Shown: piece by piece, positions 1 to 64,000 of the stretch
Layout: every line of letters begins with the position of its first letter
Position numbering within the stretch: position 1 is the first letter of the stretch
Program-made: the position numbers and the translations under genes
Notes under the pieces: generated by a model
Told to the model about the DNA's origin: nothing
What the model saw: the letters and a program-made list of their open reading frames with translations, nothing else
The model's database searches: none
Source of the DNA: Bacteroidota bacterium
GTDB taxonomy: Bacteria; Bacteroidota; Bacteroidia; 2-12-FULL-35-15
Direction of reading: 5' to 3'
Length of the DNA stretch: 64,000 nucleotides
Assembly (NCBI GenBank): GCA_037131555.1
Contig: JBAXQU010000003.1
Coordinates: 8,201-72,200 of the forward strand

Positions 1-3000
1 ATAAACCAAACTTCCGGTTCCGGTATTATAGATAGTGACAGGAAGGCTAACCGTATCCGAACAATTTAAATTAGCAATAAGCGAATTAGGATTAAGGAAA
101 ATGGTAGGAGCACTTTGCACAGAAATAGTATTTGTAATTGTATCCGAAAAGAAACAGTTGCTTGCAATCAAAGTAACAGTGAAGGTTCCTGAGGAAGCAA
201 AAGCATGAGAAGGATTTTGCTGGATTGAAGTTTGACCATCACCAAAATCCCAAGCCCATGAATTAGGATTGTTGTTTGTAGCATCATTAAACTGCACAAG
301 TGTGTTTAACGGAGGATTGGTAGAACTCATACTAAATGCAGCAACTGGTGGATTTCCTGAACCAAGCACAGAAGTCCAAGTTGCAGCCCATCCAGAATAT
401 GTAACAGAAACATCAGAGTACCAATTTATGAACATTGTTCCAGAAGATGCTGTCAAGTTTGGAGGTAAAGTAGAACCTGCACCATTGTAGAGAAGAGGTG
501 CAGAAACATTGGTTCCATCATAAACGCTTAAGTAATCAAATCCTCCTTCTGTATTAAATTGACTGAATGAAAGAGTAATGCTCAATGCACATCCAGGATC
601 GATTAAAAGCGAGCAGTTTTCATTATTTTGATAGCTACCAGCTGGACCTCCCGAATCGTATAGTTGTCCGTTAGCCGCTGTGGTAGAGGTAATACCTGTA
701 CACATATTAATAGAATTGACCACATTGATGTAAGCCACCTTCACAATACTATCTTGTCCGAAGCTATTACTTACATGCAATGTAACTGAATATGTACCTA
801 ATGTATTATAAGTAATTGCGGGATTTTGAATTGTAGAACTTGATGGACTGCCTCCTGGACTTAACCATTGCCATGCAGTTGGTGCATGCTGAGTTAAATC
901 GGTAAAATAAACTGTTCCCCCTACATTTATGGTGGTTACATTAGCAACAAAATCAGCAATAGGGGGTAGTGTATTCGGTATAAATGTAATGGTATAATCT
1001 TCCGCTTGCCCATTTTGAGGATTATTGCAGGGTCCAGTAATAGTGTTAGTGGCATTATCATCCATCACTCTCATCCTCAAAGCGGTATTTAAAACTGCAG
1101 AACTAGAAGTATTCACAATGCCACTATTAATAGCTAAATGATTGGAGGATGCGAATGCTTGTTCTGTTGAATTATTGAAAATTCCATCGTTGTTGTAGTC
1201 AATCCATACTTTCACATTTTCATTGGTATATGTTCCCGTAGTAATGCTAATGGGTACAGGATCACCTGCGATAAGTGTTGTTGCATTGCCACAAGAAAAA
1301 TCTTTGTATCCCTCCGATGCATCAGCTGATGCATGGTTTATGGTTCCAAACAAAACATTGGTAATTCCTACTCCACAACAATAAGAAACTGTAGTAGGCG
1401 TGCAACTAGGAGAAATAGGGCCTCCTCCATTCGTTAATGTAATATAATTACTTAAAATTAAAGTATCCGTACTTGAACAACTTGCAGTTCCATTCGCGAT
1501 AAGTTTGACTGTATAAGTACCTGAAGCCGTATATTGATGTGTTGGTGAAGAAACCGTTGATGTGTTTCCGTCTCCAAAATCCCATTGATAATTAGTTGCG
1601 TTCATGCTTGTATTTATAAAATTTACAGTTGCAGGTACTACACAGAAAAAATTCTGTGTTGAATTAAACCCTGCTATGACAGCATTCGAAAAAATCCCCC
1701 CAACACCAACTGCGTACCAAGCATTTGTAATTTGTATCACTTGATTGGAACAACTTCCGAACAAGTCTACAGCAGCTTGAATTGAGTAGAAACGAGCATC
1801 TGCATAAGTACTATTAGGAGTTAAATAAACAGATAAGCTACGATAAGCAATCGCACTTGCATCATTAATTCCTATAGGATTCACTGTATATGTATCACCC
1901 AAATCGTTCACTCCACTTCCTCCCATGCAAATTAAGTAAAACCAAAAATTTTGCACCCCGCTATTATTATGTACTTCATTTGGAGCATTCCAATACAAAC
2001 CATTGTAACAATCAGGATTACTAAACTGATTGGGGTTGCCCATGTTTCGAAATGGAATACCATTTATGTTAATCTGATCTCCAATCAAAAAATTTGCTGT
2101 TGATGGGTTTTTGAAATAATCAATTGCAACACCAAAGCAGTCACTAAATGATTCATTCAAAGCTCCTGATTCGTCAGAATAAACCAATGCTGCTGTATTC
2201 TCAGTTACTGCGTGAGTAATTTCATGCCCTACAACTTCAAGTGAGGTAAGTGGTGTATAATTTGTACCATCGCCATCACCATACGTCATTTCGGTACCAT
2301 CCCAAAACGCGTTGACATAACCAACGCTATAATGAACATATGCATTAATTTGGGCACCTAAATTATCGTATGAGTTACGACCATAATGAGAATAATAAAA
2401 ATCATACGTAGCTTCCGAACCAAAATGTGCATCGTAAGCATATTGATCTATCGTAGTTAAGTTCCAATTATTATCTGCATCTGTAAAATCTGTAGCTGTT
2501 GTATAATCACTACCAGTGTTTAGATTCATAGTACGCAACCCACCGAACCCTTTAGATGCTCTTAGTCTAAAACTTGTTGTACTTACACTATCAGTTGTCA
2601 TATTTACATTGCCACTGTACGCTGTGTTAGCAATAGCGTGAGCATCCGTATTTTCAATTCTATTCACCTCCTTGAGTACTTTTCCCGAATTTGCATCGAT
2701 GTAGATATATGAGCGTCTAAGGGGTTCCAAACTATAGATGTCAAATTTATAAGCCAAGAAAAAGCCTTTATCTGTTGGAAGAACAAGGAGTTTTCCTTCA
2801 TTATTCATTTTTTGAATACCACCAATATTTGCATCTTTATACTTCATTGAAGGTACAGCATTTAAAGCATGAATGAATGCAACATCTCGCGAAAGATTTG
2901 GCAATTCATTTATTGAAATATGATTATAAAACTCTCCATTAGCCGATAGAATAAAACCATTTTTAGAATGAACTGTATAAACGCCATATTCAACTAAAAA

Positions 3001-3321
3001 AGATTTGTAATACTCATTGAATTTATAATGAGTATAATTTTGATTATCTGTTTCTGATTTCGCAAGCTGAAATGAAATATCATCTATTGGTTTCAACACA
3101 TCCTTGGTCAGCCAACTTAACATTCCATTCGTGCTAATAATTGCATCTGTTGCAAGCTTAACATAATCAATAGTTTTTCTGGTTTCACTGATTTTTAATT
3201 GCGAAGCTCCATCTACTATTTTTGCTGCAGCTTCACCGTTATAAATTTGAGATTTACCAATTTGTGGATAGTAAATAACTAGAAAAAGGGAAATACAAGA
3301 AGTAATGATACATTTTTTCAT
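1..3321 (-). CDS. M4 (thermolysin-like) zinc metalloprotease with C-terminal PKD-like, GEVED-like and CUB-like domains. Partial: the 3' end runs off the left edge of the window.
   Basis: Absent from the supplied ORF track, presumably because there is no stop codon in the window. The minus-strand ATG is at 3319-3321 and gives a signal-like N-terminus (MKKCIITSCISLFLVIYYPQIGKSQ). My hand translation stays in frame to base 1; it was spot-checked at 3181-3321, 2212-2226, 961-1020, 601-660 and 1-60. HEITH is at 2212-2226, followed by GALNESFSD (thermolysin-type Glu ligand). Later segments include NATNYQWDFGDGNTS (PKD-like), GQAEDYTITF (GEVED-like) and YDSGGPAGSYQNNENCSLLI (CUB-like). Confidence 0.85.
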   Translation of the reverse strand, partial: MKKCIITSCISLFLVIYYPQIGKSQIYNGEAAAKIVDGASQLKISETRKTIDYVKLATDAIISTNGMLSWLTKDVLKPIDDISFQLAKSETDNQNYTHYKFNEYYKSFLVEYGVYTVHSKNGFILSANGEFYNHISINELPNLSRDVAFIHALNAVPSMKYKDANIGGIQKMNNEGKLLVLPTDKGFFLAYKFDIYSLEPLRRSYIYIDANSGKVLKEVNRIENTDAHAIANTAYSGNVNMTTDSVSTTSFRLRASKGFGGLRTMNLNTGSDYTTATDFTDADNNWNLTTIDQYAYDAHFGSEATYDFYYSHYGRNSYDNLGAQINAYVHYSVGYVNAFWDGTEMTYGDGDGTNYTPLTSLEVVGHEITHAVTENTAALVYSDESGALNESFSDCFGVAIDYFKNPSTANFLIGDQININGIPFRNMGNPNQFSNPDCYNGLYWNAPNEVHNNSGVQNFWFYLICMGGSGVNDLGDTYTVNPIGINDASAIAYRSLSVYLTPNSTYADARFYSIQAAVDLFGSCSNQVIQITNAWYAVGVGGIFSNAVIAGFNSTQNFFCVVPATVNFINTSMNATNYQWDFGDGNTSTVSSPTHQYTASGTYTVKLIANGTASCSSTDTLILSNYITLTNGGGPISPSCTPTTVSYCCGVGITNVLFGTINHASADASEGYKDFSCGNATTLIAGDPVPISITTGTYTNENVKVWIDYNNDGIFNNSTEQAFASSNHLAINSGIVNTSSSAVLNTALRMRVMDDNATNTITGPCNNPQNGQAEDYTITFIPNTLPPIADFVANVTTINVGGTVYFTDLTQHAPTAWQWLSPGGSPSSSTIQNPAITYNTLGTYSVTLHVSNSFGQDSIVKVAYINVVNSINMCTGITSTTAANGQLYDSGGPAGSYQNNENCSLLIDPGCALSITLSFSQFNTEGGFDYLSVYDGTNVSAPLLYNGAGSTLPPNLTASSGTMFINWYSDVSVTYSGWAATWTSVLGSGNPPVAAFSMSSTNPPLNTLVQFNDATNNNPNSWAWDFGDGQTSIQQNPSHAFASSGTFTVTLIASNCFFSDTITNTISVQSAPTIFLNPNSLIANLNCSDTVSLPVTIYNTGTGSLVY

Positions 3322-3524
3322 GGCACGAGAATTAAGATTCAACGGCTAATATACAACAAATTTAATTATGAATTTCAAATCATTGAAAGTTTTCAGAAAA
3401 TAAAAACAATTGTCCCTATTAGTAGGTGATTCGAAAGTATCAGTTATTGTAAAATATTTTTTGCCAACAGATTTCGGTCAAATTATTTTAGTATTTCGAC
3501 TTTCTCAAAGTAAGAAATAAACTA

Positions 3525-5519
3525 TCATTCAGCCGATTTAATTGCTTTCAACCTTGTTTTCAGTTTGGCTATTTCATCCTTTGTATCTTGAATTTTTTTC
3601 TCGAACTGTTGTTTCAAAACACTTGTTCCTTTAGATTTTGCAAAAAACTCAATATTATTTTCTAATTGCGAAACTTCTTCTTTTAACTTGGTCATTTTAT
3701 TCAAAATATTTCGCTCATCAGAAGATGATACGCTTTTGGATGAAATACCTTTATCGAGTTGAACAGTGCCACCCTGTTTAAAATCAGGGCGCAATTGTAA
3801 AACATCGAAATGCACTTTAATAGCTGAACGAAACTGCTCCCAAAGTTTATCTTTCTTTTTCAAAGGAACCATCCCTATTTCACTCCATTCTCGTTGAAAA
3901 AGTTTCAATTGATCAAGGCTTTCAGCCGCATCATCTTTGTTAACTACAAACTTCTCTATTCTTGAAATCAAATCTACTTTTTTACTGTAATTTTTCTCAT
4001 ATTCATCATCTATACTAGCATAATGAGCTTTCTTCCTATTAAAAAACACATCACATGCTGCTTTAAAACGAATCCAAATTTTGTTATTTTTATCCTGCGA
4101 ACCCACATGGCCATATTTTTTCCATTCTTGTTGCAAGCGAATTAACTCGTCAGATGTAGCCTTCCAGTCCGAATTTTCCTGCAATCCCTCAGCTTGAATA
4201 CAAATTTCTGTTTTAGCTTGAAGGTTAGTTGCAAATTCCTGCTTCCGTTTTTTATAATATTCATCTTTCTGCTTGAAAAATCCGTCTGCTATTGATTTGA
4301 ATTTTTTCCAAACTTCTTCATTTTTCAACCTATCTGCTGGACCAATAGTTCTCCATTTAACTTGTATTTCTAACAATGATTTCATTCCATCTTGCCACTG
4401 ATTGTGTTGCTCATATACTGCATTGGCTATGGTTTGTGCTTGTTCACACAGTTCAAGCTTTGCAATATAATTATCGTTGTGCTTTTTTTGCAGTTCCGCT
4501 AGGTATTGCTTTTTATTTTCGTAAACTTTGTCCAATGCGATTCGGAATCGGGTCCATAATTCATTTCCCTGTTCTCGCATTACAAAGCCTATTTCCTTCC
4601 ATTTGTTTTGAAGGGCTTGGGCTTGATTAATGGCCTTATTTAAAGACGTTTCTAAAATTAACTCTTCGGCTTGTTCACAAAGATGCAATTTCATTTCCAC
4701 GTTCTTCTTTTGATCAAGTACCTGAAGCTCTCGATTAATTTTTATGAAGTCGTAGAATCGATCGATATAAAGTTTATAGTTGTTCCAAAGTTCGGTTACG
4801 TTTGCTTGAGGCACTGCACCAATATTCCGCCATTGTGCTTGAAGTTCGTGAAATTCATTGAACGCTTTCGACATGTTTTCTTCGTTCTGAATTATGTTTT
4901 TCATCTTTGAAAGAATTTCCTGTTTTGTTTTCAGGTTTTCTTCTCTAAGTTTTTCTTGCCCAATGATGAAATCAGCTTTGAGTTTACTATATTTTGAATA
5001 TGCCTTTCTAAATTTTTCTTCAGTAGAATCAGCAAAAAATTCGAATTCCTCAACTGTTTTCCCTTCTTCCAAAAACTTCGAAAGTGCCGCGGCTTTTTCT
5101 TGAGTAATGATATGGTTGAAGGATTCACGAGCTTGAGTTACCTTATTTCTAATGGCTATTAAATCAGTTTCCTGACACATTTCCTCCATTCTTTTGGTTA
5201 ACTCCTCTTTGGTGTAGCCATTGAAATTTTCTAATGGTTCAATCTCTATCTCCTCTATTGCTTCATCTTGGAAAACAATTGGAGTTTCTGATTCTATAAT
5301 CACTTTTTGATCATCACGTTCAATAACACTTTCGTTTACAGGACTTATATTATTATCGGGAACATCGATTTCCATTTTATCATCCATTGTATTATCAATT
5401 GAAATTGCTCTTTCTGTTTTTTCGGAAATTTCTTCAATAATCTCGTTCTTGTTTATCACTTGCTCTACAACACTTTTGTTCTCTTCCGGCAAGGCGGATA
5501 ATTCATTTTGATTTTCCAT
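3525..5519 (-). CDS. DUF349 domain-containing protein
   Basis: 664-aa ORF with many repeats of the W(K/R)xIG ... LWxxF(K/R) helical module typical of DUF349, plus an acidic N-terminus. Confidence 0.8.
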   Translation of the reverse strand: MENQNELSALPEENKSVVEQVINKNEIIEEISEKTERAISIDNTMDDKMEIDVPDNNISPVNESVIERDDQKVIIESETPIVFQDEAIEEIEIEPLENFNGYTKEELTKRMEEMCQETDLIAIRNKVTQARESFNHIITQEKAAALSKFLEEGKTVEEFEFFADSTEEKFRKAYSKYSKLKADFIIGQEKLREENLKTKQEILSKMKNIIQNEENMSKAFNEFHELQAQWRNIGAVPQANVTELWNNYKLYIDRFYDFIKINRELQVLDQKKNVEMKLHLCEQAEELILETSLNKAINQAQALQNKWKEIGFVMREQGNELWTRFRIALDKVYENKKQYLAELQKKHNDNYIAKLELCEQAQTIANAVYEQHNQWQDGMKSLLEIQVKWRTIGPADRLKNEEVWKKFKSIADGFFKQKDEYYKKRKQEFATNLQAKTEICIQAEGLQENSDWKATSDELIRLQQEWKKYGHVGSQDKNNKIWIRFKAACDVFFNRKKAHYASIDDEYEKNYSKKVDLISRIEKFVVNKDDAAESLDQLKLFQREWSEIGMVPLKKKDKLWEQFRSAIKVHFDVLQLRPDFKQGGTVQLDKGISSKSVSSSDERNILNKMTKLKEEVSQLENNIEFFAKSKGTSVLKQQFEKKIQDTKDEIAKLKTRLKAIKSAE

Positions 5520-5567
5520 TTGGTGTCTTTAACTAATTTTTAATTGTATAAAATTACAAAATATATT

Positions 5568-6328
5568 TTACTTGAGTTTTTTTAATAGTGCTTCTGCATC
5601 TTTTTTTGCTTTGTTGTCATCTTCGCATAAAGGAATTATTTCAAGAACTTTCTGCGCCCAAAGCCTAGCTTCAACGAACTTTCCCATTTCATAATACGTT
5701 TCAGCTAACTCATATTGATGTAACATAAATTTAGGCTCAATCGAAATGGCTGTCATAAATGACTTCACCGCATCTTTATAAGAGCCTCCTTCAGGAACTC
5801 CTCCAAAAAAGAATTGATCATCAACTTTTCTACCGCATTAAAACCTGCAATTGCTCTATGCCAACGTCCAAGAATATGATGTGCTCCCGCAATCTTTGGA
5901 TTGAGAGTAATACTCCTATCTAACTGTGTTTTTATTGCCTTAGCATTCGCTATCTTTACCTTAGAGCTTGCGTTTTCATATATTCTCCCCAACGCAAGTG
6001 CATACACATAATGCCCTTCAGCATTGGTTTCACTCAATTTTATTGCTTTTCGTGCAAGATATCCGGCAGAAATATAATACTTCATCTTCTCCGTTTCAGG
6101 CGAATAATAAAATGAAAATTTAGTCATACAGTAGCTTGCACCAGTCAAATAATTCACATTACTTGAATCTCCCTTCAGTAATAACTGATAAAGAGGTAGT
6201 GCTTCACGATAATTGTAAGCAGATTTAAACTTTTGTGCTTTTGAAAACAATTCCTCATTGTTCTGTGCAATGCTCGATGTTGTTAGTTTTACAAATATTA
6301 TTAGAAATGAGAGTATTGTTCTTTTCAT
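5568..6328 (-). pseudogene. TPR-like protein (regulator-of-microtubule-dynamics-like fold) split by a frameshift in a homopolymer
   Basis: ORFs 5765-6328 and 5568-5768 overlap by 4 nt in different frames. Adding one T to the T6 run (A6 on the plus strand, 5805-5810) gives a continuous reading ...NSFFGGVPEGGSYKDAVKSFMTAISIEPKF..., joining both parts into one protein of about 253 aa with an N-terminal signal peptide. Confidence 0.7.
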
Positions 6329-6352
6329 TAAAAAAAAGTATTGAATTAAAAA

Positions 6353-9300
6353 CTAAAATGCCCGACTAACTCCAATCACGAAACGAAACTGAAGATAATC
6401 TTTGTCTATTGAAGGTATTTTGTTCAACCAAAAAGGCATATCAAAACGAATTGTTAAAGGGTTTACAGTTTGCAAAAATGCGAATTTTTTAATTGTAAGC
6501 GCAGTACCAATACCTGCATCTGCCCTAAGTCCTCCCATTTTCAATACCTTTATGTCGGGAGTATTGTAATTTATAAAACCTGCATCACCAAATAAATACG
6601 TAGTAAGTTTAAATGTTTTATTAAGCCAATTTTGTTTCTTAATTTTAATTATTCCATCAAATTCCAATTCACCATTAATAGCTGCACCTGTTTGCCCTTT
6701 GTAAGTAGTTACGGTAGTTCCATCAGCTAACAACTCTGGCGCCAAATAACCTGAATACCCTCTCAAATTAAGTCCTCCACCATAATTGAAATAATTAGTT
6801 GTTGACCCGAAACTTGCCCATTCAGGGTTAAATATTCCTTGAGAACGAGTGTATTTGTTCTCCATCATTTCTTCGGGGTTTCCTCCTGCAAGGAATAACG
6901 AGGATTCACTCGCCCAATTTGACCCTGTCCCGAATTGCCCGTATATACGATTATTTAACTTAAGCTTCCAAATATTGGTACGATTAATAACTGTGATGCT
7001 TATAGCCTGATAATCATAATCACTCATCAAAGCGGACGTTCTTGTTCCTAAGTTAATTGTTCCTGTTCCCTTGCGATAAGAATAACTGTGTTCCAATCCG
7101 ATATTAATAGTATTGTTAAGTTTGTTAGGTTCCCACTCTTGTGGTAAGAGCAGATAGGGTAAATCTGTAAAATTTTCTCGATACATTGACTTAAAGGACA
7201 TATAGACTTTATTTCTACCAGAAACATCTTTTCTATCAAACCCGATAGAATATCCTTGTAATCCATCTAAATTTTTGGCCGATAAATATACTGATGACCC
7301 TTTCATAAAACGATCGGTAGCTGTGCGATAGTTGATTCGATAACTTACAATATCATTAGAATTCTTAATATGATTCTCGGTAAGTGTATCTAGATAATTT
7401 TTTCCAACACTACTGTTAAGCCAAATAGTCGCATCAAAAACATGTTTGTAATTCATATAATGCCCATTAAGATTGAGTCCTACTTTCAACCCATCATAAC
7501 CATTATACCAAAAGTCAGGACGAATGAACATTTCATATTTGGTCCAATCAGCGGGATTGTAAATTTTTGAATCGAATCGAAACTTAATCGGAATTCTCTT
7601 AGCATTGTCAACCATATAAGCATCAGCTAACCTCAAACTTGGATCAATTACCACATCTTCAATCCCCTCAGGAATTTTTACGGTGGCCGTATATGTTGGT
7701 TTCACTTTATCCCAACCAATCCATCTTGGAAGCACTTGCGCATCCGTTTTTTTAACAAACCAATTATTCGGAATATGATAATTAAAAGTACTATCCTTTT
7801 TATCAGTAACTGAAAAGTCAAGGGGCATTTGCATTCCTTTTCTTTTGAAAGTAATCTCATACTCATCCTTGCCTCTTCCTTTCTTTACTCCTTTTACAGC
7901 ATAATCAATCACTTTAGGAGTTTCCATCCATTCATCAAAAAACCAATTAAGATCGACATGTGAGTATTGGATAATAGATGTACGAAAATCCTCAATATAT
8001 GGATGAGCAAATTTCCATTGATTAAAATAATGACTCAATGCAGCAAGGAAGAGTGAGTCGCCAAGTGTGTATTGTAAGTTGTAAAGCATGGTTGCCGTTT
8101 TCATATACACCTGACGATAACCTCCTCCCTTAGCCACAGCACCATTATACATATCCGAATGCACACACATATACGCATCATTGTCTCGGCATACATCGTT
8201 CATATATCCATTGTAAACACGTGAGTTTCGCATGACATCAGGTTCAAGAAAATAATTTACATATTTGTTTTTAGGAGGAAGCTTAATTCGTTCCTTTCCA
8301 TCTATGAGTTCATAATCCCAATTGGTTAAGAACTGGGTGAACCCCTCGTCTAGAGCTGCACGGTATGTTTCATTACTTCCTACCATTCCAAAAAACCAGT
8401 TATGACTAATTTCGTGCGCAAGTAAATCTCTATAATCAGGATCCATGCCTCCATCCAAAGTCAGCATTGGATATTCCATCCCATCCTGAGCATCAGCTAC
8501 TATCATCTTTGGATAACCATACAAACCCCAACTTTCCGAATTAACTTTTATTACTTTGGCAGCGTATTCGGCTGCATTTTGCCAACGAGAAGCATGAGGC
8601 TCCTCAGCCAATGAAACACATTTTATGCCATTCCATTCTGCCTCTCCAATGCGATAAGTTGGGTCTGCAGTAAGCGCAAAATCATGAACATTCTCTGCGT
8701 GAAAATTCCATGTTTTAGTTGTCCCATCAGGTTTGATGATAACGGATGGTGGTTCGCCCCAAGGTTTACTAGCGAAATTTCGTATATTTAATTTAGCACG
8801 TAAATCATCAGGCATCACCTCTTTTGTGTTAAGTAATGTCCCAGTACCATCCACTATATAATTATTAGGAAAAGTAAAGGCAACATCATACGTTCCAAAG
8901 TCGCCATAAAATTCATGATCCATGTGTTGATCCGTGTCCCAACCTAGTTTGCGGTCGTATACAGAAATTCGAGGGTACCAATGCACAACATCGTAATGTT
9001 TGTTTCCCCAGGCGTTAAACATTTTCATTCTGTTACGCAATGTTCCTCCATTAAAATATGTTTTGAAATCAATTCTAAAACTCACACTCTCACCTGCCTT
9101 CAATGGTCGAGCAAGCAATACTTTCAAGATGGTATTATCTTGCTCCATTTTTAATTCCACTCCATTACTAGAAATTTTTGAAATGTTTGTCCCTAATCCT
9201 TGTTCTGAATATTTTCCAAAGGTGAGTTTATTACCATTGTTTTTATACAAATCGGCTAAATAAGAACCTTTTGCTTGAGCATTACTATAAAGGTGAAAAT

Positions 9301-9553
9301 AAACATACAATAATTCATCTGGAGAATTGTTGTAATAGGTTAGTTCTTCGGAACCATTTATTATATCAGTCTTATCATCAAGCGATGCGACTAGTTTATA
9401 ATACACATCTTGTTGCCAATAACCTTCGAAGGGTTTGCGATTTTTCCAATAATATATATTTTCTTTTGTTTGATAACTATTTGCTGGAAACTGCGCCATA
9501 GCCTGCATCACAAAAGCTGTTATAGAAAAAATAATCAATTTAAATTTTGTCAT
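6353..9553 (-). CDS. M1 family metallopeptidase fused to a C-terminal Omp85/surface-antigen-like beta-barrel
   Basis: Signal peptide; GMEYPM, HEISHNWF (8402-8416) and DEGFTQF motifs of the M1 gluzincin family. The C-terminal ~400 aa show alternating beta-strand patterning, GGGLNLRGY (about 6755-6790), YLFGDAGF, ADAGIGTAL, and a terminal aromatic residue (…IGVSRAF). Confidence 0.8.
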   Translation of the reverse strand: MTKFKLIIFSITAFVMQAMAQFPANSYQTKENIYYWKNRKPFEGYWQQDVYYKLVASLDDKTDIINGSEELTYYNNSPDELLYVYFHLYSNAQAKGSYLADLYKNNGNKLTFGKYSEQGLGTNISKISSNGVELKMEQDNTILKVLLARPLKAGESVSFRIDFKTYFNGGTLRNRMKMFNAWGNKHYDVVHWYPRISVYDRKLGWDTDQHMDHEFYGDFGTYDVAFTFPNNYIVDGTGTLLNTKEVMPDDLRAKLNIRNFASKPWGEPPSVIIKPDGTTKTWNFHAENVHDFALTADPTYRIGEAEWNGIKCVSLAEEPHASRWQNAAEYAAKVIKVNSESWGLYGYPKMIVADAQDGMEYPMLTLDGGMDPDYRDLLAHEISHNWFFGMVGSNETYRAALDEGFTQFLTNWDYELIDGKERIKLPPKNKYVNYFLEPDVMRNSRVYNGYMNDVCRDNDAYMCVHSDMYNGAVAKGGGYRQVYMKTATMLYNLQYTLGDSLFLAALSHYFNQWKFAHPYIEDFRTSIIQYSHVDLNWFFDEWMETPKVIDYAVKGVKKGRGKDEYEITFKRKGMQMPLDFSVTDKKDSTFNYHIPNNWFVKKTDAQVLPRWIGWDKVKPTYTATVKIPEGIEDVVIDPSLRLADAYMVDNAKRIPIKFRFDSKIYNPADWTKYEMFIRPDFWYNGYDGLKVGLNLNGHYMNYKHVFDATIWLNSSVGKNYLDTLTENHIKNSNDIVSYRINYRTATDRFMKGSSVYLSAKNLDGLQGYSIGFDRKDVSGRNKVYMSFKSMYRENFTDLPYLLLPQEWEPNKLNNTINIGLEHSYSYRKGTGTINLGTRTSALMSDYDYQAISITVINRTNIWKLKLNNRIYGQFGTGSNWASESSLFLAGGNPEEMMENKYTRSQGIFNPEWASFGSTTNYFNYGGGLNLRGYSGYLAPELLADGTTVTTYKGQTGAAINGELEFDGIIKIKKQNWLNKTFKLTTYLFGDAGFINYNTPDIKVLKMGGLRADAGIGTALTIKKFAFLQTVNPLTIRFDMPFWLNKIPSIDKDYLQFRFVIGVSRAF

Positions 9554-9653
9554 TCCTAAATATATCGATATTTGATAGGGTAAATATAGATTTATTTAAA
9601 TTAATTATTCGATTTATTTGTAAAAGTGTTGAATTAGTTTCACAAGTATTAGT

Positions 9654-9661
9654 TACCTTTG
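9654..9661 (+). promoter_or_regulatory. Candidate Bacteroidota sigma-A -7 box (TACCTTTG) for osmC
   Basis: Exact TAnnTTTG match 23 nt upstream of the ATG at 9685, with a TTG at 9629-9631 at plausible -33 spacing. Confidence 0.35.
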
Positions 9662-9684
9662 TTTCGAACTAAATAAAAAATACA

Positions 9685-10101
9685 ATGCAAATAAAAAGAT
9701 CAGCTACTGCTCATTGGGCAGGCTCAGGAAAAGATGGAAAAGGAACGCTTAGCTCTGCAAGCGGAGTATTAAATGAGGCTCAATATGGTTTCAAATCAAG
9801 ATTTGAAGACGGTATCGGTACTAACCCAGAAGAATTAATAGCAGCAGCCCATTCAGGTTGTTTCAGCATGAAACTTGCGTTTAATCTTCAAGCTGCAAAT
9901 TTCATTGCCGATAGTATTGATACAAAAGCAATCGTTGTTTTGGAAAATGGTGCAATACCTGAAATACAACTTGAAACTACTGTAAAAGCTGTAGGTTTGA
10001 CAGTAGAAAAACTTAACGAACTTGTTGCTGATGCTAAATTAAATTGTCCAATATCAAAACTATTTAATGCAAGTATCAGTGTTAAAGCTACCTTAATCTA
10101 G
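9685..10101 (+). CDS. osmC: OsmC family peroxiredoxin
   Basis: 138 aa with the two conserved Cys contexts (AAHSGCFSMKL and LNCPISK) typical of OsmC/Ohr. Confidence 0.85.
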   Translation: MQIKRSATAHWAGSGKDGKGTLSSASGVLNEAQYGFKSRFEDGIGTNPEELIAAAHSGCFSMKLAFNLQAANFIADSIDTKAIVVLENGAIPEIQLETTVKAVGLTVEKLNELVADAKLNCPISKLFNASISVKATLI

Positions 10102-10126
10102 TTTTAACCTTTATCGTATTCATTTT

Positions 10127-10169
10127 CTGGTCAGTTGATTTCTTACAATTGGCCAGAATTTTTTCTTTT
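10127..10169 (+). terminator. Candidate rho-independent terminator after osmC
   Basis: 7-bp stem (ctggtca / tggccag, one G-U pair) with a 16-nt loop, followed by the T-rich tract aattttttctttt. It overlaps the TTG-extended uvrB ORF start. Confidence 0.4.
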
Positions 10170-10211
10170 CTCTCGTTTACAAACTTTCTAATTTTTGCTA
10201 CTTCGTCTCAA

Positions 10212-12236
10212 ATGGAGTTTAAAATAATATCCGAATTTCAACCAACAGGTGATCAACCAACAGCTATTAAACAGTTGGTTGAAGGTGTAAATACCAATAT
10301 GCCTTCCCAAACATTGCTTGGGGTAACTGGTTCGGGAAAAACGTTTACTATCGCTAATGTAATCGCAGAAACCAAGAAGCCAACCCTCATTCTTTCGCAC
10401 AACAAAACCCTTGCTGCTCAACTATACGGAGAGTTTAAACAATTTTTTCCAGAAAATTCAGTTGAATATTTTGTTTCGTATTACGACTATTATCAACCTG
10501 AAGCATTCATACCCAGCTCAAATACTTATATCGAAAAGGATTTATCCATTAATGACGAAATTGAGAAACTACGTTTAAGTACAACTTCTGCCCTGCTTTC
10601 CGGACGTAGAGATGTGATTGTGGTTTCTTCTGTATCTTGTATTTACGGTATTGGAAACCCCATTGAGTTCAGGGAAAACGTAAAGACTTTTCGTAAAGGA
10701 GAAATTATTTCGCGAAACAAATTTTTACATCAATTGGTTGAAGGCCTTTATTCTAGAACCAACGGAGATTTTCTTCGAGGTAATTTCAGAGTAAAAGGAG
10801 ATACCGTTGACATCAATTTAGCTTATACTGATTATTCCTTACGTGTTACTTTCTTTGACGATGAGATTGAGGAACTTGAGTATTTCGAAACTAGCACTGG
10901 TAAAGCATTCGAAAAGCTAGACAATGTAATTATATACCCCGCGAATATCTTTGTAACTAGTCCAGCTACTATGCAGTCAGCTATTTTTCAAATTCAAGAA
11001 GATATGGTTAGACAAGTGGACTATCTCAAAGATCTTGGTAAACATCTCGAGGCTAAACGCCTCGAAGATAGGGTTACTTATGACTTAGAAATGATGCGCG
11101 AACTCGGATATTGTTCTGGGATAGAGAATTATTCAAGATATTTCGACAAACGTTCGCCAGGCTCAAGACCATTTTGCTTAATAGATTATTTCCCAAATGA
11201 TTTCCTAATGGTCATTGACGAAAGCCATGTGACATTGCCTCAGATAAGAGCAATGTATGGCGGAGATCGTTCTCGAAAGGTAAATTTAGTTGACTATGGA
11301 TTTCGTTTACCAGCAGCCCTTGATAATCGCCCATTAAAGTTTGAAGAATTCGAAACGATGATAAATCAAACTATCTATGTGAGTGCTACTCCCGCAGATT
11401 ACGAACTTGCAAAAAGCGAAGGCATAGTTGCAGAACAAGTCATTCGCCCTACTGGACTTCTAGATCCAATTATCGAAATACGACCAAGCGTTAATCAAAT
11501 AGATGATTTACTTGAAGAGATAGATAAAGTTGCCAAGCGTGATGAAAGAATCTTAGTTACCACACTTACTAAACGTATGAGCGAAGAATTACAAAAATAC
11601 ATGCTCAATGTTGGTATTCGTTGCCGATACATCCATTCGGATGTAGACACTCTTGAGCGCGTTGAAATTTTACGTGATCTCCGCTTAGGAAAGTTCGATG
11701 TTCTGATAGGAATAAATTTACTTCGAGAGGGTTTGGATTTGCCAGAAGTTTCGTTGGTTGCTATACTTGATGCCGATAAAGAAGGCTTTCTTCGTTCAGA
11801 TAGAGCGCTTACACAAACAGCAGGTCGAGCAGCACGAAACATTAATGGTAAAGTAATCATGTATGCCGACAAAATCACAGATTCGATGCAACGAACCATT
11901 GATGAAACCGAAAGAAGACGAAAAAAACAAATTGCTTATAATTTCGACAACGGGCTTATACCTACAGCTCTTAATAAGTCGCGCGCTTCCATCCTTGGAC
12001 AAACCACAGTCATTGTGGATGCTAAAGGTAACTTGGTGAGACCATACGTTGAAAACGACTCAATCAACTATGCTGCCGACCCTGTACTTCAATACATGAG
12101 CAAGGAAGAACTTCAAAAAGCTATTACTAAAACTCGTAAAGCAATGGACGCTGCTGCAAAAGCTTTCGATTTTGTTGAGGCTGCTCGACTTCGAGACGAA
12201 ATGTTTGCTTTGGAAAAATTTTTCTCAACCAAGTAA
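10212..12236 (+). CDS. uvrB: Excinuclease ABC subunit B
   Basis: The canonical N-terminus MEFKIISEFQPTGDQPTAI begins at the ATG at 10212. Walker A motif GVTGSGKTFT, helicase motifs, and a C-terminal UVR domain (FVEAARLRDEMFAL) are present. The track start at 10149 is a TTG codon inside the osmC terminator. Confidence 0.95.
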   Translation: MEFKIISEFQPTGDQPTAIKQLVEGVNTNMPSQTLLGVTGSGKTFTIANVIAETKKPTLILSHNKTLAAQLYGEFKQFFPENSVEYFVSYYDYYQPEAFIPSSNTYIEKDLSINDEIEKLRLSTTSALLSGRRDVIVVSSVSCIYGIGNPIEFRENVKTFRKGEIISRNKFLHQLVEGLYSRTNGDFLRGNFRVKGDTVDINLAYTDYSLRVTFFDDEIEELEYFETSTGKAFEKLDNVIIYPANIFVTSPATMQSAIFQIQEDMVRQVDYLKDLGKHLEAKRLEDRVTYDLEMMRELGYCSGIENYSRYFDKRSPGSRPFCLIDYFPNDFLMVIDESHVTLPQIRAMYGGDRSRKVNLVDYGFRLPAALDNRPLKFEEFETMINQTIYVSATPADYELAKSEGIVAEQVIRPTGLLDPIIEIRPSVNQIDDLLEEIDKVAKRDERILVTTLTKRMSEELQKYMLNVGIRCRYIHSDVDTLERVEILRDLRLGKFDVLIGINLLREGLDLPEVSLVAILDADKEGFLRSDRALTQTAGRAARNINGKVIMYADKITDSMQRTIDETERRRKKQIAYNFDNGLIPTALNKSRASILGQTTVIVDAKGNLVRPYVENDSINYAADPVLQYMSKEELQKAITKTRKAMDAAAKAFDFVEAARLRDEMFALEKFFSTK

Positions 12237-12346
12237 AATTTTATTATTACTTACAATTAATGTTGATGAGACAAATCTAACTTGTTTTGGGAATTATCTT
12301 ACTATAAGGAGTAGACACATGAAGGAATTTTCATAATTCCTGAAAA

Positions 12347-13300
12347 CTAGTTAAGCTTAAAAATTTGAATGGATTGGTCTTTGTGTTTGTGGAACTTTGG
12401 TTGATGCTCGTTCGCTCGGTCAGTACAGGTTACGATGGTATTTTCATCAATAAAACAAACACCTTCAACATTAGCATAGATTAGTTGATTGCCCGCACCA
12501 ACATTTCCATTTTTGTCACCTTTCGGAAAATTATAAACAATACTATTGCCAACAGTCTTCCAAACTGTTGGGCTAAGAAGTCCAATATATAATTCTGCAT
12601 CTTCTTGTGATGTAACCGCAATTTGGTCGTGAAAAATGGTAATATCTGAATAATCACGGAACTTGACGGGAATATTGAATTCAGAAACACCTACCCATGT
12701 CTCCCCTATGAGTTGCATTACCACAATTGTACCTGTTCCTTCAACAAGACCAAGTAAATAGTTAATATTATCTCGATTTACATAAGCAATACCTTCAAAT
12801 GCCTTGTTCGCATTAACTTCGGTAAATATTGAGTTGGACCAATTAACATTTTCAAGAACAAATGACTGGTCGAATTGATTGATACGAGGGGAATACAAAC
12901 TATCCTTGGGCTGGCTTTCTTCCACCACATACCAATGATTAGAAAAAGGATCAAAAGTGATTCCCTCGTAGTTCGACTTCCCTTGTTTTTTACCAATCAA
13001 TTGATTCATCTTACTATTACTCGGTAAAGTACTCAGAACTTTTCCAATCTCATGAGTGTTGTCAAAAACAATGTAGAAATAATTTCCATTTGCATATATC
13101 CCACTAGCACCAAAGTGATCGTTTTTGTCAAAACCCTTAATGAGTTTCGATATTTTAGATTCAGCGATGGGTGCATCGAGTTCACGATACTCAACTGTAG
13201 GAGGATTGTTCGGATTAAGCAATGAAACTGGACTTTTATTTTGACATGATAGCGTGAAAAATGTCACAAAAAGAAGTATTAATACGATGACTCTATGCAT
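12347..13300 (-). CDS. Hypothetical lipoprotein, possibly a beta-propeller of the SdiA-regulated/phytase-like type
   Basis: Signal peptide with a lipobox-like LSC, and a recurring (Y/F/V)EG(I/V) motif (YEGITF, FEGIAY, VEGVCF). The function call is weak. Confidence 0.4.
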   Translation of the reverse strand: MHRVIVLILLFVTFFTLSCQNKSPVSLLNPNNPPTVEYRELDAPIAESKISKLIKGFDKNDHFGASGIYANGNYFYIVFDNTHEIGKVLSTLPSNSKMNQLIGKKQGKSNYEGITFDPFSNHWYVVEESQPKDSLYSPRINQFDQSFVLENVNWSNSIFTEVNANKAFEGIAYVNRDNINYLLGLVEGTGTIVVMQLIGETWVGVSEFNIPVKFRDYSDITIFHDQIAVTSQEDAELYIGLLSPTVWKTVGNSIVYNFPKGDKNGNVGAGNQLIYANVEGVCFIDENTIVTCTDRANEHQPKFHKHKDQSIQIFKLN

Positions 13301-13320
13301 AGTTAGTTACCCTTACATAT

Positions 13321-14154
13321 TTAAAGAGCAAAATGTAAGACTGCCCAACCATTACTGATGGAAGAATTGATGAAGTGAAGGCCTAAGGATGTCGCCTTTA
13401 ATGTAAGCTCTTCGGCATCGGTTATGAAAAAACCAGAGAGCAATAAATGTCCATTTTTTTCGAGCGAATGGCAATAAAACTTCAAATCTCGAAGAAGTAT
13501 ATTTTTGTTGATGTTAGCAAGAATGATATCAAACTTTTTGAGATGAATAAACGAGGCATCACCTTTTAATGTGGTGACATTGGTAATATTGTTTTTTTCA
13601 AGATTCTCGATGGTGTTCTGAAAACTCCATTCGTCAATATCAATAGCCAATATAGGATTCGCACCTAATGTCGAAGCCAAAATGGCTAATATGCCTGTAC
13701 CACATCCCATATCAAGCAATGACTTATTAGACACATCCATATTCATCAAATTTGATATCATGAGTTGTGTTGTATCATGGTGACCTGTACCAAAAGACAT
13801 TTTGGGTTCAATCACTATGTTGAATTGATAATCGTTCTTAGGTTCATGAAACGGAGCATGGATAAAGCATTTTCCTTCTATATCGATGGGTTGAAAATTA
13901 CTTTCCCATTCTTTGTTCCAGTTTTGTTGAGGGATTATTTTTATGGAATAGTGAACTTGAAAAATAGACATATATTCTTCGAACATCGCCTTAACCAAGC
14001 CTTCATCAAAGGAATCATCCAAAATATAAGCTAAAAAACCTGTTGATGATTCAACAAAACTTTCGTAACCGAGTTCGGATAACTGAGCAATAAGAACATC
14101 ACTACCTTGTTCGCGAGGTTGTACTTCAACAGTAAGTTCAATATAATTTGACAA
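13321..14154 (-). CDS. prmA: Ribosomal protein L11 methyltransferase
   Basis: 277 aa with PrmA-like architecture and the SAM motif LDMGCGTGILAI. Confidence 0.85.
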   Translation of the reverse strand: MSNYIELTVEVQPREQGSDVLIAQLSELGYESFVESSTGFLAYILDDSFDEGLVKAMFEEYMSIFQVHYSIKIIPQQNWNKEWESNFQPIDIEGKCFIHAPFHEPKNDYQFNIVIEPKMSFGTGHHDTTQLMISNLMNMDVSNKSLLDMGCGTGILAILASTLGANPILAIDIDEWSFQNTIENLEKNNITNVTTLKGDASFIHLKKFDIILANINKNILLRDLKFYCHSLEKNGHLLLSGFFITDAEELTLKATSLGLHFINSSISNGWAVLHFAL

Positions 14155-14166
14155 AGCAGAAGAAAA

Positions 14167-14922
14167 TTAAGAAAATGAATTTACAATTGTTATAAAATCG
14201 TTGGCCTTAAGCGATGCACCACCCACTAGCCCTCCATCTACATCGATACAAGAAAATAAATCCTTTGCATTTTCCGCATTGCAACTTCCTCCATAAAGAA
14301 TTGCAGTACTTTCTGATATCTGTTTTCCGAATTTTTTATTTATTTCGGCTCGAATAAAATTGTGCATTCCTTGCGCCTGATGAGTGGTGGCTGTAACACC
14401 TGTACCAATTGCCCATACAGGTTCATAAGCAATGATAAGTTTCGAAAAATCTGCAGAAGACAAATGAAATAATCCTTCCTTGAGTTGTTGTTTCACTTTT
14501 TCTAAATGAAGATTTGCGTTTCTGTCATCCAAACTTTCGCCAAGGCAGAAAATTGGAGTAAGATTATTTGCTAAAGCGAGATTCACTTTTTGTGCAAGCA
14601 TCGCACTATCTTCGCCAAAATAAATTCTTCTTTCTGAGTGACCAATGATGACATTTCTTACTCCAGTAGAAGCAATCATTTCGGCTGAAACTTCGCCTGT
14701 AAATGCTCCTTTTGAAGCTTGATGACAATTCTGAGCAGCAAGTTCAAATCCATTCTCAGACTTCACTCTTTCGGCAATTGCCGAAAGATGAATAAAAGGT
14801 GGTGCAATAATTTTGGTTATTGAAGCATCATTTTGAAATGCTAAAAGATCCTCAACCAATTGCAATCCCTCAGCTAAAGTCTTGTTCATTTTCCAATTCC
14901 CTACTACTATCTTTTTTCTCAT
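14167..14922 (-). CDS. tpiA: Triose-phosphate isomerase
   Basis: Motifs GNWKMN, IIGHSERR and AYEPVWAIGTG. Confidence 0.95.
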   Translation of the reverse strand: MRKKIVVGNWKMNKTLAEGLQLVEDLLAFQNDASITKIIAPPFIHLSAIAERVKSENGFELAAQNCHQASKGAFTGEVSAEMIASTGVRNVIIGHSERRIYFGEDSAMLAQKVNLALANNLTPIFCLGESLDDRNANLHLEKVKQQLKEGLFHLSSADFSKLIIAYEPVWAIGTGVTATTHQAQGMHNFIRAEINKKFGKQISESTAILYGGSCNAENAKDLFSCIDVDGGLVGGASLKANDFITIVNSFS

Positions 14923-14976
14923 TGCAAGTTGTTTCTTTGTTGTTATTACTATTGTATCATACTATAATGGCCTTAT

Positions 14977-16053
14977 CTAACTTACCCTCACACGTGGGTC
15001 GAGTAAGCCGTAAATTATATCTACCAAAATGTTGATGATAACAAATACAACCGCAAAGATAAGCGTTGCACCCATTACTACTGGCAAATCATTATTGTTT
15101 AGTGCTTCCACCACTTCGAAACCTATTCCGCGCCAATTGAAAATAATTTCGACAAATACTGCTCCTGCCATTAATCCTGCAAACCACCCCGATACGGCTG
15201 TAACAACTGGGTTCAATGCATTCTTCAATGCATGTTTCATAACCACTTTATAATAACTTAAGCCTTTGGCAGTGGCGGTTCGAATATAATCTTGAGACAT
15301 CACTTCAAGCAACGAACTTCTCATCAATTGAATAATCAACGCTAAAGGTCGTAAGCCAAGAGTGATGGCGGGAAGTATTAAATTTTTCAAAACTAAATGT
15401 CGTTCACCAAAATCATCAAACGTGAATAATGACCCTTCATTGTTTAAGCCCGTATACTTAAACAATAAATAGCCGAACACCCAAGCAATGATTAAACCAA
15501 TAAAATAGGAAGGCAACGACATGCCGAAAATAGCAAACACTAATGAAAACTTATCCACCCAAGTATTCTTTTTTATGGCAGAAAGTATCCCGAGAATGAT
15601 TCCAAAAAACGATCCGAATGCAATGGCTGAGAATGCAAGCAATGCTGTAGCAGGAAGTGTTTTACTAATAATTTCCGAGACCTTTCGTTTGGTGATATAT
15701 GATCTTCGCAAGTAGGGCTGTTTGATAACTAATACCTTTGAACTCGAGATTGGGAATAATCGAAGAAAAGAATATTTTTTTTCATCCAAAAAAATGGCTG
15801 ATTCTTTTTCTTTTTCATTGTGTATCGATAGTGGTGATAGGTCGTTGATGTACATTGCAAATTGTGTGAGCAAAGGACGATCTCTTCCCAAATCGCGATT
15901 AATAATATCAACCGATGCTTTGTCGGCTCGCTGCCCAAGCATCATTCGTGCAGGATCGCCAGGTAAGACATTGAACAAAAGAAAGACTACGGTGATAACC
16001 CCTAACAATACTAGAAACCCATAAAATAGACGTTTGACAAGAAATCTAATCAC
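14977..16053 (-). CDS. ABC transporter permease (Dpp/Opp-type), with no partner genes nearby
   Basis: Multi-pass membrane protein with an EAA-like loop (IRTATAKGLSYYKVVMKHALKNAL). No ATPase or binding-protein gene lies adjacent. Confidence 0.75.
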   Translation of the reverse strand: MIRFLVKRLFYGFLVLLGVITVVFLLFNVLPGDPARMMLGQRADKASVDIINRDLGRDRPLLTQFAMYINDLSPLSIHNEKEKESAIFLDEKKYSFLRLFPISSSKVLVIKQPYLRRSYITKRKVSEIISKTLPATALLAFSAIAFGSFFGIILGILSAIKKNTWVDKFSLVFAIFGMSLPSYFIGLIIAWVFGYLLFKYTGLNNEGSLFTFDDFGERHLVLKNLILPAITLGLRPLALIIQLMRSSLLEVMSQDYIRTATAKGLSYYKVVMKHALKNALNPVVTAVSGWFAGLMAGAVFVEIIFNWRGIGFEVVEALNNNDLPVVMGATLIFAVVFVIINILVDIIYGLLDPRVRVS

Positions 16054-16059
16054 TTGTTA

Positions 16060-17184
16060 CTATTTAAAATCTTTTTGCTTCACATCATTGAAAGAAGGGA
16101 AGCGATGATAATGCCACATATCTATTACTGTTCCTCCTTTTAGCAAAATCAATCCAGGATTTGATCGAATCATCGTTTTTAGCACTGTACCATCGGTATT
16201 GTAGAAATCAGCAGTAACCTTGGTTTCTTCTTTAAATTTATCTATCGTTTCTTTGGTAGATGAAGTGAGTATTGCAAAGGTTATATTTTCTTGTTTGCAT
16301 AATGCCACAAAATCATTAATTTTTCCGAACACTTCTTTGTTGGTTAGTGTCAAATCATAGCAAATCAATAGGAAATTATAATTGGGATTTTCGATAATAT
16401 CTTGAGTATAATCACCACCTTCGGCTTTCACTATCGAGAAATCTTTAATCTTAGGGTCGATACCTTTTTTTGTGACTTCTTGCCTACTGCTTACATAGTC
16501 ATATTGTTTGTCCCAATCAGCTGGCCAAGCATCAAACTCTTTGGATGCTCCTGTTTTCTTATCTTTTAGAGTGTAGTAAAACTTTACCTCGTCAGGCACG
16601 CCTTTGGTTTGTGCGGGTATGTTTTTGCCAATTGCATAAGCCCGAAAATCTAAGATGGGAAGATAATTGTAGGTATAAAGCGGAAAGGCAGTGGAAAGAA
16701 GCACGAAGAAAATCAATAAGCCATTCTCCATTTTTTTTCCAAATAGAGGGTTGATGTACTTTTTGCCCATAAACAAAATAATAACCGAAACCAATAAGAC
16801 CAAATCTTTGGTGAACGATTGCCATGGTGTGAGGTGCCAAAAATCACCAAAACATCCACACTCGCGTACTTTATCGAAATATGCTGAATAGAAGGTTAAG
16901 AAGGTGAAGAACACAATTAAGAGAAACAACAACCAAAGTGTTAGTTTGGTGCGAGCCCCCATGAGTAATGCAAATCCAAGTGCTATTTCGAATACCACTA
17001 AGAATATGGCAAGTGGTGTGGTGATGGGAATAAAGTACTCGAAAAAATGAATGTTCTTAGCGAATATCTCGAAATACTCTACCAACTTGTAGGAAAAACC
17101 CAAGGTGTCGTTCGCTTTGATAAAACCTGAAAAGATCAACAAACACCCAACAAAAACTCTAAAAAAACCTGTTATTATTTTCAT
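16060..17184 (-). CDS. DoxX-like membrane domain fused to a thioredoxin-like domain (BT_3928-type protein)
   Basis: The N-terminal region has four or more transmembrane helices and a CGCFG motif. The C-terminal soluble domain is about 200 aa. Confidence 0.6.
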   Translation of the reverse strand: MKIITGFFRVFVGCLLIFSGFIKANDTLGFSYKLVEYFEIFAKNIHFFEYFIPITTPLAIFLVVFEIALGFALLMGARTKLTLWLLFLLIVFFTFLTFYSAYFDKVRECGCFGDFWHLTPWQSFTKDLVLLVSVIILFMGKKYINPLFGKKMENGLLIFFVLLSTAFPLYTYNYLPILDFRAYAIGKNIPAQTKGVPDEVKFYYTLKDKKTGASKEFDAWPADWDKQYDYVSSRQEVTKKGIDPKIKDFSIVKAEGGDYTQDIIENPNYNFLLICYDLTLTNKEVFGKINDFVALCKQENITFAILTSSTKETIDKFKEETKVTADFYNTDGTVLKTMIRSNPGLILLKGGTVIDMWHYHRFPSFNDVKQKDFK

Positions 17185-17218
17185 ATTATGTATTGTTATT
17201 TTTTAATTATTCTATTAT

Positions 17219-17767
17219 TTACTCGTTAAGCTTTATTAATGCAAACACACCGTAATTAATCATATCATGGAAATTAGCATCTACCCCTTCGGAGATTAAT
17301 GTCTCGCCTTTGTTGTCTTCTATTTGTTTTATACGAAGCAGTTTCATTAAAATAAGGTCGGTAAGGGAGCTCAATCGCATATCGCGCCAAGCTTCGCCAT
17401 AGTCGTGGTTTTTGTTTTCCATAAGGCTTTTGGCTTCTTTGGAATACTTGTCGAATAGTTTGTTTACCTCATCAGCAGGCAGTTCCATGCGTTCATCGTT
17501 TTTTAGGCCAAGTTGTATAAGCCCGATGATGGAATAATTGATAATGCCAATGTATTCGGAAGTGATGTCTTCATTAATTTTTTGTGTTCCTTTGTCTTCA
17601 ATATTTCGTATTCGTTGTGCTTTAATAAAAAGTTGATCGGTGATGGAACTTGTGCGCAGTATTCGCCAAGCTGTTCCATAATCTTTCATCTTCTTTAAAA
17701 AAATATCTTTGCATACTGAAATGGCTGAATCGAATTGTGAAGAAGTTTTATTTATTGTCATCGACAT
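17219..17767 (-). CDS. DUF1599 domain-containing protein
   Basis: 182 aa with two internal repeats (YGTAWRILR... / YGEAWRDMR...). It lies divergent from folP, the usual Bacteroidota arrangement. Confidence 0.7.
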   Translation of the reverse strand: MSMTINKTSSQFDSAISVCKDIFLKKMKDYGTAWRILRTSSITDQLFIKAQRIRNIEDKGTQKINEDITSEYIGIINYSIIGLIQLGLKNDERMELPADEVNKLFDKYSKEAKSLMENKNHDYGEAWRDMRLSSLTDLILMKLLRIKQIEDNKGETLISEGVDANFHDMINYGVFALIKLNE

Positions 17768-17842
17768 GTTGTAAAAAGCAATTGTTTATAGTTAGGTTCA
17801 TCATTCAACAAATTTAAATTCATCAATAAATTCGATTAAAAA

Positions 17843-18688
17843 ATGAGTGCACAAGATACGGCTTTTAATCAAAAAATAGACCAAATTTTTAATCCTTACG
17901 CTGAGGTAATGGTGATGGGGATATTGAATTGTACGCCCGATTCGTTTTCGGATGGAGGCAGTTATATGACGGAAGAAAACTGGCTGAAACAATGCGAAAA
18001 AATGATACATGAAGGGGCAGACATTATAGATATTGGAGCGCTATCGACACGGCCAAACGCGATAGAAATAACTGAAGAAGAGGAGGAAAAACGATTGATA
18101 CCTGTGGTAAGTTCGGTGCGAAAATGTTTCCCCAATGTGGTGATTTCGGTAGATACTTTTCGGGCCAAGATGGCGCATAAAGCGGTGGATGTCGGTGCTA
18201 ATGTTATCAACGATATTTCGGGTGGAACTTTTGATGAGATGATGTTCGGCACCATTGCCCAACTGAAAGTGCCTTATGTATTGATGCACAACAATGGCTC
18301 GTTCGAGAGGATGCACGAGAAGCAGCCTCAACTTAATATTCAACATCGGGTGGCTAGTTTCTTAAGGGCACAAATAGAGCGTTTGAACCAATTGGGTGTG
18401 ACAAAAATTGTTATCGACCCGGGTGTTGGCTTTGGAAAAACGATGGAGCAAAACTATCAACTTATTTCTGATTTCCGTTATTTGGAGCCTCTGCCCTACC
18501 CTATCCTTATTGGCATTTCTCGAAAATCAATGATTAGCCGACTACTGAACGTGCAAAGCAATGAGACTGTAAATGCGGCCTCTGGATTGCATGCTCACTG
18601 CATTGGGGCTGGTGCCAAAATCATTCGTGTACACGATGTGAAACCTGCCAAACAAGTAATTGAGGTAATGAAGGCGTTGAAGATTTGA
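17843..18688 (+). CDS. folP: Dihydropteroate synthase
   Basis: Motifs GILNCTPDSFSDGG, DIGALSTRP, NDISGG and GISRKS. Confidence 0.95.
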   Translation: MSAQDTAFNQKIDQIFNPYAEVMVMGILNCTPDSFSDGGSYMTEENWLKQCEKMIHEGADIIDIGALSTRPNAIEITEEEEEKRLIPVVSSVRKCFPNVVISVDTFRAKMAHKAVDVGANVINDISGGTFDEMMFGTIAQLKVPYVLMHNNGSFERMHEKQPQLNIQHRVASFLRAQIERLNQLGVTKIVIDPGVGFGKTMEQNYQLISDFRYLEPLPYPILIGISRKSMISRLLNVQSNETVNAASGLHAHCIGAGAKIIRVHDVKPAKQVIEVMKALKI

Positions 18689-18758
18689 GACATGAGATAT
18701 GAGTATTGAGATGGAGGGTGGGGAGAAAAAAAAACCGAACATTCTTGCAAATAGGTCA

Positions 18759-18893
18759 GAGATTTCTCACTTCGTTCGAAATGACAGTTGTTTTCAGGAA
18801 GGGGATAAACAAAAAAAGGTGGCAAAGCCGCCTTTTTTTTATTCCTATAATTAACACATGAATGGTGTCATATCGAACGAAGTGAGAAATCTC
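18759..18893. repeat. 135-bp element bounded by 28-bp terminal inverted repeats, enclosing a terminator hairpin
   Basis: Left arm gagatttctcacttcgttcgaaatgaca (18759-18786). The reverse complement of the right arm (18866-18893) matches it at 27 of 28 positions. Confidence 0.8.
18811..18841 (+). terminator. Bidirectional rho-independent terminator downstream of folP
   Basis: aaaaaaa-ggtggc-aaa-gccgcc-tttttttt: a GC-rich stem flanked by an A-run and a T-run. Confidence 0.7.
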
Positions 18894-18924
18894 CAACAAC
18901 TAGTAGGGTAGAATTCACAATTTC

Positions 18925-18951
18925 GGTTTTGGGATGGGGGATTTTGGGGAT
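18925..18951 (+). repeat. Left copy of an imperfect direct repeat (GGTTTTGGGATGGGGGATTTTGGGGAT)
   Basis: Shares GGATGGG(GG)ATTTTGGGGAT with 21446-21463; the two copies differ by a GG indel. Confidence 0.6.
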
Positions 18952-19052
18952 TTCGAACCATATCATCCTTTTAATACAATTAGAATTATTTGTTTGGTTG
19001 CTTATTTCCTGACACAAACCCCACTATACAAAGGTTTCAAGCTTTATTTGTT

Positions 19053-19065
19053 TATATATGTATAG
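19053..19065 (-). repeat. Weaker copy of the AT-alternating box (reverse complement CTATACATATATA)
   Basis: Matches 11 of 13 positions of ATACATATATATA. It lies 58 nt from array A and points away from it. Confidence 0.35.
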
Positions 19066-19123
19066 TTTTCTTTTTGTAAATTATTATCTAACGCTCTCAT
19101 CTATCTATCCATTTTCTAGTATG

Positions 19124-19438
19124 GGTAGTCATTCTCATGGAAATGGCAGCCATTCCCTTGAAGATGGCAGTCATTCTCATGGAAATGGTAGCCATTCTCT
19201 TGAAAAGGGTAGTCATTCCCTTGAAGATAGTAGCCATTCTCTTGAAGATGGTAGCCATTCCCATGAAGATGGTAGCCATTCTCTTGAAGATGGTAGCCAT
19301 TCCCATGAAGATGGTAGTCATTCTCTTGAAGATGGTAGCCATTCCCATGAAGATGGTAGCCATTCCCTTGAAAAGGGTAGCCATTCCCTTGGAAAGGGTA
19401 GTCATTCCCTTGGAAATGGTAGACATATCCACTTAACT
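19124..19438. repeat. Tandem array A: 14 full copies plus 1 degenerate copy of a 21-bp unit (consensus GGTAGCCATTCYCWTGAAGAT)
   Basis: I counted the units one by one, and the phase stays exactly 21 bp from 19124 to 19438. Variation is limited to a few positions. Three overlapping track ORFs (two plus-strand frames, one minus-strand frame) run through the array. Confidence 0.95.
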
Positions 19439-19718
19439 CCCTTTCACTCTCTTCATTTTCACATTGGCATACACCGACATAGCTATCAAATACAAGCAGT
19501 TAAATTGTATACACCCAATCCATACTTTCATTCAAAGAACCATTGCAGAGGCAAAAGTAATTGATTGGTAATGTTGACACAAAATTCGGAACAAAAGCCA
19601 AAATAGAATATGATATATAAGGTTTTTGAAAATAATTTGATTCTTCGATTTTTGAGAAAAAAAGAAAACCTAAACCAGAACCACCCCATTTGGATATTTT
19701 CTTGCCAATCGTAAAACC

Positions 19719-19761
19719 ATACATATATATAAGGTGTGTTTGGGGGGGATTTAAAAAGGTG
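19719..19761 (+). repeat. Conserved box ATACATATATATA-AGGTGTG-N-GGATTTAAAA-GGTG
   Basis: The exact 13-mer ATACATATATATA is shared with 31352-31371 (minus) and 41661-41680 (minus). The GGATTTAAAA..GGTG extension is shared with 31328-31344 (minus). Confidence 0.6.
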
Positions 19762-19932
19762 CGTTAATCTGTAAACAAAAGTGCGTTAATTATTTGGGTA
19801 AATGATATTGAATATTTTAGTAAATTTGTAAGTGCATATATTTATATGTTATGCGTCATTGTGAGAAACGTGCTAACGAAACATTAACGTAATGAAAGGA
19901 ACTTATAGAAACAATTAAAAAACAGAAAGATT

Positions 19933-20442
19933 ATGAAGACAAGAAAAATTATTTTGACTATTTCAATTGCATTATCATTTCATTTATCATCTAATGCACA
20001 AGGTAAAAGAAACGAGCTACCTTTTGATACTGTAAAAAACAAAGTGGCTTGGGTTGGAGAAATTGCAATTAACGGAGGAATATCAAAAAAGGAAGCAATG
20101 ATAAATATAGTTCAATGGGCGTATAAAAATTCATTTAAAATTGAAACGGAAAATGATGAAGCTGGTATTCTTGTATTAGTTGCTTCTATTATGTATGGTA
20201 ATCACAAGGTTGTTGAAAGCAGTGAAAAATTACGCAAAGCACCATTTAAAATATTTTTCGTTTTTAGTGATAAGTCTATCTCTTATAGAATTACAGATAT
20301 GTCTGTAAGTAAGTACCCAATAGAAATTAGATATGAATATTATAAGAAACGTCCTGCAATGGGTTATCATTATGCCTTTATAGACATTAATAAAAGAATT
20401 AATGAACTTATCGTTGATTTTACCAAAGTTAATAACAAGTAA
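19933..20442 (+). CDS. Secreted hypothetical protein, possibly DUF4468-like
   Basis: Signal peptide (MKTRKIILTISIALSFHLSSNAQ). Size and pattern (V.W.GEI...ISKKEA...W) resemble the DUF4468 family. This is a weak call. Confidence 0.4.
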   Translation: MKTRKIILTISIALSFHLSSNAQGKRNELPFDTVKNKVAWVGEIAINGGISKKEAMINIVQWAYKNSFKIETENDEAGILVLVASIMYGNHKVVESSEKLRKAPFKIFFVFSDKSISYRITDMSVSKYPIEIRYEYYKKRPAMGYHYAFIDINKRINELIVDFTKVNNK

Positions 20443-20491
20443 TATTATGACAAATAAACCATATGTAAACGTATTTAACTAATTACAATTA

Positions 20492-21316
20492 ATGAAAAAA
20501 TCAGATTCTATATTAAAAATTCTAACAGAAGTTGAAAGCCTATACAAGATTTTAACATTCCCTGAAAATGACATTAGGCGTGATTTTCACGGGATGGTAT
20601 TAAGTGCACTTCAAAGTTTTTATTGTGGATATATTGCTTCCGAATTGTCTCAAAAAATAGCAGACGGTAAAGTTGCTTTCGATGATGAATTGATAGAAAA
20701 TAAAACTCATATTGATAAGCTTTTAAAAACATATGAAAAATCTGACGGAACAATCTACTCCATAAACAGACACCTAATTCTTACGTGTTGGACTTCCTTT
20801 GAAGTGTCCTTAACAACATTAAGTGAGGCTCTTTTGCCTGATACTGAAAAGGAAAGTTTAAGTTTAAACGAATATGTTACAGCTTGTAAAATTCTAAAAG
20901 GTGAAAAAATAAAAGATGAAACTTTGCAGAAATTAAAAGACACTTTTTCCAAAAAGCATCTTACACATATAGAAGTCTGGAGAAAATTTAATGCTTTGGT
21001 TAAGAATGCTGAAAAGGCAGGAAAGACATATAGTCGGGTAAGACAAGACGACATTCTATTTCTTCAAATGTACGGAACTATGAGAAACTCTTTGATGCAT
21101 TCTAATGGAATTTATTTTGGAAGGTATATTAAATATCTATTCAATGATTATGAAATTGAATTTCAAAACGGAAAGACTTTTGGATATAAACCAGCAGAGG
21201 AATTACCTAAATTTTATACTGACCTAATGTATCACTTATCTAACATATATTTAGCTTTGACTGACCTATATTATGAAATAGATTTCATTAGTTATCCAGA
21301 CACCGAAACAATATAA
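20492..21316 (+). CDS. Hypothetical protein with a C-terminal HEPN-like Rx4H motif (candidate RNase or abortive-infection-type protein)
   Basis: 274 aa, predicted cytoplasmic and alpha-helical. GTMRNSLMHSNG fits the RNxxxH HEPN signature. No adjacent partner gene. Confidence 0.4.
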   Translation: MKKSDSILKILTEVESLYKILTFPENDIRRDFHGMVLSALQSFYCGYIASELSQKIADGKVAFDDELIENKTHIDKLLKTYEKSDGTIYSINRHLILTCWTSFEVSLTTLSEALLPDTEKESLSLNEYVTACKILKGEKIKDETLQKLKDTFSKKHLTHIEVWRKFNALVKNAEKAGKTYSRVRQDDILFLQMYGTMRNSLMHSNGIYFGRYIKYLFNDYEIEFQNGKTFGYKPAEELPKFYTDLMYHLSNIYLALTDLYYEIDFISYPDTETI

Positions 21317-21348
21317 ACGTGAAAAGAACTAACCCGAAAAAAACAACG

Positions 21349-21371
21349 AACGGCTAACATAAGTAGCCGTT
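21349..21371 (+). terminator. Hairpin downstream of the HEPN-like ORF (weak terminator candidate)
   Basis: aacggcta-acataag-tagccgtt forms an 8-bp stem. The T-run (ctcttttt) starts only about 10 nt later. Confidence 0.3.
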
Positions 21372-21434
21372 GCACAACCCTCTTTTTAATACAAAAATAA
21401 AGCAGAAACCCAAAAAATCGACTTCAATAGATGC

Positions 21435-21463
21435 GTTTTAAGAGAGGATGGGATTTTGGGGAT
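21435..21463 (+). repeat. Right copy of the imperfect direct repeat (GTTTTAAGAGAGGATGGGATTTTGGGGAT)
   Basis: See 18925-18951. Confidence 0.6.
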
Positions 21464-21484
21464 GGAATGTGCTCTGCAAAATTG

Positions 21485-21551
21485 CCATCGCCCCCGCTGG
21501 CGCAGGCGTGTTTCGCCTGTGCCGCATAGTAGGTGGTGTCCTCACCACCAC
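21485..21551 (+). other. GC-rich twin-hairpin element of unknown function (possible small structured RNA or REP-like element)
   Basis: 45 of 67 nt are G or C by my count, in an AT-rich context. Hairpin 1 pairs 21499-21508 with 21514-21523 (10 bp); its single G-U pair is valid only in a plus-strand transcript. Hairpin 2 pairs 21532-21538 with 21543-21549 (7 bp, perfect). Confidence 0.3.
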
Positions 21552-21654
21552 ATCTAGCACTTAAAAAAAAGCAAGCCAAAAGAGCAGAAGTACATGAGTA
21601 GTAAAAAGCGAAAAATGTAGCTTCCCGCTATGCTTACAGAGATTTGGAAGAAGG

Positions 21655-22542
21655 CTAATAGTGTGCAATCAGTTGCTCCAGTTTTTTTCTAGTTTCAGCG
21701 TTAATAGGCATCAATGGCAAGCGTACGTATGCTTTGCAAAGGTCAAGGATTTCGAGAGCAGCTTTTATTCCTCCCGGATTTCCATCAGCAAATAATTGTT
21801 CGGTAATGTCGGTAAGTTTATAATGCAGTGTTCGCGCTTTAGGCAAGTTGCCTGCCAATGTTTGCCTTACCATTTCCGAAAAGTCTTTCGGAAAAGCATT
21901 CGCCACCACCGATATTACACCCTCGGCACCACAAGCTATCATAGGCAATGTAAGTGAGTCATCGCCCGAGATCACCTTAAAGGATGAAGGTTTGTTTTTA
22001 ATAATTTTCATGGCCTGTTCCAAATTTCCAGAAGCCTCCTTTATACCAATAATGTTCTTGAACTCTCGCGCAAGCCTCAAGGTGGTCTCAGCACTTATGT
22101 TCGAACCCGTTCTCCCTGGCACGTTGTATAAAATGATGGGCAACCGCGATACCTTTGCCAAGGCCTTGTAATGTTGGTAAATCCCCTCTTGGTTTGGTTT
22201 GTTGTAATACGGAGAAACCGATAATAGTGCGTCAATCCCTTTGAAATCGGAAGGATGATTCATCGCATTGATAATTTCTTGCGTATTGTTTCCACCCAGT
22301 CCCATCACTATAGGCACACGTTTATTCACCGTTTGAACAACCAGCGAAACCACAAGTTGTTTTTCTTCTTTCGTAAGCGTCACCGATTCGCCTGTTGTTC
22401 CAAGCACTACAATGTACTCAGCACCACCTTCGATGATGTGATTAACAATTCTCACAATCGATTTTTTGTCAATCGATTTATCTTTCTTGAAAGGCGTTAC
22501 AAGCGCTACACCTGTTCCTGTAAATTTCGAATTCGTATGCAT
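21655..22542 (-). CDS. dapA: 4-hydroxy-tetrahydrodipicolinate synthase
   Basis: 295 aa with GVALVTPF, GTTGES, and the YNVPGRTG context typical of DapA. Confidence 0.95.
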   Translation of the reverse strand: MHTNSKFTGTGVALVTPFKKDKSIDKKSIVRIVNHIIEGGAEYIVVLGTTGESVTLTKEEKQLVVSLVVQTVNKRVPIVMGLGGNNTQEIINAMNHPSDFKGIDALLSVSPYYNKPNQEGIYQHYKALAKVSRLPIILYNVPGRTGSNISAETTLRLAREFKNIIGIKEASGNLEQAMKIIKNKPSSFKVISGDDSLTLPMIACGAEGVISVVANAFPKDFSEMVRQTLAGNLPKARTLHYKLTDITEQLFADGNPGGIKAALEILDLCKAYVRLPLMPINAETRKKLEQLIAHY

Positions 22543-22605
22543 ATTATGAAAATTAAGGAAACAAAGGTAAGGTGGAATTTAAGATTCTCGACATGAATTC
22601 TTTTT

Positions 22606-22613
22606 TACCTTTG
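22606..22613 (+). promoter_or_regulatory. Candidate -7 box (TACCTTTG) only 4 nt upstream of the ispE ATG
   Basis: Exact TAnnTTTG match. The spacing implies a leaderless or near-leaderless mRNA. Confidence 0.35.
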
Positions 22614-22617
22614 CCTC

Positions 22618-23442
22618 ATGCTCACATTTCCAAACGCAAAAATAAATTTAGGACTCAACATCATCCGTAAACGACCAGATGGTTATCATGATTTGCAGTC
22701 GGTGTTTTATCCAATTGGGCTTCGCGATGCGCTTGAAGTGATTGAAAACACAAGTAAAACAACAGAACGAATACAATTTACAACTTCGGGAATAGCGATA
22801 CCCGGAGAAATAAAATACAACCTTTGTTGGTTTGCCTATCATTTAATCGCCAATGATTATAAGCTACCTAATGTTAAAGTTCATCTTCATAAACAAATCC
22901 CAATAGGAGCAGGGCTTGGTGGAGGTTCGGCCGATGCAGCCTTTTTTATTCGATTACTCAATGATACATTTGAGCTTGGTTTGTCGTGGGGAGAAATGCA
23001 TCATTATGCCCGTCAACTGGGTAGCGATTGTTCCTTTTTTATTACCAATCGCCCTGCTTATGCACAAGCCAAAGGTGATGAATACGAAACCATCCATTTG
23101 GATTTGTCCAACTATTTCATCGCATTAGTTTATCCTCCCATTCATATCAATACAGCAAAAGCGTATAGCGGAGTGGTGCCAATGATGCCTACTCATCCAT
23201 TAGAACACGACATTGTCAATTTGCCAATAACCAAATGGAAGGATAGAATTAATAATGATTTCGAGAAATCGATATTTCCGCAATTTCAAACCATCAAAAC
23301 AATTAAGGATAAATTGTACCGACTCGGTGCTGTGTATGCATCAATGAGTGGAAGCGGTTCATCGGTGTATGGAATATTCAAATCCGAAACGAATTTGAAA
23401 TCAGAATTCAAAAACTATTTTCTGTGGGAAGGTAAGCTCTGA
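22618..23442 (+). CDS. ispE: 4-(cytidine 5'-diphospho)-2-C-methyl-D-erythritol kinase
   Basis: N-terminus AKINLGLNIIRKRPDGYHDL, the GHMP kinase motif PIGAGLGGGSADAA, and MSGSGSS. Confidence 0.95.
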   Translation: MLTFPNAKINLGLNIIRKRPDGYHDLQSVFYPIGLRDALEVIENTSKTTERIQFTTSGIAIPGEIKYNLCWFAYHLIANDYKLPNVKVHLHKQIPIGAGLGGGSADAAFFIRLLNDTFELGLSWGEMHHYARQLGSDCSFFITNRPAYAQAKGDEYETIHLDLSNYFIALVYPPIHINTAKAYSGVVPMMPTHPLEHDIVNLPITKWKDRINNDFEKSIFPQFQTIKTIKDKLYRLGAVYASMSGSGSSVYGIFKSETNLKSEFKNYFLWEGKL

Positions 23443-23460
23443 TAAAGACGTTGGCCGAAA

Positions 23461-25089
23461 TTACCAAGTAAAAATGTCCATCACTTTCAATGGCCTATCT
23501 TGTTCTCTCCAAGTAAAATCTTTTAACTTTAATTCTTTCACATCTATTTGTTCCAGCGGATAAAGCGTAGCATCGGGTTTGGTAATGAATACAAGATTCT
23601 TAATTTTATTGTTTTTCAAATATACATTTAAATCACTGCAGTCGGCTCTATTCACCGCTTTTATCACATCTTTATCTTTTACATAATAGATGGTTTGCCC
23701 GTTTCCTTCAACATGCACTAGATAAAGTGTATCGTTCTTAAAATATCCTTTCATCTCCTTTCCCCTAATTTGATTGAATCGTAAGCTATCTTCTTTTGAA
23801 ACAATAAAACTATTTCCTTTTAGATACATTGATTTTATTGACTTTTTCCCGATAATAAAATTCATACTATCAGCAGTCAATTGATTCTCTTCCGACCATA
23901 GGGTAGGAGTGCCAAACAATCGCATGGTTGAATCGGAAAGTTTATAAGCCAACGAATCACACTTGCCTTGTAAATCTTTTTTAAAGAACTTTACTCTATG
24001 GTAAGCAAACAACGTTTGATTGTTTTTAGAAGAATCTGTAGCAACTTGCTTGTCAGATTTTGGTGCGCTAATCTCTTTCTTTCCTTTCAGATTGGTTTGT
24101 TTTATAGCATTGCTTCTTGCACTGTCTTTTGCCCCAATCGCCTTAAGTGTATCAGCGTGTACATACAAGGTGTCCTTATCAAAACGTTGAGTTAATATAG
24201 CATGGCCAGTAACTATGGAAGTATTCGAAAATTCATCGTGAATGGCATAGTCACCATTAATGTCAATTTTATGAACCGTGTCGATTACGTTCACATTTTT
24301 TACCGCACGACCTATTCCTTTTTTTCGATTGTAGTATAAACTGTCGCCATACATTTTTTGTTCCTTAGTAAGGATGTAAGCATTTTTCGAAAATCGAGAT
24401 AAGTCTTTTTGAGTATCGTACCATCCATCTTCGCAATAAATTAAATTCTCCTTGCTTTTAATGGTCGAAGGTCCTAGGAAATAAGTGATTTTTGAAGTAG
24501 TGTTATAGCGCATGGTATCGCTGTTCATCACAAACTGAGGGTTGGTAAGTACAACATTCTTTTTAAAAGTCAATTCGTTTTTCTTCGCAAAGTAATAACC
24601 TTGATCGCTTGTCAATACATTCTCTTTATTGATAATTCTTGCAGGAGTGCTGTAAGATCCAACGCTTGTTCCCATATCGTAATTCAATACTTCGGTAGTA
24701 AGGTGCATATCACCTTTATCCACCACCACATTTTTTGAAATCACTGCTTTCTTAGAATTACCATCATAATTCAGCAACTCTCCGAACATATTAATACTGT
24801 CGTTTTGGTTGATATGCACATGCCCGAATGCATCGAGTGAATTGTTTTCATAAAAATAAGCACTATCACAAAACATGTGTGTGTTCTCTTGTTTGAATTC
24901 AACATCTCCAATTAAGCGTTTCGCCCCATTGCCGAGGTTTTTATCAAACTTCAGAGAGCCTGCATGAACAATTTCTACTTGTTTCTGAGAGAAAGAAGTG
25001 CATGGATGGAGGAGGAGAATGCAAAAAGCAAAAAACAAAAATGAGTATGCGTTTGTGCATCTCTCCATTTTATTTTTTGCTTTTTTCAT
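23461..25089 (-). CDS. OstA/LptA-like repeat protein (periplasmic)
   Basis: 542 aa with a signal peptide and repeated OstA-like beta-jellyroll segments. This type of gene commonly sits near purA and ispE in Bacteroidota. Confidence 0.55.
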   Translation of the reverse strand: MKKAKNKMERCTNAYSFLFFAFCILLLHPCTSFSQKQVEIVHAGSLKFDKNLGNGAKRLIGDVEFKQENTHMFCDSAYFYENNSLDAFGHVHINQNDSINMFGELLNYDGNSKKAVISKNVVVDKGDMHLTTEVLNYDMGTSVGSYSTPARIINKENVLTSDQGYYFAKKNELTFKKNVVLTNPQFVMNSDTMRYNTTSKITYFLGPSTIKSKENLIYCEDGWYDTQKDLSRFSKNAYILTKEQKMYGDSLYYNRKKGIGRAVKNVNVIDTVHKIDINGDYAIHDEFSNTSIVTGHAILTQRFDKDTLYVHADTLKAIGAKDSARSNAIKQTNLKGKKEISAPKSDKQVATDSSKNNQTLFAYHRVKFFKKDLQGKCDSLAYKLSDSTMRLFGTPTLWSEENQLTADSMNFIIGKKSIKSMYLKGNSFIVSKEDSLRFNQIRGKEMKGYFKNDTLYLVHVEGNGQTIYYVKDKDVIKAVNRADCSDLNVYLKNNKIKNLVFITKPDATLYPLEQIDVKELKLKDFTWREQDRPLKVMDIFTW

Positions 25090-25124
25090 CCGTATTGATA
25101 TAGGTTTTTGCCTTGTGGCAATGT

Positions 25125-26405
25125 TTATACCAATTCTTTTTTACGAATTAATGTTTGAGTTCGGTCTGGTCCAACAGAGACGATGGAAATAGGTACACCT
25201 GTTTCTTTTTCGATAAAAGAGATGTAGTCATTTAATTCTTGTGGCATCTGTTCTGGATTATTCAATGCCGTTAAATCTTTGTTCCATCCTTTCAATTCCT
25301 TGTAAACAGGCGAAAGCAATTCGGGAGAATAATCATAAGGTAAATAATCAATTTGCTTGCCTTGATAATTATAATGAGTACATACTTTGATTGTTGCAAA
25401 TCCACTAAGGATATCCGCTTTCATCATCATCAATTCCGTTACCCCATTAATCATCACGGCATATCTAAGGGCAGGTAAATCTAACCACCCAGTTCTTCTT
25501 GCGCGACCAGTGGTCGAGCCAAATTCGTTACCTGTTTTTCTAATTTGTTCTCCTACTTCGTCTTCCAATTCAGTTGGAAAGGGTCCACTGCCAACACGTG
25601 TGCAATACGCTTTGAAAATTCCGATAACATTACCAATTTTGTTTGGTGCAATTCCTAATCCTGTGCAAGCACCAGCACAGATGGTATTGGAAGAAGTGAC
25701 AAATGGATAAGAACCAAAATCAATATCAAGTAATGAACCTTGAGCTCCTTCTGCAAGAATTGCTTTGTTGTTTTTTAATGCATTGTTTATGTAGTGTTCG
25801 CTTTCTATTCGTTCCAAACTTTTTAATACTTCTATTCCTTCAAACCAAGCTGGTTCGAACTCGGCAATGTTATATTCATAGTTGTAGAATGTTAAAAGTT
25901 GTTTGTGTTTTTCAACTAAGGCGTCATACTTTGCTTTAAAGTTAAGACTGTCGATATCGCCCACACGTAAACCATTTCTGCCAGTTTTGTCCATGTAAGT
26001 GGGACCTATTCCCTTAAGAGTAGAGCCTATTTTTTCTTTCCCTTTCGAAGCTTCGGATGCAGCATCTAATAAGCGATGGGTAGGTAATATCAAGTGTGCT
26101 CGTTTTGACAAGACTAATTTCGACTTCACATCAACTCCAAGTTTTACAAGCGAATCAATTTCTTTTTTGAAGATGACGGGGTCTATTACAACACCATTCC
26201 CTACTATGTTTACAGCTGTTTTGTGAAATATACCTGACGGTATGGTGTGCAAAACATGTTTTATTCCATTAAACTCTAGAGTGTGTCCAGCATTTGGGCC
26301 TCCTTGAAAACGACCAATAATGTCGTACTTCGGAGTTAATACATCTACAATTTTTCCTTTCCCTTCATCTCCCCACTGAAGACCTAGCAATACATCTACT
26401 TTCAT
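25125..26405 (-). CDS. purA: Adenylosuccinate synthase
   Basis: Motifs GLQWGDEGKGKIVD, GPNAGHT and GTTGRGIGP-like. Confidence 0.95.
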   Translation of the reverse strand: MKVDVLLGLQWGDEGKGKIVDVLTPKYDIIGRFQGGPNAGHTLEFNGIKHVLHTIPSGIFHKTAVNIVGNGVVIDPVIFKKEIDSLVKLGVDVKSKLVLSKRAHLILPTHRLLDAASEASKGKEKIGSTLKGIGPTYMDKTGRNGLRVGDIDSLNFKAKYDALVEKHKQLLTFYNYEYNIAEFEPAWFEGIEVLKSLERIESEHYINNALKNNKAILAEGAQGSLLDIDFGSYPFVTSSNTICAGACTGLGIAPNKIGNVIGIFKAYCTRVGSGPFPTELEDEVGEQIRKTGNEFGSTTGRARRTGWLDLPALRYAVMINGVTELMMMKADILSGFATIKVCTHYNYQGKQIDYLPYDYSPELLSPVYKELKGWNKDLTALNNPEQMPQELNDYISFIEKETGVPISIVSVGPDRTQTLIRKKELV

Positions 26406-26449
26406 TAATTTTATTGGTTATTTAATTTGTTGGATAACAAATTATCCAT

Positions 26450-26797
26450 TTATTGTGTAAGAAGAATGATACCTTCTTCTATTGTTTTACAAACATTAAA
26501 AATACTATCAAGTTTTGTGATGACAAGTAGTTCCTTGTTTTTTTCATTGACATTTGATATAGCCACATCACCACCTGCTTTTCTTGATTTGGTCAGTACG
26601 TGTATCAATACATTGAGTCCACTACTATTAATATACTTTAAACTTTTCATGTCAAGAAGGATAAGGTTATTCCCACCAGCAATAACTCTATCAATCTCTT
26701 CAAGCATTGGCTTTGGTTGTTCACGGTCAATCAATTCACCAAAAAGATGAAAAACGTAAACATTATCTTGTTTTTCTGATTTGTATTGAAATATCAT
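26450..26797 (-). CDS. STAS domain protein (anti-sigma-factor antagonist-like)
   Basis: 115 aa with a SpoIIAA-like pattern (LDMKSLKYINSSGLNVL). Confidence 0.7.
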   Translation of the reverse strand: MIFQYKSEKQDNVYVFHLFGELIDREQPKPMLEEIDRVIAGGNNLILLDMKSLKYINSSGLNVLIHVLTKSRKAGGDVAISNVNEKNKELLVITKLDSIFNVCKTIEEGIILLTQ

Positions 26798-26799
26798 AA

Positions 26800-27288
26800 T
26801 TATTTATTTTTTTTACTTTTATTTTTATGTTCACATGCTCCTTCGTTTGCAAGTCGATTACATTTACCATAGATGTTGAGCGAATGATTCGTCACCTCAA
26901 ATCCTAAAAATGCACTTGCGGTTTTTTCAATTTGATGAATTCGTGGGTCGCAAAATTCAAAAACTTTTTGACAATCTTCGCAAATTAAATGATCATGTTG
27001 TCTAAATTCGTGAGATTTTTCAAATTGAGCGAGGTTTTTACCAAACTGATGTTTAGTTACCAAATTACAATCAATCAATAATTCAATGGTATTGTAAATC
27101 GTTGCTCGGCTCACACGATATCTCTTCTTTCTCATCTGAATATACAAAGACTCCACGTCAAAATGCCCATCAATAGAATAAATTTCATCCAATACTGAAA
27201 AACGTTCTGGTGTTTTTCGATGCTGATGAACTTTCAGATAATTAATAAAAATTTCCTTTACTGTTTCTTTAGAATCAACAACCGACAT
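26800..27288 (-). CDS. fur: Fur family transcriptional regulator
   Basis: Winged-helix N-terminus, the HDHLICEDC...CDP metal-site motifs, and an extra C-terminal Cys/His tail. Confidence 0.85.
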   Translation of the reverse strand: MSVVDSKETVKEIFINYLKVHQHRKTPERFSVLDEIYSIDGHFDVESLYIQMRKKRYRVSRATIYNTIELLIDCNLVTKHQFGKNLAQFEKSHEFRQHDHLICEDCQKVFEFCDPRIHQIEKTASAFLGFEVTNHSLNIYGKCNRLANEGACEHKNKSKKNK

Positions 27289-27562
27289 TCTTCATAAATT
27301 GATGGATAAAGGTAATAATTATTTTGCTTTCGATATGAGTAAAATTTAATATTCGCTTTTTATTGCACATTTCCCATTCGATACTTTGATAATGGCTTGA
27401 AAATTATTGACGGAATAAGAATATTTATGTAAGACGAATGAAAATAAAAACTATTTTTGCTAAACGAAACTTCAAGTGGAAACAGAAGTTAAAAAATAGC
27501 TACTCTCCAAGTAAAGTAAGTTATCAAACGTCTATCTGTAGCCATTTTTAAATATTACAACT

Positions 27563-28477
27563 GTGGTAAAATATTATTTGCTTTTTAGTTTTTTTCTTAT
27601 CCTCTTTATCTTGGTTATTCCTGCAAGTGCTCAAAATAGAAGTAAAGAATACAATGATGGGCACGGGGGGAAACTCACCTTACCAATGGGAGATATTTCA
27701 TTTGCTGATGAAGTGGTAGAGTTTAAAAGAGGAAAACCTCATGCTGTAGAATCGGCTTGTGATTCAACTTTAGCGCTTGGACCTCCCGATTACAAAGGCT
27801 TCGCTGGTGATTTTGTTTCGCTTGGTTGTGGAGGATCACTCACTTTGCTGTTTACGGATAATGCATTGGTTAATATTCCCGGTCCCGATTTATTTGTTTT
27901 TGAAACTGGTAAATATGTAGAGGCTACACAACTTGAAATATCTAAAGATGGCATGAAATGGTTGATGGTGGGTAAAATATCAGGAGGAACTACTACTGTT
28001 GATTTAGGTGATTCAATAAAAGAGGGAGAGGTATTTCATTATGTTCGCCTCACTGATTTGAAGTCTGATTGTAAAGGCGATTGGCCAGGTGCCGATATAG
28101 ATGCTGTGGCGGCCATTGGTTCGGGCGCGCAAATTACTCTTAATAATACTGTTTTGTTTCAAGTGAATGATTATACCTTGGCACCAAATGCAAAAAAAGA
28201 ATTGAACAAAGCAATTGAACAAATTAAACTTCTTCGCCCATCGCAAATAGTTATTGAGGGCAACTCTGATAACACGGGGAATGAAAGCTACAATAAAACA
28301 CTCTCGAAGAGACGTGCACAAGCCGTTGCCGACTACTTTAAGTTATCTGTAAAAGGGTTAGTGATGACCACTCCTATAAAAATTGAAGGATATGGAAGTT
28401 CTCTTCCAATTGCTTCGAATGCAACTAAGTTGGGGCAAGAAAAAAACAGAAGAGTAAATATTATTTTAGTTCCTTAA
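27563..28477 (+). CDS. OmpA family protein with an N-terminal domain of unknown function
   Basis: GTG start followed by a signal peptide. The C-terminal OmpA-like domain carries IEGNSDNTGNESYNKTLSKRRAQAV. Confidence 0.8.
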   Translation: MVKYYLLFSFFLILFILVIPASAQNRSKEYNDGHGGKLTLPMGDISFADEVVEFKRGKPHAVESACDSTLALGPPDYKGFAGDFVSLGCGGSLTLLFTDNALVNIPGPDLFVFETGKYVEATQLEISKDGMKWLMVGKISGGTTTVDLGDSIKEGEVFHYVRLTDLKSDCKGDWPGADIDAVAAIGSGAQITLNNTVLFQVNDYTLAPNAKKELNKAIEQIKLLRPSQIVIEGNSDNTGNESYNKTLSKRRAQAVADYFKLSVKGLVMTTPIKIEGYGSSLPIASNATKLGQEKNRRVNIILVP

Positions 28478-28829
28478 AACTTCCTTTAAAAGAAAAGAAA
28501 CTTGTTCCTTCTGCCGTCACTGTGGCGTCTGCTTGTAAATCTCCGTTTTCTTTATTCTTTATACCTACCGTAAGTATTATGTTATGCTGAATTTCGGGAT
28601 TAAGAATTGCTGTGAACTTCAAATTGTCGCCTATTACCATCCAAAGTTTTTTTTGAGTAATGTGCTCCACTACCTCTTTTACCATTTGTGTCAAACAAAC
28701 CCCAGGTACTACAGGATTGCCAGGGAAGTGACCATTGAATATTTGATGTTTCGGATTCAATTCAATGGAAGCAATGTGCTTTTCTGCATTCTCAATAGAA
28801 GTAATTTTGAAAAAATCATTTAGTAACAT
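28461..28829 (-). CDS. FabA/FabZ-like hotdog-fold dehydratase
   Basis: Contains the FNGHFPGNPVVPGV active-site motif. Its 3' end overlaps the convergent OmpA gene by 17 nt. Confidence 0.7.
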   Translation of the reverse strand: MLLNDFFKITSIENAEKHIASIELNPKHQIFNGHFPGNPVVPGVCLTQMVKEVVEHITQKKLWMVIGDNLKFTAILNPEIQHNIILTVGIKNKENGDLQADATVTAEGTSFFSFKGSFKELK

Positions 28830-28840
28830 AAATGTGGTTT

Positions 28841-29722
28841 TTATCTTTTTATTAAGTTGTAATTTTTAAATTCTCCAATATGCCAACCTGTTTTTTGATA
28901 GATGGCATTCAAAACTCTTCTTCGCAACGATTGTTTTATTCCTTTCGTGGGGTCGAAACTAAAAGTCCAATTGAGCCTCTTCAAGCGTTGTTCCATCACT
29001 TTAGGATGAGTGTCTTTAAACTTCGAAACTGAATCTATTTTCGAATAATCAAACTCGTCTACTTTCGGAACGTTTTCATTTACCCATTTATCATCATGCC
29101 ATAGTTTGTGAAATTCCAAGAGTTTTTGCTGCATGGCAGCAGGTGGACGAACCCAACCATAGTGATAAATGCAGGCATCAACATAAACAACATCAAGCTT
29201 TATATCATTATCTTTTCTGAAACTCATTGCATCTTTGTACGAATAGAAATTCTTCTTATTGCGGATAACTCGAATTTCCTTTTTATTCCAATTCCTTGCA
29301 TCGGCTATGTAATTGTACGATCCATAAAAATTTAAATGGTCGAATAACAAACCATCCACTTTCATATCGTCTTTGTATTTTATCATAGCGTTTTTAATGT
29401 TCGCTAAATATTTTTCGTGAATCACTTCATCACCTTGAATGTAAAAACACCAATCAACATCAGGCGAAATGGCTTTGTATGCCTTGTTAGTCTCGTCAGC
29501 CAGAACTCGCCCGCCTTCGCGCAAGCTATCATCCCAAACAGTTTCAATTATTGTTAGTTTTGGAGAGTTGATTGATTTGATATAGTTCAAAGTATCGTCA
29601 TCCGACTTACCAACTGCAATCACAAACTCATCGCAAACAGGAAGTATGGAGAGAACTGCTTCCAAAACGGGGTAATCAAACTTTACTGCATTTTTGATAA
29701 AAGAAAATCCTGCTACCTTCAT
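28841..29722 (-). CDS. Glycosyltransferase (family 2-like)
   Basis: 293 aa. The N-terminal Rossmann-like segment with an acidic DDD motif (VAVGKSDDDT) resembles small Bacteroidota GT2-like proteins. Confidence 0.5.
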   Translation of the reverse strand: MKVAGFSFIKNAVKFDYPVLEAVLSILPVCDEFVIAVGKSDDDTLNYIKSINSPKLTIIETVWDDSLREGGRVLADETNKAYKAISPDVDWCFYIQGDEVIHEKYLANIKNAMIKYKDDMKVDGLLFDHLNFYGSYNYIADARNWNKKEIRVIRNKKNFYSYKDAMSFRKDNDIKLDVVYVDACIYHYGWVRPPAAMQQKLLEFHKLWHDDKWVNENVPKVDEFDYSKIDSVSKFKDTHPKVMEQRLKRLNWTFSFDPTKGIKQSLRRRVLNAIYQKTGWHIGEFKNYNLIKR

Positions 29723-29750
29723 TGTTTACTTTGTTTATTCCTGTTAGTTT

Positions 29751-30293
29751 TTATTTACCTGTGCCCACAAAGTGGTCGTCTTTGTTTTTGAAAATGATAT
29801 TGAAACTAGTAAGACTACCGTAAATGCGAGTGATGTATTGTTGAAGATTTACTTTGTCCTCATCTGTCAACTTCGCATGGCTGTTGATGTTTTGTTCGAG
29901 CACTCGCAGGCGGTCGCGAACCATTACTATTTTATGAAAAAAACTTTCCAACGGAATTTCATGAGGTTTTAGTTTTTCATCTGCTGGTTTCATTATCAAG
30001 GTACCTCCATTCCATTTTTCAGCAAAGTCGATGTTTTCAATCACTGTTCCTGTTTGTTCGAGAATACTATTGAACACTTTTTCCAAATCCGATAAACTTA
30101 CTTTTGGTGAATCATCAGTCGATTCGACTAAATCAATCACTTCAAAGTTTTTGTTCGAACGCGAAAGTTCTATTTTGCCTCCACGTGCAAAAAACACTTC
30201 GTATCCTGCAAGGCTTACTGCACTTATTATTCCTTCACCATAATTCTCGTGGTCAATTCGAGTTCCTGGAGCGAGTTCCTTTTCCATCATCAT
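29751..30293 (-). CDS. Hypothetical protein
   Basis: 180-aa ORF tightly packed between the deacetylase and GT genes. I recognise no motif. Confidence 0.5.
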   Translation of the reverse strand: MMMEKELAPGTRIDHENYGEGIISAVSLAGYEVFFARGGKIELSRSNKNFEVIDLVESTDDSPKVSLSDLEKVFNSILEQTGTVIENIDFAEKWNGGTLIMKPADEKLKPHEIPLESFFHKIVMVRDRLRVLEQNINSHAKLTDEDKVNLQQYITRIYGSLTSFNIIFKNKDDHFVGTGK

Positions 30294-30294
30294 A

Positions 30295-31053
30295 TTATTT
30301 TGTTTGTTTCCCTGTAAAAAAAGACTTTATAAACGAAGGATAAAAGTAGTAGCCACTTACTTTACTCTTAAAACTATTCAATGATGTTTTAGGAGTTACT
30401 TCAATTCTTCGTATCTGAAATTTATCGGTGCCAAATTCTTTAGGCCCTGTATTGGTAGATACTGCATATTCGTATCCTGCTTCTTTGGTTATGCGTTTTA
30501 CCTCTTCATTTATTCCTCCAAAAGGATAAGCAAAACTAATCGCTTTTTTATTGGTTAGTTTTTCTACATCATCTTTACATCCTTTTATCTCTTTCCATTT
30601 CTCCTCTGCACTGCATCTCGACAAATCAACGTGCAACTGTGTATGGCCTCCCATTTCAATTCCATAATCACTCATTTCGCGTTTCTGTTCATCCGTCATC
30701 ATCTCCACACGAGGCTCGCCTTCGCGCACCCCCCAAGCATTATGATTGATTTGTGTAACCAAATAAATAACGGCTGTGAAATGGTGTTTCTTCAGCATTG
30801 GAAATAACAAACGATAATTATCTTCATATCCATCGTCAAAAGTAAGAATCACTTTTTTGGTTAAATCTTGATTGGGATTTGCCTGCAAATCGAAAAAAGT
30901 GATGGTTTGGTATCCATTCTCTTTTAGGTAAAGGAGTTGTTTCTCGAGGTCCTTTTGCCAAACAAATATTTTATGTTTACCTCGTGCCGACTCGTTAGTA
31001 ACCACACGATGATAAAGTAAAACCGGTAAACTATAGTTATTTTTCTTTTTCAA
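30295..31053 (-). CDS. Polysaccharide deacetylase (NodB homology domain)
   Basis: LTFDDGYEDNY together with downstream His motifs (GGHTQLH). Confidence 0.85.
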   Translation of the reverse strand: MKKKNNYSLPVLLYHRVVTNESARGKHKIFVWQKDLEKQLLYLKENGYQTITFFDLQANPNQDLTKKVILTFDDGYEDNYRLLFPMLKKHHFTAVIYLVTQINHNAWGVREGEPRVEMMTDEQKREMSDYGIEMGGHTQLHVDLSRCSAEEKWKEIKGCKDDVEKLTNKKAISFAYPFGGINEEVKRITKEAGYEYAVSTNTGPKEFGTDKFQIRRIEVTPKTSLNSFKSKVSGYYFYPSFIKSFFTGKQTK

Positions 31054-31327
31054 TTGAGTTTAATAAAACAACAAGCGCAAAACTAATTAAATTTGTTTAC
31101 AAGGTCTCAATTCTGTTTTAGCTCAAGTATTTATTTATTTTGAAAAATGATTTTTCCTGAAATTGGAGTTTTCATTCACAAGAAGCTGATGTAAAATTTC
31201 CTAAAAAACCTTGTTTTTAACCGGAGTTCTTACTTTGTGGTTCGGTTACATTCGGGGTTCCTTGCAGGTGCAGCCAAATTTCTTCCAAGCCAATTTTTAA
31301 ACCCCTTCCTTTCCAACCCCAAATATA

Positions 31328-31371
31328 CACCAAATTTTAAATCCTCAGCCTACACATATATATATGTATAC
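31328..31371 (-). repeat. Conserved box (reverse complement GTATACATATATATATGTGTAGGCTGAGGATTTAAAATTTGGTG)
   Basis: Contains the exact 13-mer ATACATATATATA and the GGATTTAAAA..GGTG extension shared with 19719-19761. It lies 132 nt from array B and points away from it. Confidence 0.6.
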
Positions 31372-31503
31372 CCAAAATTCCTTTTTAGGCTTAGCCAGAC
31401 GCTATGGTTTGAATTCTTTACCCAAAACGGTGAACGAGAGCAAAAAATTGCGGCAGCAATTGCCCAAAATAGAAAAGGAATTGAAAAAAACGAAAAAAAT
31501 GAC

Positions 31504-31692
31504 TTGCCGCAAGCAAAATTGCAGTTGCCGCAAGCAAAATTGCAATTGCCGCAACCAAAATTGCAGTTGCCGTAACCAAAATTGCAGTTGCCGCAAGCAA
31601 AATTGCAAATGCCGCAAGCAAAATTGCAATTGCCTTAACCAAAATTGCAGTTGCCGTAAGCAAAATTGCATTTGCCGTAAGCAAAATTGCAA
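31504..31692. repeat. Tandem array B: 9 copies of a 21-bp unit (consensus TTGCCGCAAGCAAAATTGCAR)
   Basis: Units counted individually, with exact 21-bp phase. Several unit junctions form GCAATTGC palindromes, and a TTGC-C-GCAA dyad lies within the unit. A partial inverted copy sits at 31448-31466. Several frames on both strands are open. Confidence 0.95.
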
Positions 31693-31928
31693 GTCCACCC
31701 GCTTTTCATCAAAAACCCTAAATTGAGAATTCTGCATTCTGCATTTTTCCCTTTGTGTCTTCGTGGCAACCTTCCAACTTTCAACTTTGAACTAAAATAC
31801 TCATTGCAACCTTTTCACAATTAAAAGAGTCTTGTTGAAAAGCGATTGAAAAGATAATGTGAAAAGAGATAAAAATGAGACAATTGTTTAGTATTTTTGT
31901 TCGCATAAATAGTGTTAATAGTTTAGAA

Positions 31929-32336
31929 ATGAAAAACGGAACAAATCAACCTGCCATATTGGTGCTTATCATTGGCCTTGTAATTGGCTTTGCTACAGTA
32001 TCAAAAGCACAAATAAAAGTGAGCTCTAGCAACCCAACAGCCGAAGAATTGGGCGAAGGAAAATGGCTTGTAAATAATGATAAAAAACTTAATGCCGAGA
32101 TGATAAAAACCGATTCGAAACAAGAAATTAGAGTTTCGTTTGCAGGCAATGAAGGCCCGAAAGGCAATTTGAAGATATATAATTCCATTCATCAATTGAT
32201 AACCGAATACACCATTGAGTTAAAAAAAGCACCCGAATATTATTCAATTTATGTTGCCGAATTTTCCGATGGAGAATTTACACTTCGACTCACCACCGAC
32301 AAAGGAATGCATACCACCCAACTTACTATTAACTAG
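31929..32336 (+). CDS. Small secreted protein whose C-terminal part resembles a T9SS type A sorting domain
   Basis: ATG at 31929 followed by a TM/signal segment (PAILVLIIGLVIGFATVSKAQ). The C-terminus LKIYNSIHQLITEY...GEFTLRLTTDKGMHTTQLTIN fits the Por-secretion-tail pattern. It lies 20 nt upstream of the giant adhesin gene. Confidence 0.45.
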   Translation: MKNGTNQPAILVLIIGLVIGFATVSKAQIKVSSSNPTAEELGEGKWLVNNDKKLNAEMIKTDSKQEIRVSFAGNEGPKGNLKIYNSIHQLITEYTIELKKAPEYYSIYVAEFSDGEFTLRLTTDKGMHTTQLTIN

Positions 32337-32355
32337 CATTAGCCAATAAAACAAT

Positions 32356-35300
32356 ATGAAAAAACTACTCGCCACATTATCTTTTTTAGGGATGGCATTG
32401 TTGTCGATGGCACAGTTGATAACACCGTTTACCGCCCGATACACCGTCACTCAAAAGGGTGGCATCGTAATATTGGCCAACACTGCAGCAGGATGCGGTG
32501 CAGGTACCAGTTCGTGTGGCGGTTTGAATTGTGTAAACTCACATGCCGAAATGCCTCCATCGGGCACCGCAGTAGATAATGATTTTGTACAAACTTATGT
32601 TGATATTGATGGTGATGCCTCCACCTATATGTCGAGTAGTGATAGCATGAATCTTAATTCGTGTAGTCAAGTTACCTTTGCTGGATTGTATTGGGGAGCC
32701 GGAGGGACTTCAACGGGAGGACAAACCAACGGAACACACTGGAACAACCGAGCCAATGTAAAATTAAAAGTAAATAACGGAGCTTACCAATCTTTAACTG
32801 CCGACAATACCTTCAACAATACCACAGGATACCTTTCGTATCACAATTTTAAAGACATCACCAGCATTGTAGCAGCAGCAGGTATCAAAGGCCGATTCAC
32901 AGTGGCCGATATGCCATTGCTTTACGATGCCTCAAGCAGTGTAAAAAACCGTTGGGGAGGTTGGGCCATTGTAATTGTTTACAAAAACGATTTGGAAAAC
33001 TACCGAAACCTAAGTGTATTCAATGGATTGACAAACGTATCGAATGGGGGGAACAATACCACCGATTTAACCATTTCAGGATTCAACACACCACCCACAG
33101 GGCCAGTAACTTTAGGTTTAGGTGTGGTTACTTTTGATGGTGATAGAGGATTGAATGCCAGTGGAAGCAGCGCTTGCCCTAATACTTACAAAGGCGATTC
33201 CCTTTTGTTCAGAGGTGCTGGTGTATTTCGCCCTATATTTGATGCTATCCATCCAATCAACGATGTGTTCAACAGTACTATCGCAAGAAATGGAGTGCTT
33301 ACTCCATATCGAAACCCAAGTTATAACAATACCTTGGGTCATGATGCCTCCATTTTTGAACCTAATAATGCTGCAAAAACATTTATTGGTAATGGTGCAA
33401 CCACTGCTACCATTCGGCAAAAAACAGGTGGAGAAACTTTTCTTACACAAGTGGTAACTTTTGCTATTGATGTGTATGAGCCAGATTTACGAGGCTCCTT
33501 ATCTTTTGTTGATTTAAATGGAGGCACTGTCGTTCCTGGAGATACCGTAGAATACACCGCAACCATAAAAAACATAGGTTCCGACCCTTCGGTGAATACC
33601 TTTATGATTGATACGCTTCCTTCGGCAGCGGTCTTTGTTCCCGGTTCGATAAGGGTAACTGCAGGACCGAACGTGGGCGTGAAAACGGATGTGTTGAATG
33701 ATGATCAAGGCGAATATCTAACAGCAAATAGGGCTGTGCGAGTGAGAATAGGTACAGGAGCCAATGCAGTAACAGGAGGAGTTGTCATCAATTCTCCTTC
33801 GGGTATTGATAGTACGCAAGTGAAGTTTAGAGCCACCGCCACCACCGATTGTGTCGTTTTGCTCTGCGATACTCATATCAACAATAAATTTAACGTGTTT
33901 GCCACTGGGCAAATATCATCCAACACTTTCAATACAGGAAGTAATCCAGGAATATTTGATGCTTTTGGATGTCCTATCTCAGGTTCCACCATTACCAATA
34001 TAGTTGCTGGAGTTTGTCCTCAACCAACAGCATCAAACAATACCCCTATTTGTGCGAGTAATACAATCAATTTATTCTCGAGTAGTTCCAATGTAGCCAC
34101 CTATTCCTGGACTGGGCCGAATGGATTTACATCTACGCTTCAGAATCCTACTATATCCAATTCAACTGTAGCTATGGCAGGAACCTATACTGTGGCCATC
34201 CATCCAAATGGATCCGCTTGTTTTTTAACTGCTACCACCAATGTGGTGATTAACCCTTCTCCTGTAATGACGAATCCTTCTTCAGTTTCCATTTGTACTG
34301 GAGGAACCGTAAACATCCCTTTGACAAGCAACGCTGGAGCTACTTATACATGGATAGGTAGCGACAATCCCAACGTGACTGGTGAAATAACAACCTTACA
34401 AACTTCGAGTACTATCACCAATACATTATTTAATCCCACATTGTTACCTCAAACGGTGACCTACACTGTAACCCCTACAGGAACAATTGCTGGTTGTCCT
34501 GGGGTTGTTCAGGTGATAACTGTTACTGTTAATCCTTTGCCTGATGCGATTGCAACACCTGCTCTACAAACCATTTGTTCAGGAGGAGTTACTTCTATTG
34601 CACTTTCAAGTACGACTCCTGGTTCCACTTATTCATGGACAGTATCTCAGTCAGGAGTTTCTGGAGGTTCGGCTGCGAGTGGAACTAACATCGCTCAAAC
34701 ATTAACAGAAACAGGCTCTTCGACTGGAACAGCTACTTATACGGTAACTCCAACTGCAAGTACTTGCGTTGGAACCCCAACAATGGTAACCATCAATGTT
34801 ACTCAGTTGTTTATTCCAACGTTTACTTACAACGGAAGTCCTTTTTGTCAGAATGGAACCAATCCTGCGCCAGTGTTTAGCGGAGGAGGTACTGCAGGGC
34901 ATTTTACATCTACACCGGGATTAAGTATCAATTCGAATACAGGCGTAATCAATCTTGCTGCAAGCACACCGGGAACGTATACGGTTACCAATTCGTTTGC
35001 CGCGGTAGGAGCTTGCGCAGCACAATCGGCCACTGCACAAATCACCATTACCGCATTACCAATCGCAGGATTTAATTATACCTCCACTCCTTATTGTCAG
35101 AATCTCGCCAACCCAACGCCAACATTCATCAGTGGTGGAGTTGCCGGAACGTTTTCTTCAGCTACAGGTTTGCAATTTGTAAGTACATCTACCGGGCAAA
35201 TTAATTTGACAGCAAGTACAGTGGGAACATACACTGTAACCAATACGGTAGCAGCAGCAAACGGATGTCCTGCCGTAAATGCAGCAGATACCATAGTCAT

Positions 35301-38300
35301 CCAAGCGTTACCAACAATGACAAATGCTTCCACAGCAACTATCTGTAGTGGAAACTCATTGAACATATCACTCACTTCATCAATTCCTTCGACTTATACT
35401 TGGATTACTTCAAACAATGCGAACACCACAGGTGAGAGCACCACCCTGCAAACATCCAGTGTAATCAATAATACCATAGTGAATACTGTAAATACTCCAC
35501 AAACATTAACCTATACCGTAACACCAATTTCAACATCAGGTAGCTGTATTGGTAGTACACAATCAGTAGTAATAACAGTAAACCCACAACCTACGGTTAC
35601 AAGTCCTTCCTCAACAACTATTTGTAGTGGAAGTTCAATAAATATCTCGTTAACAAGTAATATGAACTCCACATTTACTTGGTTGGCAAATGATAATGCT
35701 AACACTACAGGAGAGTCCACTACATCACAATCAACCAGCACAATTTCAGATGTGATTACAAATACGACCACTGTTCCACAAACACTAACTTATACCGTTA
35801 CACCCACATCAACTGTTTTTGGCAATTGCTTAGGTTCGAATCAAACCGTTTCAGTAATTGTTAATCCAACAACTACAGCAAGTGCTGGAGGTAATGCTAG
35901 TATCTGTTCATCAGGGACTTTCACTTTGTCAGGAACAATAGGAGGGGGAGCAACTTCAGCACAATGGACAACGAGTGGTACTGGTACATTTAATAATACA
36001 TCTTTATTGAATGCAACTTATACTCCATCGCCTGCAGATATTGCAGCTGGTTCGGTAACACTTACCATCACCACAGATAATCCAGTTGGCCCCTGTGATT
36101 TAGTTTCTGATTTTATGGTCTTAACCATTAATCCTGCAGCAACGGTTTCTGCAAATAGCGATGCAACTATTTGTGCAGGTAGTACTTATACATTAGCGGG
36201 TTCATTCGGATTACCCGCAGCATCCATCACTTGGTCGACTAGTGGAAGCGGTACTTTTAGTAATCCTTCTGATGCAAATGCTATTTATACTCCTTCTGCA
36301 ACAGATATAGCAGCAGGCAATGTTCTACTTACCATCACCACTAATAATCCTTCTGGACCTTGTCCTGCGGTGAACGATGCAATGATACTAACCATTAGCC
36401 CAGCTGCTATTGCGAACGCTGGCCAAGATGCTTCCATTTGCCAAGGCGATAGTTATACATTATCTGGTTCGATAGGAGGTAGTGCCAGTTCATTGAATTG
36501 GACAACTTCAGGAAGTGGCACTTTTAACAACCCGAATTCGGCAACAGCAACCTATACTCCTTCGGCTAGTGATATTGCCGCTGGGTCTGTAACGTTAACC
36601 ATGAGTACTAATAATCCTGTTGGTATTTGTTCGGCAGCTACAGATAACATGACCATTACATTTGCTCCAAACGACAATGCTAGTTTTGCGTATTCGGCTT
36701 CCACATTTTGTCACAATGGTGCCGATGTTAGTCCAACAATAACTGGGCTTACAGGTGGAGTGTTCTCGTATGCACCGAATGGATTATCTTTAAACGCAAG
36801 TTCAGGTACTATTAATTTATCGGGAAGTAACTTAGGTACCTACCAAGTATATTATACTACAGTTGGCCCATGTCCTCATACCGATTCAATGCAGATTACT
36901 ATTACAAATTCACCTGCATCAACATTCAATTTTACACCTTCTGCTTACTGCCAATTTGCTAGTTCGAATCCTTTACCAACATTTACCAATGGTGGTACAG
37001 CAGGAGTGTTTACTTCCTCTCCAGCAGGTTTGGTTTTTGTGAGTGCTATCACTGGTGAAATTGATTTAACCGCTAGTAGCCCTGCAACTTATACCATTAC
37101 CAATACAATAGCAGCTGGAAATGGATGTAATCAATCCATCTCAACGAGTACAGTTACCATCCGAGCATCAGCTATTGCAACAGCTGGAACTGATGCTTCA
37201 ATCTGTTCAGGTAATGCTTACACTTTATTTGGTGTTGTTTCAGGAGGAGCTACTTCATTGCTTTGGACAACTAATGGTACTGGAAGTTTCAATAATCCAA
37301 CAATTCCGAACGCAACGTATACACCTTCCGCAAGTGATGTAGCATCCGGTTTTGTTACAATTACGTTGAATGCTAATGAGCCTTCAGGTCAATGTCCTGG
37401 AAACGATGCATTGATATTGACGATTAATCCAGCAGCAGTAATAAATGCAAATACTGATGCGGTTATTTGTGCTGGTAACAACTATACTCTCTCAGGTTCA
37501 TTTGGAGGAGGAGCTAGTTCTGCTACATGGTCAAGCAGCGGCACAGGTAGCTTCGATAACACATCCATCAACAATGCTACATACACCCCTTCTCTTGCCG
37601 ATATTTCAGCAGGAAGTATTACTTTAACTTACACTACTAACAATCCATTAGGAAGTTGCAATGAAGCGGCAGATGCAATGGTGTTAACAATTACTCCAGC
37701 GGCTACTGCAAATGCTAATATTGATGATGTGATTTGTGCAGGAAGTACCTATACACTTTCTGGTTCTGTAGCTGGTTCAGCTACATCAGGTTCTTGGAGT
37801 AGTAGTGGAACCGGAACGTTTAATAATCCTTCGCTATTGAATGCTACCTATACACCTTCTGTTGCCGATATTGCTGCTGGTGGTGTAACATTAACATTAA
37901 GTTCTAATGACCCAACTGGGCCTTGTACCTCAGCATTTGATAATATGTTTTTAAGCATTACTCCTAATGCTACCGCTAGTGCTGGCAATGATGCTATTAT
38001 CTGTGGCAATGCTACGTTTTCGCTTTCTGGATCATATAGTGGTGGAGCAACTGCTATAACCTGGACCACCACTGGGTCAGGCAGTTTTAATAGTACCACT
38101 ACTCCTAATGCAATTTACACACCATCAGCAAGCGACATTGCTACGGGAAGTGTTCATTTGATCATCACAACAAATGATCCTCCGGGAATTTGTATGCCTG
38201 TTGCTGATACAATGTTGTTAACCATTTCGCAACCACAAGATGCATCCTTCACTTATCCTGCATCTACTTTTTGTATTTCGGGTACTAATCCTGTTCCATT

Positions 38301-41300
38301 CATTACAGGAGTAACTGGTGGAACTTTCTTTTCTACTCCTTCTGGATTATCAATGAATTCAAGTACAGGTGTTGTAAATCTTAGTTCGAGTGCAACAGGC
38401 ACCTATGTGATTACCTACGCAACAACAGGACCTTGTCCGAACACTAGCACACAAACAATAACATTGAGTGCAGCGCCTTCGGCCACATTTAATTACACTC
38501 CTGCTACCTATTGTCAAAATTCGAGTGTGAATGCATTCCCTACTTTCCCATTGGGGTCTAGTGCAGGCACTTTTAGCGCTACACCTATAGGTATTTCATT
38601 TGTAAGCACTGGGACAGGGGTGGTAGATTTAACAAGTAGTTCGCCAGGAATTTATACCATAACCAATACGATACCTGCATCAGGCGGATGTAGTGTATCT
38701 TCAGCAACAAGTACAATAACGATTGGCGCACAAGCTCTAGTGACCGCAGGTGCTGACGGAACTATATGTGCTGGCTCTTCATTTACCCTATCTGGCGCAA
38801 TTGGAGGAAGCGCAACGGTTTCCAATTGGGTTACATCAGGTTCAGGAACATTCAATAATAATTCCGTACCAACTGCTACCTACACTCCTTCAGCTGCCGA
38901 TATTGCAACTGGAAGTGTTACTTTAACAATCACTACTGATGATCCTGCTGGTGCTTGTCCTTCGGCAACTGATGCGATGCAAATTTTAATTTCTCCACTT
39001 GCCACAGTTGATGCGGGTAGCGATGCCTCCATCTGTGCTGGATTGCCCTACACTTTAACAGGTTCCTTTGGTGGAAGTGCCAATTCCTCAACTTGGAGTA
39101 CTAGCGGAACAGGAACATTTAATAATAGTGCATTGTTAAATGCTAATTATACTCCTTCTCCCGCTGATATTGCTTCTGGCAGTGTAGCATTAACATTGAC
39201 TACAAACGATCCAATCGGTCCTTGTTCTCAAGTAAACGATTTCATGGTACTTTCCATTAGCACCCCTGCAAGTGCTTTTGCAGGTGCAGATACAACTATT
39301 TGTTCTGGAACATCAATAAATCTTTCTGGGAATATAGGTGGTTCCGCATCATCCTTAACTTGGACGACTAGTGGTAGTGGTACATTTGGTAATTCAAGTA
39401 TTGCAAACACAAGTTATACTCCTTCTGCTGCCGATGCTGCATCAGGAAGTGTTACACTTACCATAACTACAAACGACCCAATAGGTGCTTGCAATCTAGC
39501 TACTGACAACATTGTTCTAAACATCAATCAATTCAATGATGCTTCGTTTGCTTATCCGAGTTCTACCTTTTGTGTTTCTGGAGCAAACCCAACACCTACT
39601 ATTAATGGGCCTACGGCTGGAGTGTTTACTTTCACACCATCAGGACTTTCTATCAACTCGTCAACAGGAACAATTAATCTTGCTTCGAGTTCAGTAGGCA
39701 CTTATTTAATCACCAATCATACAGCTGGACCATGTTCCGACTCAGCAACTGCATCAATAACCATTACCAATTCTTTCAATGCCAATTTTAACTACACATC
39801 TGGATTGTATTGTCAAAACGGAAGTCCTAATCCTACACCTAGTTATCTTGGAACAGGTAGTGGAGGTGTCTTTACTTTTGCCCCTGCTGGTTTAGTTATC
39901 AATTCGGTGAGCGGAGAGGTTGATTTAATAACATCTTCTCCTGGAACCTACGTTGTTACTAACACCATTGCTGCTTCTGGTGGTTGTACTTCTGCAATTG
40001 ATACAGGTATCATCACCATTACTCCTCATGATGATGCAAGTTTTGCTTATACAGGAACTTCGTTCTGTAAATCTGGAACCAATCCAATCCCTACCATCAC
40101 AGGTTTAGCTGGAGGAACTTTTAGTGTAAGTCCTGCAAACCTCTCAATAAATGCAAGTACAGGAGAGGTGTATTTAAGCGCAAGTAATTTCGGTAGTTAT
40201 AACATCACTTACACTACAGCAGGCAATTGTCCATTCTCCTCCACAGTTCCATTCACCATCACTGCTCCTCCTGATGCTTCCTTTATGTATGCAAGTGGTG
40301 GTGTGTTTTGTATTAACGCATTCCCAAATCCGACACCAATTATTCCAGGTGTTGGTGGCATATTTTCAGCCACACCTTCTGGTTTAGTCATCAATGTTGC
40401 AACAGGTCAAATCGATCTGGCCGCTAGTACTGTTGGTTCATACATGGTTACCGATTCGATTCCTGCGGGTGGAGGATGCTCAGCAGCTGTTACTACCAAT
40501 TCTGTTACTATCAATGCGCTTGATAATGCAAGCTTTAGTTATGCTCAAGCAAATTATTGTCAAGGAGGAACTAATCCGCTTCCAACCATCACAGGTGTAT
40601 CTGGTGGAACATTCAGTGTCGTGCCTTCTGGAATGACCATTGATGCAAATACAGGAAGTATAAATTTAGCCGCCACCATTGTGAGTGCTTATACCATAAT
40701 TTATACTACCAATGGCGCTTGTACCAATTCATCATCAGAGGTAGTGAATGTAATGCTTCCTCCTGTTGCCAGCGCAGGAGCCACAGCAAACATTAATTGT
40801 ACTGGACTTGCCACACTTACTGGCAATGGCTCATCACCAGCCACCTATAGTTGGGCTCCTTCAAGTTCAATAGTTTCAGGAAGTAATACACTTACTCCTG
40901 TTGTCAATAGTGCCGGTACTTACACCTTAACATTGGTAGATGGAACAACAGGATGTATTGCCACCGATTCGGTTGCTGTTACAAATACCTCTCAAGTGGT
41001 AGCATCGTTTACTACCAATCCCGATCCTGCAGTTGGTAGTGTTCCTTTAGTTGTTGGATTTACAAACACAAGTATCAATGCTACCAACTATACTTGGACA
41101 TTCTGCATTGGTTGCCCTCAATCTAATGCTGGTGATACAAGTTTTGTTTTCACCACATCAGGCACCTACACTGTTTATTTAGTAGCCAGTAATGGACTTT
41201 GTATCGACACCGTTTCAATGAAAGTGATTGTAAACGATGCGTATTCGGTTATTACACCAAACGTATTTAGTCCGAATGACGATGGTGTGAACGATCTTTT

Positions 41301-41517
41301 CACCGTCAACACCAAAGGAGTTTCTTCGTTGACTGGAAGTATTTACGACCGTTGGGGATTAAAAATATACGAATGGCAAACTTTGAATGGTGGTTGGGAT
41401 GGACGAACATTAGGAGGTGTGAAAGTAGCCGAAGGCACATACTTCTACATTGTTAATCTCTTAGACGACTACGGAAAAGAGTATACTGAGCGTGGCAGCA
41501 TTATGCTCACTAGGTAA
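32356..41517 (+). CDS. Giant (3053 aa) modular cell-surface adhesin with a T9SS type B (gliding-motility-associated) C-terminal sorting domain
   Basis: Signal peptide and a DUF11-like segment (GDTVEYTATIKNIG). Tandem modules: four PKD-like modules, ten ~88-aa modules (C.G....L.G...W..SG.G.F...YTPS..DI..G.V.LT...P.G.C) and eleven F.Y....(F/Y)C..G.NP.P modules. C-terminus: ITPNVFSPNDDGVNDLF...YDRWG...WDGR...EGTYFYIV. Confidence 0.9.
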   Translation: MKKLLATLSFLGMALLSMAQLITPFTARYTVTQKGGIVILANTAAGCGAGTSSCGGLNCVNSHAEMPPSGTAVDNDFVQTYVDIDGDASTYMSSSDSMNLNSCSQVTFAGLYWGAGGTSTGGQTNGTHWNNRANVKLKVNNGAYQSLTADNTFNNTTGYLSYHNFKDITSIVAAAGIKGRFTVADMPLLYDASSSVKNRWGGWAIVIVYKNDLENYRNLSVFNGLTNVSNGGNNTTDLTISGFNTPPTGPVTLGLGVVTFDGDRGLNASGSSACPNTYKGDSLLFRGAGVFRPIFDAIHPINDVFNSTIARNGVLTPYRNPSYNNTLGHDASIFEPNNAAKTFIGNGATTATIRQKTGGETFLTQVVTFAIDVYEPDLRGSLSFVDLNGGTVVPGDTVEYTATIKNIGSDPSVNTFMIDTLPSAAVFVPGSIRVTAGPNVGVKTDVLNDDQGEYLTANRAVRVRIGTGANAVTGGVVINSPSGIDSTQVKFRATATTDCVVLLCDTHINNKFNVFATGQISSNTFNTGSNPGIFDAFGCPISGSTITNIVAGVCPQPTASNNTPICASNTINLFSSSSNVATYSWTGPNGFTSTLQNPTISNSTVAMAGTYTVAIHPNGSACFLTATTNVVINPSPVMTNPSSVSICTGGTVNIPLTSNAGATYTWIGSDNPNVTGEITTLQTSSTITNTLFNPTLLPQTVTYTVTPTGTIAGCPGVVQVITVTVNPLPDAIATPALQTICSGGVTSIALSSTTPGSTYSWTVSQSGVSGGSAASGTNIAQTLTETGSSTGTATYTVTPTASTCVGTPTMVTINVTQLFIPTFTYNGSPFCQNGTNPAPVFSGGGTAGHFTSTPGLSINSNTGVINLAASTPGTYTVTNSFAAVGACAAQSATAQITITALPIAGFNYTSTPYCQNLANPTPTFISGGVAGTFSSATGLQFVSTSTGQINLTASTVGTYTVTNTVAAANGCPAVNAADTIVIQALPTMTNASTATICSGNSLNISLTSSIPSTYTWITSNNANTTGESTTLQTSSVINNTIVNTVNTPQTLTYTVTPISTSGSCIGSTQSVVITVNPQPTVTSPSSTTICSGSSINISLTSNMNSTFTWLANDNANTTGESTTSQSTSTISDVITNTTTVPQTLTYTVTPTSTVFGNCLGSNQTVSVIVNPTTTASAGGNASICSSGTFTLSGTIGGGATSAQWTTSGTGTFNNTSLLNATYTPSPADIAAGSVTLTITTDNPVGPCDLVSDFMVLTINPAATVSANSDATICAGSTYTLAGSFGLPAASITWSTSGSGTFSNPSDANAIYTPSATDIAAGNVLLTITTNNPSGPCPAVNDAMILTISPAAIANAGQDASICQGDSYTLSGSIGGSASSLNWTTSGSGTFNNPNSATATYTPSASDIAAGSVTLTMSTNNPVGICSAATDNMTITFAPNDNASFAYSASTFCHNGADVSPTITGLTGGVFSYAPNGLSLNASSGTINLSGSNLGTYQVYYTTVGPCPHTDSMQITITNSPASTFNFTPSAYCQFASSNPLPTFTNGGTAGVFTSSPAGLVFVSAITGEIDLTASSPATYTITNTIAAGNGCNQSISTSTVTIRASAIATAGTDASICSGNAYTLFGVVSGGATSLLWTTNGTGSFNNPTIPNATYTPSASDVASGFVTITLNANEPSGQCPGNDALILTINPAAVINANTDAVICAGNNYTLSGSFGGGASSATWSSSGTGSFDNTSINNATYTPSLADISAGSITLTYTTNNPLGSCNEAADAMVLTITPAATANANIDDVICAGSTYTLSGSVAGSATSGSWSSSGTGTFNNPSLLNATYTPSVADIAAGGVTLTLSSNDPTGPCTSAFDNMFLSITPNATASAGNDAIICGNATFSLSGSYSGGATAITWTTTGSGSFNSTTTPNAIYTPSASDIATGSVHLIITTNDPPGICMPVADTMLLTISQPQDASFTYPASTFCISGTNPVPFITGVTGGTFFSTPSGLSMNSSTGVVNLSSSATGTYVITYATTGPCPNTSTQTITLSAAPSATFNYTPATYCQNSSVNAFPTFPLGSSAGTFSATPIGISFVSTGTGVVDLTSSSPGIYTITNTIPASGGCSVSSATSTITIGAQALVTAGADGTICAGSSFTLSGAIGGSATVSNWVTSGSGTFNNNSVPTATYTPSAADIATGSVTLTITTDDPAGACPSATDAMQILISPLATVDAGSDASICAGLPYTLTGSFGGSANSSTWSTSGTGTFNNSALLNANYTPSPADIASGSVALTLTTNDPIGPCSQVNDFMVLSISTPASAFAGADTTICSGTSINLSGNIGGSASSLTWTTSGSGTFGNSSIANTSYTPSAADAASGSVTLTITTNDPIGACNLATDNIVLNINQFNDASFAYPSSTFCVSGANPTPTINGPTAGVFTFTPSGLSINSSTGTINLASSSVGTYLITNHTAGPCSDSATASITITNSFNANFNYTSGLYCQNGSPNPTPSYLGTGSGGVFTFAPAGLVINSVSGEVDLITSSPGTYVVTNTIAASGGCTSAIDTGIITITPHDDASFAYTGTSFCKSGTNPIPTITGLAGGTFSVSPANLSINASTGEVYLSASNFGSYNITYTTAGNCPFSSTVPFTITAPPDASFMYASGGVFCINAFPNPTPIIPGVGGIFSATPSGLVINVATGQIDLAASTVGSYMVTDSIPAGGGCSAAVTTNSVTINALDNASFSYAQANYCQGGTNPLPTITGVSGGTFSVVPSGMTIDANTGSINLAATIVSAYTIIYTTNGACTNSSSEVVNVMLPPVASAGATANINCTGLATLTGNGSSPATYSWAPSSSIVSGSNTLTPVVNSAGTYTLTLVDGTTGCIATDSVAVTNTSQVVASFTTNPDPAVGSVPLVVGFTNTSINATNYTWTFCIGCPQSNAGDTSFVFTTSGTYTVYLVASNGLCIDTVSMKVIVNDAYSVITPNVFSPNDDGVNDLFTVNTKGVSSLTGSIYDRWGLKIYEWQTLNGGWDGRTLGGVKVAEGTYFYIVNLLDDYGKEYTERGSIMLTR

Positions 41518-41562
41518 TTCTTCTCAAACGATTATTTTAATCGATCTCGTACATTGCCATAA

Positions 41563-41596
41563 ACGCGAGCGAGTTTCGTTCGTGTTTCTTATTCTG
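41563..41596 (+). terminator. Candidate terminator after the giant adhesin gene
   Basis: acgcgagcga-gtt-tcgttcgtgt forms a 10-bp stem (two G-U pairs), followed by ttcttattct. Confidence 0.4.
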
Positions 41597-41660
41597 GGGT
41601 GACTAGCCACAACTCATCCATTTTCTGTAAGAAAGATACAACCCTTTCGCTTCGCCTTGA

Positions 41661-41680
41661 AACACCTATATATATGTATC
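41661..41680 (-). repeat. Conserved box (reverse complement GATACATATATATAGGTGTT)
   Basis: Exact 13-mer ATACATATATATA followed by GGTGT. It lies 210 nt from array C and points away from it. Confidence 0.6.
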
Positions 41681-41890
41681 AAAAGAAACAAACTTGGTTG
41701 GCTAGGTTGGTTAATGAGGTTTGCCTTAATAATATCTATTTGAGGTTAAATTGCCTAGTAAATGACCAAAAAACAGTTAAAACTCATTGAAAATGTGTTC
41801 GAAGGCAAGCAAAGCGATTTAGGGGAAAGCACATTTTGTAAGCGGAATTGAGTTTTTGAAAGTGAAGTTTTCTGAAAGTAGGCACTTTCA

Positions 41891-42142
41891 GTCAATATAA
41901 ATAATCATATCGAGTGAAAGTGCGTCCTTTTGGTCAATATAAATAATCATATCGAGTGAAAGTGCGTCCTTTTGGTCAATCTGAATAATCATATCGAGTG
42001 AAAGCGCGCACTTTTGGTCAATCTGAATAATCATATCGAGTGAAAGTGCGTCCTTTTGGTCAATATGAATAATCATATCGAGTGAAAGTGCGCACTTTTG
42101 GTCAATATGAATAATTAAATCGAGTGAAAGTGCGTCCTTTCA
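41891..42142. repeat. Tandem array C: 6 copies of a 42-bp unit (GTCAATMTRAATAATCATATC + GAGTGAAAGYGCGYMCTTTTG)
   Basis: Units start at 41891, 41933, 41975, 42017, 42059 and 42101. Units 3 and 5 contain the 14-bp perfect palindrome AAAGTGCGCACTTT. Degenerate GAAAG..CACTTT half-units extend left to about 41825. Confidence 0.95.
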
Positions 42143-42343
42143 AAAAAGTTCAATTCAGAAATTTATAAAAGGTAAAAACAACGAGAAACACTAAAATTTA
42201 ACTCACATTAAGTTAATTGCCTACTGTAAAATTGTTTTACTGTCTTACCTGTCTCTACCCTTCGGGAATGGTAAGAAAATCTCACAACTGAAATTCCCTT
42301 TAAGAAAACGCAGGATTTATTTTCGTATTCGTTTTATTTCAAT

Positions 42344-42351
42344 TACTTTCG
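42344..42351 (+). promoter_or_regulatory. Near-consensus -7 box (TACTTTCG) 4 nt upstream of the ATG
   Basis: One mismatch to TAnnTTTG. The 4-nt spacing is the same as at ispE and at 52977-52984. Confidence 0.25.
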
Positions 42352-42355
42352 CAAG

Positions 42356-43588
42356 ATGAAAAAGAAATGGCTACTTATTTTTACCATCACCTTCATGGTT
42401 TCCTATTGCTTTGCAGGAGGGTTTCAAGTAAATCTTCAAGGCCAAAAACAAACAGGGATGGGGCATACCGGCACCGGCTTGTTGCTCGATAACGCTTGCA
42501 TCCTATTCAATCCAGGAGCAATGTCCTTTCTAGATACCTTACAAAGTGTTGGTTTCGGAGGAAGTTTTATATTTCCTCGTATCAGTTTTGTCGACCCTAC
42601 TACCGGTTACAAAACCGAAACAGTTCATAACACAGGCACACCTATCACCCTCTACACAGTGCTCAAAACCAAGAAAACAAGCAAATGGAATTTCGGTCTC
42701 GGAGTTTACAATCCATTTGGCAGTTTGGTGCAATATCAAGACGATTGGAAGGGTCAGTTTTTGCTGCGCGAAATCAATCTGAAAACATTTTTTATACAAC
42801 CCACCGCTTCAGTTAAGTTAAGCGATAAAGTAGGTATCGGCCTTGGGCTTATTTACGCCTTTGGCGATTTCAGTTTGCGTCAAGCTGTTCCACTTCAGTT
42901 TACCAACGGAACTTATGGAGAAGCCCGACTGAACGGAAAAGCATCGGGCTATGGATTTAATGGCGGAATCTATTACAAAGCCAATCAAAAACTTTCCATC
43001 GGCATCGATTATCGTTCGCAAGTCAATGTAAAGGTTAGCAACGGAAGTGCCGATTTCACAGTACCTTCCTCTGTTGCTAATTATTTTCCTACTACCACAT
43101 TCTCCACCAATCTTCGCTTACCAAGCACACTCACCGCAGGTTTTGGTTACGCCCTCAACAATAAGTTAAAATTAGCTTTAGACATTAATTATGTAGCCTG
43201 GAAATCTTACGACACCTTAAGCATCGATTTCGCTGACAACACCGACCAACTAAAAGATATCCATTCACCACGTTGTTATCACAATGCATTTATCTTTAGG
43301 TTAGGAGGCCAATATCAAATAAGTCCAATGTGGGCACTTCGCTTGGGTTCTTATTTCGACATGACAGCTGCCGATGCAGGTTACCTAACTCCCGAAACAC
43401 CTGACGAAAACAAACTAGGCATCACAGCAGGTGCTACTTTAAAAATAGCTAACAAGTTTTTTCTCGACCTATCCATGCTTTACATAGAAGGAATGAAGCG
43501 AACAGATACCAATTTGGAAAAAAACTTTACCGGAACATACAAAGAAAGAGCAGTAGTACCCGGACTTGGATTATCGTATGTATTTTAA
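42356..43588 (+). CDS. FadL/OmpP1/TodX family outer-membrane transport protein
   Basis: Signal peptide, the N-terminal GGFQVNLQGQKQTGMGHTGTG hatch-like motif, beta-strand patterning, and a terminal aromatic residue (LSYVF). Confidence 0.8.
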   Translation: MKKKWLLIFTITFMVSYCFAGGFQVNLQGQKQTGMGHTGTGLLLDNACILFNPGAMSFLDTLQSVGFGGSFIFPRISFVDPTTGYKTETVHNTGTPITLYTVLKTKKTSKWNFGLGVYNPFGSLVQYQDDWKGQFLLREINLKTFFIQPTASVKLSDKVGIGLGLIYAFGDFSLRQAVPLQFTNGTYGEARLNGKASGYGFNGGIYYKANQKLSIGIDYRSQVNVKVSNGSADFTVPSSVANYFPTTTFSTNLRLPSTLTAGFGYALNNKLKLALDINYVAWKSYDTLSIDFADNTDQLKDIHSPRCYHNAFIFRLGGQYQISPMWALRLGSYFDMTAADAGYLTPETPDENKLGITAGATLKIANKFFLDLSMLYIEGMKRTDTNLEKNFTGTYKERAVVPGLGLSYVF

Positions 43589-43675
43589 ATGGTATATTTT
43601 TTAAGAATAATGATAGTACAACTAAAATCAATGATTAACTTTAACGAAAATTATTAACCTCAAAAACCATTACAG

Positions 43676-44977
43676 ATGAAAAAAAAGTACTCAATTATTG
43701 CCGCATGTATCTTCCTAGGATTATCTGCACAATCCTTTGCACAATTGTCCACTTTGTGTGGCAATCAGCGTTTTCACGATTATGTTTTCCCCACCATACC
43801 AACACCTATTTCGGATGTGATTTATGGTAGCAACATTAAGATGGATAGCACCACACAGGTGTTGAAACTTGACGTTTACCAGCCTGTTGGAGATGTTTCT
43901 ACCAATAGACCCTTGGTCATTATAGCTCATGGAGGAAGTTTCTTGTACAATACTAAAACAGGGCCAGATGTAGTTCCATTGGCACAAGACCTTGCAAGGT
44001 TGGGCTACGTAACTGCGTCAATGGAATATCGTTTAGGTATGACTGGTTTTCCATTAGGCGTTGATTCTACTGATGCTGGTGCGGCTGTTATGCGCGGAGT
44101 GCAAGATGGACGAGCAGCAGTTCGTTTTTTTAGAAAAAATGCACGCCAAGGAGGAAACACTTATGGCATTGACACCAACAATATTTTCTTTGCAGGAGTA
44201 TCTGCCGGAGGTTTTATTGCCTTGCACATTGCATATATGGATCATGAAAACGAATTCCCTGCTTATGTAGATACAATAGCGCAATTGGGCTTGCATGGAG
44301 GCGTAGAAGGGCTTAGTGGAAATCAAGGTTATTCTTCAAAAGTAAAAGCAATCGTAAATATTTGCGGAGCATTAGGCGACACGTTATGGATGCATAATGG
44401 CGACACACCTTTGTTGAGCTTTCATGGCACAGCCGATGGAACAGTGCCTTACGGATATGCTGAAATAACATTAGCAAATGTATTTCCGTTATTGAAAGTG
44501 TATGGAAGTTCAACAGTGGCAATGCGTGCAAATCATCAAGGAATACCTAATTGTATGGAAACATGGTTTGGGCAAGGTCATGTTCCTGAAACAGACACCA
44601 CAGCTGCAGGCCACAGATATTACGATTCTACTATAACTATCACTCGAACTTTCTTAGAACAATTTACATGTGGCACTGTCAACAATTGTAGTTATACAAT
44701 GACACCAATGCTTGGTATTGACGAATCAGTTATCAATGCTGATTATACCGTTTATCCTAATCCAACAAATACACAAGCTACAGTTGATTTGAGTTCTTTT
44801 GCAGGGAAGGCCATGAATATCGAATTATATGATGCACTTGGAAGAAAAGTAGTAAACGTTGAAAATTTCAAAGGCGATAAGTATAATTTACAACGAAATA
44901 ATTTGCCAGCAGGAATGTATTATTTGAGTTTAATAATTGATGGCAAGAAATTCAGTAAAAAAGTAATATTCCAATAG
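43676..44977 (+). CDS. Secreted alpha/beta-hydrolase (carboxylesterase-like) with a T9SS type A C-terminal domain
   Basis: HGGSF oxyanion motif and the GVSAGG nucleophile elbow. C-terminus: YTVYPNPTNTQATVDL...IELYDALGRKV...LPAGMYYLSLIIDGKKFSKKVIFQ. Confidence 0.85.
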   Translation: MKKKYSIIAACIFLGLSAQSFAQLSTLCGNQRFHDYVFPTIPTPISDVIYGSNIKMDSTTQVLKLDVYQPVGDVSTNRPLVIIAHGGSFLYNTKTGPDVVPLAQDLARLGYVTASMEYRLGMTGFPLGVDSTDAGAAVMRGVQDGRAAVRFFRKNARQGGNTYGIDTNNIFFAGVSAGGFIALHIAYMDHENEFPAYVDTIAQLGLHGGVEGLSGNQGYSSKVKAIVNICGALGDTLWMHNGDTPLLSFHGTADGTVPYGYAEITLANVFPLLKVYGSSTVAMRANHQGIPNCMETWFGQGHVPETDTTAAGHRYYDSTITITRTFLEQFTCGTVNNCSYTMTPMLGIDESVINADYTVYPNPTNTQATVDLSSFAGKAMNIELYDALGRKVVNVENFKGDKYNLQRNNLPAGMYYLSLIIDGKKFSKKVIFQ

Positions 44978-45005
44978 GTTCAAATAAAATAATTAATTAC
45001 TAATG

Positions 45006-45036
45006 ACGCCTTGCAGATATGTAAGGCGTTTTTTTA
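45006..45036 (+). terminator. Rho-independent terminator after the esterase gene
   Basis: acgcctt-gcagatatgt-aaggcgt followed by ttttttt. Confidence 0.7.
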
Positions 45037-45200
45037 TGCAAATTGCTAGCTCAATTAAAACCACTTTTGTTAAGAATATACGAGGAAAGAAGATAGGAGA
45101 AGAAGAATTTTATGTATAAAGTTAAATTAATAGAGCAAAAAAAAGAGGCTATCTTAATTAAAAGATAACCCCCCATTATTTGTAACTAAACAACATTAGA

Positions 45201-46046
45201 TTACAAAAGCATTACAGAGCCACTAAGTGTATATTGAGCATGGGTTACAATATCAGTAACTTTAGCATCACTATTCATATCGAAAGATTGATCAGAAACC
45301 GTTACATGACCGTCAGAAGTCCTCATAAATTTTACATTAGGGTCATTAAATCCACTGGTTGTATTATTCACAACGTCTGAGAAATCTAGCATTTCACCAA
45401 TTCCACTACCTGTTCCTACAGAAGCTGGAGTCCAATCAATAAATTTATACGTACCAGAACCTCCATTAGTCATCACTAAAAAGATAGCAAGATTCTTAAG
45501 GGTGAAATCGTTTGCTGTTAATTGTCCATCAATGGCAACCAATCCTCTTAAGTCGGTGTTTCCACCGAAGAATCCACTCCATGTAGGATCATTTGTGGAA
45601 GCTTTAATGGACAGCACATAACCATAATCGAAACTTCGTCCGTTATATGAAAGTTGGCCTAACCCTCCTCCACCACTTCCATTAGAAGATGATTGTGAAA
45701 GTGTAAACGAAGTACCTGTTGTAGGGTCGCTCCAAGCATAAACTGTAGCAGAAGGAGTAGAATAAGTGGTAAAGTTTGAAGAAACATTAGAGTAATTATT
45801 GCTTCCCCCACCTGAACCAGCTTGTTGATTTGAATTGTTAAAGTTGATAATAAAATCTTTTAATACTTTGGCAGTAGAATTCCTAAGTTTAGCACTTTTA
45901 GCATCCATGCTTAATAAAGGAGTAGACTGAGGTTTTCCCATACTGTTATCTTTTTTACAAGAAGAAATGGACAACCCAACAATTGCTAATGCGGTAAGAA
46001 TCATATTTCTTATGATTCTGTTTAATCCAGAAGATAAATTTTTCAT
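45201..46046 (-). CDS. Hypothetical lipoprotein (Gly/Ser/Asn/Thr-rich)
   Basis: Signal peptide with the lipobox LSISSC. I recognise no catalytic motif. Confidence 0.5.
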   Translation of the reverse strand: MKNLSSGLNRIIRNMILTALAIVGLSISSCKKDNSMGKPQSTPLLSMDAKSAKLRNSTAKVLKDFIINFNNSNQQAGSGGGSNNYSNVSSNFTTYSTPSATVYAWSDPTTGTSFTLSQSSSNGSGGGGLGQLSYNGRSFDYGYVLSIKASTNDPTWSGFFGGNTDLRGLVAIDGQLTANDFTLKNLAIFLVMTNGGSGTYKFIDWTPASVGTGSGIGEMLDFSDVVNNTTSGFNDPNVKFMRTSDGHVTVSDQSFDMNSDAKVTDIVTHAQYTLSGSVMLL

Positions 46047-46114
46047 GATAAATAATTTTAAGGTTTATAAAAAGGAAAGGAGTACAAGACTCCCTTCCAT
46101 TATGATATTTATTA

Positions 46115-46822
46115 CTAGAAAATATATCCTAAACGAATAGAACTATTGAAGTTTGGTCCAATGTTCATTTCGCTTCCTTGTTTTACTGCATCAGGATCAG
46201 TTTCACCTGTTGCTAAGATGTTTTTAGATGATTTGAAATCGCTGTATTTCACCATTTGGAAACCGAAACCTAATTCTGTTCCTAAATAAAGGTGTTTTGT
46301 GACATAGCAATCAAAACCAGCTAATACATTAACGCCAATACGGAAGAAACCGCCTTTGCTTTTGTTTTTGTCGGTACGGATTACAACTGCATCAGTAGCA
46401 TCTAGTCCAAGTGGTGTTTGCTCTTTTGTTGATGCTCCAGCAATGTCCAGTTCCACACCTGAGTATGGGCTTAAACGGTTAGTACCAGCATAGTGATGTT
46501 CAAATCCAGGTTTAATGTTCCATCCCATTTGAGTTTTTTTGTAAGTACCATTGATATTAGTATTCGCACTAAGTCCAGATGCAAAAACCGAATCTGCTTT
46601 GGTAGAAGAAAAACTAAGACCAATTCCTAACCTGAAAGCAGTTGTTGGACTTAAGAATTTCCTGTAACGAATGTAAGTCAATTGAATTGGTTTCCCATTT
46701 AGAGGAACAAAATTCAATTCGAAATTGTTTGCTCCTTTTTCAGGTTTCAAGTCCGTGTCTTGAGCAAAAGATGTTGTGAATGCAGCTATAGCTATAGCTG
46801 TAGTTGTAAGAATTTTTTTCAT
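46115..46822 (-). CDS. Outer-membrane beta-barrel (porin-family) protein
   Basis: The best start is the ATG at 46822 (MKKILTTTAIAIAAFTTSFAQ). Alternating beta-strand pattern and a terminal LGYIF. Confidence 0.7.
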   Translation of the reverse strand: MKKILTTTAIAIAAFTTSFAQDTDLKPEKGANNFELNFVPLNGKPIQLTYIRYRKFLSPTTAFRLGIGLSFSSTKADSVFASGLSANTNINGTYKKTQMGWNIKPGFEHHYAGTNRLSPYSGVELDIAGASTKEQTPLGLDATDAVVIRTDKNKSKGGFFRIGVNVLAGFDCYVTKHLYLGTELGFGFQMVKYSDFKSSKNILATGETDPDAVKQGSEMNIGPNFNSSIRLGYIF

Positions 46823-46968
46823 GATTTTTTTGTTTAAGTAAGTAATTAATAAAATAATGTTATTTAGTCGGTACAAATATACAACAACTTTAAATACAAA
46901 AAGTAAGAGAAAGAGGGTATTTTATCTACGTGCTAGTACGTAGATGCAGAGTTGCTGATTTGGAGTTA

Positions 46969-47616
46969 TTAATCAATTAGCTTGTTTTCGATGCAGTATT
47001 TGATAAGTCCAACAATCGTTTTTGTTCCAGTTTTTCTAAAAATATTTTTTCGGTGAGACTCAACAGTGCGTTCGCTTATGAAAAGAATTTCGCCAATTTT
47101 TGCATTGTTGTGTTCATTAGCAATGAGTTTTATTATTTCTTTCTCTCGTTCAGTAAGATTAATTTTAGCTTCAACCTCTTTGCTCGTATTTCTTTCGCTA
47201 ATCGCTTTCATCATCTCTACCGAAACTTCTTCGCTAAAAAACATTCCTCCGTTAGACACTTTTTCAATAGCATTAATAAGTTCTTTTTTACCGGTGTTTT
47301 TTAAAATATAACCTGAAACGCCTGCATCAAGCATTTCCGAAATCATTGATTTTTCACCAAACATTGAAAGTGCAATGACTTTGATTTTTGAATTCTTTGC
47401 TAGCAATTTTCTTGTAAATTCAATTCCGTTCATTTCGGGCATATTGATGTCAGTGAGAACAATGTCTGGAGGGCTAATTTGTATTAGCTCAATCGCTTTC
47501 AGAGCAGATGTTGCTTCTCCCAACACTTCAATTCCTTTTTCACTCTTAACTAGAGCCTTTATGCCATCAATCAGCATTTGGTGATCGTCTAATATAAAAA
47601 GTGTTGTTTTGCTCAT
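46969..47616 (-). CDS. NarL/LuxR-family response regulator
   Basis: REC domain (ILDDHQ...DINMPEMNG...K) plus a LuxR HTH (LTEREKEIIKLIANEHNNAKIGEILFISERTVESHRKNIFRKTG). The preferred start is the ATG at 47616. Confidence 0.9.
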   Translation of the reverse strand: MSKTTLFILDDHQMLIDGIKALVKSEKGIEVLGEATSALKAIELIQISPPDIVLTDINMPEMNGIEFTRKLLAKNSKIKVIALSMFGEKSMISEMLDAGVSGYILKNTGKKELINAIEKVSNGGMFFSEEVSVEMMKAISERNTSKEVEAKINLTEREKEIIKLIANEHNNAKIGEILFISERTVESHRKNIFRKTGTKTIVGLIKYCIENKLID

Positions 47617-47634
47617 TGCTGTAAATCTACGCAA

Positions 47635-49644
47635 TTATTTAATTGGTAATTCAATTATAATTGTTGTTCCTTTTTGTGAATGGGAATCGATATTTACTGT
47701 CCCATGCAAATATTCTACTCTCGACTGTATGTTCTTCAATCCGATACCATCGCTATTATTTGTGGTTACATTAAAACCGATACCATTATCTTCAACAATG
47801 ATTGTCAATTCTTCATTGTCTTTTATTATTTGAATCGTCACAAATGTGGCCTTTGAATGTTTTAAAATATTATTCACAATCTCTTGTAATACTCTAAAAA
47901 TAATAGTTTCAATGGTTGTGTTCAATCTCTCGTTCAATCCTGTGATTTGCAAATCAAACTTGAGTTTATCAGTCTTTCCCAATCTATTTATGAATTCTTT
48001 AATCGCTGCCAATAGACCTGACTTAACCAAAGCACTTGGCATCAAGCTGTGCGAAACAACTCTTACTTCCTTCACTGACTCGTCAATAATATCCAGCGCA
48101 TCTTGCATCATCCGCCTTTGATCATCATTTTCAAATTCTAATGATGATTCCAAACTACTCATATTGAGTTTCACAGCCGAAAGTTGTTGACCAAGACCAT
48201 CATGTAGTTCTCTTGCAATTCGAGTTCGTTCATTCTCTTCAGCCTCAATCACTGCTTTGGTTCTTAATTCTTGTTGAATCATTAATTCAGTGTTCAATGC
48301 TATCTTTTGTTTGAAACGATACCTTGAATAAATCAAGTATGAGAGAAGAATAAAAACTATTAATGAAACCAATAGTATATTCCTTTGTGTTTTCTGTTCG
48401 GCTAATTCGTATTCATTTGCCTTTAGCTTAAGGTTCTTCTCAATTATTTCTTTTTGACTCTTTTCGTTTTCATATTTTGCGCTCATCTCTGTGAATTTTG
48501 AATTCAAATCAACATTTAAAACTGAATCGTGAAAAACAAATTGAAGTTTATCACTTTCCAAAGCTTTTTTGTAATCACCGATTGATTCATAGTAGTCGGT
48601 AAATGCATTATACAACGCCTGCATTTCAGTGAGAGCAGATACGCTCTTGCTTAATAAGAGCGCTTCGTTTAATTTTTCGAAACAAATCTCCTTTTTGTTT
48701 TGCTTTAAATAAATATGCGACATGTTGACAAGGCATGATATCATTGATTTCTTGTCATCCAATTGCTTCCTCAATTGATAGGATTCGTCTACACATTTTA
48801 AAGCGTTCGACAAATCATTTACTTTTGAATAAACAGAACTAAGATTATTTAAGGTTGCAGATATATATTCTTTGTCTCCTGTGTTTCTGCAAAGTTCGAG
48901 CGCATTGGAATTATACTCAATTGCTTTCTGATATTCCTTCTTCTTGAAATAGATATTTGCAATATTTACATACGAACCTGATAAACCCAGATTATCACCA
49001 ATTTTCTTTTTTATCTCAGCAGATCTAAAATTATACTTTAAAGCCTCTTCACTGTTTCCAATGTCGAAATTCAGAATGGCAATATTATTCAAAGCGTAAG
49101 AAAGTCCATAATCATATTTTATCTCTTCATATATTTTAAGTGCTTTCTGTTGGTTTTCTAAGGCATTTATAAACTCACCCTTTCGTTGGTAAAGAACGCC
49201 AATCTTATTGTAAATGGCAGCAACCCCCTTTTTATCTCCTATTTTCTCTCTTATTGTTTTTGATTTTCCATACTGTTCGAGCGCTTGTTTATTATCCATT
49301 TTGTCGTAATAAATTATTCCCAAATCATTATAACCTTGCGCTACGCCCTTGTTGAAACCTAACTTGGTACCTAATTCAATAGCTTTGTTTCCGTATTCAA
49401 TTGCTTTTTCTTTTGAGACATTGCGATATTGCCAAGTGAGTTCATTAAATGTTTTTACAAGGTTTGTATCTTTTTGAAACTGGGTTAATTTTTCCAAACT
49501 ATCTATCAACGACTTATTTTTTTGAGCAAAGATTGTCGTGCTAGAAAACACGAATCCTGCAATCAGAAAAGTTCGAATTATTGAAATTATTCCTTTGTTG
49601 ATTATCTTTTCATTTGTCATTGGTAGTTGATTTTTTAAAAACAT
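47635..49644 (-). CDS. TPR-repeat sensor histidine kinase (HisKA_3 type)
   Basis: About 350 aa of periplasmic or extracytoplasmic TPR repeats, one transmembrane segment, the H-box RIARELHDGLGQQL, and an HATPase domain (DNGIGF...GIGLKNI). The start may instead be 49620. Confidence 0.85.
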   Translation of the reverse strand: MFLKNQLPMTNEKIINKGIISIIRTFLIAGFVFSSTTIFAQKNKSLIDSLEKLTQFQKDTNLVKTFNELTWQYRNVSKEKAIEYGNKAIELGTKLGFNKGVAQGYNDLGIIYYDKMDNKQALEQYGKSKTIREKIGDKKGVAAIYNKIGVLYQRKGEFINALENQQKALKIYEEIKYDYGLSYALNNIAILNFDIGNSEEALKYNFRSAEIKKKIGDNLGLSGSYVNIANIYFKKKEYQKAIEYNSNALELCRNTGDKEYISATLNNLSSVYSKVNDLSNALKCVDESYQLRKQLDDKKSMISCLVNMSHIYLKQNKKEICFEKLNEALLLSKSVSALTEMQALYNAFTDYYESIGDYKKALESDKLQFVFHDSVLNVDLNSKFTEMSAKYENEKSQKEIIEKNLKLKANEYELAEQKTQRNILLVSLIVFILLSYLIYSRYRFKQKIALNTELMIQQELRTKAVIEAEENERTRIARELHDGLGQQLSAVKLNMSSLESSLEFENDDQRRMMQDALDIIDESVKEVRVVSHSLMPSALVKSGLLAAIKEFINRLGKTDKLKFDLQITGLNERLNTTIETIIFRVLQEIVNNILKHSKATFVTIQIIKDNEELTIIVEDNGIGFNVTTNNSDGIGLKNIQSRVEYLHGTVNIDSHSQKGTTIIIELPIK

Positions 49645-50830
49645 AATTCATCACTCCTATAAAGTAAGCATTAGCGACTTGCATTATTCTTACATTTTTA
49701 GTCTTGTCTGTTTCCTTATTTAGTAAAACACACTCCTCAAAATTGTCTTGATATAACGTTTCTCCATATACCAAGGGAGAATGCACATATCGAGTTAATT
49801 GTAAATTTCTACAAAAAACTCCGTTCTCGGATGTTGGCAAACAGCCTTCCTTTAAATATTTTGCATCATTAATGCTAGCCGTTTTTACTGATAGTGAGGT
49901 TTCAAAACTGCGTATAACCTGAGAACTAAGTTGAATAGAATTTTCTAAATCATCACTCACTAATAAATGAAAAAACGAAAATCTTTTTTCTGAAGTAAGC
50001 AAATCGGATTTCATAAATGCACCACCAACAAAGGCCATATTAAAATCCTTTTTAGTTGGTTTTGTCCATCCTGTGTTTGTTTCATCAACATTATAGTGAA
50101 TGATTATTGTGAAGTCAGGATGAAATTGATTGATGATTTCAGCTCTTTTTTGAAGTTCTATTTCTTTAAACACTAATTTAAATTTATCTCTTTTGGTAGC
50201 TTTGGTGAGCAGCCAATTTCGTTTCTCCTCATTTATTTTCGAAATCTTGCATAAGCTATCCACAGCATTTTTAAATGAACTTCTGAGCCAATCATCGAAA
50301 CTCACCCCAAATGATGTGGCTCCATTGAATTTTCGAGTTAATAGTACTTCTGCACCTTTCGCCTCTAACTTTTTCTTCAACAATACAGAAGTGGCATACG
50401 TTAATTCGCCTTCGGCCAATTCAATTGAATCAACTTTGCCATTGTTATAAGGTAGTTTAAATCGAATGAACTTTTGTTCTATTCGTCCCGAAGCTAAATT
50501 ACCAGCCGTATGGCCCGCATCAATTGCAATTTTGTATCCTAGTAAACTGTTTATTGTATCCATATTTAATCGATTAGGGTGTCTCAATCGCTCAATGGAA
50601 TCCCAGCTACTATAATATTCAGGCTTATTATTTATTTTGTCTTTCGGGTTTGCATAAACACCAATTCCTCTTTCATCTATTGTATAATAAGTAGAAAGTG
50701 CCTTTTGAAAATCAAGATATTTTTCTGCCTTGTCAACGTAATATTTTATTTTGCTTGGCGTTGAAACGTTTTGCCCAAAGCAAGTACTGAGGATGGAAAT
50801 AAATATTACTATATTAAAAAGGTATTTCAT
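49610..50830 (-). CDS. N-acetylmuramoyl-L-alanine amidase-like (Amidase_3-like) protein
   Basis: IAIDAGHTAG, EVLLTRKF and IIIHYN resemble Amidase_3 motifs. The preferred start is the ATG at 50830 (MKYLFNIVIFISILSTCFGQ); the track start at 50863 is a TTG codon. Confidence 0.5.
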   Translation of the reverse strand: MKYLFNIVIFISILSTCFGQNVSTPSKIKYYVDKAEKYLDFQKALSTYYTIDERGIGVYANPKDKINNKPEYYSSWDSIERLRHPNRLNMDTINSLLGYKIAIDAGHTAGNLASGRIEQKFIRFKLPYNNGKVDSIELAEGELTYATSVLLKKKLEAKGAEVLLTRKFNGATSFGVSFDDWLRSSFKNAVDSLCKISKINEEKRNWLLTKATKRDKFKLVFKEIELQKRAEIINQFHPDFTIIIHYNVDETNTGWTKPTKKDFNMAFVGGAFMKSDLLTSEKRFSFFHLLVSDDLENSIQLSSQVIRSFETSLSVKTASINDAKYLKEGCLPTSENGVFCRNLQLTRYVHSPLVYGETLYQDNFEECVLLNKETDKTKNVRIMQVANAYFIGVMNYVFKKSTTNDK

Positions 50831-50910
50831 GATTGATGAACATGCTCTGTTTTGAATATTCAAATATACTAATTATTATTTGTTAATGATAAAAGACTAA
50901 TTTTGTGATT

Positions 50911-51312
50911 ATGAAAGTAAAATTACCTGAATTAGATTCGGAGTTCAGTTTCAAAATGAGTAGAAGTGGTGGAGCTGGAGGGCAAAACGTGAACAAAGTT
51001 TCAACAAAAGTGGAACTCAACTTCGATGTGAAAGCTTCCTTAATTCTTAACGACAATCAAAAAGAACTTGTATTTTTAAAGTTGGCAAAAAAAATTAATA
51101 AGAATGGTGTACTTCAACTAGTTTCCCAAGAAGAAAGAACTCAGTTGAGAAACAAAGAAATTGTCATTAAGAGGTTCTATGAATTATTGCGTAAGTGTTT
51201 TGTTGAACCAAAGAAACGAAAACCAACCAAGCCAACGAAAGCTGCTAAAGAGAAACGCTTAGAAACAAAGAAGAAGACTGCTAAAATTAAGAAATTAAGA
51301 AAATCGTTGTAA
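50911..51312 (+). CDS. arfB: Alternative ribosome-rescue factor / peptidyl-tRNA hydrolase ArfB
   Basis: GGQ motif (SGGAGGQNVNKVSTKVEL) and a basic C-terminal tail. Confidence 0.85.
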   Translation: MKVKLPELDSEFSFKMSRSGGAGGQNVNKVSTKVELNFDVKASLILNDNQKELVFLKLAKKINKNGVLQLVSQEERTQLRNKEIVIKRFYELLRKCFVEPKKRKPTKPTKAAKEKRLETKKKTAKIKKLRKSL

Positions 51313-51314
51313 AA

Positions 51315-52004
51315 CTATCCGACTATTTGCTTTTCAAATTCTAACCACAATCGTTCTTTGGGTGCGGGAGCAATGATTACAATTTTTTCTTGTTTAACGG
51401 GGTGAATAAATTCTATTTTGCGTGCATGGAGGTGAATAGAGGCGTCCTTATTGCTTCTATCAAATCCATATTTTAAATCTCCTTTTATTGGACAACCCAT
51501 TGCTGAAAGCTGAACCCGAATTTGATGATGACGACCAGTGAGTGGCTTTATCTCTAACAAAAAATAATTATCCGAATTACCTATCAACTCATAATCTAAT
51601 TCGGAGCGCAATGCTCCTGGCGTTTCTTTAGCAAAAGCTTTCGACATGTTTTTTGCTTCATTCTTTTTTAAATAATGAACCAGCTTTCCGCTAGTTGCTG
51701 CAGGTTTGTTTTTTACAACTGCCCAATATGTTTTCTGAATATCCTTAGTTTGAAACATTGCGTTCAAACGCGATAAGGCTTTACTTGTTTTTGCAAACAA
51801 TACAATTCCACTTACAGGTCTATCAATACGGTGTATGGTACCAACAAAAACTTGACCGGGTTTGTTGTATTTTTTTTTTAAGTATTTCTTTACAAAATCG
51901 CTTAATGGGGTATCACCGGTTTTGTCGCCCTGAACAATATCTGAAGACTTTTTGTTAACCGCAATAATGTGATTATCTTCATAAAGTACTTCAATTTCGT
52001 TCAC
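51315..52004 (-). CDS. RluA family pseudouridine synthase
   Basis: HRIDRPVSG catalytic motif and GRHHQIRVQL. Confidence 0.85.
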   Translation of the reverse strand: MNEIEVLYEDNHIIAVNKKSSDIVQGDKTGDTPLSDFVKKYLKKKYNKPGQVFVGTIHRIDRPVSGIVLFAKTSKALSRLNAMFQTKDIQKTYWAVVKNKPAATSGKLVHYLKKNEAKNMSKAFAKETPGALRSELDYELIGNSDNYFLLEIKPLTGRHHQIRVQLSAMGCPIKGDLKYGFDRSNKDASIHLHARKIEFIHPVKQEKIVIIAPAPKERLWLEFEKQIVG

Positions 52005-52057
52005 GGAATTATCTTATTAATGGTGTAATAAATAGTGTATCAGTAGATATTATCAAC

Positions 52058-52876
52058 CTAATATTGTTCGCTTGAATTAGGAAAGTCACTCGATTTAACA
52101 TCCTTAATATAGTTGCCTACGGCACCTTTAATTTCGTCATATAGATTGAGGTAACGTCTTAAAAAGCGAGGATGAAATTCGTTATTCAAACCAACCATAT
52201 CATGAAAAACGAGTACTTGTCCATCGACACCACCCCCAGCGCCTATACCGATAACAGGAATTTCGATTTCTTTGGCAACTCGTTCGGCAAGTTTCGCTGG
52301 AATTTTTTCAAGAACGATTGCAAAACAGCCTGTGTTTTCGAGAAGTTTGGCATCATCAATCAATCGCTTTGCTTCTTCTTCTTCTATGGCTCGTACGTTA
52401 TAGGTGCCGAATTTGTAGATGCTTTGAGGGGTTAATCCGAGGTGACCCATAACCGGTATACCTGCTGTGAGTATACGTTCTATCGACTCTTTCACTTCTC
52501 TTCCACCTTCTAATTTCACGGCATGCGCACCACTTTCTTTCATTATTTTTATAGAAGAATACAATGCTTCCTTGGAATTGCCCTGATACGAACCAAACGG
52601 TAAATCTACCACAATCAATGCACGATTTACAGCACGAACTACTGACGAAGCATGGTAAATCATTTGGTCGAGAGTGATAGGCAAGGTGGTTTCGTGGCCG
52701 GCCATCACATTCGATGCAGAGTCGCCAACCAAAATGACATCTATACCTGCATCGTCAACAATTTTGGCCATGGTATAATCATACGCAGTGAGCATCGATA
52801 TTTTTTGCCCTCCACGTTTCATCTCTTGAAGCACATTTGTGGTTACTTTCTTTATTTCCTTTTTGCTTACCGACAT
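52058..52876 (-). CDS. panB: 3-methyl-2-oxobutanoate hydroxymethyltransferase
   Basis: MLTAYDY, LVGDS, KLEGG and GHLGLTPQ. Confidence 0.95.
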
Positions 52877-52976
52877 AGTATTTGATTGCTAATTCGTTTG
52901 TTTTTCGACTCTACACTCGCATTTATTTTACACAAAACTACAAATAGTTTTTGTATACAGATTAGTTATTTAGCCT

Positions 52977-52984
52977 TACTTTCG
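52977..52984 (+). promoter_or_regulatory. Near-consensus -7 box (TACTTTCG) 4 nt upstream of the ATG
   Basis: Same sequence and same 4-nt spacing as at 42344-42351. Confidence 0.25.
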
Positions 52985-52988
52985 CATT

Positions 52989-53774
52989 ATGAAAAAAATA
53001 TTCATGCTTTTCGATTACATTCATTACCGTTTTAAGTCGAAAAACGAACATGGGGTACATTCTCCATTTGTATATGATTTGCTTACCACGGTGATTTATA
53101 ACAACACCGAGTATTATGCTTACAAGGAAGTTGAAGACTTGCGATTAGAATTAAGTCGTAGCAATGCAGTTTTGAACTGTGTTGATTTAGGTGCAGGTTC
53201 ATACCTTGGAAAAACAAATGTGAGAACAATAAAACAACTATTGCGTTATTCGGTGAAACCGCCAAAATATTCAAAATTGATGTTTCGCCTTGTCGACCGA
53301 TTTCAGCCCAAAGAACTTTTAGAATTGGGTACTTCCTTAGGCATCACCTCCGCTTATCTTTCGAAAGCCAATCCATCTTCTCATTTATTTACTATCGAAG
53401 GTTGTACGGAGATTGCGACCGTGGCGCGTGAAAACTTCGAAAAACTAAATCTTCAGAACATCACTCAGATGGAAGGGGAGTTCGACACTTGTTTGCCCGA
53501 GGTATTGAATAAAATCAAACAATTAGATTTTGTTTTTTTTGATGGCAACCATCGCAAGCAGGCAACTTTGAATTATTTCAATGCTTGTTTACCTAAAGCC
53601 CACGATTCGAGCGTTTTTGTTTTTGACGACATTTATTGGTCAACTGAAATGAAACAAGCTTGGACTGAAATAAAAACCAACCCCAAAGTGAGTGTCACCA
53701 TCGATTTGTTTTTTATGGGACTCGTCTTTTTTAGGAAAGACCAAACGAAAGAACATTTCGTTTTGAAATTTTAA
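52989..53774 (+). CDS. Class I SAM-dependent methyltransferase (O-methyltransferase family 3-like)
   Basis: LELGTSLGITSAYL SAM-binding loop and FFDGNHRK. Confidence 0.7.
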   Translation: MKKIFMLFDYIHYRFKSKNEHGVHSPFVYDLLTTVIYNNTEYYAYKEVEDLRLELSRSNAVLNCVDLGAGSYLGKTNVRTIKQLLRYSVKPPKYSKLMFRLVDRFQPKELLELGTSLGITSAYLSKANPSSHLFTIEGCTEIATVARENFEKLNLQNITQMEGEFDTCLPEVLNKIKQLDFVFFDGNHRKQATLNYFNACLPKAHDSSVFVFDDIYWSTEMKQAWTEIKTNPKVSVTIDLFFMGLVFFRKDQTKEHFVLKF

Positions 53775-53929
53775 GCTTCTAAATCAAAATTCATCCTTAT
53801 TCTAAATTTGAACTAAATTTCCAAAGTCAAGGCTTTTTCTTCTATACTATATAATAGTGTATTTTTATAAGTCAACATTAGCTTTCAACTCAGCTTTTCA
53901 TCCTTTTCGGTTCATGTTTTCTCAAAAAA

Positions 53930-54215
53930 GAGGGTCTGGATAGCCGTTATGCAGACCTGCATAGCTCCTTTGCAGAGGATGTTTTTCGCTTTGCGAAGGT
54001 TGCAAAGTCATTTTCAGGGTCTGCATACTGCTTATTCAGTAATGCAAAGCTCTTAACAGGGTCTGCATAGCTCTTATGCAGTACTGCAAAACAATTATGC
54101 AGTACTGCATAACTCTTAACAGGGTCTGGATAGCTCTTATGCAGTACTGCATAACGACTATCCAGTACTGCAAAACCCTTAACAGGGTCCTCATAAAGGC
54201 TATGCAGAGCCTCAA
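53930..54215. repeat. Tandem array D: about 13 degenerate 21-bp units forming 42-bp superunits (GCAGTACTGCAWAAC.CTTAA + CAGGGTCTGSATAGCTCTTAT)
   Basis: The 10-bp palindrome GCAGTACTGC occurs at 54078, 54099 and 54141, with variants at 54036 and 54162. Related GCAG.. starts at 53951, 53972 and 53993 are all on the same 21-bp register. A TGCATA-N5-TATGCA dyad lies in the alternate unit. Confidence 0.85.
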
Positions 54216-54330
54216 AATTGGTGTTTTTGGGCAGAAAAGCATTGAATAGCATGGTTTAATCGATTTGTTATCAGCAATATGAGCTAAATTCGGGAGAAAT
54301 CGCTCAAAATGGGGAGAAATTGCTTGGAAA

Positions 54331-54370
54331 CAAAAAAAGCCGAATCCTGATGAAGAATTCGGCTTTTTGT
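54331..54370 (-). terminator. Bidirectional rho-independent terminator immediately after secA
   Basis: aagccgaat-cctgatgaaga-attcggctt forms a 9-bp perfect stem flanked by an A-run and a T-run. It begins 9 nt after the secA stop. Confidence 0.75.
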
Positions 54371-54378
54371 AGCTTATG

Positions 54379-57300
54379 CTATTTTCCGTGGCATTGTTTG
54401 AATTTTTTACCACTACCACAAGGGCAAGGGTCGTTTCGGCCAATTTTTTGTTCCACACGCACGGGTTGTGGTTTCGGTCGAGCAGTTGTCTCTTCACCAC
54501 CGCCCAATTCATTTCTATTGGTTTGCACCTGCGGTTGACGTTGAGGCGCTTGTACTCGCGCTTGCTGAATTTGTTGTTGATTTTCATTCGGAAGGTTGGC
54601 GCGCATCAAGAACGACACTACCTCCTTGTTCACATCACTCACCATTCGTTTAAACAATTCGAACGATTCGAATTTGTAAATCAATAAAGGGTCTTTTTGT
54701 TCGTACACCGCATTCTGAACCGATTGTTTCAATTCGTCCATTTCGCGTAAATGTTCTTTCCAAGCATCATCAATCATCGAAAGTGTGGTGCCTTTTTCCA
54801 AACCTAAAACCAATTCGCGTCCTTTTGTTTCGTAAGCACGTTTAAGATTCACCACCACTTGCAAGGTTTTTATTCCATCACTCATTGGTGTTACAATGTT
54901 TTCAAATTGTTGCGAAGGATTTTCGTAAACATCTTTAATTACTGGAAATGCATTTGCTGAAATCGCATCATTTTTGTTCAAATAAATAGTTTCTGCTTGA
55001 TGATAAAGTTTCTCCGACACTTCATCAACTGGCAAACGTTTGAACTCTTCTTCATCAACAGGCGATTCGATAGCAAGCACCCGAAGCACTTCCATATTGA
55101 ATCCTTCAAAGTCTTTTACATCATGATATTCGGTCGAAATGGTTTCGCAAGTATCAAAAATAGAGTTAGCAACATCAATTGCTAATCGCTCACCGAACAA
55201 TGCATGTCTACGTTTTTTATAAATCACCTCACGTTGACTATTCATCACGTCATCGTACTCAATCAATCGTTTACGTGTTCCAAAATTATTCTCTTCTACT
55301 TTTTTCTGAGCACGTTCAATCGACTTGGTTATCATCGAATGTTGAATCACTTCACCTTCCTGAATACCCATTCTGTCCATGAGTTTGGCAATACGTTCGG
55401 AACCGAACAATCGCATCAAATCATCTTCGAGGGAGGCAAAAAATTGAGAAGAACCAGGGTCACCTTGACGTCCAGCACGACCACGCAACTGCCTATCCAC
55501 ACGTCTCGATTCATGTCGTTCTGTTCCGATAATTGCCAATCCTCCAGCTTCTTTAACACCCGCTCCAAGTTTTATATCCGTACCACGACCAGCCATGTTG
55601 GTAGCAATGGTTACAGTTCCTGCTTTACCTGCTTCTTGTACAATTTCCGCTTCGCGTTGATGTTGCTTTGCATTCAGCACATTATGTTTAATGCCTCTGA
55701 GCTTAAGCATCCTACTCAGTAATTCCGAAATCTCAACCGAGGTAGTACCCACCAAAACTGGTCTACCGAGAGCTACACATTTTCCTACCTCTTCTATTAC
55801 GGCATTGTATTTTTCTCTTTTAGTTTTGAAAACTAAATCTTCTGAGTCGATACGTGCTATGGGACGATTAGTAGGAATTACAACAACGTCTAATTTATAA
55901 ATGTCCCAAAACTCACCTGCTTCTGTTTCGGCAGTACCAGTCATTCCCGCCAATTTACTATACATACGGAAGTAATTTTGTAAGGTCACTGTAGCATAGG
56001 TTTGTGTGGCAGCTTCTACTTTAACATTTTCTTTTGCTTCAATGGCTTGATGCAACCCATCCGAATATCTTCGGCCTTCCATGATACGGCCAGTTTGCTC
56101 ATCCACAATTTTTATCTTACCATCCATTATTACGTATTCAACATCAAGTTCGAATAACGTATAGGCTTTTAATAATTGATTAATGGTGTGTACCCTTTCC
56201 GATTTAATCGAATAATCTCGAATCAGTTCTTCTTTTTGTTTTAGTTTTTCTTCTGTCGAAAGTCCCGATTTTTCAAGGTTAGCTATCTCGCCACCAATAT
56301 CTGGCATCACAAAGAACTTTGCATCTTCCGAAGAAGTAGAAATTAATTCTATCCCTTTTTCCGAAAGTTCAATAGAGTTATGCTTTTCATCTATCACAAA
56401 AAATAATTCCGCATCCACCTTATGCATTTCCCTTGATTGGTCTTGCATGTAATGATTTTCTGTTTTTTGCAAAATCATTCTCACACCAGGTTCACTCAAA
56501 AATTTGATTAGGGCTTTGTTCTTAGGCAAACCTCTGTAAGCACGTAAAAGTGCCATTCCTCCTTCGCCTTCTTTCTCACCTGTTTTTCCTTCTGCTATCA
56601 ATCGTTTCGCATCAGTAAGCGCTGTGTTTACATAAGCTTTTTGAGCATTTACGAGCTTTTCAATTCTTGGTTTAAGTGGAGCAAATTCTTGATTGTCGCC
56701 TTTGGGAGTAGGTCCTGAAATAATTAATGGAGTTCGAGCATCGTCAATCAACACACTGTCCACCTCATCCACAATCGCATAATTATGTTTACGCTGTACA
56801 AGATCTTCTGGAGTACGTGCCATATTGTCACGTAAGTAATCAAATCCAAATTCGTTATTCGTACCAAATGTAATATCTGATAAGTAGGCTCTCCTGCGTT
56901 CTTCCGAGTTAGGTTCTGTGTTGTCAATACAATCAACAGTCAGACCATGAAATTCGAACAGCGGTCCATTCCATTCAGAGTCACGTTTAGCAAGGTAGTT
57001 GTTCACAGTTACAACATGTACTCCCAATCCAGTCAGCGCATTGAGGTAAACAGGCAAAGTGCCAACTAAGGTTTTTCCTTCACCTGTGCCCATTTCCGCT
57101 ATTTTACCTTGATGTAACACGATTCCACCAATAAGCTGAACATCATAATGCACCATGTCCCATGTTACATCTATTCCTGCAGCACTCCATGAATTATTCC
57201 AATATGCTTTATCTCCTTTGATGACGATTGATGAACGTTTCGCTGCTAAATCCTTGTCCATCTGAGTAGCGGTAACTTCTATTACAGAATTTTCTTTAAA

Positions 57301-57675
57301 ACGTCTGGCTGTTTCTTTCATCACAGCAAATGCTTGAGGAAGGATTTCTGCTAACACCTCTTGATTATTCTCAACAATGGTTTTTTCAAGCTCGTCAATC
57401 TCCTCATACATTTTTTCTTTCATCTCCACATCCATCATCAAGTCAGCATCGATCTTCGCTTTCAAATCGTCAATTTGTTTATTCTCTTTGGCAGAAAAGT
57501 CAACAATGCGTTTTTTAAACTCAATAGTTTTATTACGCAACTCATCGTTGGTAAGTGCAGCAAGTTTAGGAAACTCAATCAATATTTTGTCAACAATTGG
57601 TTGAATTTCTTTTAAATCTCTATCCGATTTTGTTCCAAACATCTTGGAAACACTTTTACTGAAAAAATCTAGCAT
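54379..57675 (-). CDS. secA: Preprotein translocase ATPase SecA
   Basis: 1098 aa with MGTGEGKT Walker [20 protein letters not shown], and the C-terminal zinc finger [14 protein letters not shown]. Confidence 0.97.
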
Positions 57676-57698
57676 TTGTAATTATTTTTTTAGGATTG

Positions 57699-57706
57699 CA
57701 AAAGTA
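57699..57706 (-). promoter_or_regulatory. Candidate -7 box (TACTTTTG on the minus strand) for secA
   Basis: Exact TAnnTTTG match 23 nt upstream of the secA ATG. Confidence 0.35.
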
Positions 57707-58049
57707 GTGAAAATTCACGTTTAATTCTTATAAATTATTTTCTTGTCGAATCGCCTACTAATAAACAAACAGGCGAGGTTAGAACGTAATTTTGGTTTAG
57801 ATAATTTCAAATATCATTCCTAATTAAAAGACCTGACAAATTTGCAGTTTTCATCAAATCTCCTTCCTTTTTCTGGAAATTGAAAATGGATTCAAGTAAT
57901 TGAATTAAATTTTAGTTGATTGAACAAATCAATAATAACAGTTCTATAGAGATTATAGCTAATTTAATCTAAAGATGCAATAGAAACCAAGAAGCAAAAC
58001 AGTTCGATGTAAGTATAATAATTAATGAAAAGAAAGGATAAAGCACCAA

Positions 58050-60134
58050 TTACTTCATATCGTTCATTATCGCGATAGTCTCGTTCAGATAAATATCTTT
58101 TTTAATTGATTTATACCAATCTTTAACTTTCTTTACTTTTACTGTGTCCGAAGCAGGAACAACATCGACCTTTAAAGCCTCAACATCCAAACCTGGGATT
58201 TCTTTATCTAACTCTTCCATCTTTTTCGATTCTGCTTTATAACGCTTTTGTTCCGCAACGTATTTGTCAAAATTTAGTGAAACAATTGTACTATCTTTCT
58301 GCTTTTTGTAACGTTTAGCAGCAGCCTCTAATATCCCAAACCCTGGGTTATTTTCTCGTCTTTCTTCGCTTTTCTTCTTAAGTTTATTAATATCGTAAGC
58401 AGGCTTTAGTGGTTGATATTTAGCAGCTGGTATTTCATCCCATGCCATCGGATAGTCTTGCTCCTTTTCGCCTTGATCAAGCAATGAATAAGGGTCTGGA
58501 AGAATAATGTCAGGGGTAACACCTCTTAATTGAGTAGCGCCTCCATTTATTCGATAGAATTTCTGTGTAGTCACTTTTACAGAACCCAGTGGTTTCAATC
58601 CTGACATGGAAGGAGGTAATGCATCATCCAATTCAAAAACTCTCTGAACCGTTCCTTTTCCGTATGTTGTAGGAGAAGTACCAACAATAAGCCCACGTTT
58701 ATAATCTTGAATTGCTGCCGCCATAATTTCTGATGCTGAAGCCGAATTGGAGTTAACCATCAACGTTAAAGGGCCACTATAGGTAATCGAAGGATCTCTA
58801 TCCTCTAGCATTTGAGGAGACCCTCCTCTTTGTTTCACTTGGACTATAGGTCCTTTGTCAATAAAGAGTCCAGTCATATCAACTACATCATTCAACGATC
58901 CTCCTCCATTGTATCTTAAGTCGATAATAATACCATCCACATTTTCATCCTTGAGTTTTAAGATTTCTTTTTTCATGTCTCTAGAACACGAAGGCCCACC
59001 ATTTCCATTAAAATCGGCATAAAACGAAGGAAGTTTAATGTACCCGATATTTTTCTTCCCTTTAATAATTACCGATTGAGCATAAGTTTCTTCCATCACA
59101 ACAACATCACGGATAAGTGGAATAATGATAACAATACCATCAGGTTTTTTTACTGTTAAGCGTACTTCGGTTCCTTTTTTACCTCTTATTAATTGAACTA
59201 CATCATCCAAACGCATATTTGCTACATCAACAGGTTCGCTTGAACCCTGAGCGACTTTTAAAATATAATCTCCTTCTTTTAATTGTCCTTGACGATAAGA
59301 AGGGGTACCAGGAATAATATTTGTTACTTTAATGTAATCATCCTTTTCTTGCAGTTGTGCTCCAATGCCAAAAAATTGTCCACTCATTGCCGCATCAAAC
59401 TGAGCTTTATCTTTGGGAGCGAAATATTCTGTATGAGGATCAAATATACTTGTGATTACATTAAAGTAGATAGATAACCTATCATTACGCTTGAATTCAT
59501 TCAATCGTTTGAAATAATCGTCATAGGTTTTCATCAGTTTTTTTCGTGCATCTACTTCCAATTCTTCTTTTGATTTAATTTTTACGGTGTCCGACTTTTC
59601 CTTAGCCTTCTCTTGACTCTCCAATTTTTCATTTATTTTCTCTAATACCTGGTATTTCAATGATTTTCTCCAAGCATCTTTCAATTCATCTTTCGTTTTT
59701 GAAAACAATAGTTTATCAGCATCTAGCTCAACAGTTTCATCTTTTGCAAAATCAAAAGGTTTGTCCAATAATTCTTTGTAATAGAATTTGGCCTCATCAA
59801 TTCGGCTATTAATCAATTCGAGCGATTTGTCAAAAAACTGAAAACTTCCATTATTGATATCCTCGTCTATCGAGTGTTCCATTTTCTTCAACTCATCAAT
59901 GTCGGGTTGAATAAGAAATTTTTTACCTGCATCCATCCTTTTTATGTAAAGCTTGAAAATCTTTTCCGAAAGCTCATCATTAATTTCTAAAGGAGCGTAA
60001 TGCAGCATTTTTAGATTTTGTAAAAGTGTTTCATCTATTGCTTTTTCCTTATCACCTTGAATAAAATAAGTGAAAGAACCTAGTATAAGTATGGCAATTG
60101 GTAGGATTAGGAGCAGTTTTTTAGTTTTGGTCAT
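58050..60134 (-). CDS. Carboxy-terminal processing (tail-specific) peptidase, S41 family
   Basis: 694 aa with a signal/TM N-terminus, a PDZ-like segment, and S41 motifs (DLRYNGGG, NSNSASASEI). Confidence 0.85.
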   Translation of the reverse strand: MTKTKKLLLILPIAILILGSFTYFIQGDKEKAIDETLLQNLKMLHYAPLEINDELSEKIFKLYIKRMDAGKKFLIQPDIDELKKMEHSIDEDINNGSFQFFDKSLELINSRIDEAKFYYKELLDKPFDFAKDETVELDADKLLFSKTKDELKDAWRKSLKYQVLEKINEKLESQEKAKEKSDTVKIKSKEELEVDARKKLMKTYDDYFKRLNEFKRNDRLSIYFNVITSIFDPHTEYFAPKDKAQFDAAMSGQFFGIGAQLQEKDDYIKVTNIIPGTPSYRQGQLKEGDYILKVAQGSSEPVDVANMRLDDVVQLIRGKKGTEVRLTVKKPDGIVIIIPLIRDVVVMEETYAQSVIIKGKKNIGYIKLPSFYADFNGNGGPSCSRDMKKEILKLKDENVDGIIIDLRYNGGGSLNDVVDMTGLFIDKGPIVQVKQRGGSPQMLEDRDPSITYSGPLTLMVNSNSASASEIMAAAIQDYKRGLIVGTSPTTYGKGTVQRVFELDDALPPSMSGLKPLGSVKVTTQKFYRINGGATQLRGVTPDIILPDPYSLLDQGEKEQDYPMAWDEIPAAKYQPLKPAYDINKLKKKSEERRENNPGFGILEAAAKRYKKQKDSTIVSLNFDKYVAEQKRYKAESKKMEELDKEIPGLDVEALKVDVVPASDTVKVKKVKDWYKSIKKDIYLNETIAIMNDMK

Positions 60135-60247
60135 GGCCTTTATTTATTTTCTACGAAATTACTAATAATAGTTGTTACAAAGATAATTTGACATAAATTA
60201 ACAGGCTTTTACAGGACATTTCTAGGTCATACGAATCATAATATGCT

Positions 60248-60255
60248 TAGCTTTG
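60248..60255 (+). promoter_or_regulatory. Candidate -7 box (TAGCTTTG)
   Basis: Exact TAnnTTTG match 25 nt upstream of the ATG at 60281. Confidence 0.3.
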
Positions 60256-60280
60256 GACTGTTTAACAATATAATAATGGT

Positions 60281-60775
60281 ATGAATCCTTCAACTATATC
60301 ACAAATTCAAAAAGAGTTAATTACACTAGAACATAAACAAGTAGTTGATATCTGTTTGCGTTTGGCGAAATACAAAAAGGAAAATAAAGAGTTACTTCAA
60401 TATCTATTATTCGAAGCGAATGATGAAAGCACTTTTATTTCTGGCGTGAGAACTGAAATCGATAATTTGTTTCTTCAAATCAATACGAGTTCGATGTATT
60501 TTATTAGAAAAAGTGTTAGAAAAATTCTTAGACATATCAATAAGGCTGTAAAGTTTTCGGGCATAGCAACGACTGAATTAGATTTAAGAATACACTTCTG
60601 TATTCAACTGAAATTGTCTTCAATTCCTCTTCAAAAAAGTGATGCACTCCTGAATTTGTATCAAGGCCAAATCGAAAAAATAAAGAAAATTTTAACTAAA
60701 TTGCATGAAGATTTGCAATACGATTATGTTCAAGAATTAGAAAGATTAGAAATCTTTAATGGTAATTCAAATTAG
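60281..60775 (+). CDS. Hypothetical protein
   Basis: 164-aa helical ORF with no recognised motif. Its 3' end overlaps the convergent desaturase gene by 4 nt. Confidence 0.5.
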   Translation: MNPSTISQIQKELITLEHKQVVDICLRLAKYKKENKELLQYLLFEANDESTFISGVRTEIDNLFLQINTSSMYFIRKSVRKILRHINKAVKFSGIATTELDLRIHFCIQLKLSSIPLQKSDALLNLYQGQIEKIKKILTKLHEDLQYDYVQELERLEIFNGNSN

Positions 60776-61839
60776 TATTTGCCTACTGCTCGTAAATGCA
60801 TAACGTGTGAGCGAACTGCACTTAATACAGTGGGATATTCTAAGTAAGTTATGCCAAATTGAGTACATGTTTCACGCACAAGCTCTGCTATTTTTGGATA
60901 ATGAATATGACTGATACGTGGAAAAAGATGATGTTCAACTTGAAAATTTAATCCTCCAGTAAACCATGTTACTAACTTGCTTTTTGTAGCAAAATCTGCT
61001 GTCGTCTGTACTTGATGAACCGCCCACTCTTCATCAATTTTAAACACCTTTGTATCAGGTGTTGCGAATGTTGCATCTTCTACTACATGTGCCAACTGAA
61101 AAACAACAGAAATAACAAAACCGCAAACGAAGGCTATAATTGCAAATCCAATTACTGTTTCTACCAAACCAACAGTATAAATAGGAAGCACGAGATACAC
61201 GCCAACATAAAGAATTTTACTAATCCAAAAAATAAAATGTTCTTTGACATCCATCTTACGAAATGGTTGATCCCCAATTTTACCTGAGAAATACTTAGTG
61301 AAATCTTGAACAAGTACCCAAAGTAAATAGGTTACACCATATAAAACAACCCAATAAATATGTTGAAACCTGTGGTACCAATATTTTTTCTGATCCGTGT
61401 GAACTCGAATCCATGGCTTGATATCTATGTCATCATCCATTCCTTCAATATTTGTAAATGAATGATGGTTTACGTTGTGTTTGTACTTCCATAGATAAAC
61501 ACTTCCTCCCATTGCATTCAGCGAATAGCCCATCAATTCATTCACCCAAGGTCTTTGAGAAAAACTACCGTGTGCACCATCATGCATAACATTAAATCCA
61601 ACTGCCGCTAAACTTACCCCTAATAAACAACACAAAACGATTGAAATAGCAATAGATGGCGTGAAGAAAACCAAGACTGTGTAAAGTGTCGCGGTTAGCA
61701 AGACTAGAAAAACTGTCTTGATATACAATTTGTAATTGCCTGTCTCTCGAATATTATTAGATTGAAAGTAAGCATCAACTTTTTCTTTTAGGGCATTAAA
61801 AAATAAACTATTCTTGTTATTAAAACTAACTCTTTGCAT
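60772..61839 (-). CDS. Membrane fatty acid desaturase
   Basis: Three His boxes (HDGAHG, HNVNHH, QVEHHLFP) and four or more transmembrane helices. Confidence 0.9.
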   Translation of the reverse strand: MQRVSFNNKNSLFFNALKEKVDAYFQSNNIRETGNYKLYIKTVFLVLLTATLYTVLVFFTPSIAISIVLCCLLGVSLAAVGFNVMHDGAHGSFSQRPWVNELMGYSLNAMGGSVYLWKYKHNVNHHSFTNIEGMDDDIDIKPWIRVHTDQKKYWYHRFQHIYWVVLYGVTYLLWVLVQDFTKYFSGKIGDQPFRKMDVKEHFIFWISKILYVGVYLVLPIYTVGLVETVIGFAIIAFVCGFVISVVFQLAHVVEDATFATPDTKVFKIDEEWAVHQVQTTADFATKSKLVTWFTGGLNFQVEHHLFPRISHIHYPKIAELVRETCTQFGITYLEYPTVLSAVRSHVMHLRAVGKY

Positions 61840-61913
61840 TATCCATTTTTTTTAGGGATGCCAAAGGTAAGTAAAAATGGGCTCAGGAGTATTACTTTTT
61901 TTTACTGAAAAAG

Positions 61914-62402
61914 TTAATAATTATTGGTTTTCGCTTTGATAGACCAAGTGAAAATAAATTCAGCAACTTTATCTCCTGCTTCATCTACTCCAATTGATTT
62001 TAAATCTACCAACACAGCTTCTCCCGTTCCTTGCGTTTTGTGAATAAGTTCTGAGATTGGAGACTCATTTTTACAAATAAATCTTATTTTCCCTTTTGCT
62101 TTCTTGAAATACACCGCTTTATTTTCTATTATTAATGTTGAAACAGGTGGTGTGGATTCGTAACAATTATCAAATAAAATCATTGCAGTCGATAATTCTG
62201 CCGCCATCAATTCACAAGCAAAATATATGGAGTGAAATGGGTTCTTGGTAATCCATGATAATTTTATTGTGGTTGTAGCTTGGCTTGCTGTTAATTCTTC
62301 AATCCGAATCCCGGTAAGATATGCCAATGGTAGATTTTTCAATAAATACAATCGAAATAAAAATGGATTTTTCGATAGTTTTTGAAATTTAGAAACTATC
62401 AT
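61914..62402 (-). CDS. Hotdog-fold protein, DUF4442-like (thioesterase-like)
   Basis: 162 aa. The size and N-terminal pattern resemble DUF4442 proteins. This is a weak call. Confidence 0.4.
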   Translation of the reverse strand: MIVSKFQKLSKNPFLFRLYLLKNLPLAYLTGIRIEELTASQATTTIKLSWITKNPFHSIYFACELMAAELSTAMILFDNCYESTPPVSTLIIENKAVYFKKAKGKIRFICKNESPISELIHKTQGTGEAVLVDLKSIGVDEAGDKVAEFIFTWSIKAKTNNY

Positions 62403-62403
62403 A

Positions 62404-63255
62404 TTACTCCACGGGAAAAGTGCTCGAGGCTAAATTCAGTGACTCAGAAAACGTATTCATGTTAATTCCTGTTGGTATTGAAATCTTATCAAAATAACTA
62501 ATAAGTTTTTCGGTTGGCATGTTGCCTGTGAGTTTATCCGCTGCCATTGGGCATCCTCCATATCCTTTAATTGCGCTGTCAAATCTTCGACATCCATTTT
62601 TGTACGCAGCGTGTATTTTCTCCTCCCATGTGTCAGGCGTTGAATGCAGGTGAGCTCCTATTTCAACTTCTTTAAATTCAGGAATAAGATGTGAAAAGAG
62701 ATAAGAAATGTTCTCGGGATTTGATACTCCTATAGTATCTGACAATGCGATTATTTTGACTCCCATTTGAACCAATTTTTTTGTCCAATTAAAAACTACT
62801 TCACTACTCCATACATCTCCGTAGGGGTTTCCGAAAGCCATAGAAACATAAACAACTAATTCTTTTTTGTTTCTAACACAAATGTCTTGTATCTCCTCAA
62901 CACGGATAATAGATTCTTCAATCGATGAATTTGTATTTCTCTGTTGAAAAGTTTCAGAAATTGAGAACGGAAAACCTAAATAAGTTATTTCGTCAAACTC
63001 TACAGCATCTTGCGCTCCGCGAACATTAGCAATAATTGCTAAAAGTTTCGATTGCGTTGAACTCAATTCTAATTGTTCTAAAACATTTGCCGTATCTCGC
63101 ATTTGAGGAATTGCTTTTGGTGAAACGAAACTTCCAAAATCAACAGTATCAAATCCGCATTTTAAAATAGAATTGATGTAATTTATTTTTTTTGATGTTT
63201 CAATAAACTCATGGATGCCTTGCATTGCATCTCTCGGACACTCTATTAGTTTCAT
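62404..63255 (-). CDS. Hydroxymethylglutaryl-CoA lyase
   Basis: ECPRDAMQG N-terminal motif, a TIM-barrel HMGL-like pattern, and the HLHSTP metal ligands. Confidence 0.85.
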   Translation of the reverse strand: MKLIECPRDAMQGIHEFIETSKKINYINSILKCGFDTVDFGSFVSPKAIPQMRDTANVLEQLELSSTQSKLLAIIANVRGAQDAVEFDEITYLGFPFSISETFQQRNTNSSIEESIIRVEEIQDICVRNKKELVVYVSMAFGNPYGDVWSSEVVFNWTKKLVQMGVKIIALSDTIGVSNPENISYLFSHLIPEFKEVEIGAHLHSTPDTWEEKIHAAYKNGCRRFDSAIKGYGGCPMAADKLTGNMPTEKLISYFDKISIPTGINMNTFSESLNLASSTFPVE

Positions 63256-63258
63256 AAA

Positions 63259-64000
63259 TTAATTCAGCTTTTTTAATATTCCCTTATTAATATTCTTAAC
63301 AATGCTCGGCCCTTCATAAATAAAACCTGTATACACTTGCACCAAACTTGCACCTGCCTCTATCATGGCCAATGCATCTTCGGCTGAATAGATTCCTCCA
63401 ACAGCAATAATTGGGAAGGAATTATTAGATTTATCTATGAGGTACCTCACCACTTCTAGCGATCTCTTAGTTAAAGGCTTTCCACTTAATCCTCCTGCAC
63501 CTATTTTTTCAACGGTTTCTTTGTCTGTTATTAAATTGCTTCTATCAATGGTGGTGTTTGTGGCAATCAATCCATCAATCTTGGTCTCATTCACAATACT
63601 GATGATGTCATCCAATTGTTCGTTTGTTAAATCTGGAGCAATTTTCAACAAAATAGCTTTTGGTTTATTCTTCTGGTTATTCAAAAATTTTAATCGAAGA
63701 AGCAATTTTGTTAAGGGTTCCTTATCCTGCAAAGCTCTAAGGTTCGGAGTGTTTGGAGAACTTACATTGACAACAAAATAGTCTACATAATCAAAAAGAG
63801 TTTCAAAACAGATTTCATAATCTAGCGAAGCATCCTCATTGGGAGTAATTTTGTTTTTGCCAATATTTCCACCAACTATTATTTTTGTTTTTCTGTTTTT
63901 CAAGTGACTTACAGCTGCCTCAGCCCCTTCATTATTAAAGCCCATTCTATTTATTAAAGCTTGATCAGTTGGTAAGCGAAACATTCTTGGTTTGTCATTT
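63259..64000 (-). CDS. pyrD: Dihydroorotate dehydrogenase (quinone). Partial: the 5' end lies beyond the right edge.
   Basis: [24 protein letters not shown] and GGI motifs. The frame stays open upstream of the track Met (…NDKPRMFRL…) to base 64000. Confidence 0.9.

Follow-up and report, generated by a model that had tools for sequence, protein, structure and literature searches.

Tandem arrays of unrelated sequence share a 21-bp period in intergenic regions of a Bacteroidota lineage

Four tandem arrays (A to D) lie in the 64,000-nt stretch analysed here (the window; Bacteroidota bacterium, GCA_037131555.1, contig JBAXQU010000003.1, 8,201–72,200, forward strand) and are the only TRF arrays with a score >60 in these 64 kb. 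Their periods are quantised, four of four falling at 21, 42 or 63 bp, and they are best read as local minisatellites with a period held at two helical turns, the units probably being same-face binding sites of a putative protein (rough probability 0.4). Each array arose in situ by tandem amplification of a distinct ~21-bp or 42-bp seed, and arrays expand or shrink by whole units, or by blocks of two to three units, via slipped-strand mispairing or unequal exchange. Neither common descent nor a mobile element is what connects them. The arrays and the two terminators next to them are as follows.

19124–19426, no strand: array A, 21-bp unit in 14.4 copies, consensus GGTAGCCATTCCCTTGAAGAT (TRF).
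31504–31692, no strand: array B, 21-bp unit in 9 copies, TTGCCGCAAGCAAAATTGCAG, higher-order repeat of 63 bp (TRF).
41561–41587, plus strand: terminator-like hairpin 3′ of the giant adhesin gene, followed by box C and array C.
41891–42140, no strand: array C, 42-bp unit in 6 copies, GTCAATATGAATAATCATATCGAGTGAAAGTGCG[TC/CA]CTTTTG (TRF).
53928–54215, no strand: array D, 21-bp unit, higher-order repeat of 63 bp (TRF core 54031–54189).
54334–54368, minus strand: intrinsic terminator of secA, a 15-bp stem followed by a T run.

Self-comparison gave lag-21 identities of 0.85 (A) and 0.90 (B), lag-63 identities of 0.92 (B) and 0.88 (D) and, for C, 0.93 at lag 42 but only 0.24 at lag 21; TRF scored B at 285 for period 21 and 315 for period 63. 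Identity at lags 7, 11, 20 and 22 was at background in all four arrays, with no 7- or 11-bp sub-period. The first-pass annotation had described four arrays with strict periods of 21 or 42 bp and mutually dissimilar units, and both points stand: TRF periods are 21, 21, 42 and 21/63, and the best circular identity between units matches shuffled expectation, the exception being two D subunits. The D unit consists of a 16-bp palindrome (TATGCAG-TA-CTGCATA) plus a 5-bp spacer. Decayed units extend array A to ~19061–19480 (copies 64–73% identical) and lie to the left of the TRF core in D (repeat search, families D5 and D6). Such decayed edges and the 42- and 63-bp higher-order repeats are minisatellite traits. 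An independent Logan run (SRR7053525) yielded sequence identical to the window, with breaks within or beside arrays B and C; one of its contigs (L164) begins within array B, again with identical sequence.

Array A is located between folP and a hypothetical gene, B in the divergent region between a polysaccharide deacetylase gene and an operon of a small gene and a T9SS adhesin gene, C 3′ of the adhesin terminator and 5′ of fadL, and D in the convergent methyltransferase/secA spacer, where the position of the secA terminator places it outside the secA transcription unit. The host regions (1244, 821, 838 and 604 nt) are the four longest intergenic regions of the window and no others reach 600 nt, so the arrays do occupy unusually long spacers, but there are four of these rather than the five first counted, since a gene of at least 1115 aa extends off the left edge.

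The lineage sample totals 188 kb, made up of the window (64 kb) and ~124 kb of loci from relatives with SecA 88–92% identical, and is thus a census of locus fragments rather than of a complete genome, within Bacteroidota only. In the ~124 kb there are nine further non-coding arrays (periods 42; 21/63; 21/63; 21; 41/83; 21/42; 21; 21; 21/63), the only other arrays being one of heptamers and one that is a 216-bp domain repeat within a coding sequence. All 13 lineage arrays therefore have periods of 21n, one as 41/83, at a density of ~1 per 14 kb in the sampled loci, and within the 188 kb each unit is found solely in its own array. The fixed period together with the confinement of each unit to its array argues for a common generating or selecting mechanism rather than a spreading repeat family, which strengthens the central inference of the first-pass annotation. 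A 2.25-Mb sample of wider Bacteroidota, also of fragments, has its non-coding mode at 21–22 bp, with coding arrays scattered over multiples of 3. Arrays of gut Bacteroidales cluster at 22 bp and keep GAAACT-N2-3-AGTTTC every 22 bp with variable spacers, stable across four metagenomes. No arrays were found in 23 kb of a relative with 85% SecA identity or in ~57 kb of other relatives.

Comparison of orthologous regions among the relatives revealed presence or absence of arrays, change in copy number and turnover of units. In the sister pair L165/L168, one spacer is ~96% identical except for a single 83-nt indel corresponding to two 42-bp units, and the rpoB–rpoC spacer of L165 carries a 10-unit array, is wholly unlike that of L168 and has no array counterpart there; arrays are thus dispensable between sister genomes. 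Arrays L166a and L171a are orthologous, with flanking proteins at 77% and 87% identity; both keep GGTTTWAAACC in every unit (9 and 8, respectively), while the other ~10 nt have diverged. As in VNTRs and other bacterial minisatellites, these are non-coding tandem arrays of 10–100-bp units with decayed edges and higher-order repeats, in which whole units are gained or lost between close relatives. Unlike them, in which periods within one genome are normally heterogeneous, the period here is 21n throughout a clade at about one array per 14 kb.

An AT-rich box had been described as a further shared property of three arrays. Its exact 13-mer, ATACATATATATA, occurs three times in the window (19719, plus; 31357, minus; 41667, minus), and related sequences lie near A and D.

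19051–19063, minus strand: weaker AT box, ATACATATATAAA, 12/13 match, 61 nt left of array A.
19716–19739, plus strand: AT box near A, ACCATACATATATATAAGGTGTGT, exact 13-mer, 293 nt right of array A.
31350–31369, no strand: AT box near B, CTACACATATATATATGTAT, near-palindromic, 135 nt left of array B.
41659–41679, no strand: AT box near C, GAAACACCTATATATATGTAT, 212 nt left of array C, past the adhesin terminator.
53843–53862, no strand: degenerate box-like palindrome, TATACTATATAATAGTGTAT, fuzzy match, ~70 nt left of the decayed edge of array D.

The 13-mer is exact at all three arrays, but the GGTGT extension attributed to them is exact only at C (A has a 1-nt insertion, B reads TGTGT). The C copy equals the B copy at 17/18 positions, and a Bacteroidota −7-like sequence, TATATTTG, lies at 31327 on the minus strand, 30 nt from the B box. 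The weaker copy beside A is present, as a 12/13 match at 61 nt instead of 11/13 at 58 nt, and holds the start ATG of an ORF spanning the array; the one near D is weak and may be a chance match. An outward orientation cannot be assigned as claimed, because the box is itself a near-palindrome (ACACNTATATATATGTAT) and its direction is ambiguous. The probability that all three boxes fall within 300 nt of some array is 0.07, or 0.03 for three different arrays, a weak link given that both features are restricted to the intergenic 9.3% of the window, 59% of which is array host region. Box–array distances vary (60–293 nt), and in relatives the box occurs without arrays and most arrays lack a box. Slippage seeded at the box is not supported, on these same grounds. 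As a near-palindrome the AT box is real and lineage-specific, but it is only marginally tied to the arrays (P 0.03–0.07); it is a separate motif, to be removed from any definition of the arrays as a "family".

The box would have a role if each array were the internal minisatellite of a low-copy mobile element, with four families in the window and the box as terminal or leader motif. Intergenic MITEs of Porphyromonas gingivalis offer precedents within the Bacteroidota: BrickBuilt, present at 19 copies per genome, has 23-nt repeats and PgRS/464 has 41-nt repeats, in both cases tandem and spacer-less, with periods similar to those here and close to two and four helical turns (Klein 2015, PMC4596501). 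Inverted box copies do flank array A (19051, minus; 19719, plus), two arrays 7.6 kb apart in background locus L098 have a related 22-bp unit, and the rpoB–rpoC spacer of L165 looks replaced relative to that of L168. However, the P. gingivalis elements are dispersed, one unit recurring in ~19 copies, and have a leader, a tail and terminal inverted repeats, whereas here each unit has one locus in 188 kb and there are no shared ends. Arrays B and C are boxed on one side only, the host regions are otherwise unalike in sequence, L165 and L168 differ within the array and not at element ends, and similarity to plasmids or phages was absent, making a mobile origin very unlikely. Readings as a replication-origin iteron, CRISPR or high-copy REP/MITE were likewise unsupported.

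Two of the explanations first offered for the arrays, heptad-repeat micro-proteins and structured repeat RNAs, fared poorly. All clade periods are multiples of 3 and of 7 codons, and the arrays might be genes for small proteins with 7-residue repeats, His-rich in A (GSHSLED), Cys-rich in B (CRKQNCS) and YAVLHKS/YADPVKS in D, with the ATG in the AT box as start for A and B. ORFs in A and B begin at this ATG and run past the arrays, gene callers annotated them, metal binding by His- or Cys-rich repeats is plausible, and in one relative a genuine gene (L083:12254–12565) encodes a small, secreted, Lys-rich protein of heptad repeats. The open frame of B extends 68 codons upstream (P ~0.02–0.04 before correction), but the extension in A has P ~0.07 once decayed units are discounted, and the number of open frames per array is that expected by chance. 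A Pfam search gave no match, ORF A had no homologues in the search, and matches to ORF B were translated 21-bp arrays only, its N-terminus not being conserved. The sole open frame of C stops exactly at both array edges, with a stop in the last unit. Coding would explain neither the perfect 16-bp palindrome of D nor an array between convergent terminators (L165a), and gut arrays have a 22-bp period. A coding role is distinctly improbable.

Alternatively, the arrays could act as RNA, in the form of tandem hairpins in 3′ or 5′ untranslated regions or small RNAs, possibly as multi-hairpin terminators, mRNA stabilisers or protein sponges. Enterobacterial REP/BIME elements have such roles (Di Nocera 2013, PMC3733652), many of our arrays are directly 3′ of genes, L165b lies within a transcribed operon spacer, and D units, as well as C units on the minus strand, fold strongly (z ~−7). 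Folding of arrays A and B, however, is no stronger than that of shuffled sequences (z −1.5 to −2.6), no Rfam match was found in the window or nine background loci, and array D and L165a lie past terminators, L165a between two convergent ones. Several palindromes have 0–2-nt centres, suiting protein dimers over RNA loops; arm sequences are conserved, with no compensatory changes; and an RNA function would leave a sharp period of 21 or 22 nt unexplained. We regard this as unlikely.

A dyad in every unit, as initially proposed, is not borne out in the window. Dyads are at chance level in A (4-bp arms, p=0.46) and B (p=0.08–0.4), the 14-bp palindrome of C (AAAGTGCGCACTTT) is perfect in only 2/6 units (p=0.03), and the 16–18-bp perfect palindrome of D (p≤0.005) is the sole strong one. 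Over all 13 lineage arrays dyads are enriched (Fisher p=4e-7), those lacking one being A, L165a and L173a2. In diverged arrays, dyad columns are more conserved than other columns (0.89–0.95 vs 0.71–0.76), and palindromic cores appear, on sequence comparison, to be under constraint there and in the orthologous pair L166a/L171a. In the window's own arrays, dyad columns are conserved no better than the rest; these arrays are young and homogeneous and may have little or no function yet.

This equal conservation of core and spacer is also what neutral or selfish minisatellites without cellular function would give, if a replication, repair or recombination ruler favoured ~21-nt duplications, e.g. 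by slippage across small hairpins, with palindromes conserved because amplification needs them and not through regulator binding. Decayed edges with homogenised centres, the differences between sisters in array presence and copy number, and the known tandem reiteration of extragenic palindromes in REPs (PMC3733652) agree with this. So does placement: arrays occupy convergent, divergent, tandem and operon-internal spacers without orientation preference, some between convergent terminators or inside the rpoBC operon, and with two arrays past or between terminators this fits neutral DNA as well as function. On the other hand, no slippage mechanism with a 21-nt step is known, hairpin-driven duplication predicts periods scattered over 19–25 nt and not one clade sharply at 21 with another at 22, three arrays lack the potential to form hairpins, and cores conserved across species beside diverging spacers suggest sequence-specific constraint. 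A purely mutational ruler is possible, if somewhat doubtful.

REPs differ in other respects. These small palindromes of extragenic DNA may also stand in tandem, often 3′ of genes and within operons, but one sequence makes up a family spread over the whole genome, tagged by GTAG or CGTC and associated with RAYT transposases (Di Nocera 2013, PMC3733652); the units here are all different and undispersed, and three arrays are non-palindromic. TAACTGA-type heptamer direct repeats, intergenic and tandem in some Bacteroidota (MacGregor 2015, PMC4679880), can score as TRF period 21 (3 × 7; background loci L006, L025 and L026) but are a distinct phenomenon, lag-7 identity in the window arrays being 0.16–0.31.

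Similar architecture is seen in plasmid iterons and partition centromeres, such as the 22-bp iterons of R6K and pPS10 and F sopC, whose 43-bp repeats each contain a 16-bp palindrome. In these, too, the period is two or four helical turns, an AT-rich element is nearby and the unit often contains a short palindrome, often bound by a dimeric protein. The window arrays differ in having housekeeping flanks with no adjacent rep or par gene and in occurring several times per 64 kb instead of once per replicon; no DnaA boxes and no similarity to any plasmid were found. LytTR-type regulators bind 9-bp repeats with 12–13-bp spacers, similar to the direct-repeat operators of hybrid two-component systems (HTCS), and one small array (L166b, 3 × 21 bp) adjoins a LytTR regulator gene. 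Predicted operators of AraC-type HTCS in Bacteroides, of the same phylum, are direct repeats ~21 bp centre to centre, "two 16-bp sites separated by a 5-bp spacer", with a sequence that differs per regulator (Ravcheev 2013, PMC3878776). They have two copies, compared with 6–14 here, their sites are not palindromic, and they are located at promoters, whereas arrays here also lie between convergent genes. Against such a link, no LytTR or AraC regulator is encoded in the window or near its arrays, and the operator of the TetR gene adjoining L166a differs from the array.

Putative helically phased binding sites are nevertheless the best fit of the four candidates first listed, with a period of two turns and conserved cores. 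Under the preferred reading of minisatellites held at two helical turns, a constraint shared within a freshwater Bacteroidota clade would fix the period at two, four or six helical turns, and gut Bacteroidales show a 22-bp version. We infer that the unit is a putative recognition site, in many cases a short palindrome, of a DNA-binding protein that would occupy one face of the helix, and that only duplications preserving the helical register of successive sites would be retained. Alternatively, slippage between pre-existing sites 21 bp apart, as in the AraC-type HTCS operators of Bacteroides, may seed the arrays. No earlier description of such 21-bp-fixed arrays was found in the literature, and a unit length of 21n in arrays of unrelated sequence suggests that repeat length in this clade is set by a rule, or by a binding protein, not yet described.

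Screening of the whole window with Tandem Repeats Finder (TRF) returned four strong tandem arrays (A to D) in 64 kb and no others with a score above 60.

Tandem arrays of the window, as called by TRF, with flanking genes
Array A, 19124-19426: period 21 bp, 14.4 copies; between folP and a hypothetical gene
Array B, 31504-31692: period 21 bp with a 63-bp higher-order repeat, 9 copies; between a polysaccharide deacetylase gene and a small gene plus the gene for a 3053-aa T9SS adhesin
Array C, 41891-42140: period 42 bp, 6 copies; between the T9SS adhesin gene and fadL
Array D, 54031-54189: period 21/63 bp, ~7 copies, with decayed copies spanning 53928-54215; between convergent methyltransferase and secA genes

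The period of 21 or 42 bp reported in the first-pass annotation was borne out by both TRF and autocorrelation: identity at lag 21 is 0.85 in array A and 0.90 in array B, array C reaches 0.93 at lag 42 (0.24 at lag 21) and array D 0.88 at lag 63. Lags of 7, 10, 11, 14, 20 and 22 are at background in all window arrays, which excludes heptamer or disguised 10-11-bp repeats. The reported array lengths were also confirmed, as was the lack of relationship between units, since between-unit likeness is at the level of shuffled sequence (two D subunits excepted). The host intergenic regions are the four longest of the window (1244, 821, 838 and 604 nt); the fifth long region listed earlier is absent, since the left edge of the window cuts a gene of 1115 aa or more. 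Genes flanking the arrays are ordinary chromosomal genes, and the hypothetical genes next to them have no match in Pfam or NCBIfam.

An ENA metagenome contig and Logan contigs (run SRR7053525) are identical to the window, one of the latter starting inside array B and ending 50 nt short of array C, so the arrays are not inventions of the assembler. Contigs of the same species show no copy-number difference at the window's own arrays, although copy numbers derive from short-read assemblies and exact counts need long reads.

Several other repeats were noted in the window. Directly after folP lies a 28-nt inverted repeat resembling a MITE or hairpin element (GAGATTTCTCACTTCGTTCGAAATGACA / TGTCATATCGAACGAAGTGAGAAATCTC; 96% complementary; 18759-18786 and 18866-18893, arms 79 nt apart), and a Logan contig (L002) stops at its edge (18752), as though it were repeated in the genome. 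The direct-repeat-flanked ‘island’ proposed around array A retains a 14-nt exact repeat (GGGATTTTGGGGAT; 18938-18951 and 21450-21463) with some flanking similarity, but as an island it is thinly supported (E=0.02 among intergenic DNA); the 2.5-kb segment between the repeats contains array A and two hypothetical genes without a family match. A 22-bp near-perfect, operator-like palindrome (ATCTACGTGCTAGTACGTAGAT; 46924-46945) occupies the 92-nt spacer between a LuxR-type response-regulator gene and a DUF3575-like gene. In the adhesin gene, nine diverged ~267-bp coding repeats (PKD-like domains; 35948-39473), spaced at multiples of 267 bp, are ordinary domain repeats with no relation to the 21-bp arrays.

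The host regions are not conserved in relatives, whether these were identified by purA/rluA (83-84% identity) or by SecA (88-92% identity). Scans centred on purA and rluA provided a background of 160 loci (2.25 Mb, mostly Bacteroidota), in which non-coding TRF arrays peak at 21-22 bp and coding arrays scatter across multiples of 3. Of the ‘period 21’ calls, five proved to be heptamer repeats (3 x 7 bp) and another the small gene of L083; after correction and de-duplication, ~4 true 21-bp arrays, ~9-10 22-bp arrays and one 42-bp array remained. A TRF-independent count agreed modestly, with lags 21, 22, 42, 44, 63 and 66 making up 21 of ~80 distinct non-coding direct-repeat events. Spacers between convergent genes host 6 of ~20 background arrays. 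The non-Bacteroidota sequence (~0.2 Mb, too small as a control) contained no period 21-22 array of at least 2.5 copies; two lag-21 events and none at lag 22 were counted there without TRF. The heptamer arrays (e.g. CAACTGG-AAACTGA-CAACTGA), called period 21 by TRF, resemble the TAACTGA-type heptamer repeats known from some Bacteroidetes and Cyanobacteria (PMC4679880).

Heptamer arrays (7-bp direct repeats) in compared loci
L025, 9105-9166 and 9301-9367
L006, 12289-12347
L026, 115-166
L171, 8059-8118

Closer relatives, retrieved by SecA search (92, 92, 90, 89 and 88% identity; ~124 kb of non-redundant loci), carry nine non-coding arrays.

Non-coding arrays in loci of close relatives
L165a: period 42; convergent secA/rpoC spacer, between both terminators
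L165b: period 21/63, 10 units; rpoB-rpoC spacer, operon-internal
L166a: period 21/63; between two small minus-strand genes
L166b: period 21, 2.5 units; adjoins a LytTR gene
L169a: period 41/83; divergent ApbE/secA region
L171a: period 21/42; ortholog of L166a
L173a: two adjacent arrays, periods 21 and 21; upstream of secA between small minus-strand genes, under an array-derived ORF call (147 aa)
L173b: period 21/63; between two minus-strand genes

Apart from these, the loci contain just one heptamer array and one 216-bp coding domain repeat. Two-copy 21-bp repeats within the relatives' genes were left out, being near the TRF detection threshold and partly His-rich low-complexity coding sequence. 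Across the window and close relatives, all 13 non-coding arrays thus have periods of 21n (one off by a base), at ~1 per 14 kb of the sampled fragments. Periods in this clade are quantised in steps of 21 bp, and the original observation is largely real and more general than first recognised. With up to 4/21 mismatches allowed, every unit proved confined to its own array across 188 kb of the lineage, which excludes high-copy families of the REP/MITE type. A relative at 85% SecA identity has no arrays in 23 kb, nor do the rluA- and purA-based relatives in ~57 kb; this may mean that dense arrays are a trait of a narrow clade, or that fragmented assemblies contain fewer arrays than the genomes do.

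The smallest k-mer size used by MEGAHIT is 21. An assembly artefact of that period was rejected, since Logan contigs (L164, L167) also show arrays, one array locus (L171/L172) is present in an ENA scaffold as well as in an NCBI assembly, and array units are imperfect with higher-order structure.

Comparison of close relatives revealed how arrays change. The secA-rpoC spacers of L165 and L168 are ~96% identical, and their sole difference within the array is an 83-nt indel corresponding to two 42-bp units. Their rpoB-rpoC spacers differ entirely (372 nt with a 219-bp ten-unit 21-bp array in L165, 14526-14897; 98 nt of unrelated sequence that includes a hairpin in L168, 17786-17883), a large change within a core operon of close relatives. 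Head-to-tail units of 10-100 bp in non-coding DNA, as in the window, together with whole-unit copy-number variation, as at the relative's array, match the definition of minisatellites/VNTRs. They are local minisatellites of unique sequence that evolve through gain and loss of whole units.

Constraint within units is evident in the orthologous arrays L166a and L171a, whose flanking genes are orthologs (77% and 87% identical). GGTTT(T/A)AAACC is kept by all units of both, whereas the other ~10 nt have diverged and been homogenised separately. In diverged arrays, column conservation is 0.89-0.95 in the dyad vs 0.71-0.76 elsewhere, and older arrays keep a short palindromic core at 21/22-bp phase. 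TetR was rejected as the binder of L166a, as the core motif is missing from the tetR promoter, which carries its own palindrome.

The first-pass annotation had assigned a dyad-symmetric core to every unit, which is true of some arrays only. The array D unit combines a 16-18-bp palindrome (TATGCAG-TA-CTGCATA; p<=0.005) with a spacer of 5 bp, and array C has a 14-bp palindrome (p=0.03) that is perfect in just 2 of 6 units; ATGG-N3-CCAT in array A (p=0.46) and the 4-5-bp arms in array B (p=0.08-0.4) do not exceed shuffled units. Over all 13 arrays dyads are enriched (Fisher p=4e-7), six being significant singly and three having no dyad.

Also proposed as a shared component was an AT-alternating 13-mer (AT box) near arrays A, B and C. 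The box is real, with three exact copies in the window (those at B and C agree at 17 of 18 positions of ACAC[A/C]TATATATATGTAT), but it is separate from the arrays and its association with them is marginal. Distances to the array vary from 60 to 293 nt, the reported outward direction is ambiguous because the box is near-palindromic, and the GGTGT extension described at three arrays is exact only at the array C copy. Only 9.3% of the window is intergenic, and 59% of this belongs to the host regions; three boxes placed at random in intergenic DNA would each lie no more than 300 nt from an array with a probability of 0.07 (0.03 for three different arrays). No other significant sequence is common to the host regions. 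In close relatives, a box lies beside an array in one orthologous case (L166a/L171a, between stop codon and terminator), the remaining arrays have none, and one exact box is 13 nt ahead of a gene start, 7 kb from the nearest array. With no exact copy in 2.25 Mb of other Bacteroidota in addition, the box was rejected as an element component. The lengths and spacings that we take to characterise NrdR-type boxes and the Bacteroidota -7 promoter element do not fit it either, and no nrd gene is near. The claims of an associated AT box and of universal dyads should be dropped.

In background loci from gut Bacteroidales the period is 22 bp, compared with 21 bp here, and so is not always a multiple of 3.

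22-bp arrays of gut Bacteroidales (up to nine units)
L142, 5422-5620 (also L120, L144, L152, L147)
L132, 9762-9880
L134, 14722-14850

The nine-unit array repeats the core GAAACT-N2-3-AGTTTC at 22-bp intervals, between spacers that vary freely, and is restricted to one species (5 of 67 loci), being 99% identical with equal copy number in four metagenomes. The same core was found at two different loci, with variable spacers of ~8 nt. These arrays have no Rfam match, and no description of them was found in the literature; a parS-like reading of the GAAAC/GTTTC core was ruled out, as the half-sites are everted relative to parS. A gut-metagenome contig (L098) carries two further 22-bp arrays 7.6 kb apart (6227-6301 and 13824-13887) with a related unit (CGGAA…CGTGGTCGGG), which is thus dispersed in its organism, in contrast to the window's lineage.

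Periods of 21 and 42 bp also suggested genes for heptad-repeat proteins, a reading we regard as very improbable for the window arrays. A genuine candidate exists in a relative, a small gene (L083, 12254-12565) whose product begins like a signal peptide and continues in Lys-rich heptad repeats (…KQIKADKARTKADRKQKRADK…), and it urges caution for arrays A and B, where extension of the open frame past the array is marginal (P about 0.07 for A; 0.02-0.04 for B, before correction for four frames). However, about four of six frames are expected to be open in a 21-bp unit, and observed counts agree; the single open frame of array C ends exactly at each array edge. No array ORF matches Pfam. The ORF spanning array A had no scoring relative, probably owing to composition filtering, and an exhaustive search with the more protein-like ORF of array B matched solely translated 21-bp arrays (repeats CRKTNLF, CNLREQR, CETQNID, CRVQGAG), none with a conserved N-terminus. 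Many such ‘proteins’ exist in public collections (among the hits, P0005, P0009, P0010, P0013 and P0015); they plainly translate 21-bp tandem arrays in the DNA of other organisms, where, to judge from these sequences, such arrays are likewise miscalled as genes. Spurious ‘heptad-repeat protein’ calls are thus already in public protein databases; as a second practical consequence, the arrays break short-read assemblies.

Structured repeat RNAs, another suggestion, found no backing in Rfam (at the gathering threshold, no hits in the window and none on arrays in nine background loci). Arrays A and B fold at the level of shuffled sequence, and strong folding is limited to the palindromic arrays C (minus strand) and D, which lie beyond the adhesin terminator and a strong secA terminator, respectively.

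Iterons, centromeres and two-turn direct-repeat operators resemble them in mode of working, but the associated genes are lacking and array copies are too many. No initiator (Rep) gene adjoins the window arrays, DnaA boxes number 17 (21.6 expected) with none in the host regions, the AT-rich box near three arrays is at variable distance, and four arrays in 64 kb (13 in 188 kb) are incompatible with one array set per replicon. There are no par genes in the window, as would accompany a partition centromere (parC/sopC type), and no similarity to 72,556 plasmids and 50,697 phages. CRISPR arrays (24-48-bp repeats with unique spacers) differ from these contiguous 21/42-bp units without spacers, and the window has no cas genes. 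Within the lineage's 188 kb, a single palindromic unit in many dispersed copies, as in REP/BIME, was not seen. Among described Bacteroidota elements, the nearest are the P. gingivalis minisatellite MITEs BrickBuilt (23-nt) and PgRS (41-nt), with similar periods; these are dispersed families with inverted-repeat ends (PMC4596501). In the window, inverted box copies on both sides occur at array A only, and a family of ~20 copies per genome would be too sparse to show in 64 kb. Predicted operators of AraC-type hybrid two-component regulators, from the same phylum, are direct repeats ~21 bp centre to centre whose sequence differs per regulator (PMC3878776). The 21/42-bp periods agree with such AraC/HTCS or LytTR operators (direct repeats ~21-22 bp apart), but the window encodes no cognate regulator; only the small array L166b is near a LytTR gene, and convergent genes flank array D, which does not fit a promoter location. 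Literature searches turned up no account of a 21/22-bp period class in Bacteroidota.

We infer that the quantised period reflects helical phasing, and favour, at a probability of roughly 40%, phased protein-binding arrays with a predicted binder. Most economically, each unit would be a protein-binding site, with duplications persisting only if the sites share one helix face; in a variant, arrays would be seeded by slippage between existing sites 21 bp apart, for which the AraC-type hybrid operators offer a precedent (PMC3878776). Several observations speak against a regulatory role: placement shows no orientation preference, sister genomes can dispense with arrays, no candidate binder genes are near, and the arrays in the window itself are young and homogeneous. 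Neutral or selfish arrays shaped by a mutational ruler are therefore a serious, if somewhat less probable, rival. More speculatively, and with doubtful standing, this freshwater clade (and, in a 22-bp form, Bacteroidota elsewhere) may possess an undescribed molecular ‘ruler’ that keeps or creates two-turn arrays. Such a ruler, be it a family of proteins that bind or organise DNA or a process of replication or repair, would act on arbitrary local seeds, often palindromic, to yield phased arrays of unique sequence at ~1 per 14 kb genome-wide. The arrays could then be same-face protein platforms, with roles in nucleoid organisation, as roadblocks at gene ends or in regulator titration.

Tandem-repeat periods within a bacterial genome are usually mixed. 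Unrelated arrays all at 21n (one at 41/83) imply a specific, as yet unnamed constraint, either protein geometry or a mutational mechanism. If neutral, the arrays reveal a length-biased duplication process. Bacteroidota, to our knowledge, are without the classical enterobacterial nucleoid proteins, and phased binding platforms, if that is what the arrays are, would add a new level of regulation or chromosome organisation to this phylum.

Follow-up and report, generated by a model that had tools for sequence, protein, structure and literature searches.

Box copies and tandem arrays in the window

The stretch of DNA analysed here (hereafter the window, 64 kb in length) contains four tandem arrays that sit in long intergenic regions amid folP, a polysaccharide deacetylase gene, fadL and secA. 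The three exact copies of the 13-mer ATACATATATATA (hereafter the box) described in an initial annotation were confirmed at 19719-19731 (+), 31357-31369 (-) and 41667-41679 (-); the ranges first given for the 31.3-kb and 41.7-kb copies take in trailing GTGT bases. Read in box orientation, an array lies 5' of all three, as had been described, with array-box gaps of 292, 134 and 211 nt, near the 280, 132 and 210 nt first reported, and the GGATTTAAAA..GGTG extension common to the 19.7-kb and 31.3-kb copies is present. The features of the window are as follows.

18995-19850 (+): composite element A, ca. 855 nt (left flank, 21-nt array, spacer, head and tail with box, leader)
19124-19426: array A, 21 nt x 14.4, unit GGTAGCCATTCCCTTGAAGAT (TRF)
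19596-19662 (+): head module of the 42-nt family, with box-like GATATATAAGGTTTTTG; abuts the tail, with zero array units between
19719-19731 (+): exact box, copy A, in the tail of an array-less head-plus-tail copy of the 42-nt AAAACGTTACTTTGGGCAG family
19739-19742 (+): TTTG at a -33-like cassette position directly after box A, read from the sequence and aligned with other copies
19759-19790 (+): two GTGCGTTAAT direct repeats, 22 nt apart, from sequence comparison
19821-19828 (+): TAAATTTG, a canonical -7 box; the ATG follows 105 nt further on, at 19933
31078-31085 (-): TAGTTTTG, a further -7 box for the deacetylase gene, lying nearer to it, in a region conserved in genome G033 up to 31119
31290-31392 (-): complete cassette, copy B (nhmmer E = 7e-16), homologous to G033 locus L060
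31320-31327 (-): TATATTTG, the -7 box of cassette B, 29 nt past the 13-mer
31357-31369 (-): exact box, copy B, core of the palindrome TATACATATATATATGTGTA
31504-31691: array B, 21 nt x 9 (period 21/63), unit CTGCAATTTTGCTTGCGGCAA on the minus strand (TRF)
41631-41666 (-): decayed cassette remainder, copy C, with TTTC for TTTG and TGTATCTTTC 26 nt after the box
41667-41679 (-): exact box, copy C, by sequence match
41891-42140: array C, 42 nt x 6 (TRF)
53854-53870 (+): loose relative ATACTATATAATAGTGT, then ATTTTTA, in a convergent intergenic region with array D 3' of it
54031-54189: array D, period 21/63 (TRF)

Two further sequences had been grouped with these copies. The weaker one to the left of array A is indeed a box-like match (12/13, 19051-19063, -), with no flanking homology to any other copy and with 2 mismatches in the C2 paralogue of the region, so that the match stands and its membership of the family is not supported. 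The geometry first described does not hold at the relative next to array D, where the array lies on the 3' side of 53854-53870 (+) and the match is loose. In the window as a whole, 9 matches with up to 2 mismatches were counted versus 3.4 expected, a mild enrichment equalled in 2 of 100 shuffles. Scans of the window for Rfam families (gathering threshold) and for tRNAs returned no family and no tRNA.

Genome-wide distribution of the 13-mer

The genome to which the window belongs (G000; 3.36 Mb, 180 contigs, 37% G+C) holds 24 exact copies of ATACATATATATA versus about one expected, the expectation being our own arithmetic from base composition; the reversed sequence, used as a control, has 0 copies genome-wide. 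The recurring box is thus real and far from random. Four of the 24 copies (C28, C34, C41 and C125) are coding and encode the residues S-I-H-I-Y-N of T9SS C-terminal sorting domains. This set, considered for a time as a second subfamily and represented by about 10 copies in G033, was rejected, being coding sequence for the T9SS motif SIHIYNVLG and unrelated to the intergenic box. With a few further copies in or near ORFs set aside, about 17 distinct intergenic sites remain.

A 21/42-nt array was found within 300 nt on the 5' side of 13 of these ca. 17 intergenic sites and on the 3' side of one. A random intergenic position has a 7.3% chance of an array per side (binomial p = 3e-12), and the 13:1 split of array-linked sites yields p = 0.002 for orientation. 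Because the copies are mutually related, the independent count is about six unrelated array families, all on the same side. On the scale of the genome, the 13-mer is therefore enriched beside arrays, which mostly lie on its 5' side, and it is not a frequent sequence with no link to arrays. Boxes without arrays also exist (C46 and C10:57821).

The arrays themselves are far more numerous. About 185 arrays of strict 21/42-nt period occur in 3.4 Mb, in roughly half of all long intergenic regions. Some 10% of them carry a box and some 90% have none within 300 nt, so the box is not a general array component. Arrays were found in every type of intergenic region, 28 of 116 being in convergent ones, and as a class they are not promoter devices. 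The possibility that outward promoters accompany all arrays was examined separately and discarded, since ordinary gene promoters account for the surplus of outward-pointing TAnnTTTG (111 versus 65).

Architecture of the sequence downstream of the box

The flanks of the intergenic copies divide them into groups, and a profile built from seven copies recovers a module of about 75 nt. Its order is the box, ca. 8 nt, TTTG (-33), ca. 18 nt containing GGATTTAAAATTTG, and then TGTATATTTG. In 13 aligned copies (nine from G000, including the 31.3-kb copy, and four from G033) the block GTATATTTG is invariant and lies 27-29 nt downstream of the box. The next-best conserved blocks are the box and ATTTAAAA.TTG; upstream of the box there is no conservation across subfamilies, and past the -7 box the similarity in the 13-copy alignment fades. 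From this pattern the box is most likely the 5' edge of a cassette of about 75-120 nt and not a free-standing signal.

TATATTTG fits the Bacteroidota sigma-A -7 motif TAnnTTTG. In C15, C46, C57 and C101 a hand count puts the end of the TTTG 18-21 nt before the TA of this motif, where a Bacteroidota sigma-A promoter would have it at about 17-21 nt. The cassette thus resembles such a promoter in having an invariant TATATTTG and, usually, a TTTG 18-19 nt before it. That the box is not itself the TAnnTTTG promoter motif, as first stated, is right for the 13-mer alone, which differs from that motif; what had been missed is the physical tie of the box to a canonical Bacteroidota promoter. A second arrangement, in which the -7 box TATATTTG directly abuts the box as ...ATAC[AT]TATATATATAGTATATTTG..., was found at C6, C158, C2:62728, C64 and five G006 loci. 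The relative at 53854-53870 may be akin to it, as it resembles a degenerate copy of this abutting type, with no TAnnTTTG after it.

The 13-mer is, as proposed, (part of) a palindrome. The box can be written as an imperfect palindrome ACA-(TA)4-7-TGT, with a (TA)n length of 4-7 among copies, or as TATACA-(TA)4-5-TGTATA in the best copies, which are perfect or near-perfect palindromes of 18-20 nt. In A-type copies the right palindrome arm is poor (AAGGTGTG).

The three copies of the window represent three states of this architecture. Copy B is complete and reads GGAATTTTGGGT, box (31369-31357), GCTG at -33, GGATTTAAAATTTGG, -7 box and a G-rich leader, its -33 element being degenerate with GCTG for TTTG. 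It points at the polysaccharide deacetylase gene (30295-31053, -), which has the gene-proximal -7 box at 31078-31085, so that the cassette promoter may be redundant there. A search of phage and plasmid collections with cassette B found no similar DNA. Copy C faces the 3' end of a convergent gene of 3053 aa and is decayed: its TGTATCTTTC matches TGTATATTTG at 8/10 positions, and its -7 position reads TATCTTTC, in which TAnnTTTG is not met.

Copy A belongs to a 42-nt family that in C15, C63, C30, C141 and C6 consists of a common head, 6-7 units and a tail ending in box and promoter. In copy A and at C2 the head and tail have zero units between them. The tail homology of copy A (19663-19755) matches C63, C30, C141 and C15 at 84-92%, and in those four a 42-nt array separates the head and tail that adjoin in copy A. 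The A-type copies (A, C2 and C123) carry the GTGCGTTAAT repeats in place of the cassette's own -7 box. Some 90 nt past box A lies the -7 box TAAATTTG, which is conserved in the C2 paralogue and is likely the working promoter of a 169-aa signal-peptide gene. Element A as a whole has its paralogue at C2:52227-53060 with about 95% identity, the array unit alone being different; the 21-nt array A is unrelated to the 42-nt head-plus-tail composite lying 3' of it.

Relation of the cassette to neighbouring genes

Maps of transcription start sites (TSSs) in Flavobacterium place the -7 box at -12..-5, with the TSS about 5 nt after it (PMC9723704). In the genome analysed here, 754 instances of TAnnTTTG were counted in 1448 upstream regions, with an AT-rich shoulder at -4..-10. 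Gene orientation around the boxes was taken from our own longest-ORF gene calls, which are crude. With these calls, the -7 box is intact at 13 of the 15 box sites that have a co-oriented downstream gene, whereas it is intact at none of the 10 that face a gene end (Fisher p = 2e-5). Copies were retrieved by way of the box, so that its persistence in decayed copies is in part a matter of ascertainment. The two co-oriented exceptions, which have no cassette -7 box, are window copy A and its paralogue. Co-oriented downstream genes lie 88-560 nt away, and their products mostly carry signal peptides.

The finding of -7 boxes intact where they would be useful and decayed where they would not suggests what is expected of a dispersed promoter under local selection. 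On balance, the intergenic box is probably the 5' core of a lineage-specific, portable sigma-A promoter cassette, which would form the outward tail of modular array-bearing repeats and double as a junction. Sequence architecture, copy statistics, orientation, the pattern of conservation and the restriction to one lineage are directly observed; that transcription starts at the cassette, how copies would have spread and what the box itself might contribute we infer. The cassette would fire away from the array into the neighbouring sequence; where a gene in the same direction comes next the promoter would be kept, and where a gene end comes next the -33 and -7 elements would decay to leave the box alone recognisable, as at 41.7 kb.

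The box itself may act like an UP element, serve as an operator, or be nothing more than a seam. UP elements are A+T-rich tracts, located around -40 to -60, by which promoter activity is raised. With a TSS at the Flavobacterium distance from the -7 box, the box of the common cassette type would cover about -54 to -42, where an UP-like element or an activator or operator site would act. An UP-element position thus fits the common type and misfits both the abutting type and copy A. Across copies the box lies 27-29 nt before the -7 box, abutting it, or about 90 nt upstream of it (window copy A), and because of this variation one fixed mechanistic role, such as that of an UP element, does not fit all copies. 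Unlike the loose A+T tract of an UP element, moreover, the box is a specific conserved 13-mer or palindrome, and in other copies it abuts the -7 box, within the spacer. TA-alternating tracts at -60..-25 accompany only 26 of the 754 upstream -7 boxes, so the box is not a general promoter feature of this organism.

Modular layout and the box as a seam

The terminal box is common to other array families that have their own spacers, among them CTAATTAGG-type 42-mers, TCAATGGTAATGATGTTGTTG, CGTTTAATCTTTTTTCGTTTC and arrays B and C. Among the 13 of 14 array-linked sites with the array 5', at least six unrelated array units are represented, and between array and box there are 24 to 300 nt of filler in which no relationship is seen. 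On the promoter-cassette reading, the 5' position of the array follows from the cassette forming the 3' end of an array-bearing element.

All-versus-all comparison of copies with 200 nt on either side yielded two classes of pairwise match. In the first, the match starts at box position 0 and runs 40-63 nt downstream, and the upstream sequences differ. In the second, it starts at -56 or -200 and ends a few nt beyond the box, with the tail in common and the downstream sequences different; C10 and C62, for example, agree at about 95% as far as the last TA, after which their sequences are unrelated. Since homology starts or stops at the box, the box is also a junction at which modules were exchanged, and the (TA)n core would be the seam for swapping upstream (array or tail) and downstream (promoter or leader) modules. 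Of the recognition or nicking site that the initial annotation had considered, what survives is this junction aspect, homology beginning or ending exactly at the box, and the box may also be recognised by a protein.

The same observations lend themselves to a reading in which the box is a recombination seam only, a short (TA)n microsatellite flanked by ACA and TGT that serves as a hot spot of illegitimate or microhomology-mediated exchange or as a preferred insertion target, where unrelated modules (arrays, tails, promoters) would come to be joined, and has no role in expression. Besides the limits of homology, it would accommodate the variation of (TA)n from 4 to 7, the persistence of the box beside arrays where the promoter is lost, and the break of synteny with the closest genome in these intergenic regions. 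A passive hot spot leaves unexplained the conserved ATAC-A before the TA run and the frequent TGTAT after it, the constant 27-29 nt to an invariant -7 box in 13 copies, and the fixed polarity relative to arrays, and we consider it rather unlikely that the box is nothing else.

More doubtful still is that a dimeric transcription factor uses the palindrome as its operator and co-regulates the genes behind the cassettes, the arrays being incidental. The symmetry of the 18-20 nt palindromes in the best copies, a location just upstream of or overlapping the -33 box that suits an activator or repressor, and the preponderance of signal-peptide proteins (secreted or lipoproteins) among downstream products are all consistent with such a site. 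Against such a site, the spacing of the arms shifts with (TA)n from 4 to 7, the right arm of A-type copies (AAGGTGTG) is poor and the distance to the -7 box varies by cassette type; no function common to the downstream genes was recognisable, and no candidate factor was identified.

It was also considered whether the 21/42-nt arrays might be built or moved by machinery acting at the box, where, for instance, a recombinase or HUH-type nuclease would recognise or nick the DNA. The box would then be a polar initiation or recognition site of a process creating, extending or transposing arrays, with the cassette a passenger or later co-option. If true, this would explain both why unrelated arrays lie on the same side and why homology breaks at the box. 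Fixed polarity across at least six sequence-unrelated array families, retention of the box beside arrays in convergent intergenic regions and the frequent proximity of sampled box sites to arrays in G000, G006, G007 and G033 point in this direction. We nevertheless hold it to be very unlikely, in view of the roughly 90% of arrays with no box within 300 nt, the array-box distance of 24 to 300 nt filled with unrelated sequence, the array-less boxes at C46 and C10:57821, and the fact that no associated enzyme gene was found.

Judged on array A, the arrays could also be His-rich heptad ORFs, with the box as a downstream signal; the C2 paralogue lacks an ATG in the frame concerned, and intergenic regions of every type contain arrays.

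A structural element that melts or is extruded as a cruciform, as first suggested, is the least probable reading and a scarcely credible one: an alternating TA run is the most easily unwound step and some copies are palindromic, yet the DNA hairpins span no more than 5-8 A-T-rich pairs (-1.5 to -3.5 kcal/mol), the palindromes of 14-20 nt give z-scores of +0.7 to -2.9 with two of four no better than shuffles, and A-type copies are barely palindromic, which makes extrusion unlikely.

Distribution among related genomes

Hits to the box were counted in 30 related genomes, of which 18 belong to the genus of G000. The expansion seen in G000 (24) is shared by G006 (32 hits) and G007 (14 hits) only, the others having 0-2 hits; both are among the closest genomes by fadL identity. 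An additional genome, G033 (the closest one, a MAG labelled "uncultured Bacteroidetes" whose genes show 91-98% nucleotide identity), has 33 hits of the same subfamilies. The cassette is thus expanded in only four related uncultured genomes (G000, G006, G007 and G033), and the same cassette architecture was seen in G033 and G006.

Comparison of G000 with G033 locus by locus gave a varied picture. At C9 the gene and cassette are 97.7% identical and the array has 4 units in one and 7 in the other. Around folP and fadL the arrays of G033 are different ones, and homology goes no further than the gene ends. Locus B has a recognisable orthologue that is diverged (75-86%) and has extra DNA inserted. 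Synteny between the two genomes is lost in the intergenic regions concerned, and the (TA)n run is unchanged by slippage at the two orthologous loci compared. No clean empty site was recovered, the orthologous intergenic regions of G033 being rearranged or occupied by other arrays. In 11 same-genus genomes array C is absent upstream of the fadL orthologue, whose protein identity is 61-69%; these flanks have no array and no alignable non-coding DNA, so that an empty site is not definable there.

A scan of metagenomes with the pattern box-N22-32-TGTATATTTG returned at least 119 hits, almost all of them in eukaryote-like TA/TG microsatellite DNA; the pattern is too low in complexity, which makes the array counts obtained with it (5/63 versus 6/68) meaningless for this family. 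The only true homologues in the scan were L088 and L106, both with an array 5' of the box.

Comparison with known repeat systems

Correia elements (CREE) of Neisseria are dispersed intergenic repeats with outward promoters at their ends, which alter the expression of neighbours and mark rearrangements between strains (PMC2649163). The cassette is like CREE in being a short dispersed intergenic repeat that would give an outward promoter. CREE are about 100-150 bp long and have terminal inverted repeats, a TA target duplication and an IHF site; terminal inverted repeats were looked for at the ends of element A (18995 and ca. 19850) and are absent there. Unlike CREE, too, the cassette has a promoter of the Bacteroidota -33/-7 type and is attached to long 21/42-nt arrays.

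In organisation the closer parallel is the BOX element of Streptococcus pneumoniae (boxA-(boxB)n-boxC), likewise intergenic, dispersed and made of a head, variable tandem units and a tail. Complementarity of head and tail is a hallmark of pneumococcal boxA and boxC. The repeats studied here differ from BOX in that their internal units fall into numerous families of no mutual relationship, all of strict 21/42-nt period, and in that the tail has an explicit promoter; no sequence relationship with BOX was found in the Rfam scan of the window at gathering threshold. (TA)n tracts are also found in phase-variable promoters, such as that of hifA/hifB in Haemophilus influenzae, and abutting copies (C6, C158 and the G006 loci) similarly hold a slippage-prone (TA)n inside the promoter. 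Unlike in hifA/hifB, the runs are short and, in the common type, lie upstream of -33.

By analogy, the cassette would work like a Correia element and appears organised like BOX, while being a member of neither. It is most likely a further example of an already-known kind of intergenic repeat. Some array-bearing repeats would on this account supply a ready-made sigma-A promoter to neighbouring genes, which would decay when no gene needs it. Such mobile-promoter dynamics are documented in Neisseria, and we know of no description from Bacteroidota, for which we made no systematic search; in the literature consulted on 21-bp repeats or promoter-bearing repeats in this phylum nothing specific was found.

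The box accounts for the apparent polarity of a subset of 21/42-nt arrays in an uncultured lake Bacteroidota lineage, and the repeats that carry it coincide with losses of synteny between close genomes. Taken alone the box is of moderate interest; the ca. 185 arrays of strict 21/42-nt period are the stranger feature and are not explained by the cassette. Contig ends hold 62 of the 185 arrays and many box copies, repeats of this kind being breakpoints of assemblies.

Tandem arrays across the genome

The source genome contains about 185 tandem arrays with periods of 21, 42, 63 or 84 nt, the unit being particular to each family; among TRF loci, 160 have a period of 21 and 54 a period of 42. Further arrays are built of heptamers (n = 58) or 14-mers (n = 36). 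Arrays occur in all types of intergenic region, convergent ones included, and about half of the intergenic regions longer than 400 nt contain one; 62 of the 185 are located at contig ends. Examples in the window are:

19124-19426, array A
31504-31691, array B
41891-42140, array C
54031-54189, array D

Divergence of array units

Array A lies in an element of ca. 855 nt (window 18995-19850) with a paralogue on another contig (C2:52227-53060). Both flanks of the two elements are about 95% identical, but their 21-nt array units differ at 11 of 21 positions (GGTAGCCATTCCCTTGAAGAT versus GGTAGGCACAATCATCATTAT), which indicates that the units changed in concert within each array. Most of the variation falls at third codon positions, and one frame of the units is His-rich in both (GSHSLED versus GRHNHHY); in the C2 paralogue this frame has no ATG.

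The intergenic regions that follow folP and precede fadL were compared with those of the closest genome, G033. There, the arrays belong to one common family, TGTAGAAATGGATTTGGGTGG and variants (L001:5905-6360; G033 C217:1-200, locus L055), each preceded by GAAATGAAAAG[G/T]GGGG, and are entirely unlike arrays A and C, which occupy these loci in the source genome.

Promoter-like motifs in and beside arrays

Five arrays share 42-nt units in two alternating forms:

C15:30897-31156
C63:19619-19920
C30:20563-20864
C141:1097-1438
C6:20997-21339

One form includes TACTTTTG, a perfect TAnnTTTG (the −7 box) in the same direction as the putative promoter of the tail, the 3' module of these repeats, so that each array constitutes a row of −7-box look-alikes. 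Units of array B (window 31519-31702, minus strand) each form a small hairpin, TTGCGGCAA-CTGCAA-TTTT, called again and again in a terminator scan.

In the A-type copies, the −7 region of the box-bearing cassette is replaced by a direct repeat with 22-nt spacing, GTGCGTTAAT-N12-GTGCGTTAAT (window 19759-19790; C2:52968-53000; C123), which may be a binding site.

The box 13-mer within genes and other dispersed repeats

The 13-mer of the box also occurs inside genes, where its codons (TCC ATA CAT ATA TAT AAT GT) encode S-I-H-I-Y-N-V-L-G of T9SS C-terminal sorting domains. These matches are a coding coincidence and inflate raw genome counts of the box. They are found at C34:18280-18492, C28:20175, C41:24767 and C125:6757, and at about 10 more loci in G033.

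Several short repeat families are enriched beside arrays. One, an element of about 90 nt with a GC-rich hairpin (…GGAAATCCTTTTTCTTTGCCC…GGGCAAAGAAAAAG…), is present at L001:6186-6277 and at about 40 places in the source genome (e.g. C3:79807-79896), many at contig ends. A second dispersed family of predicted promoter plus leader, GTATATTTGGGGGATGAAAAAAGTGGnGTATATAATGAGTCGTTCGTTTGCAGGTGA, lacks the box and has at least 15 copies in the source genome, among them:

C14:15044
C39:16215
C24:16974
C7:10738
C55:241
C2:62044
C65:17895
C18:22506
C115:361

These copies may represent a family of small RNAs or leaders.
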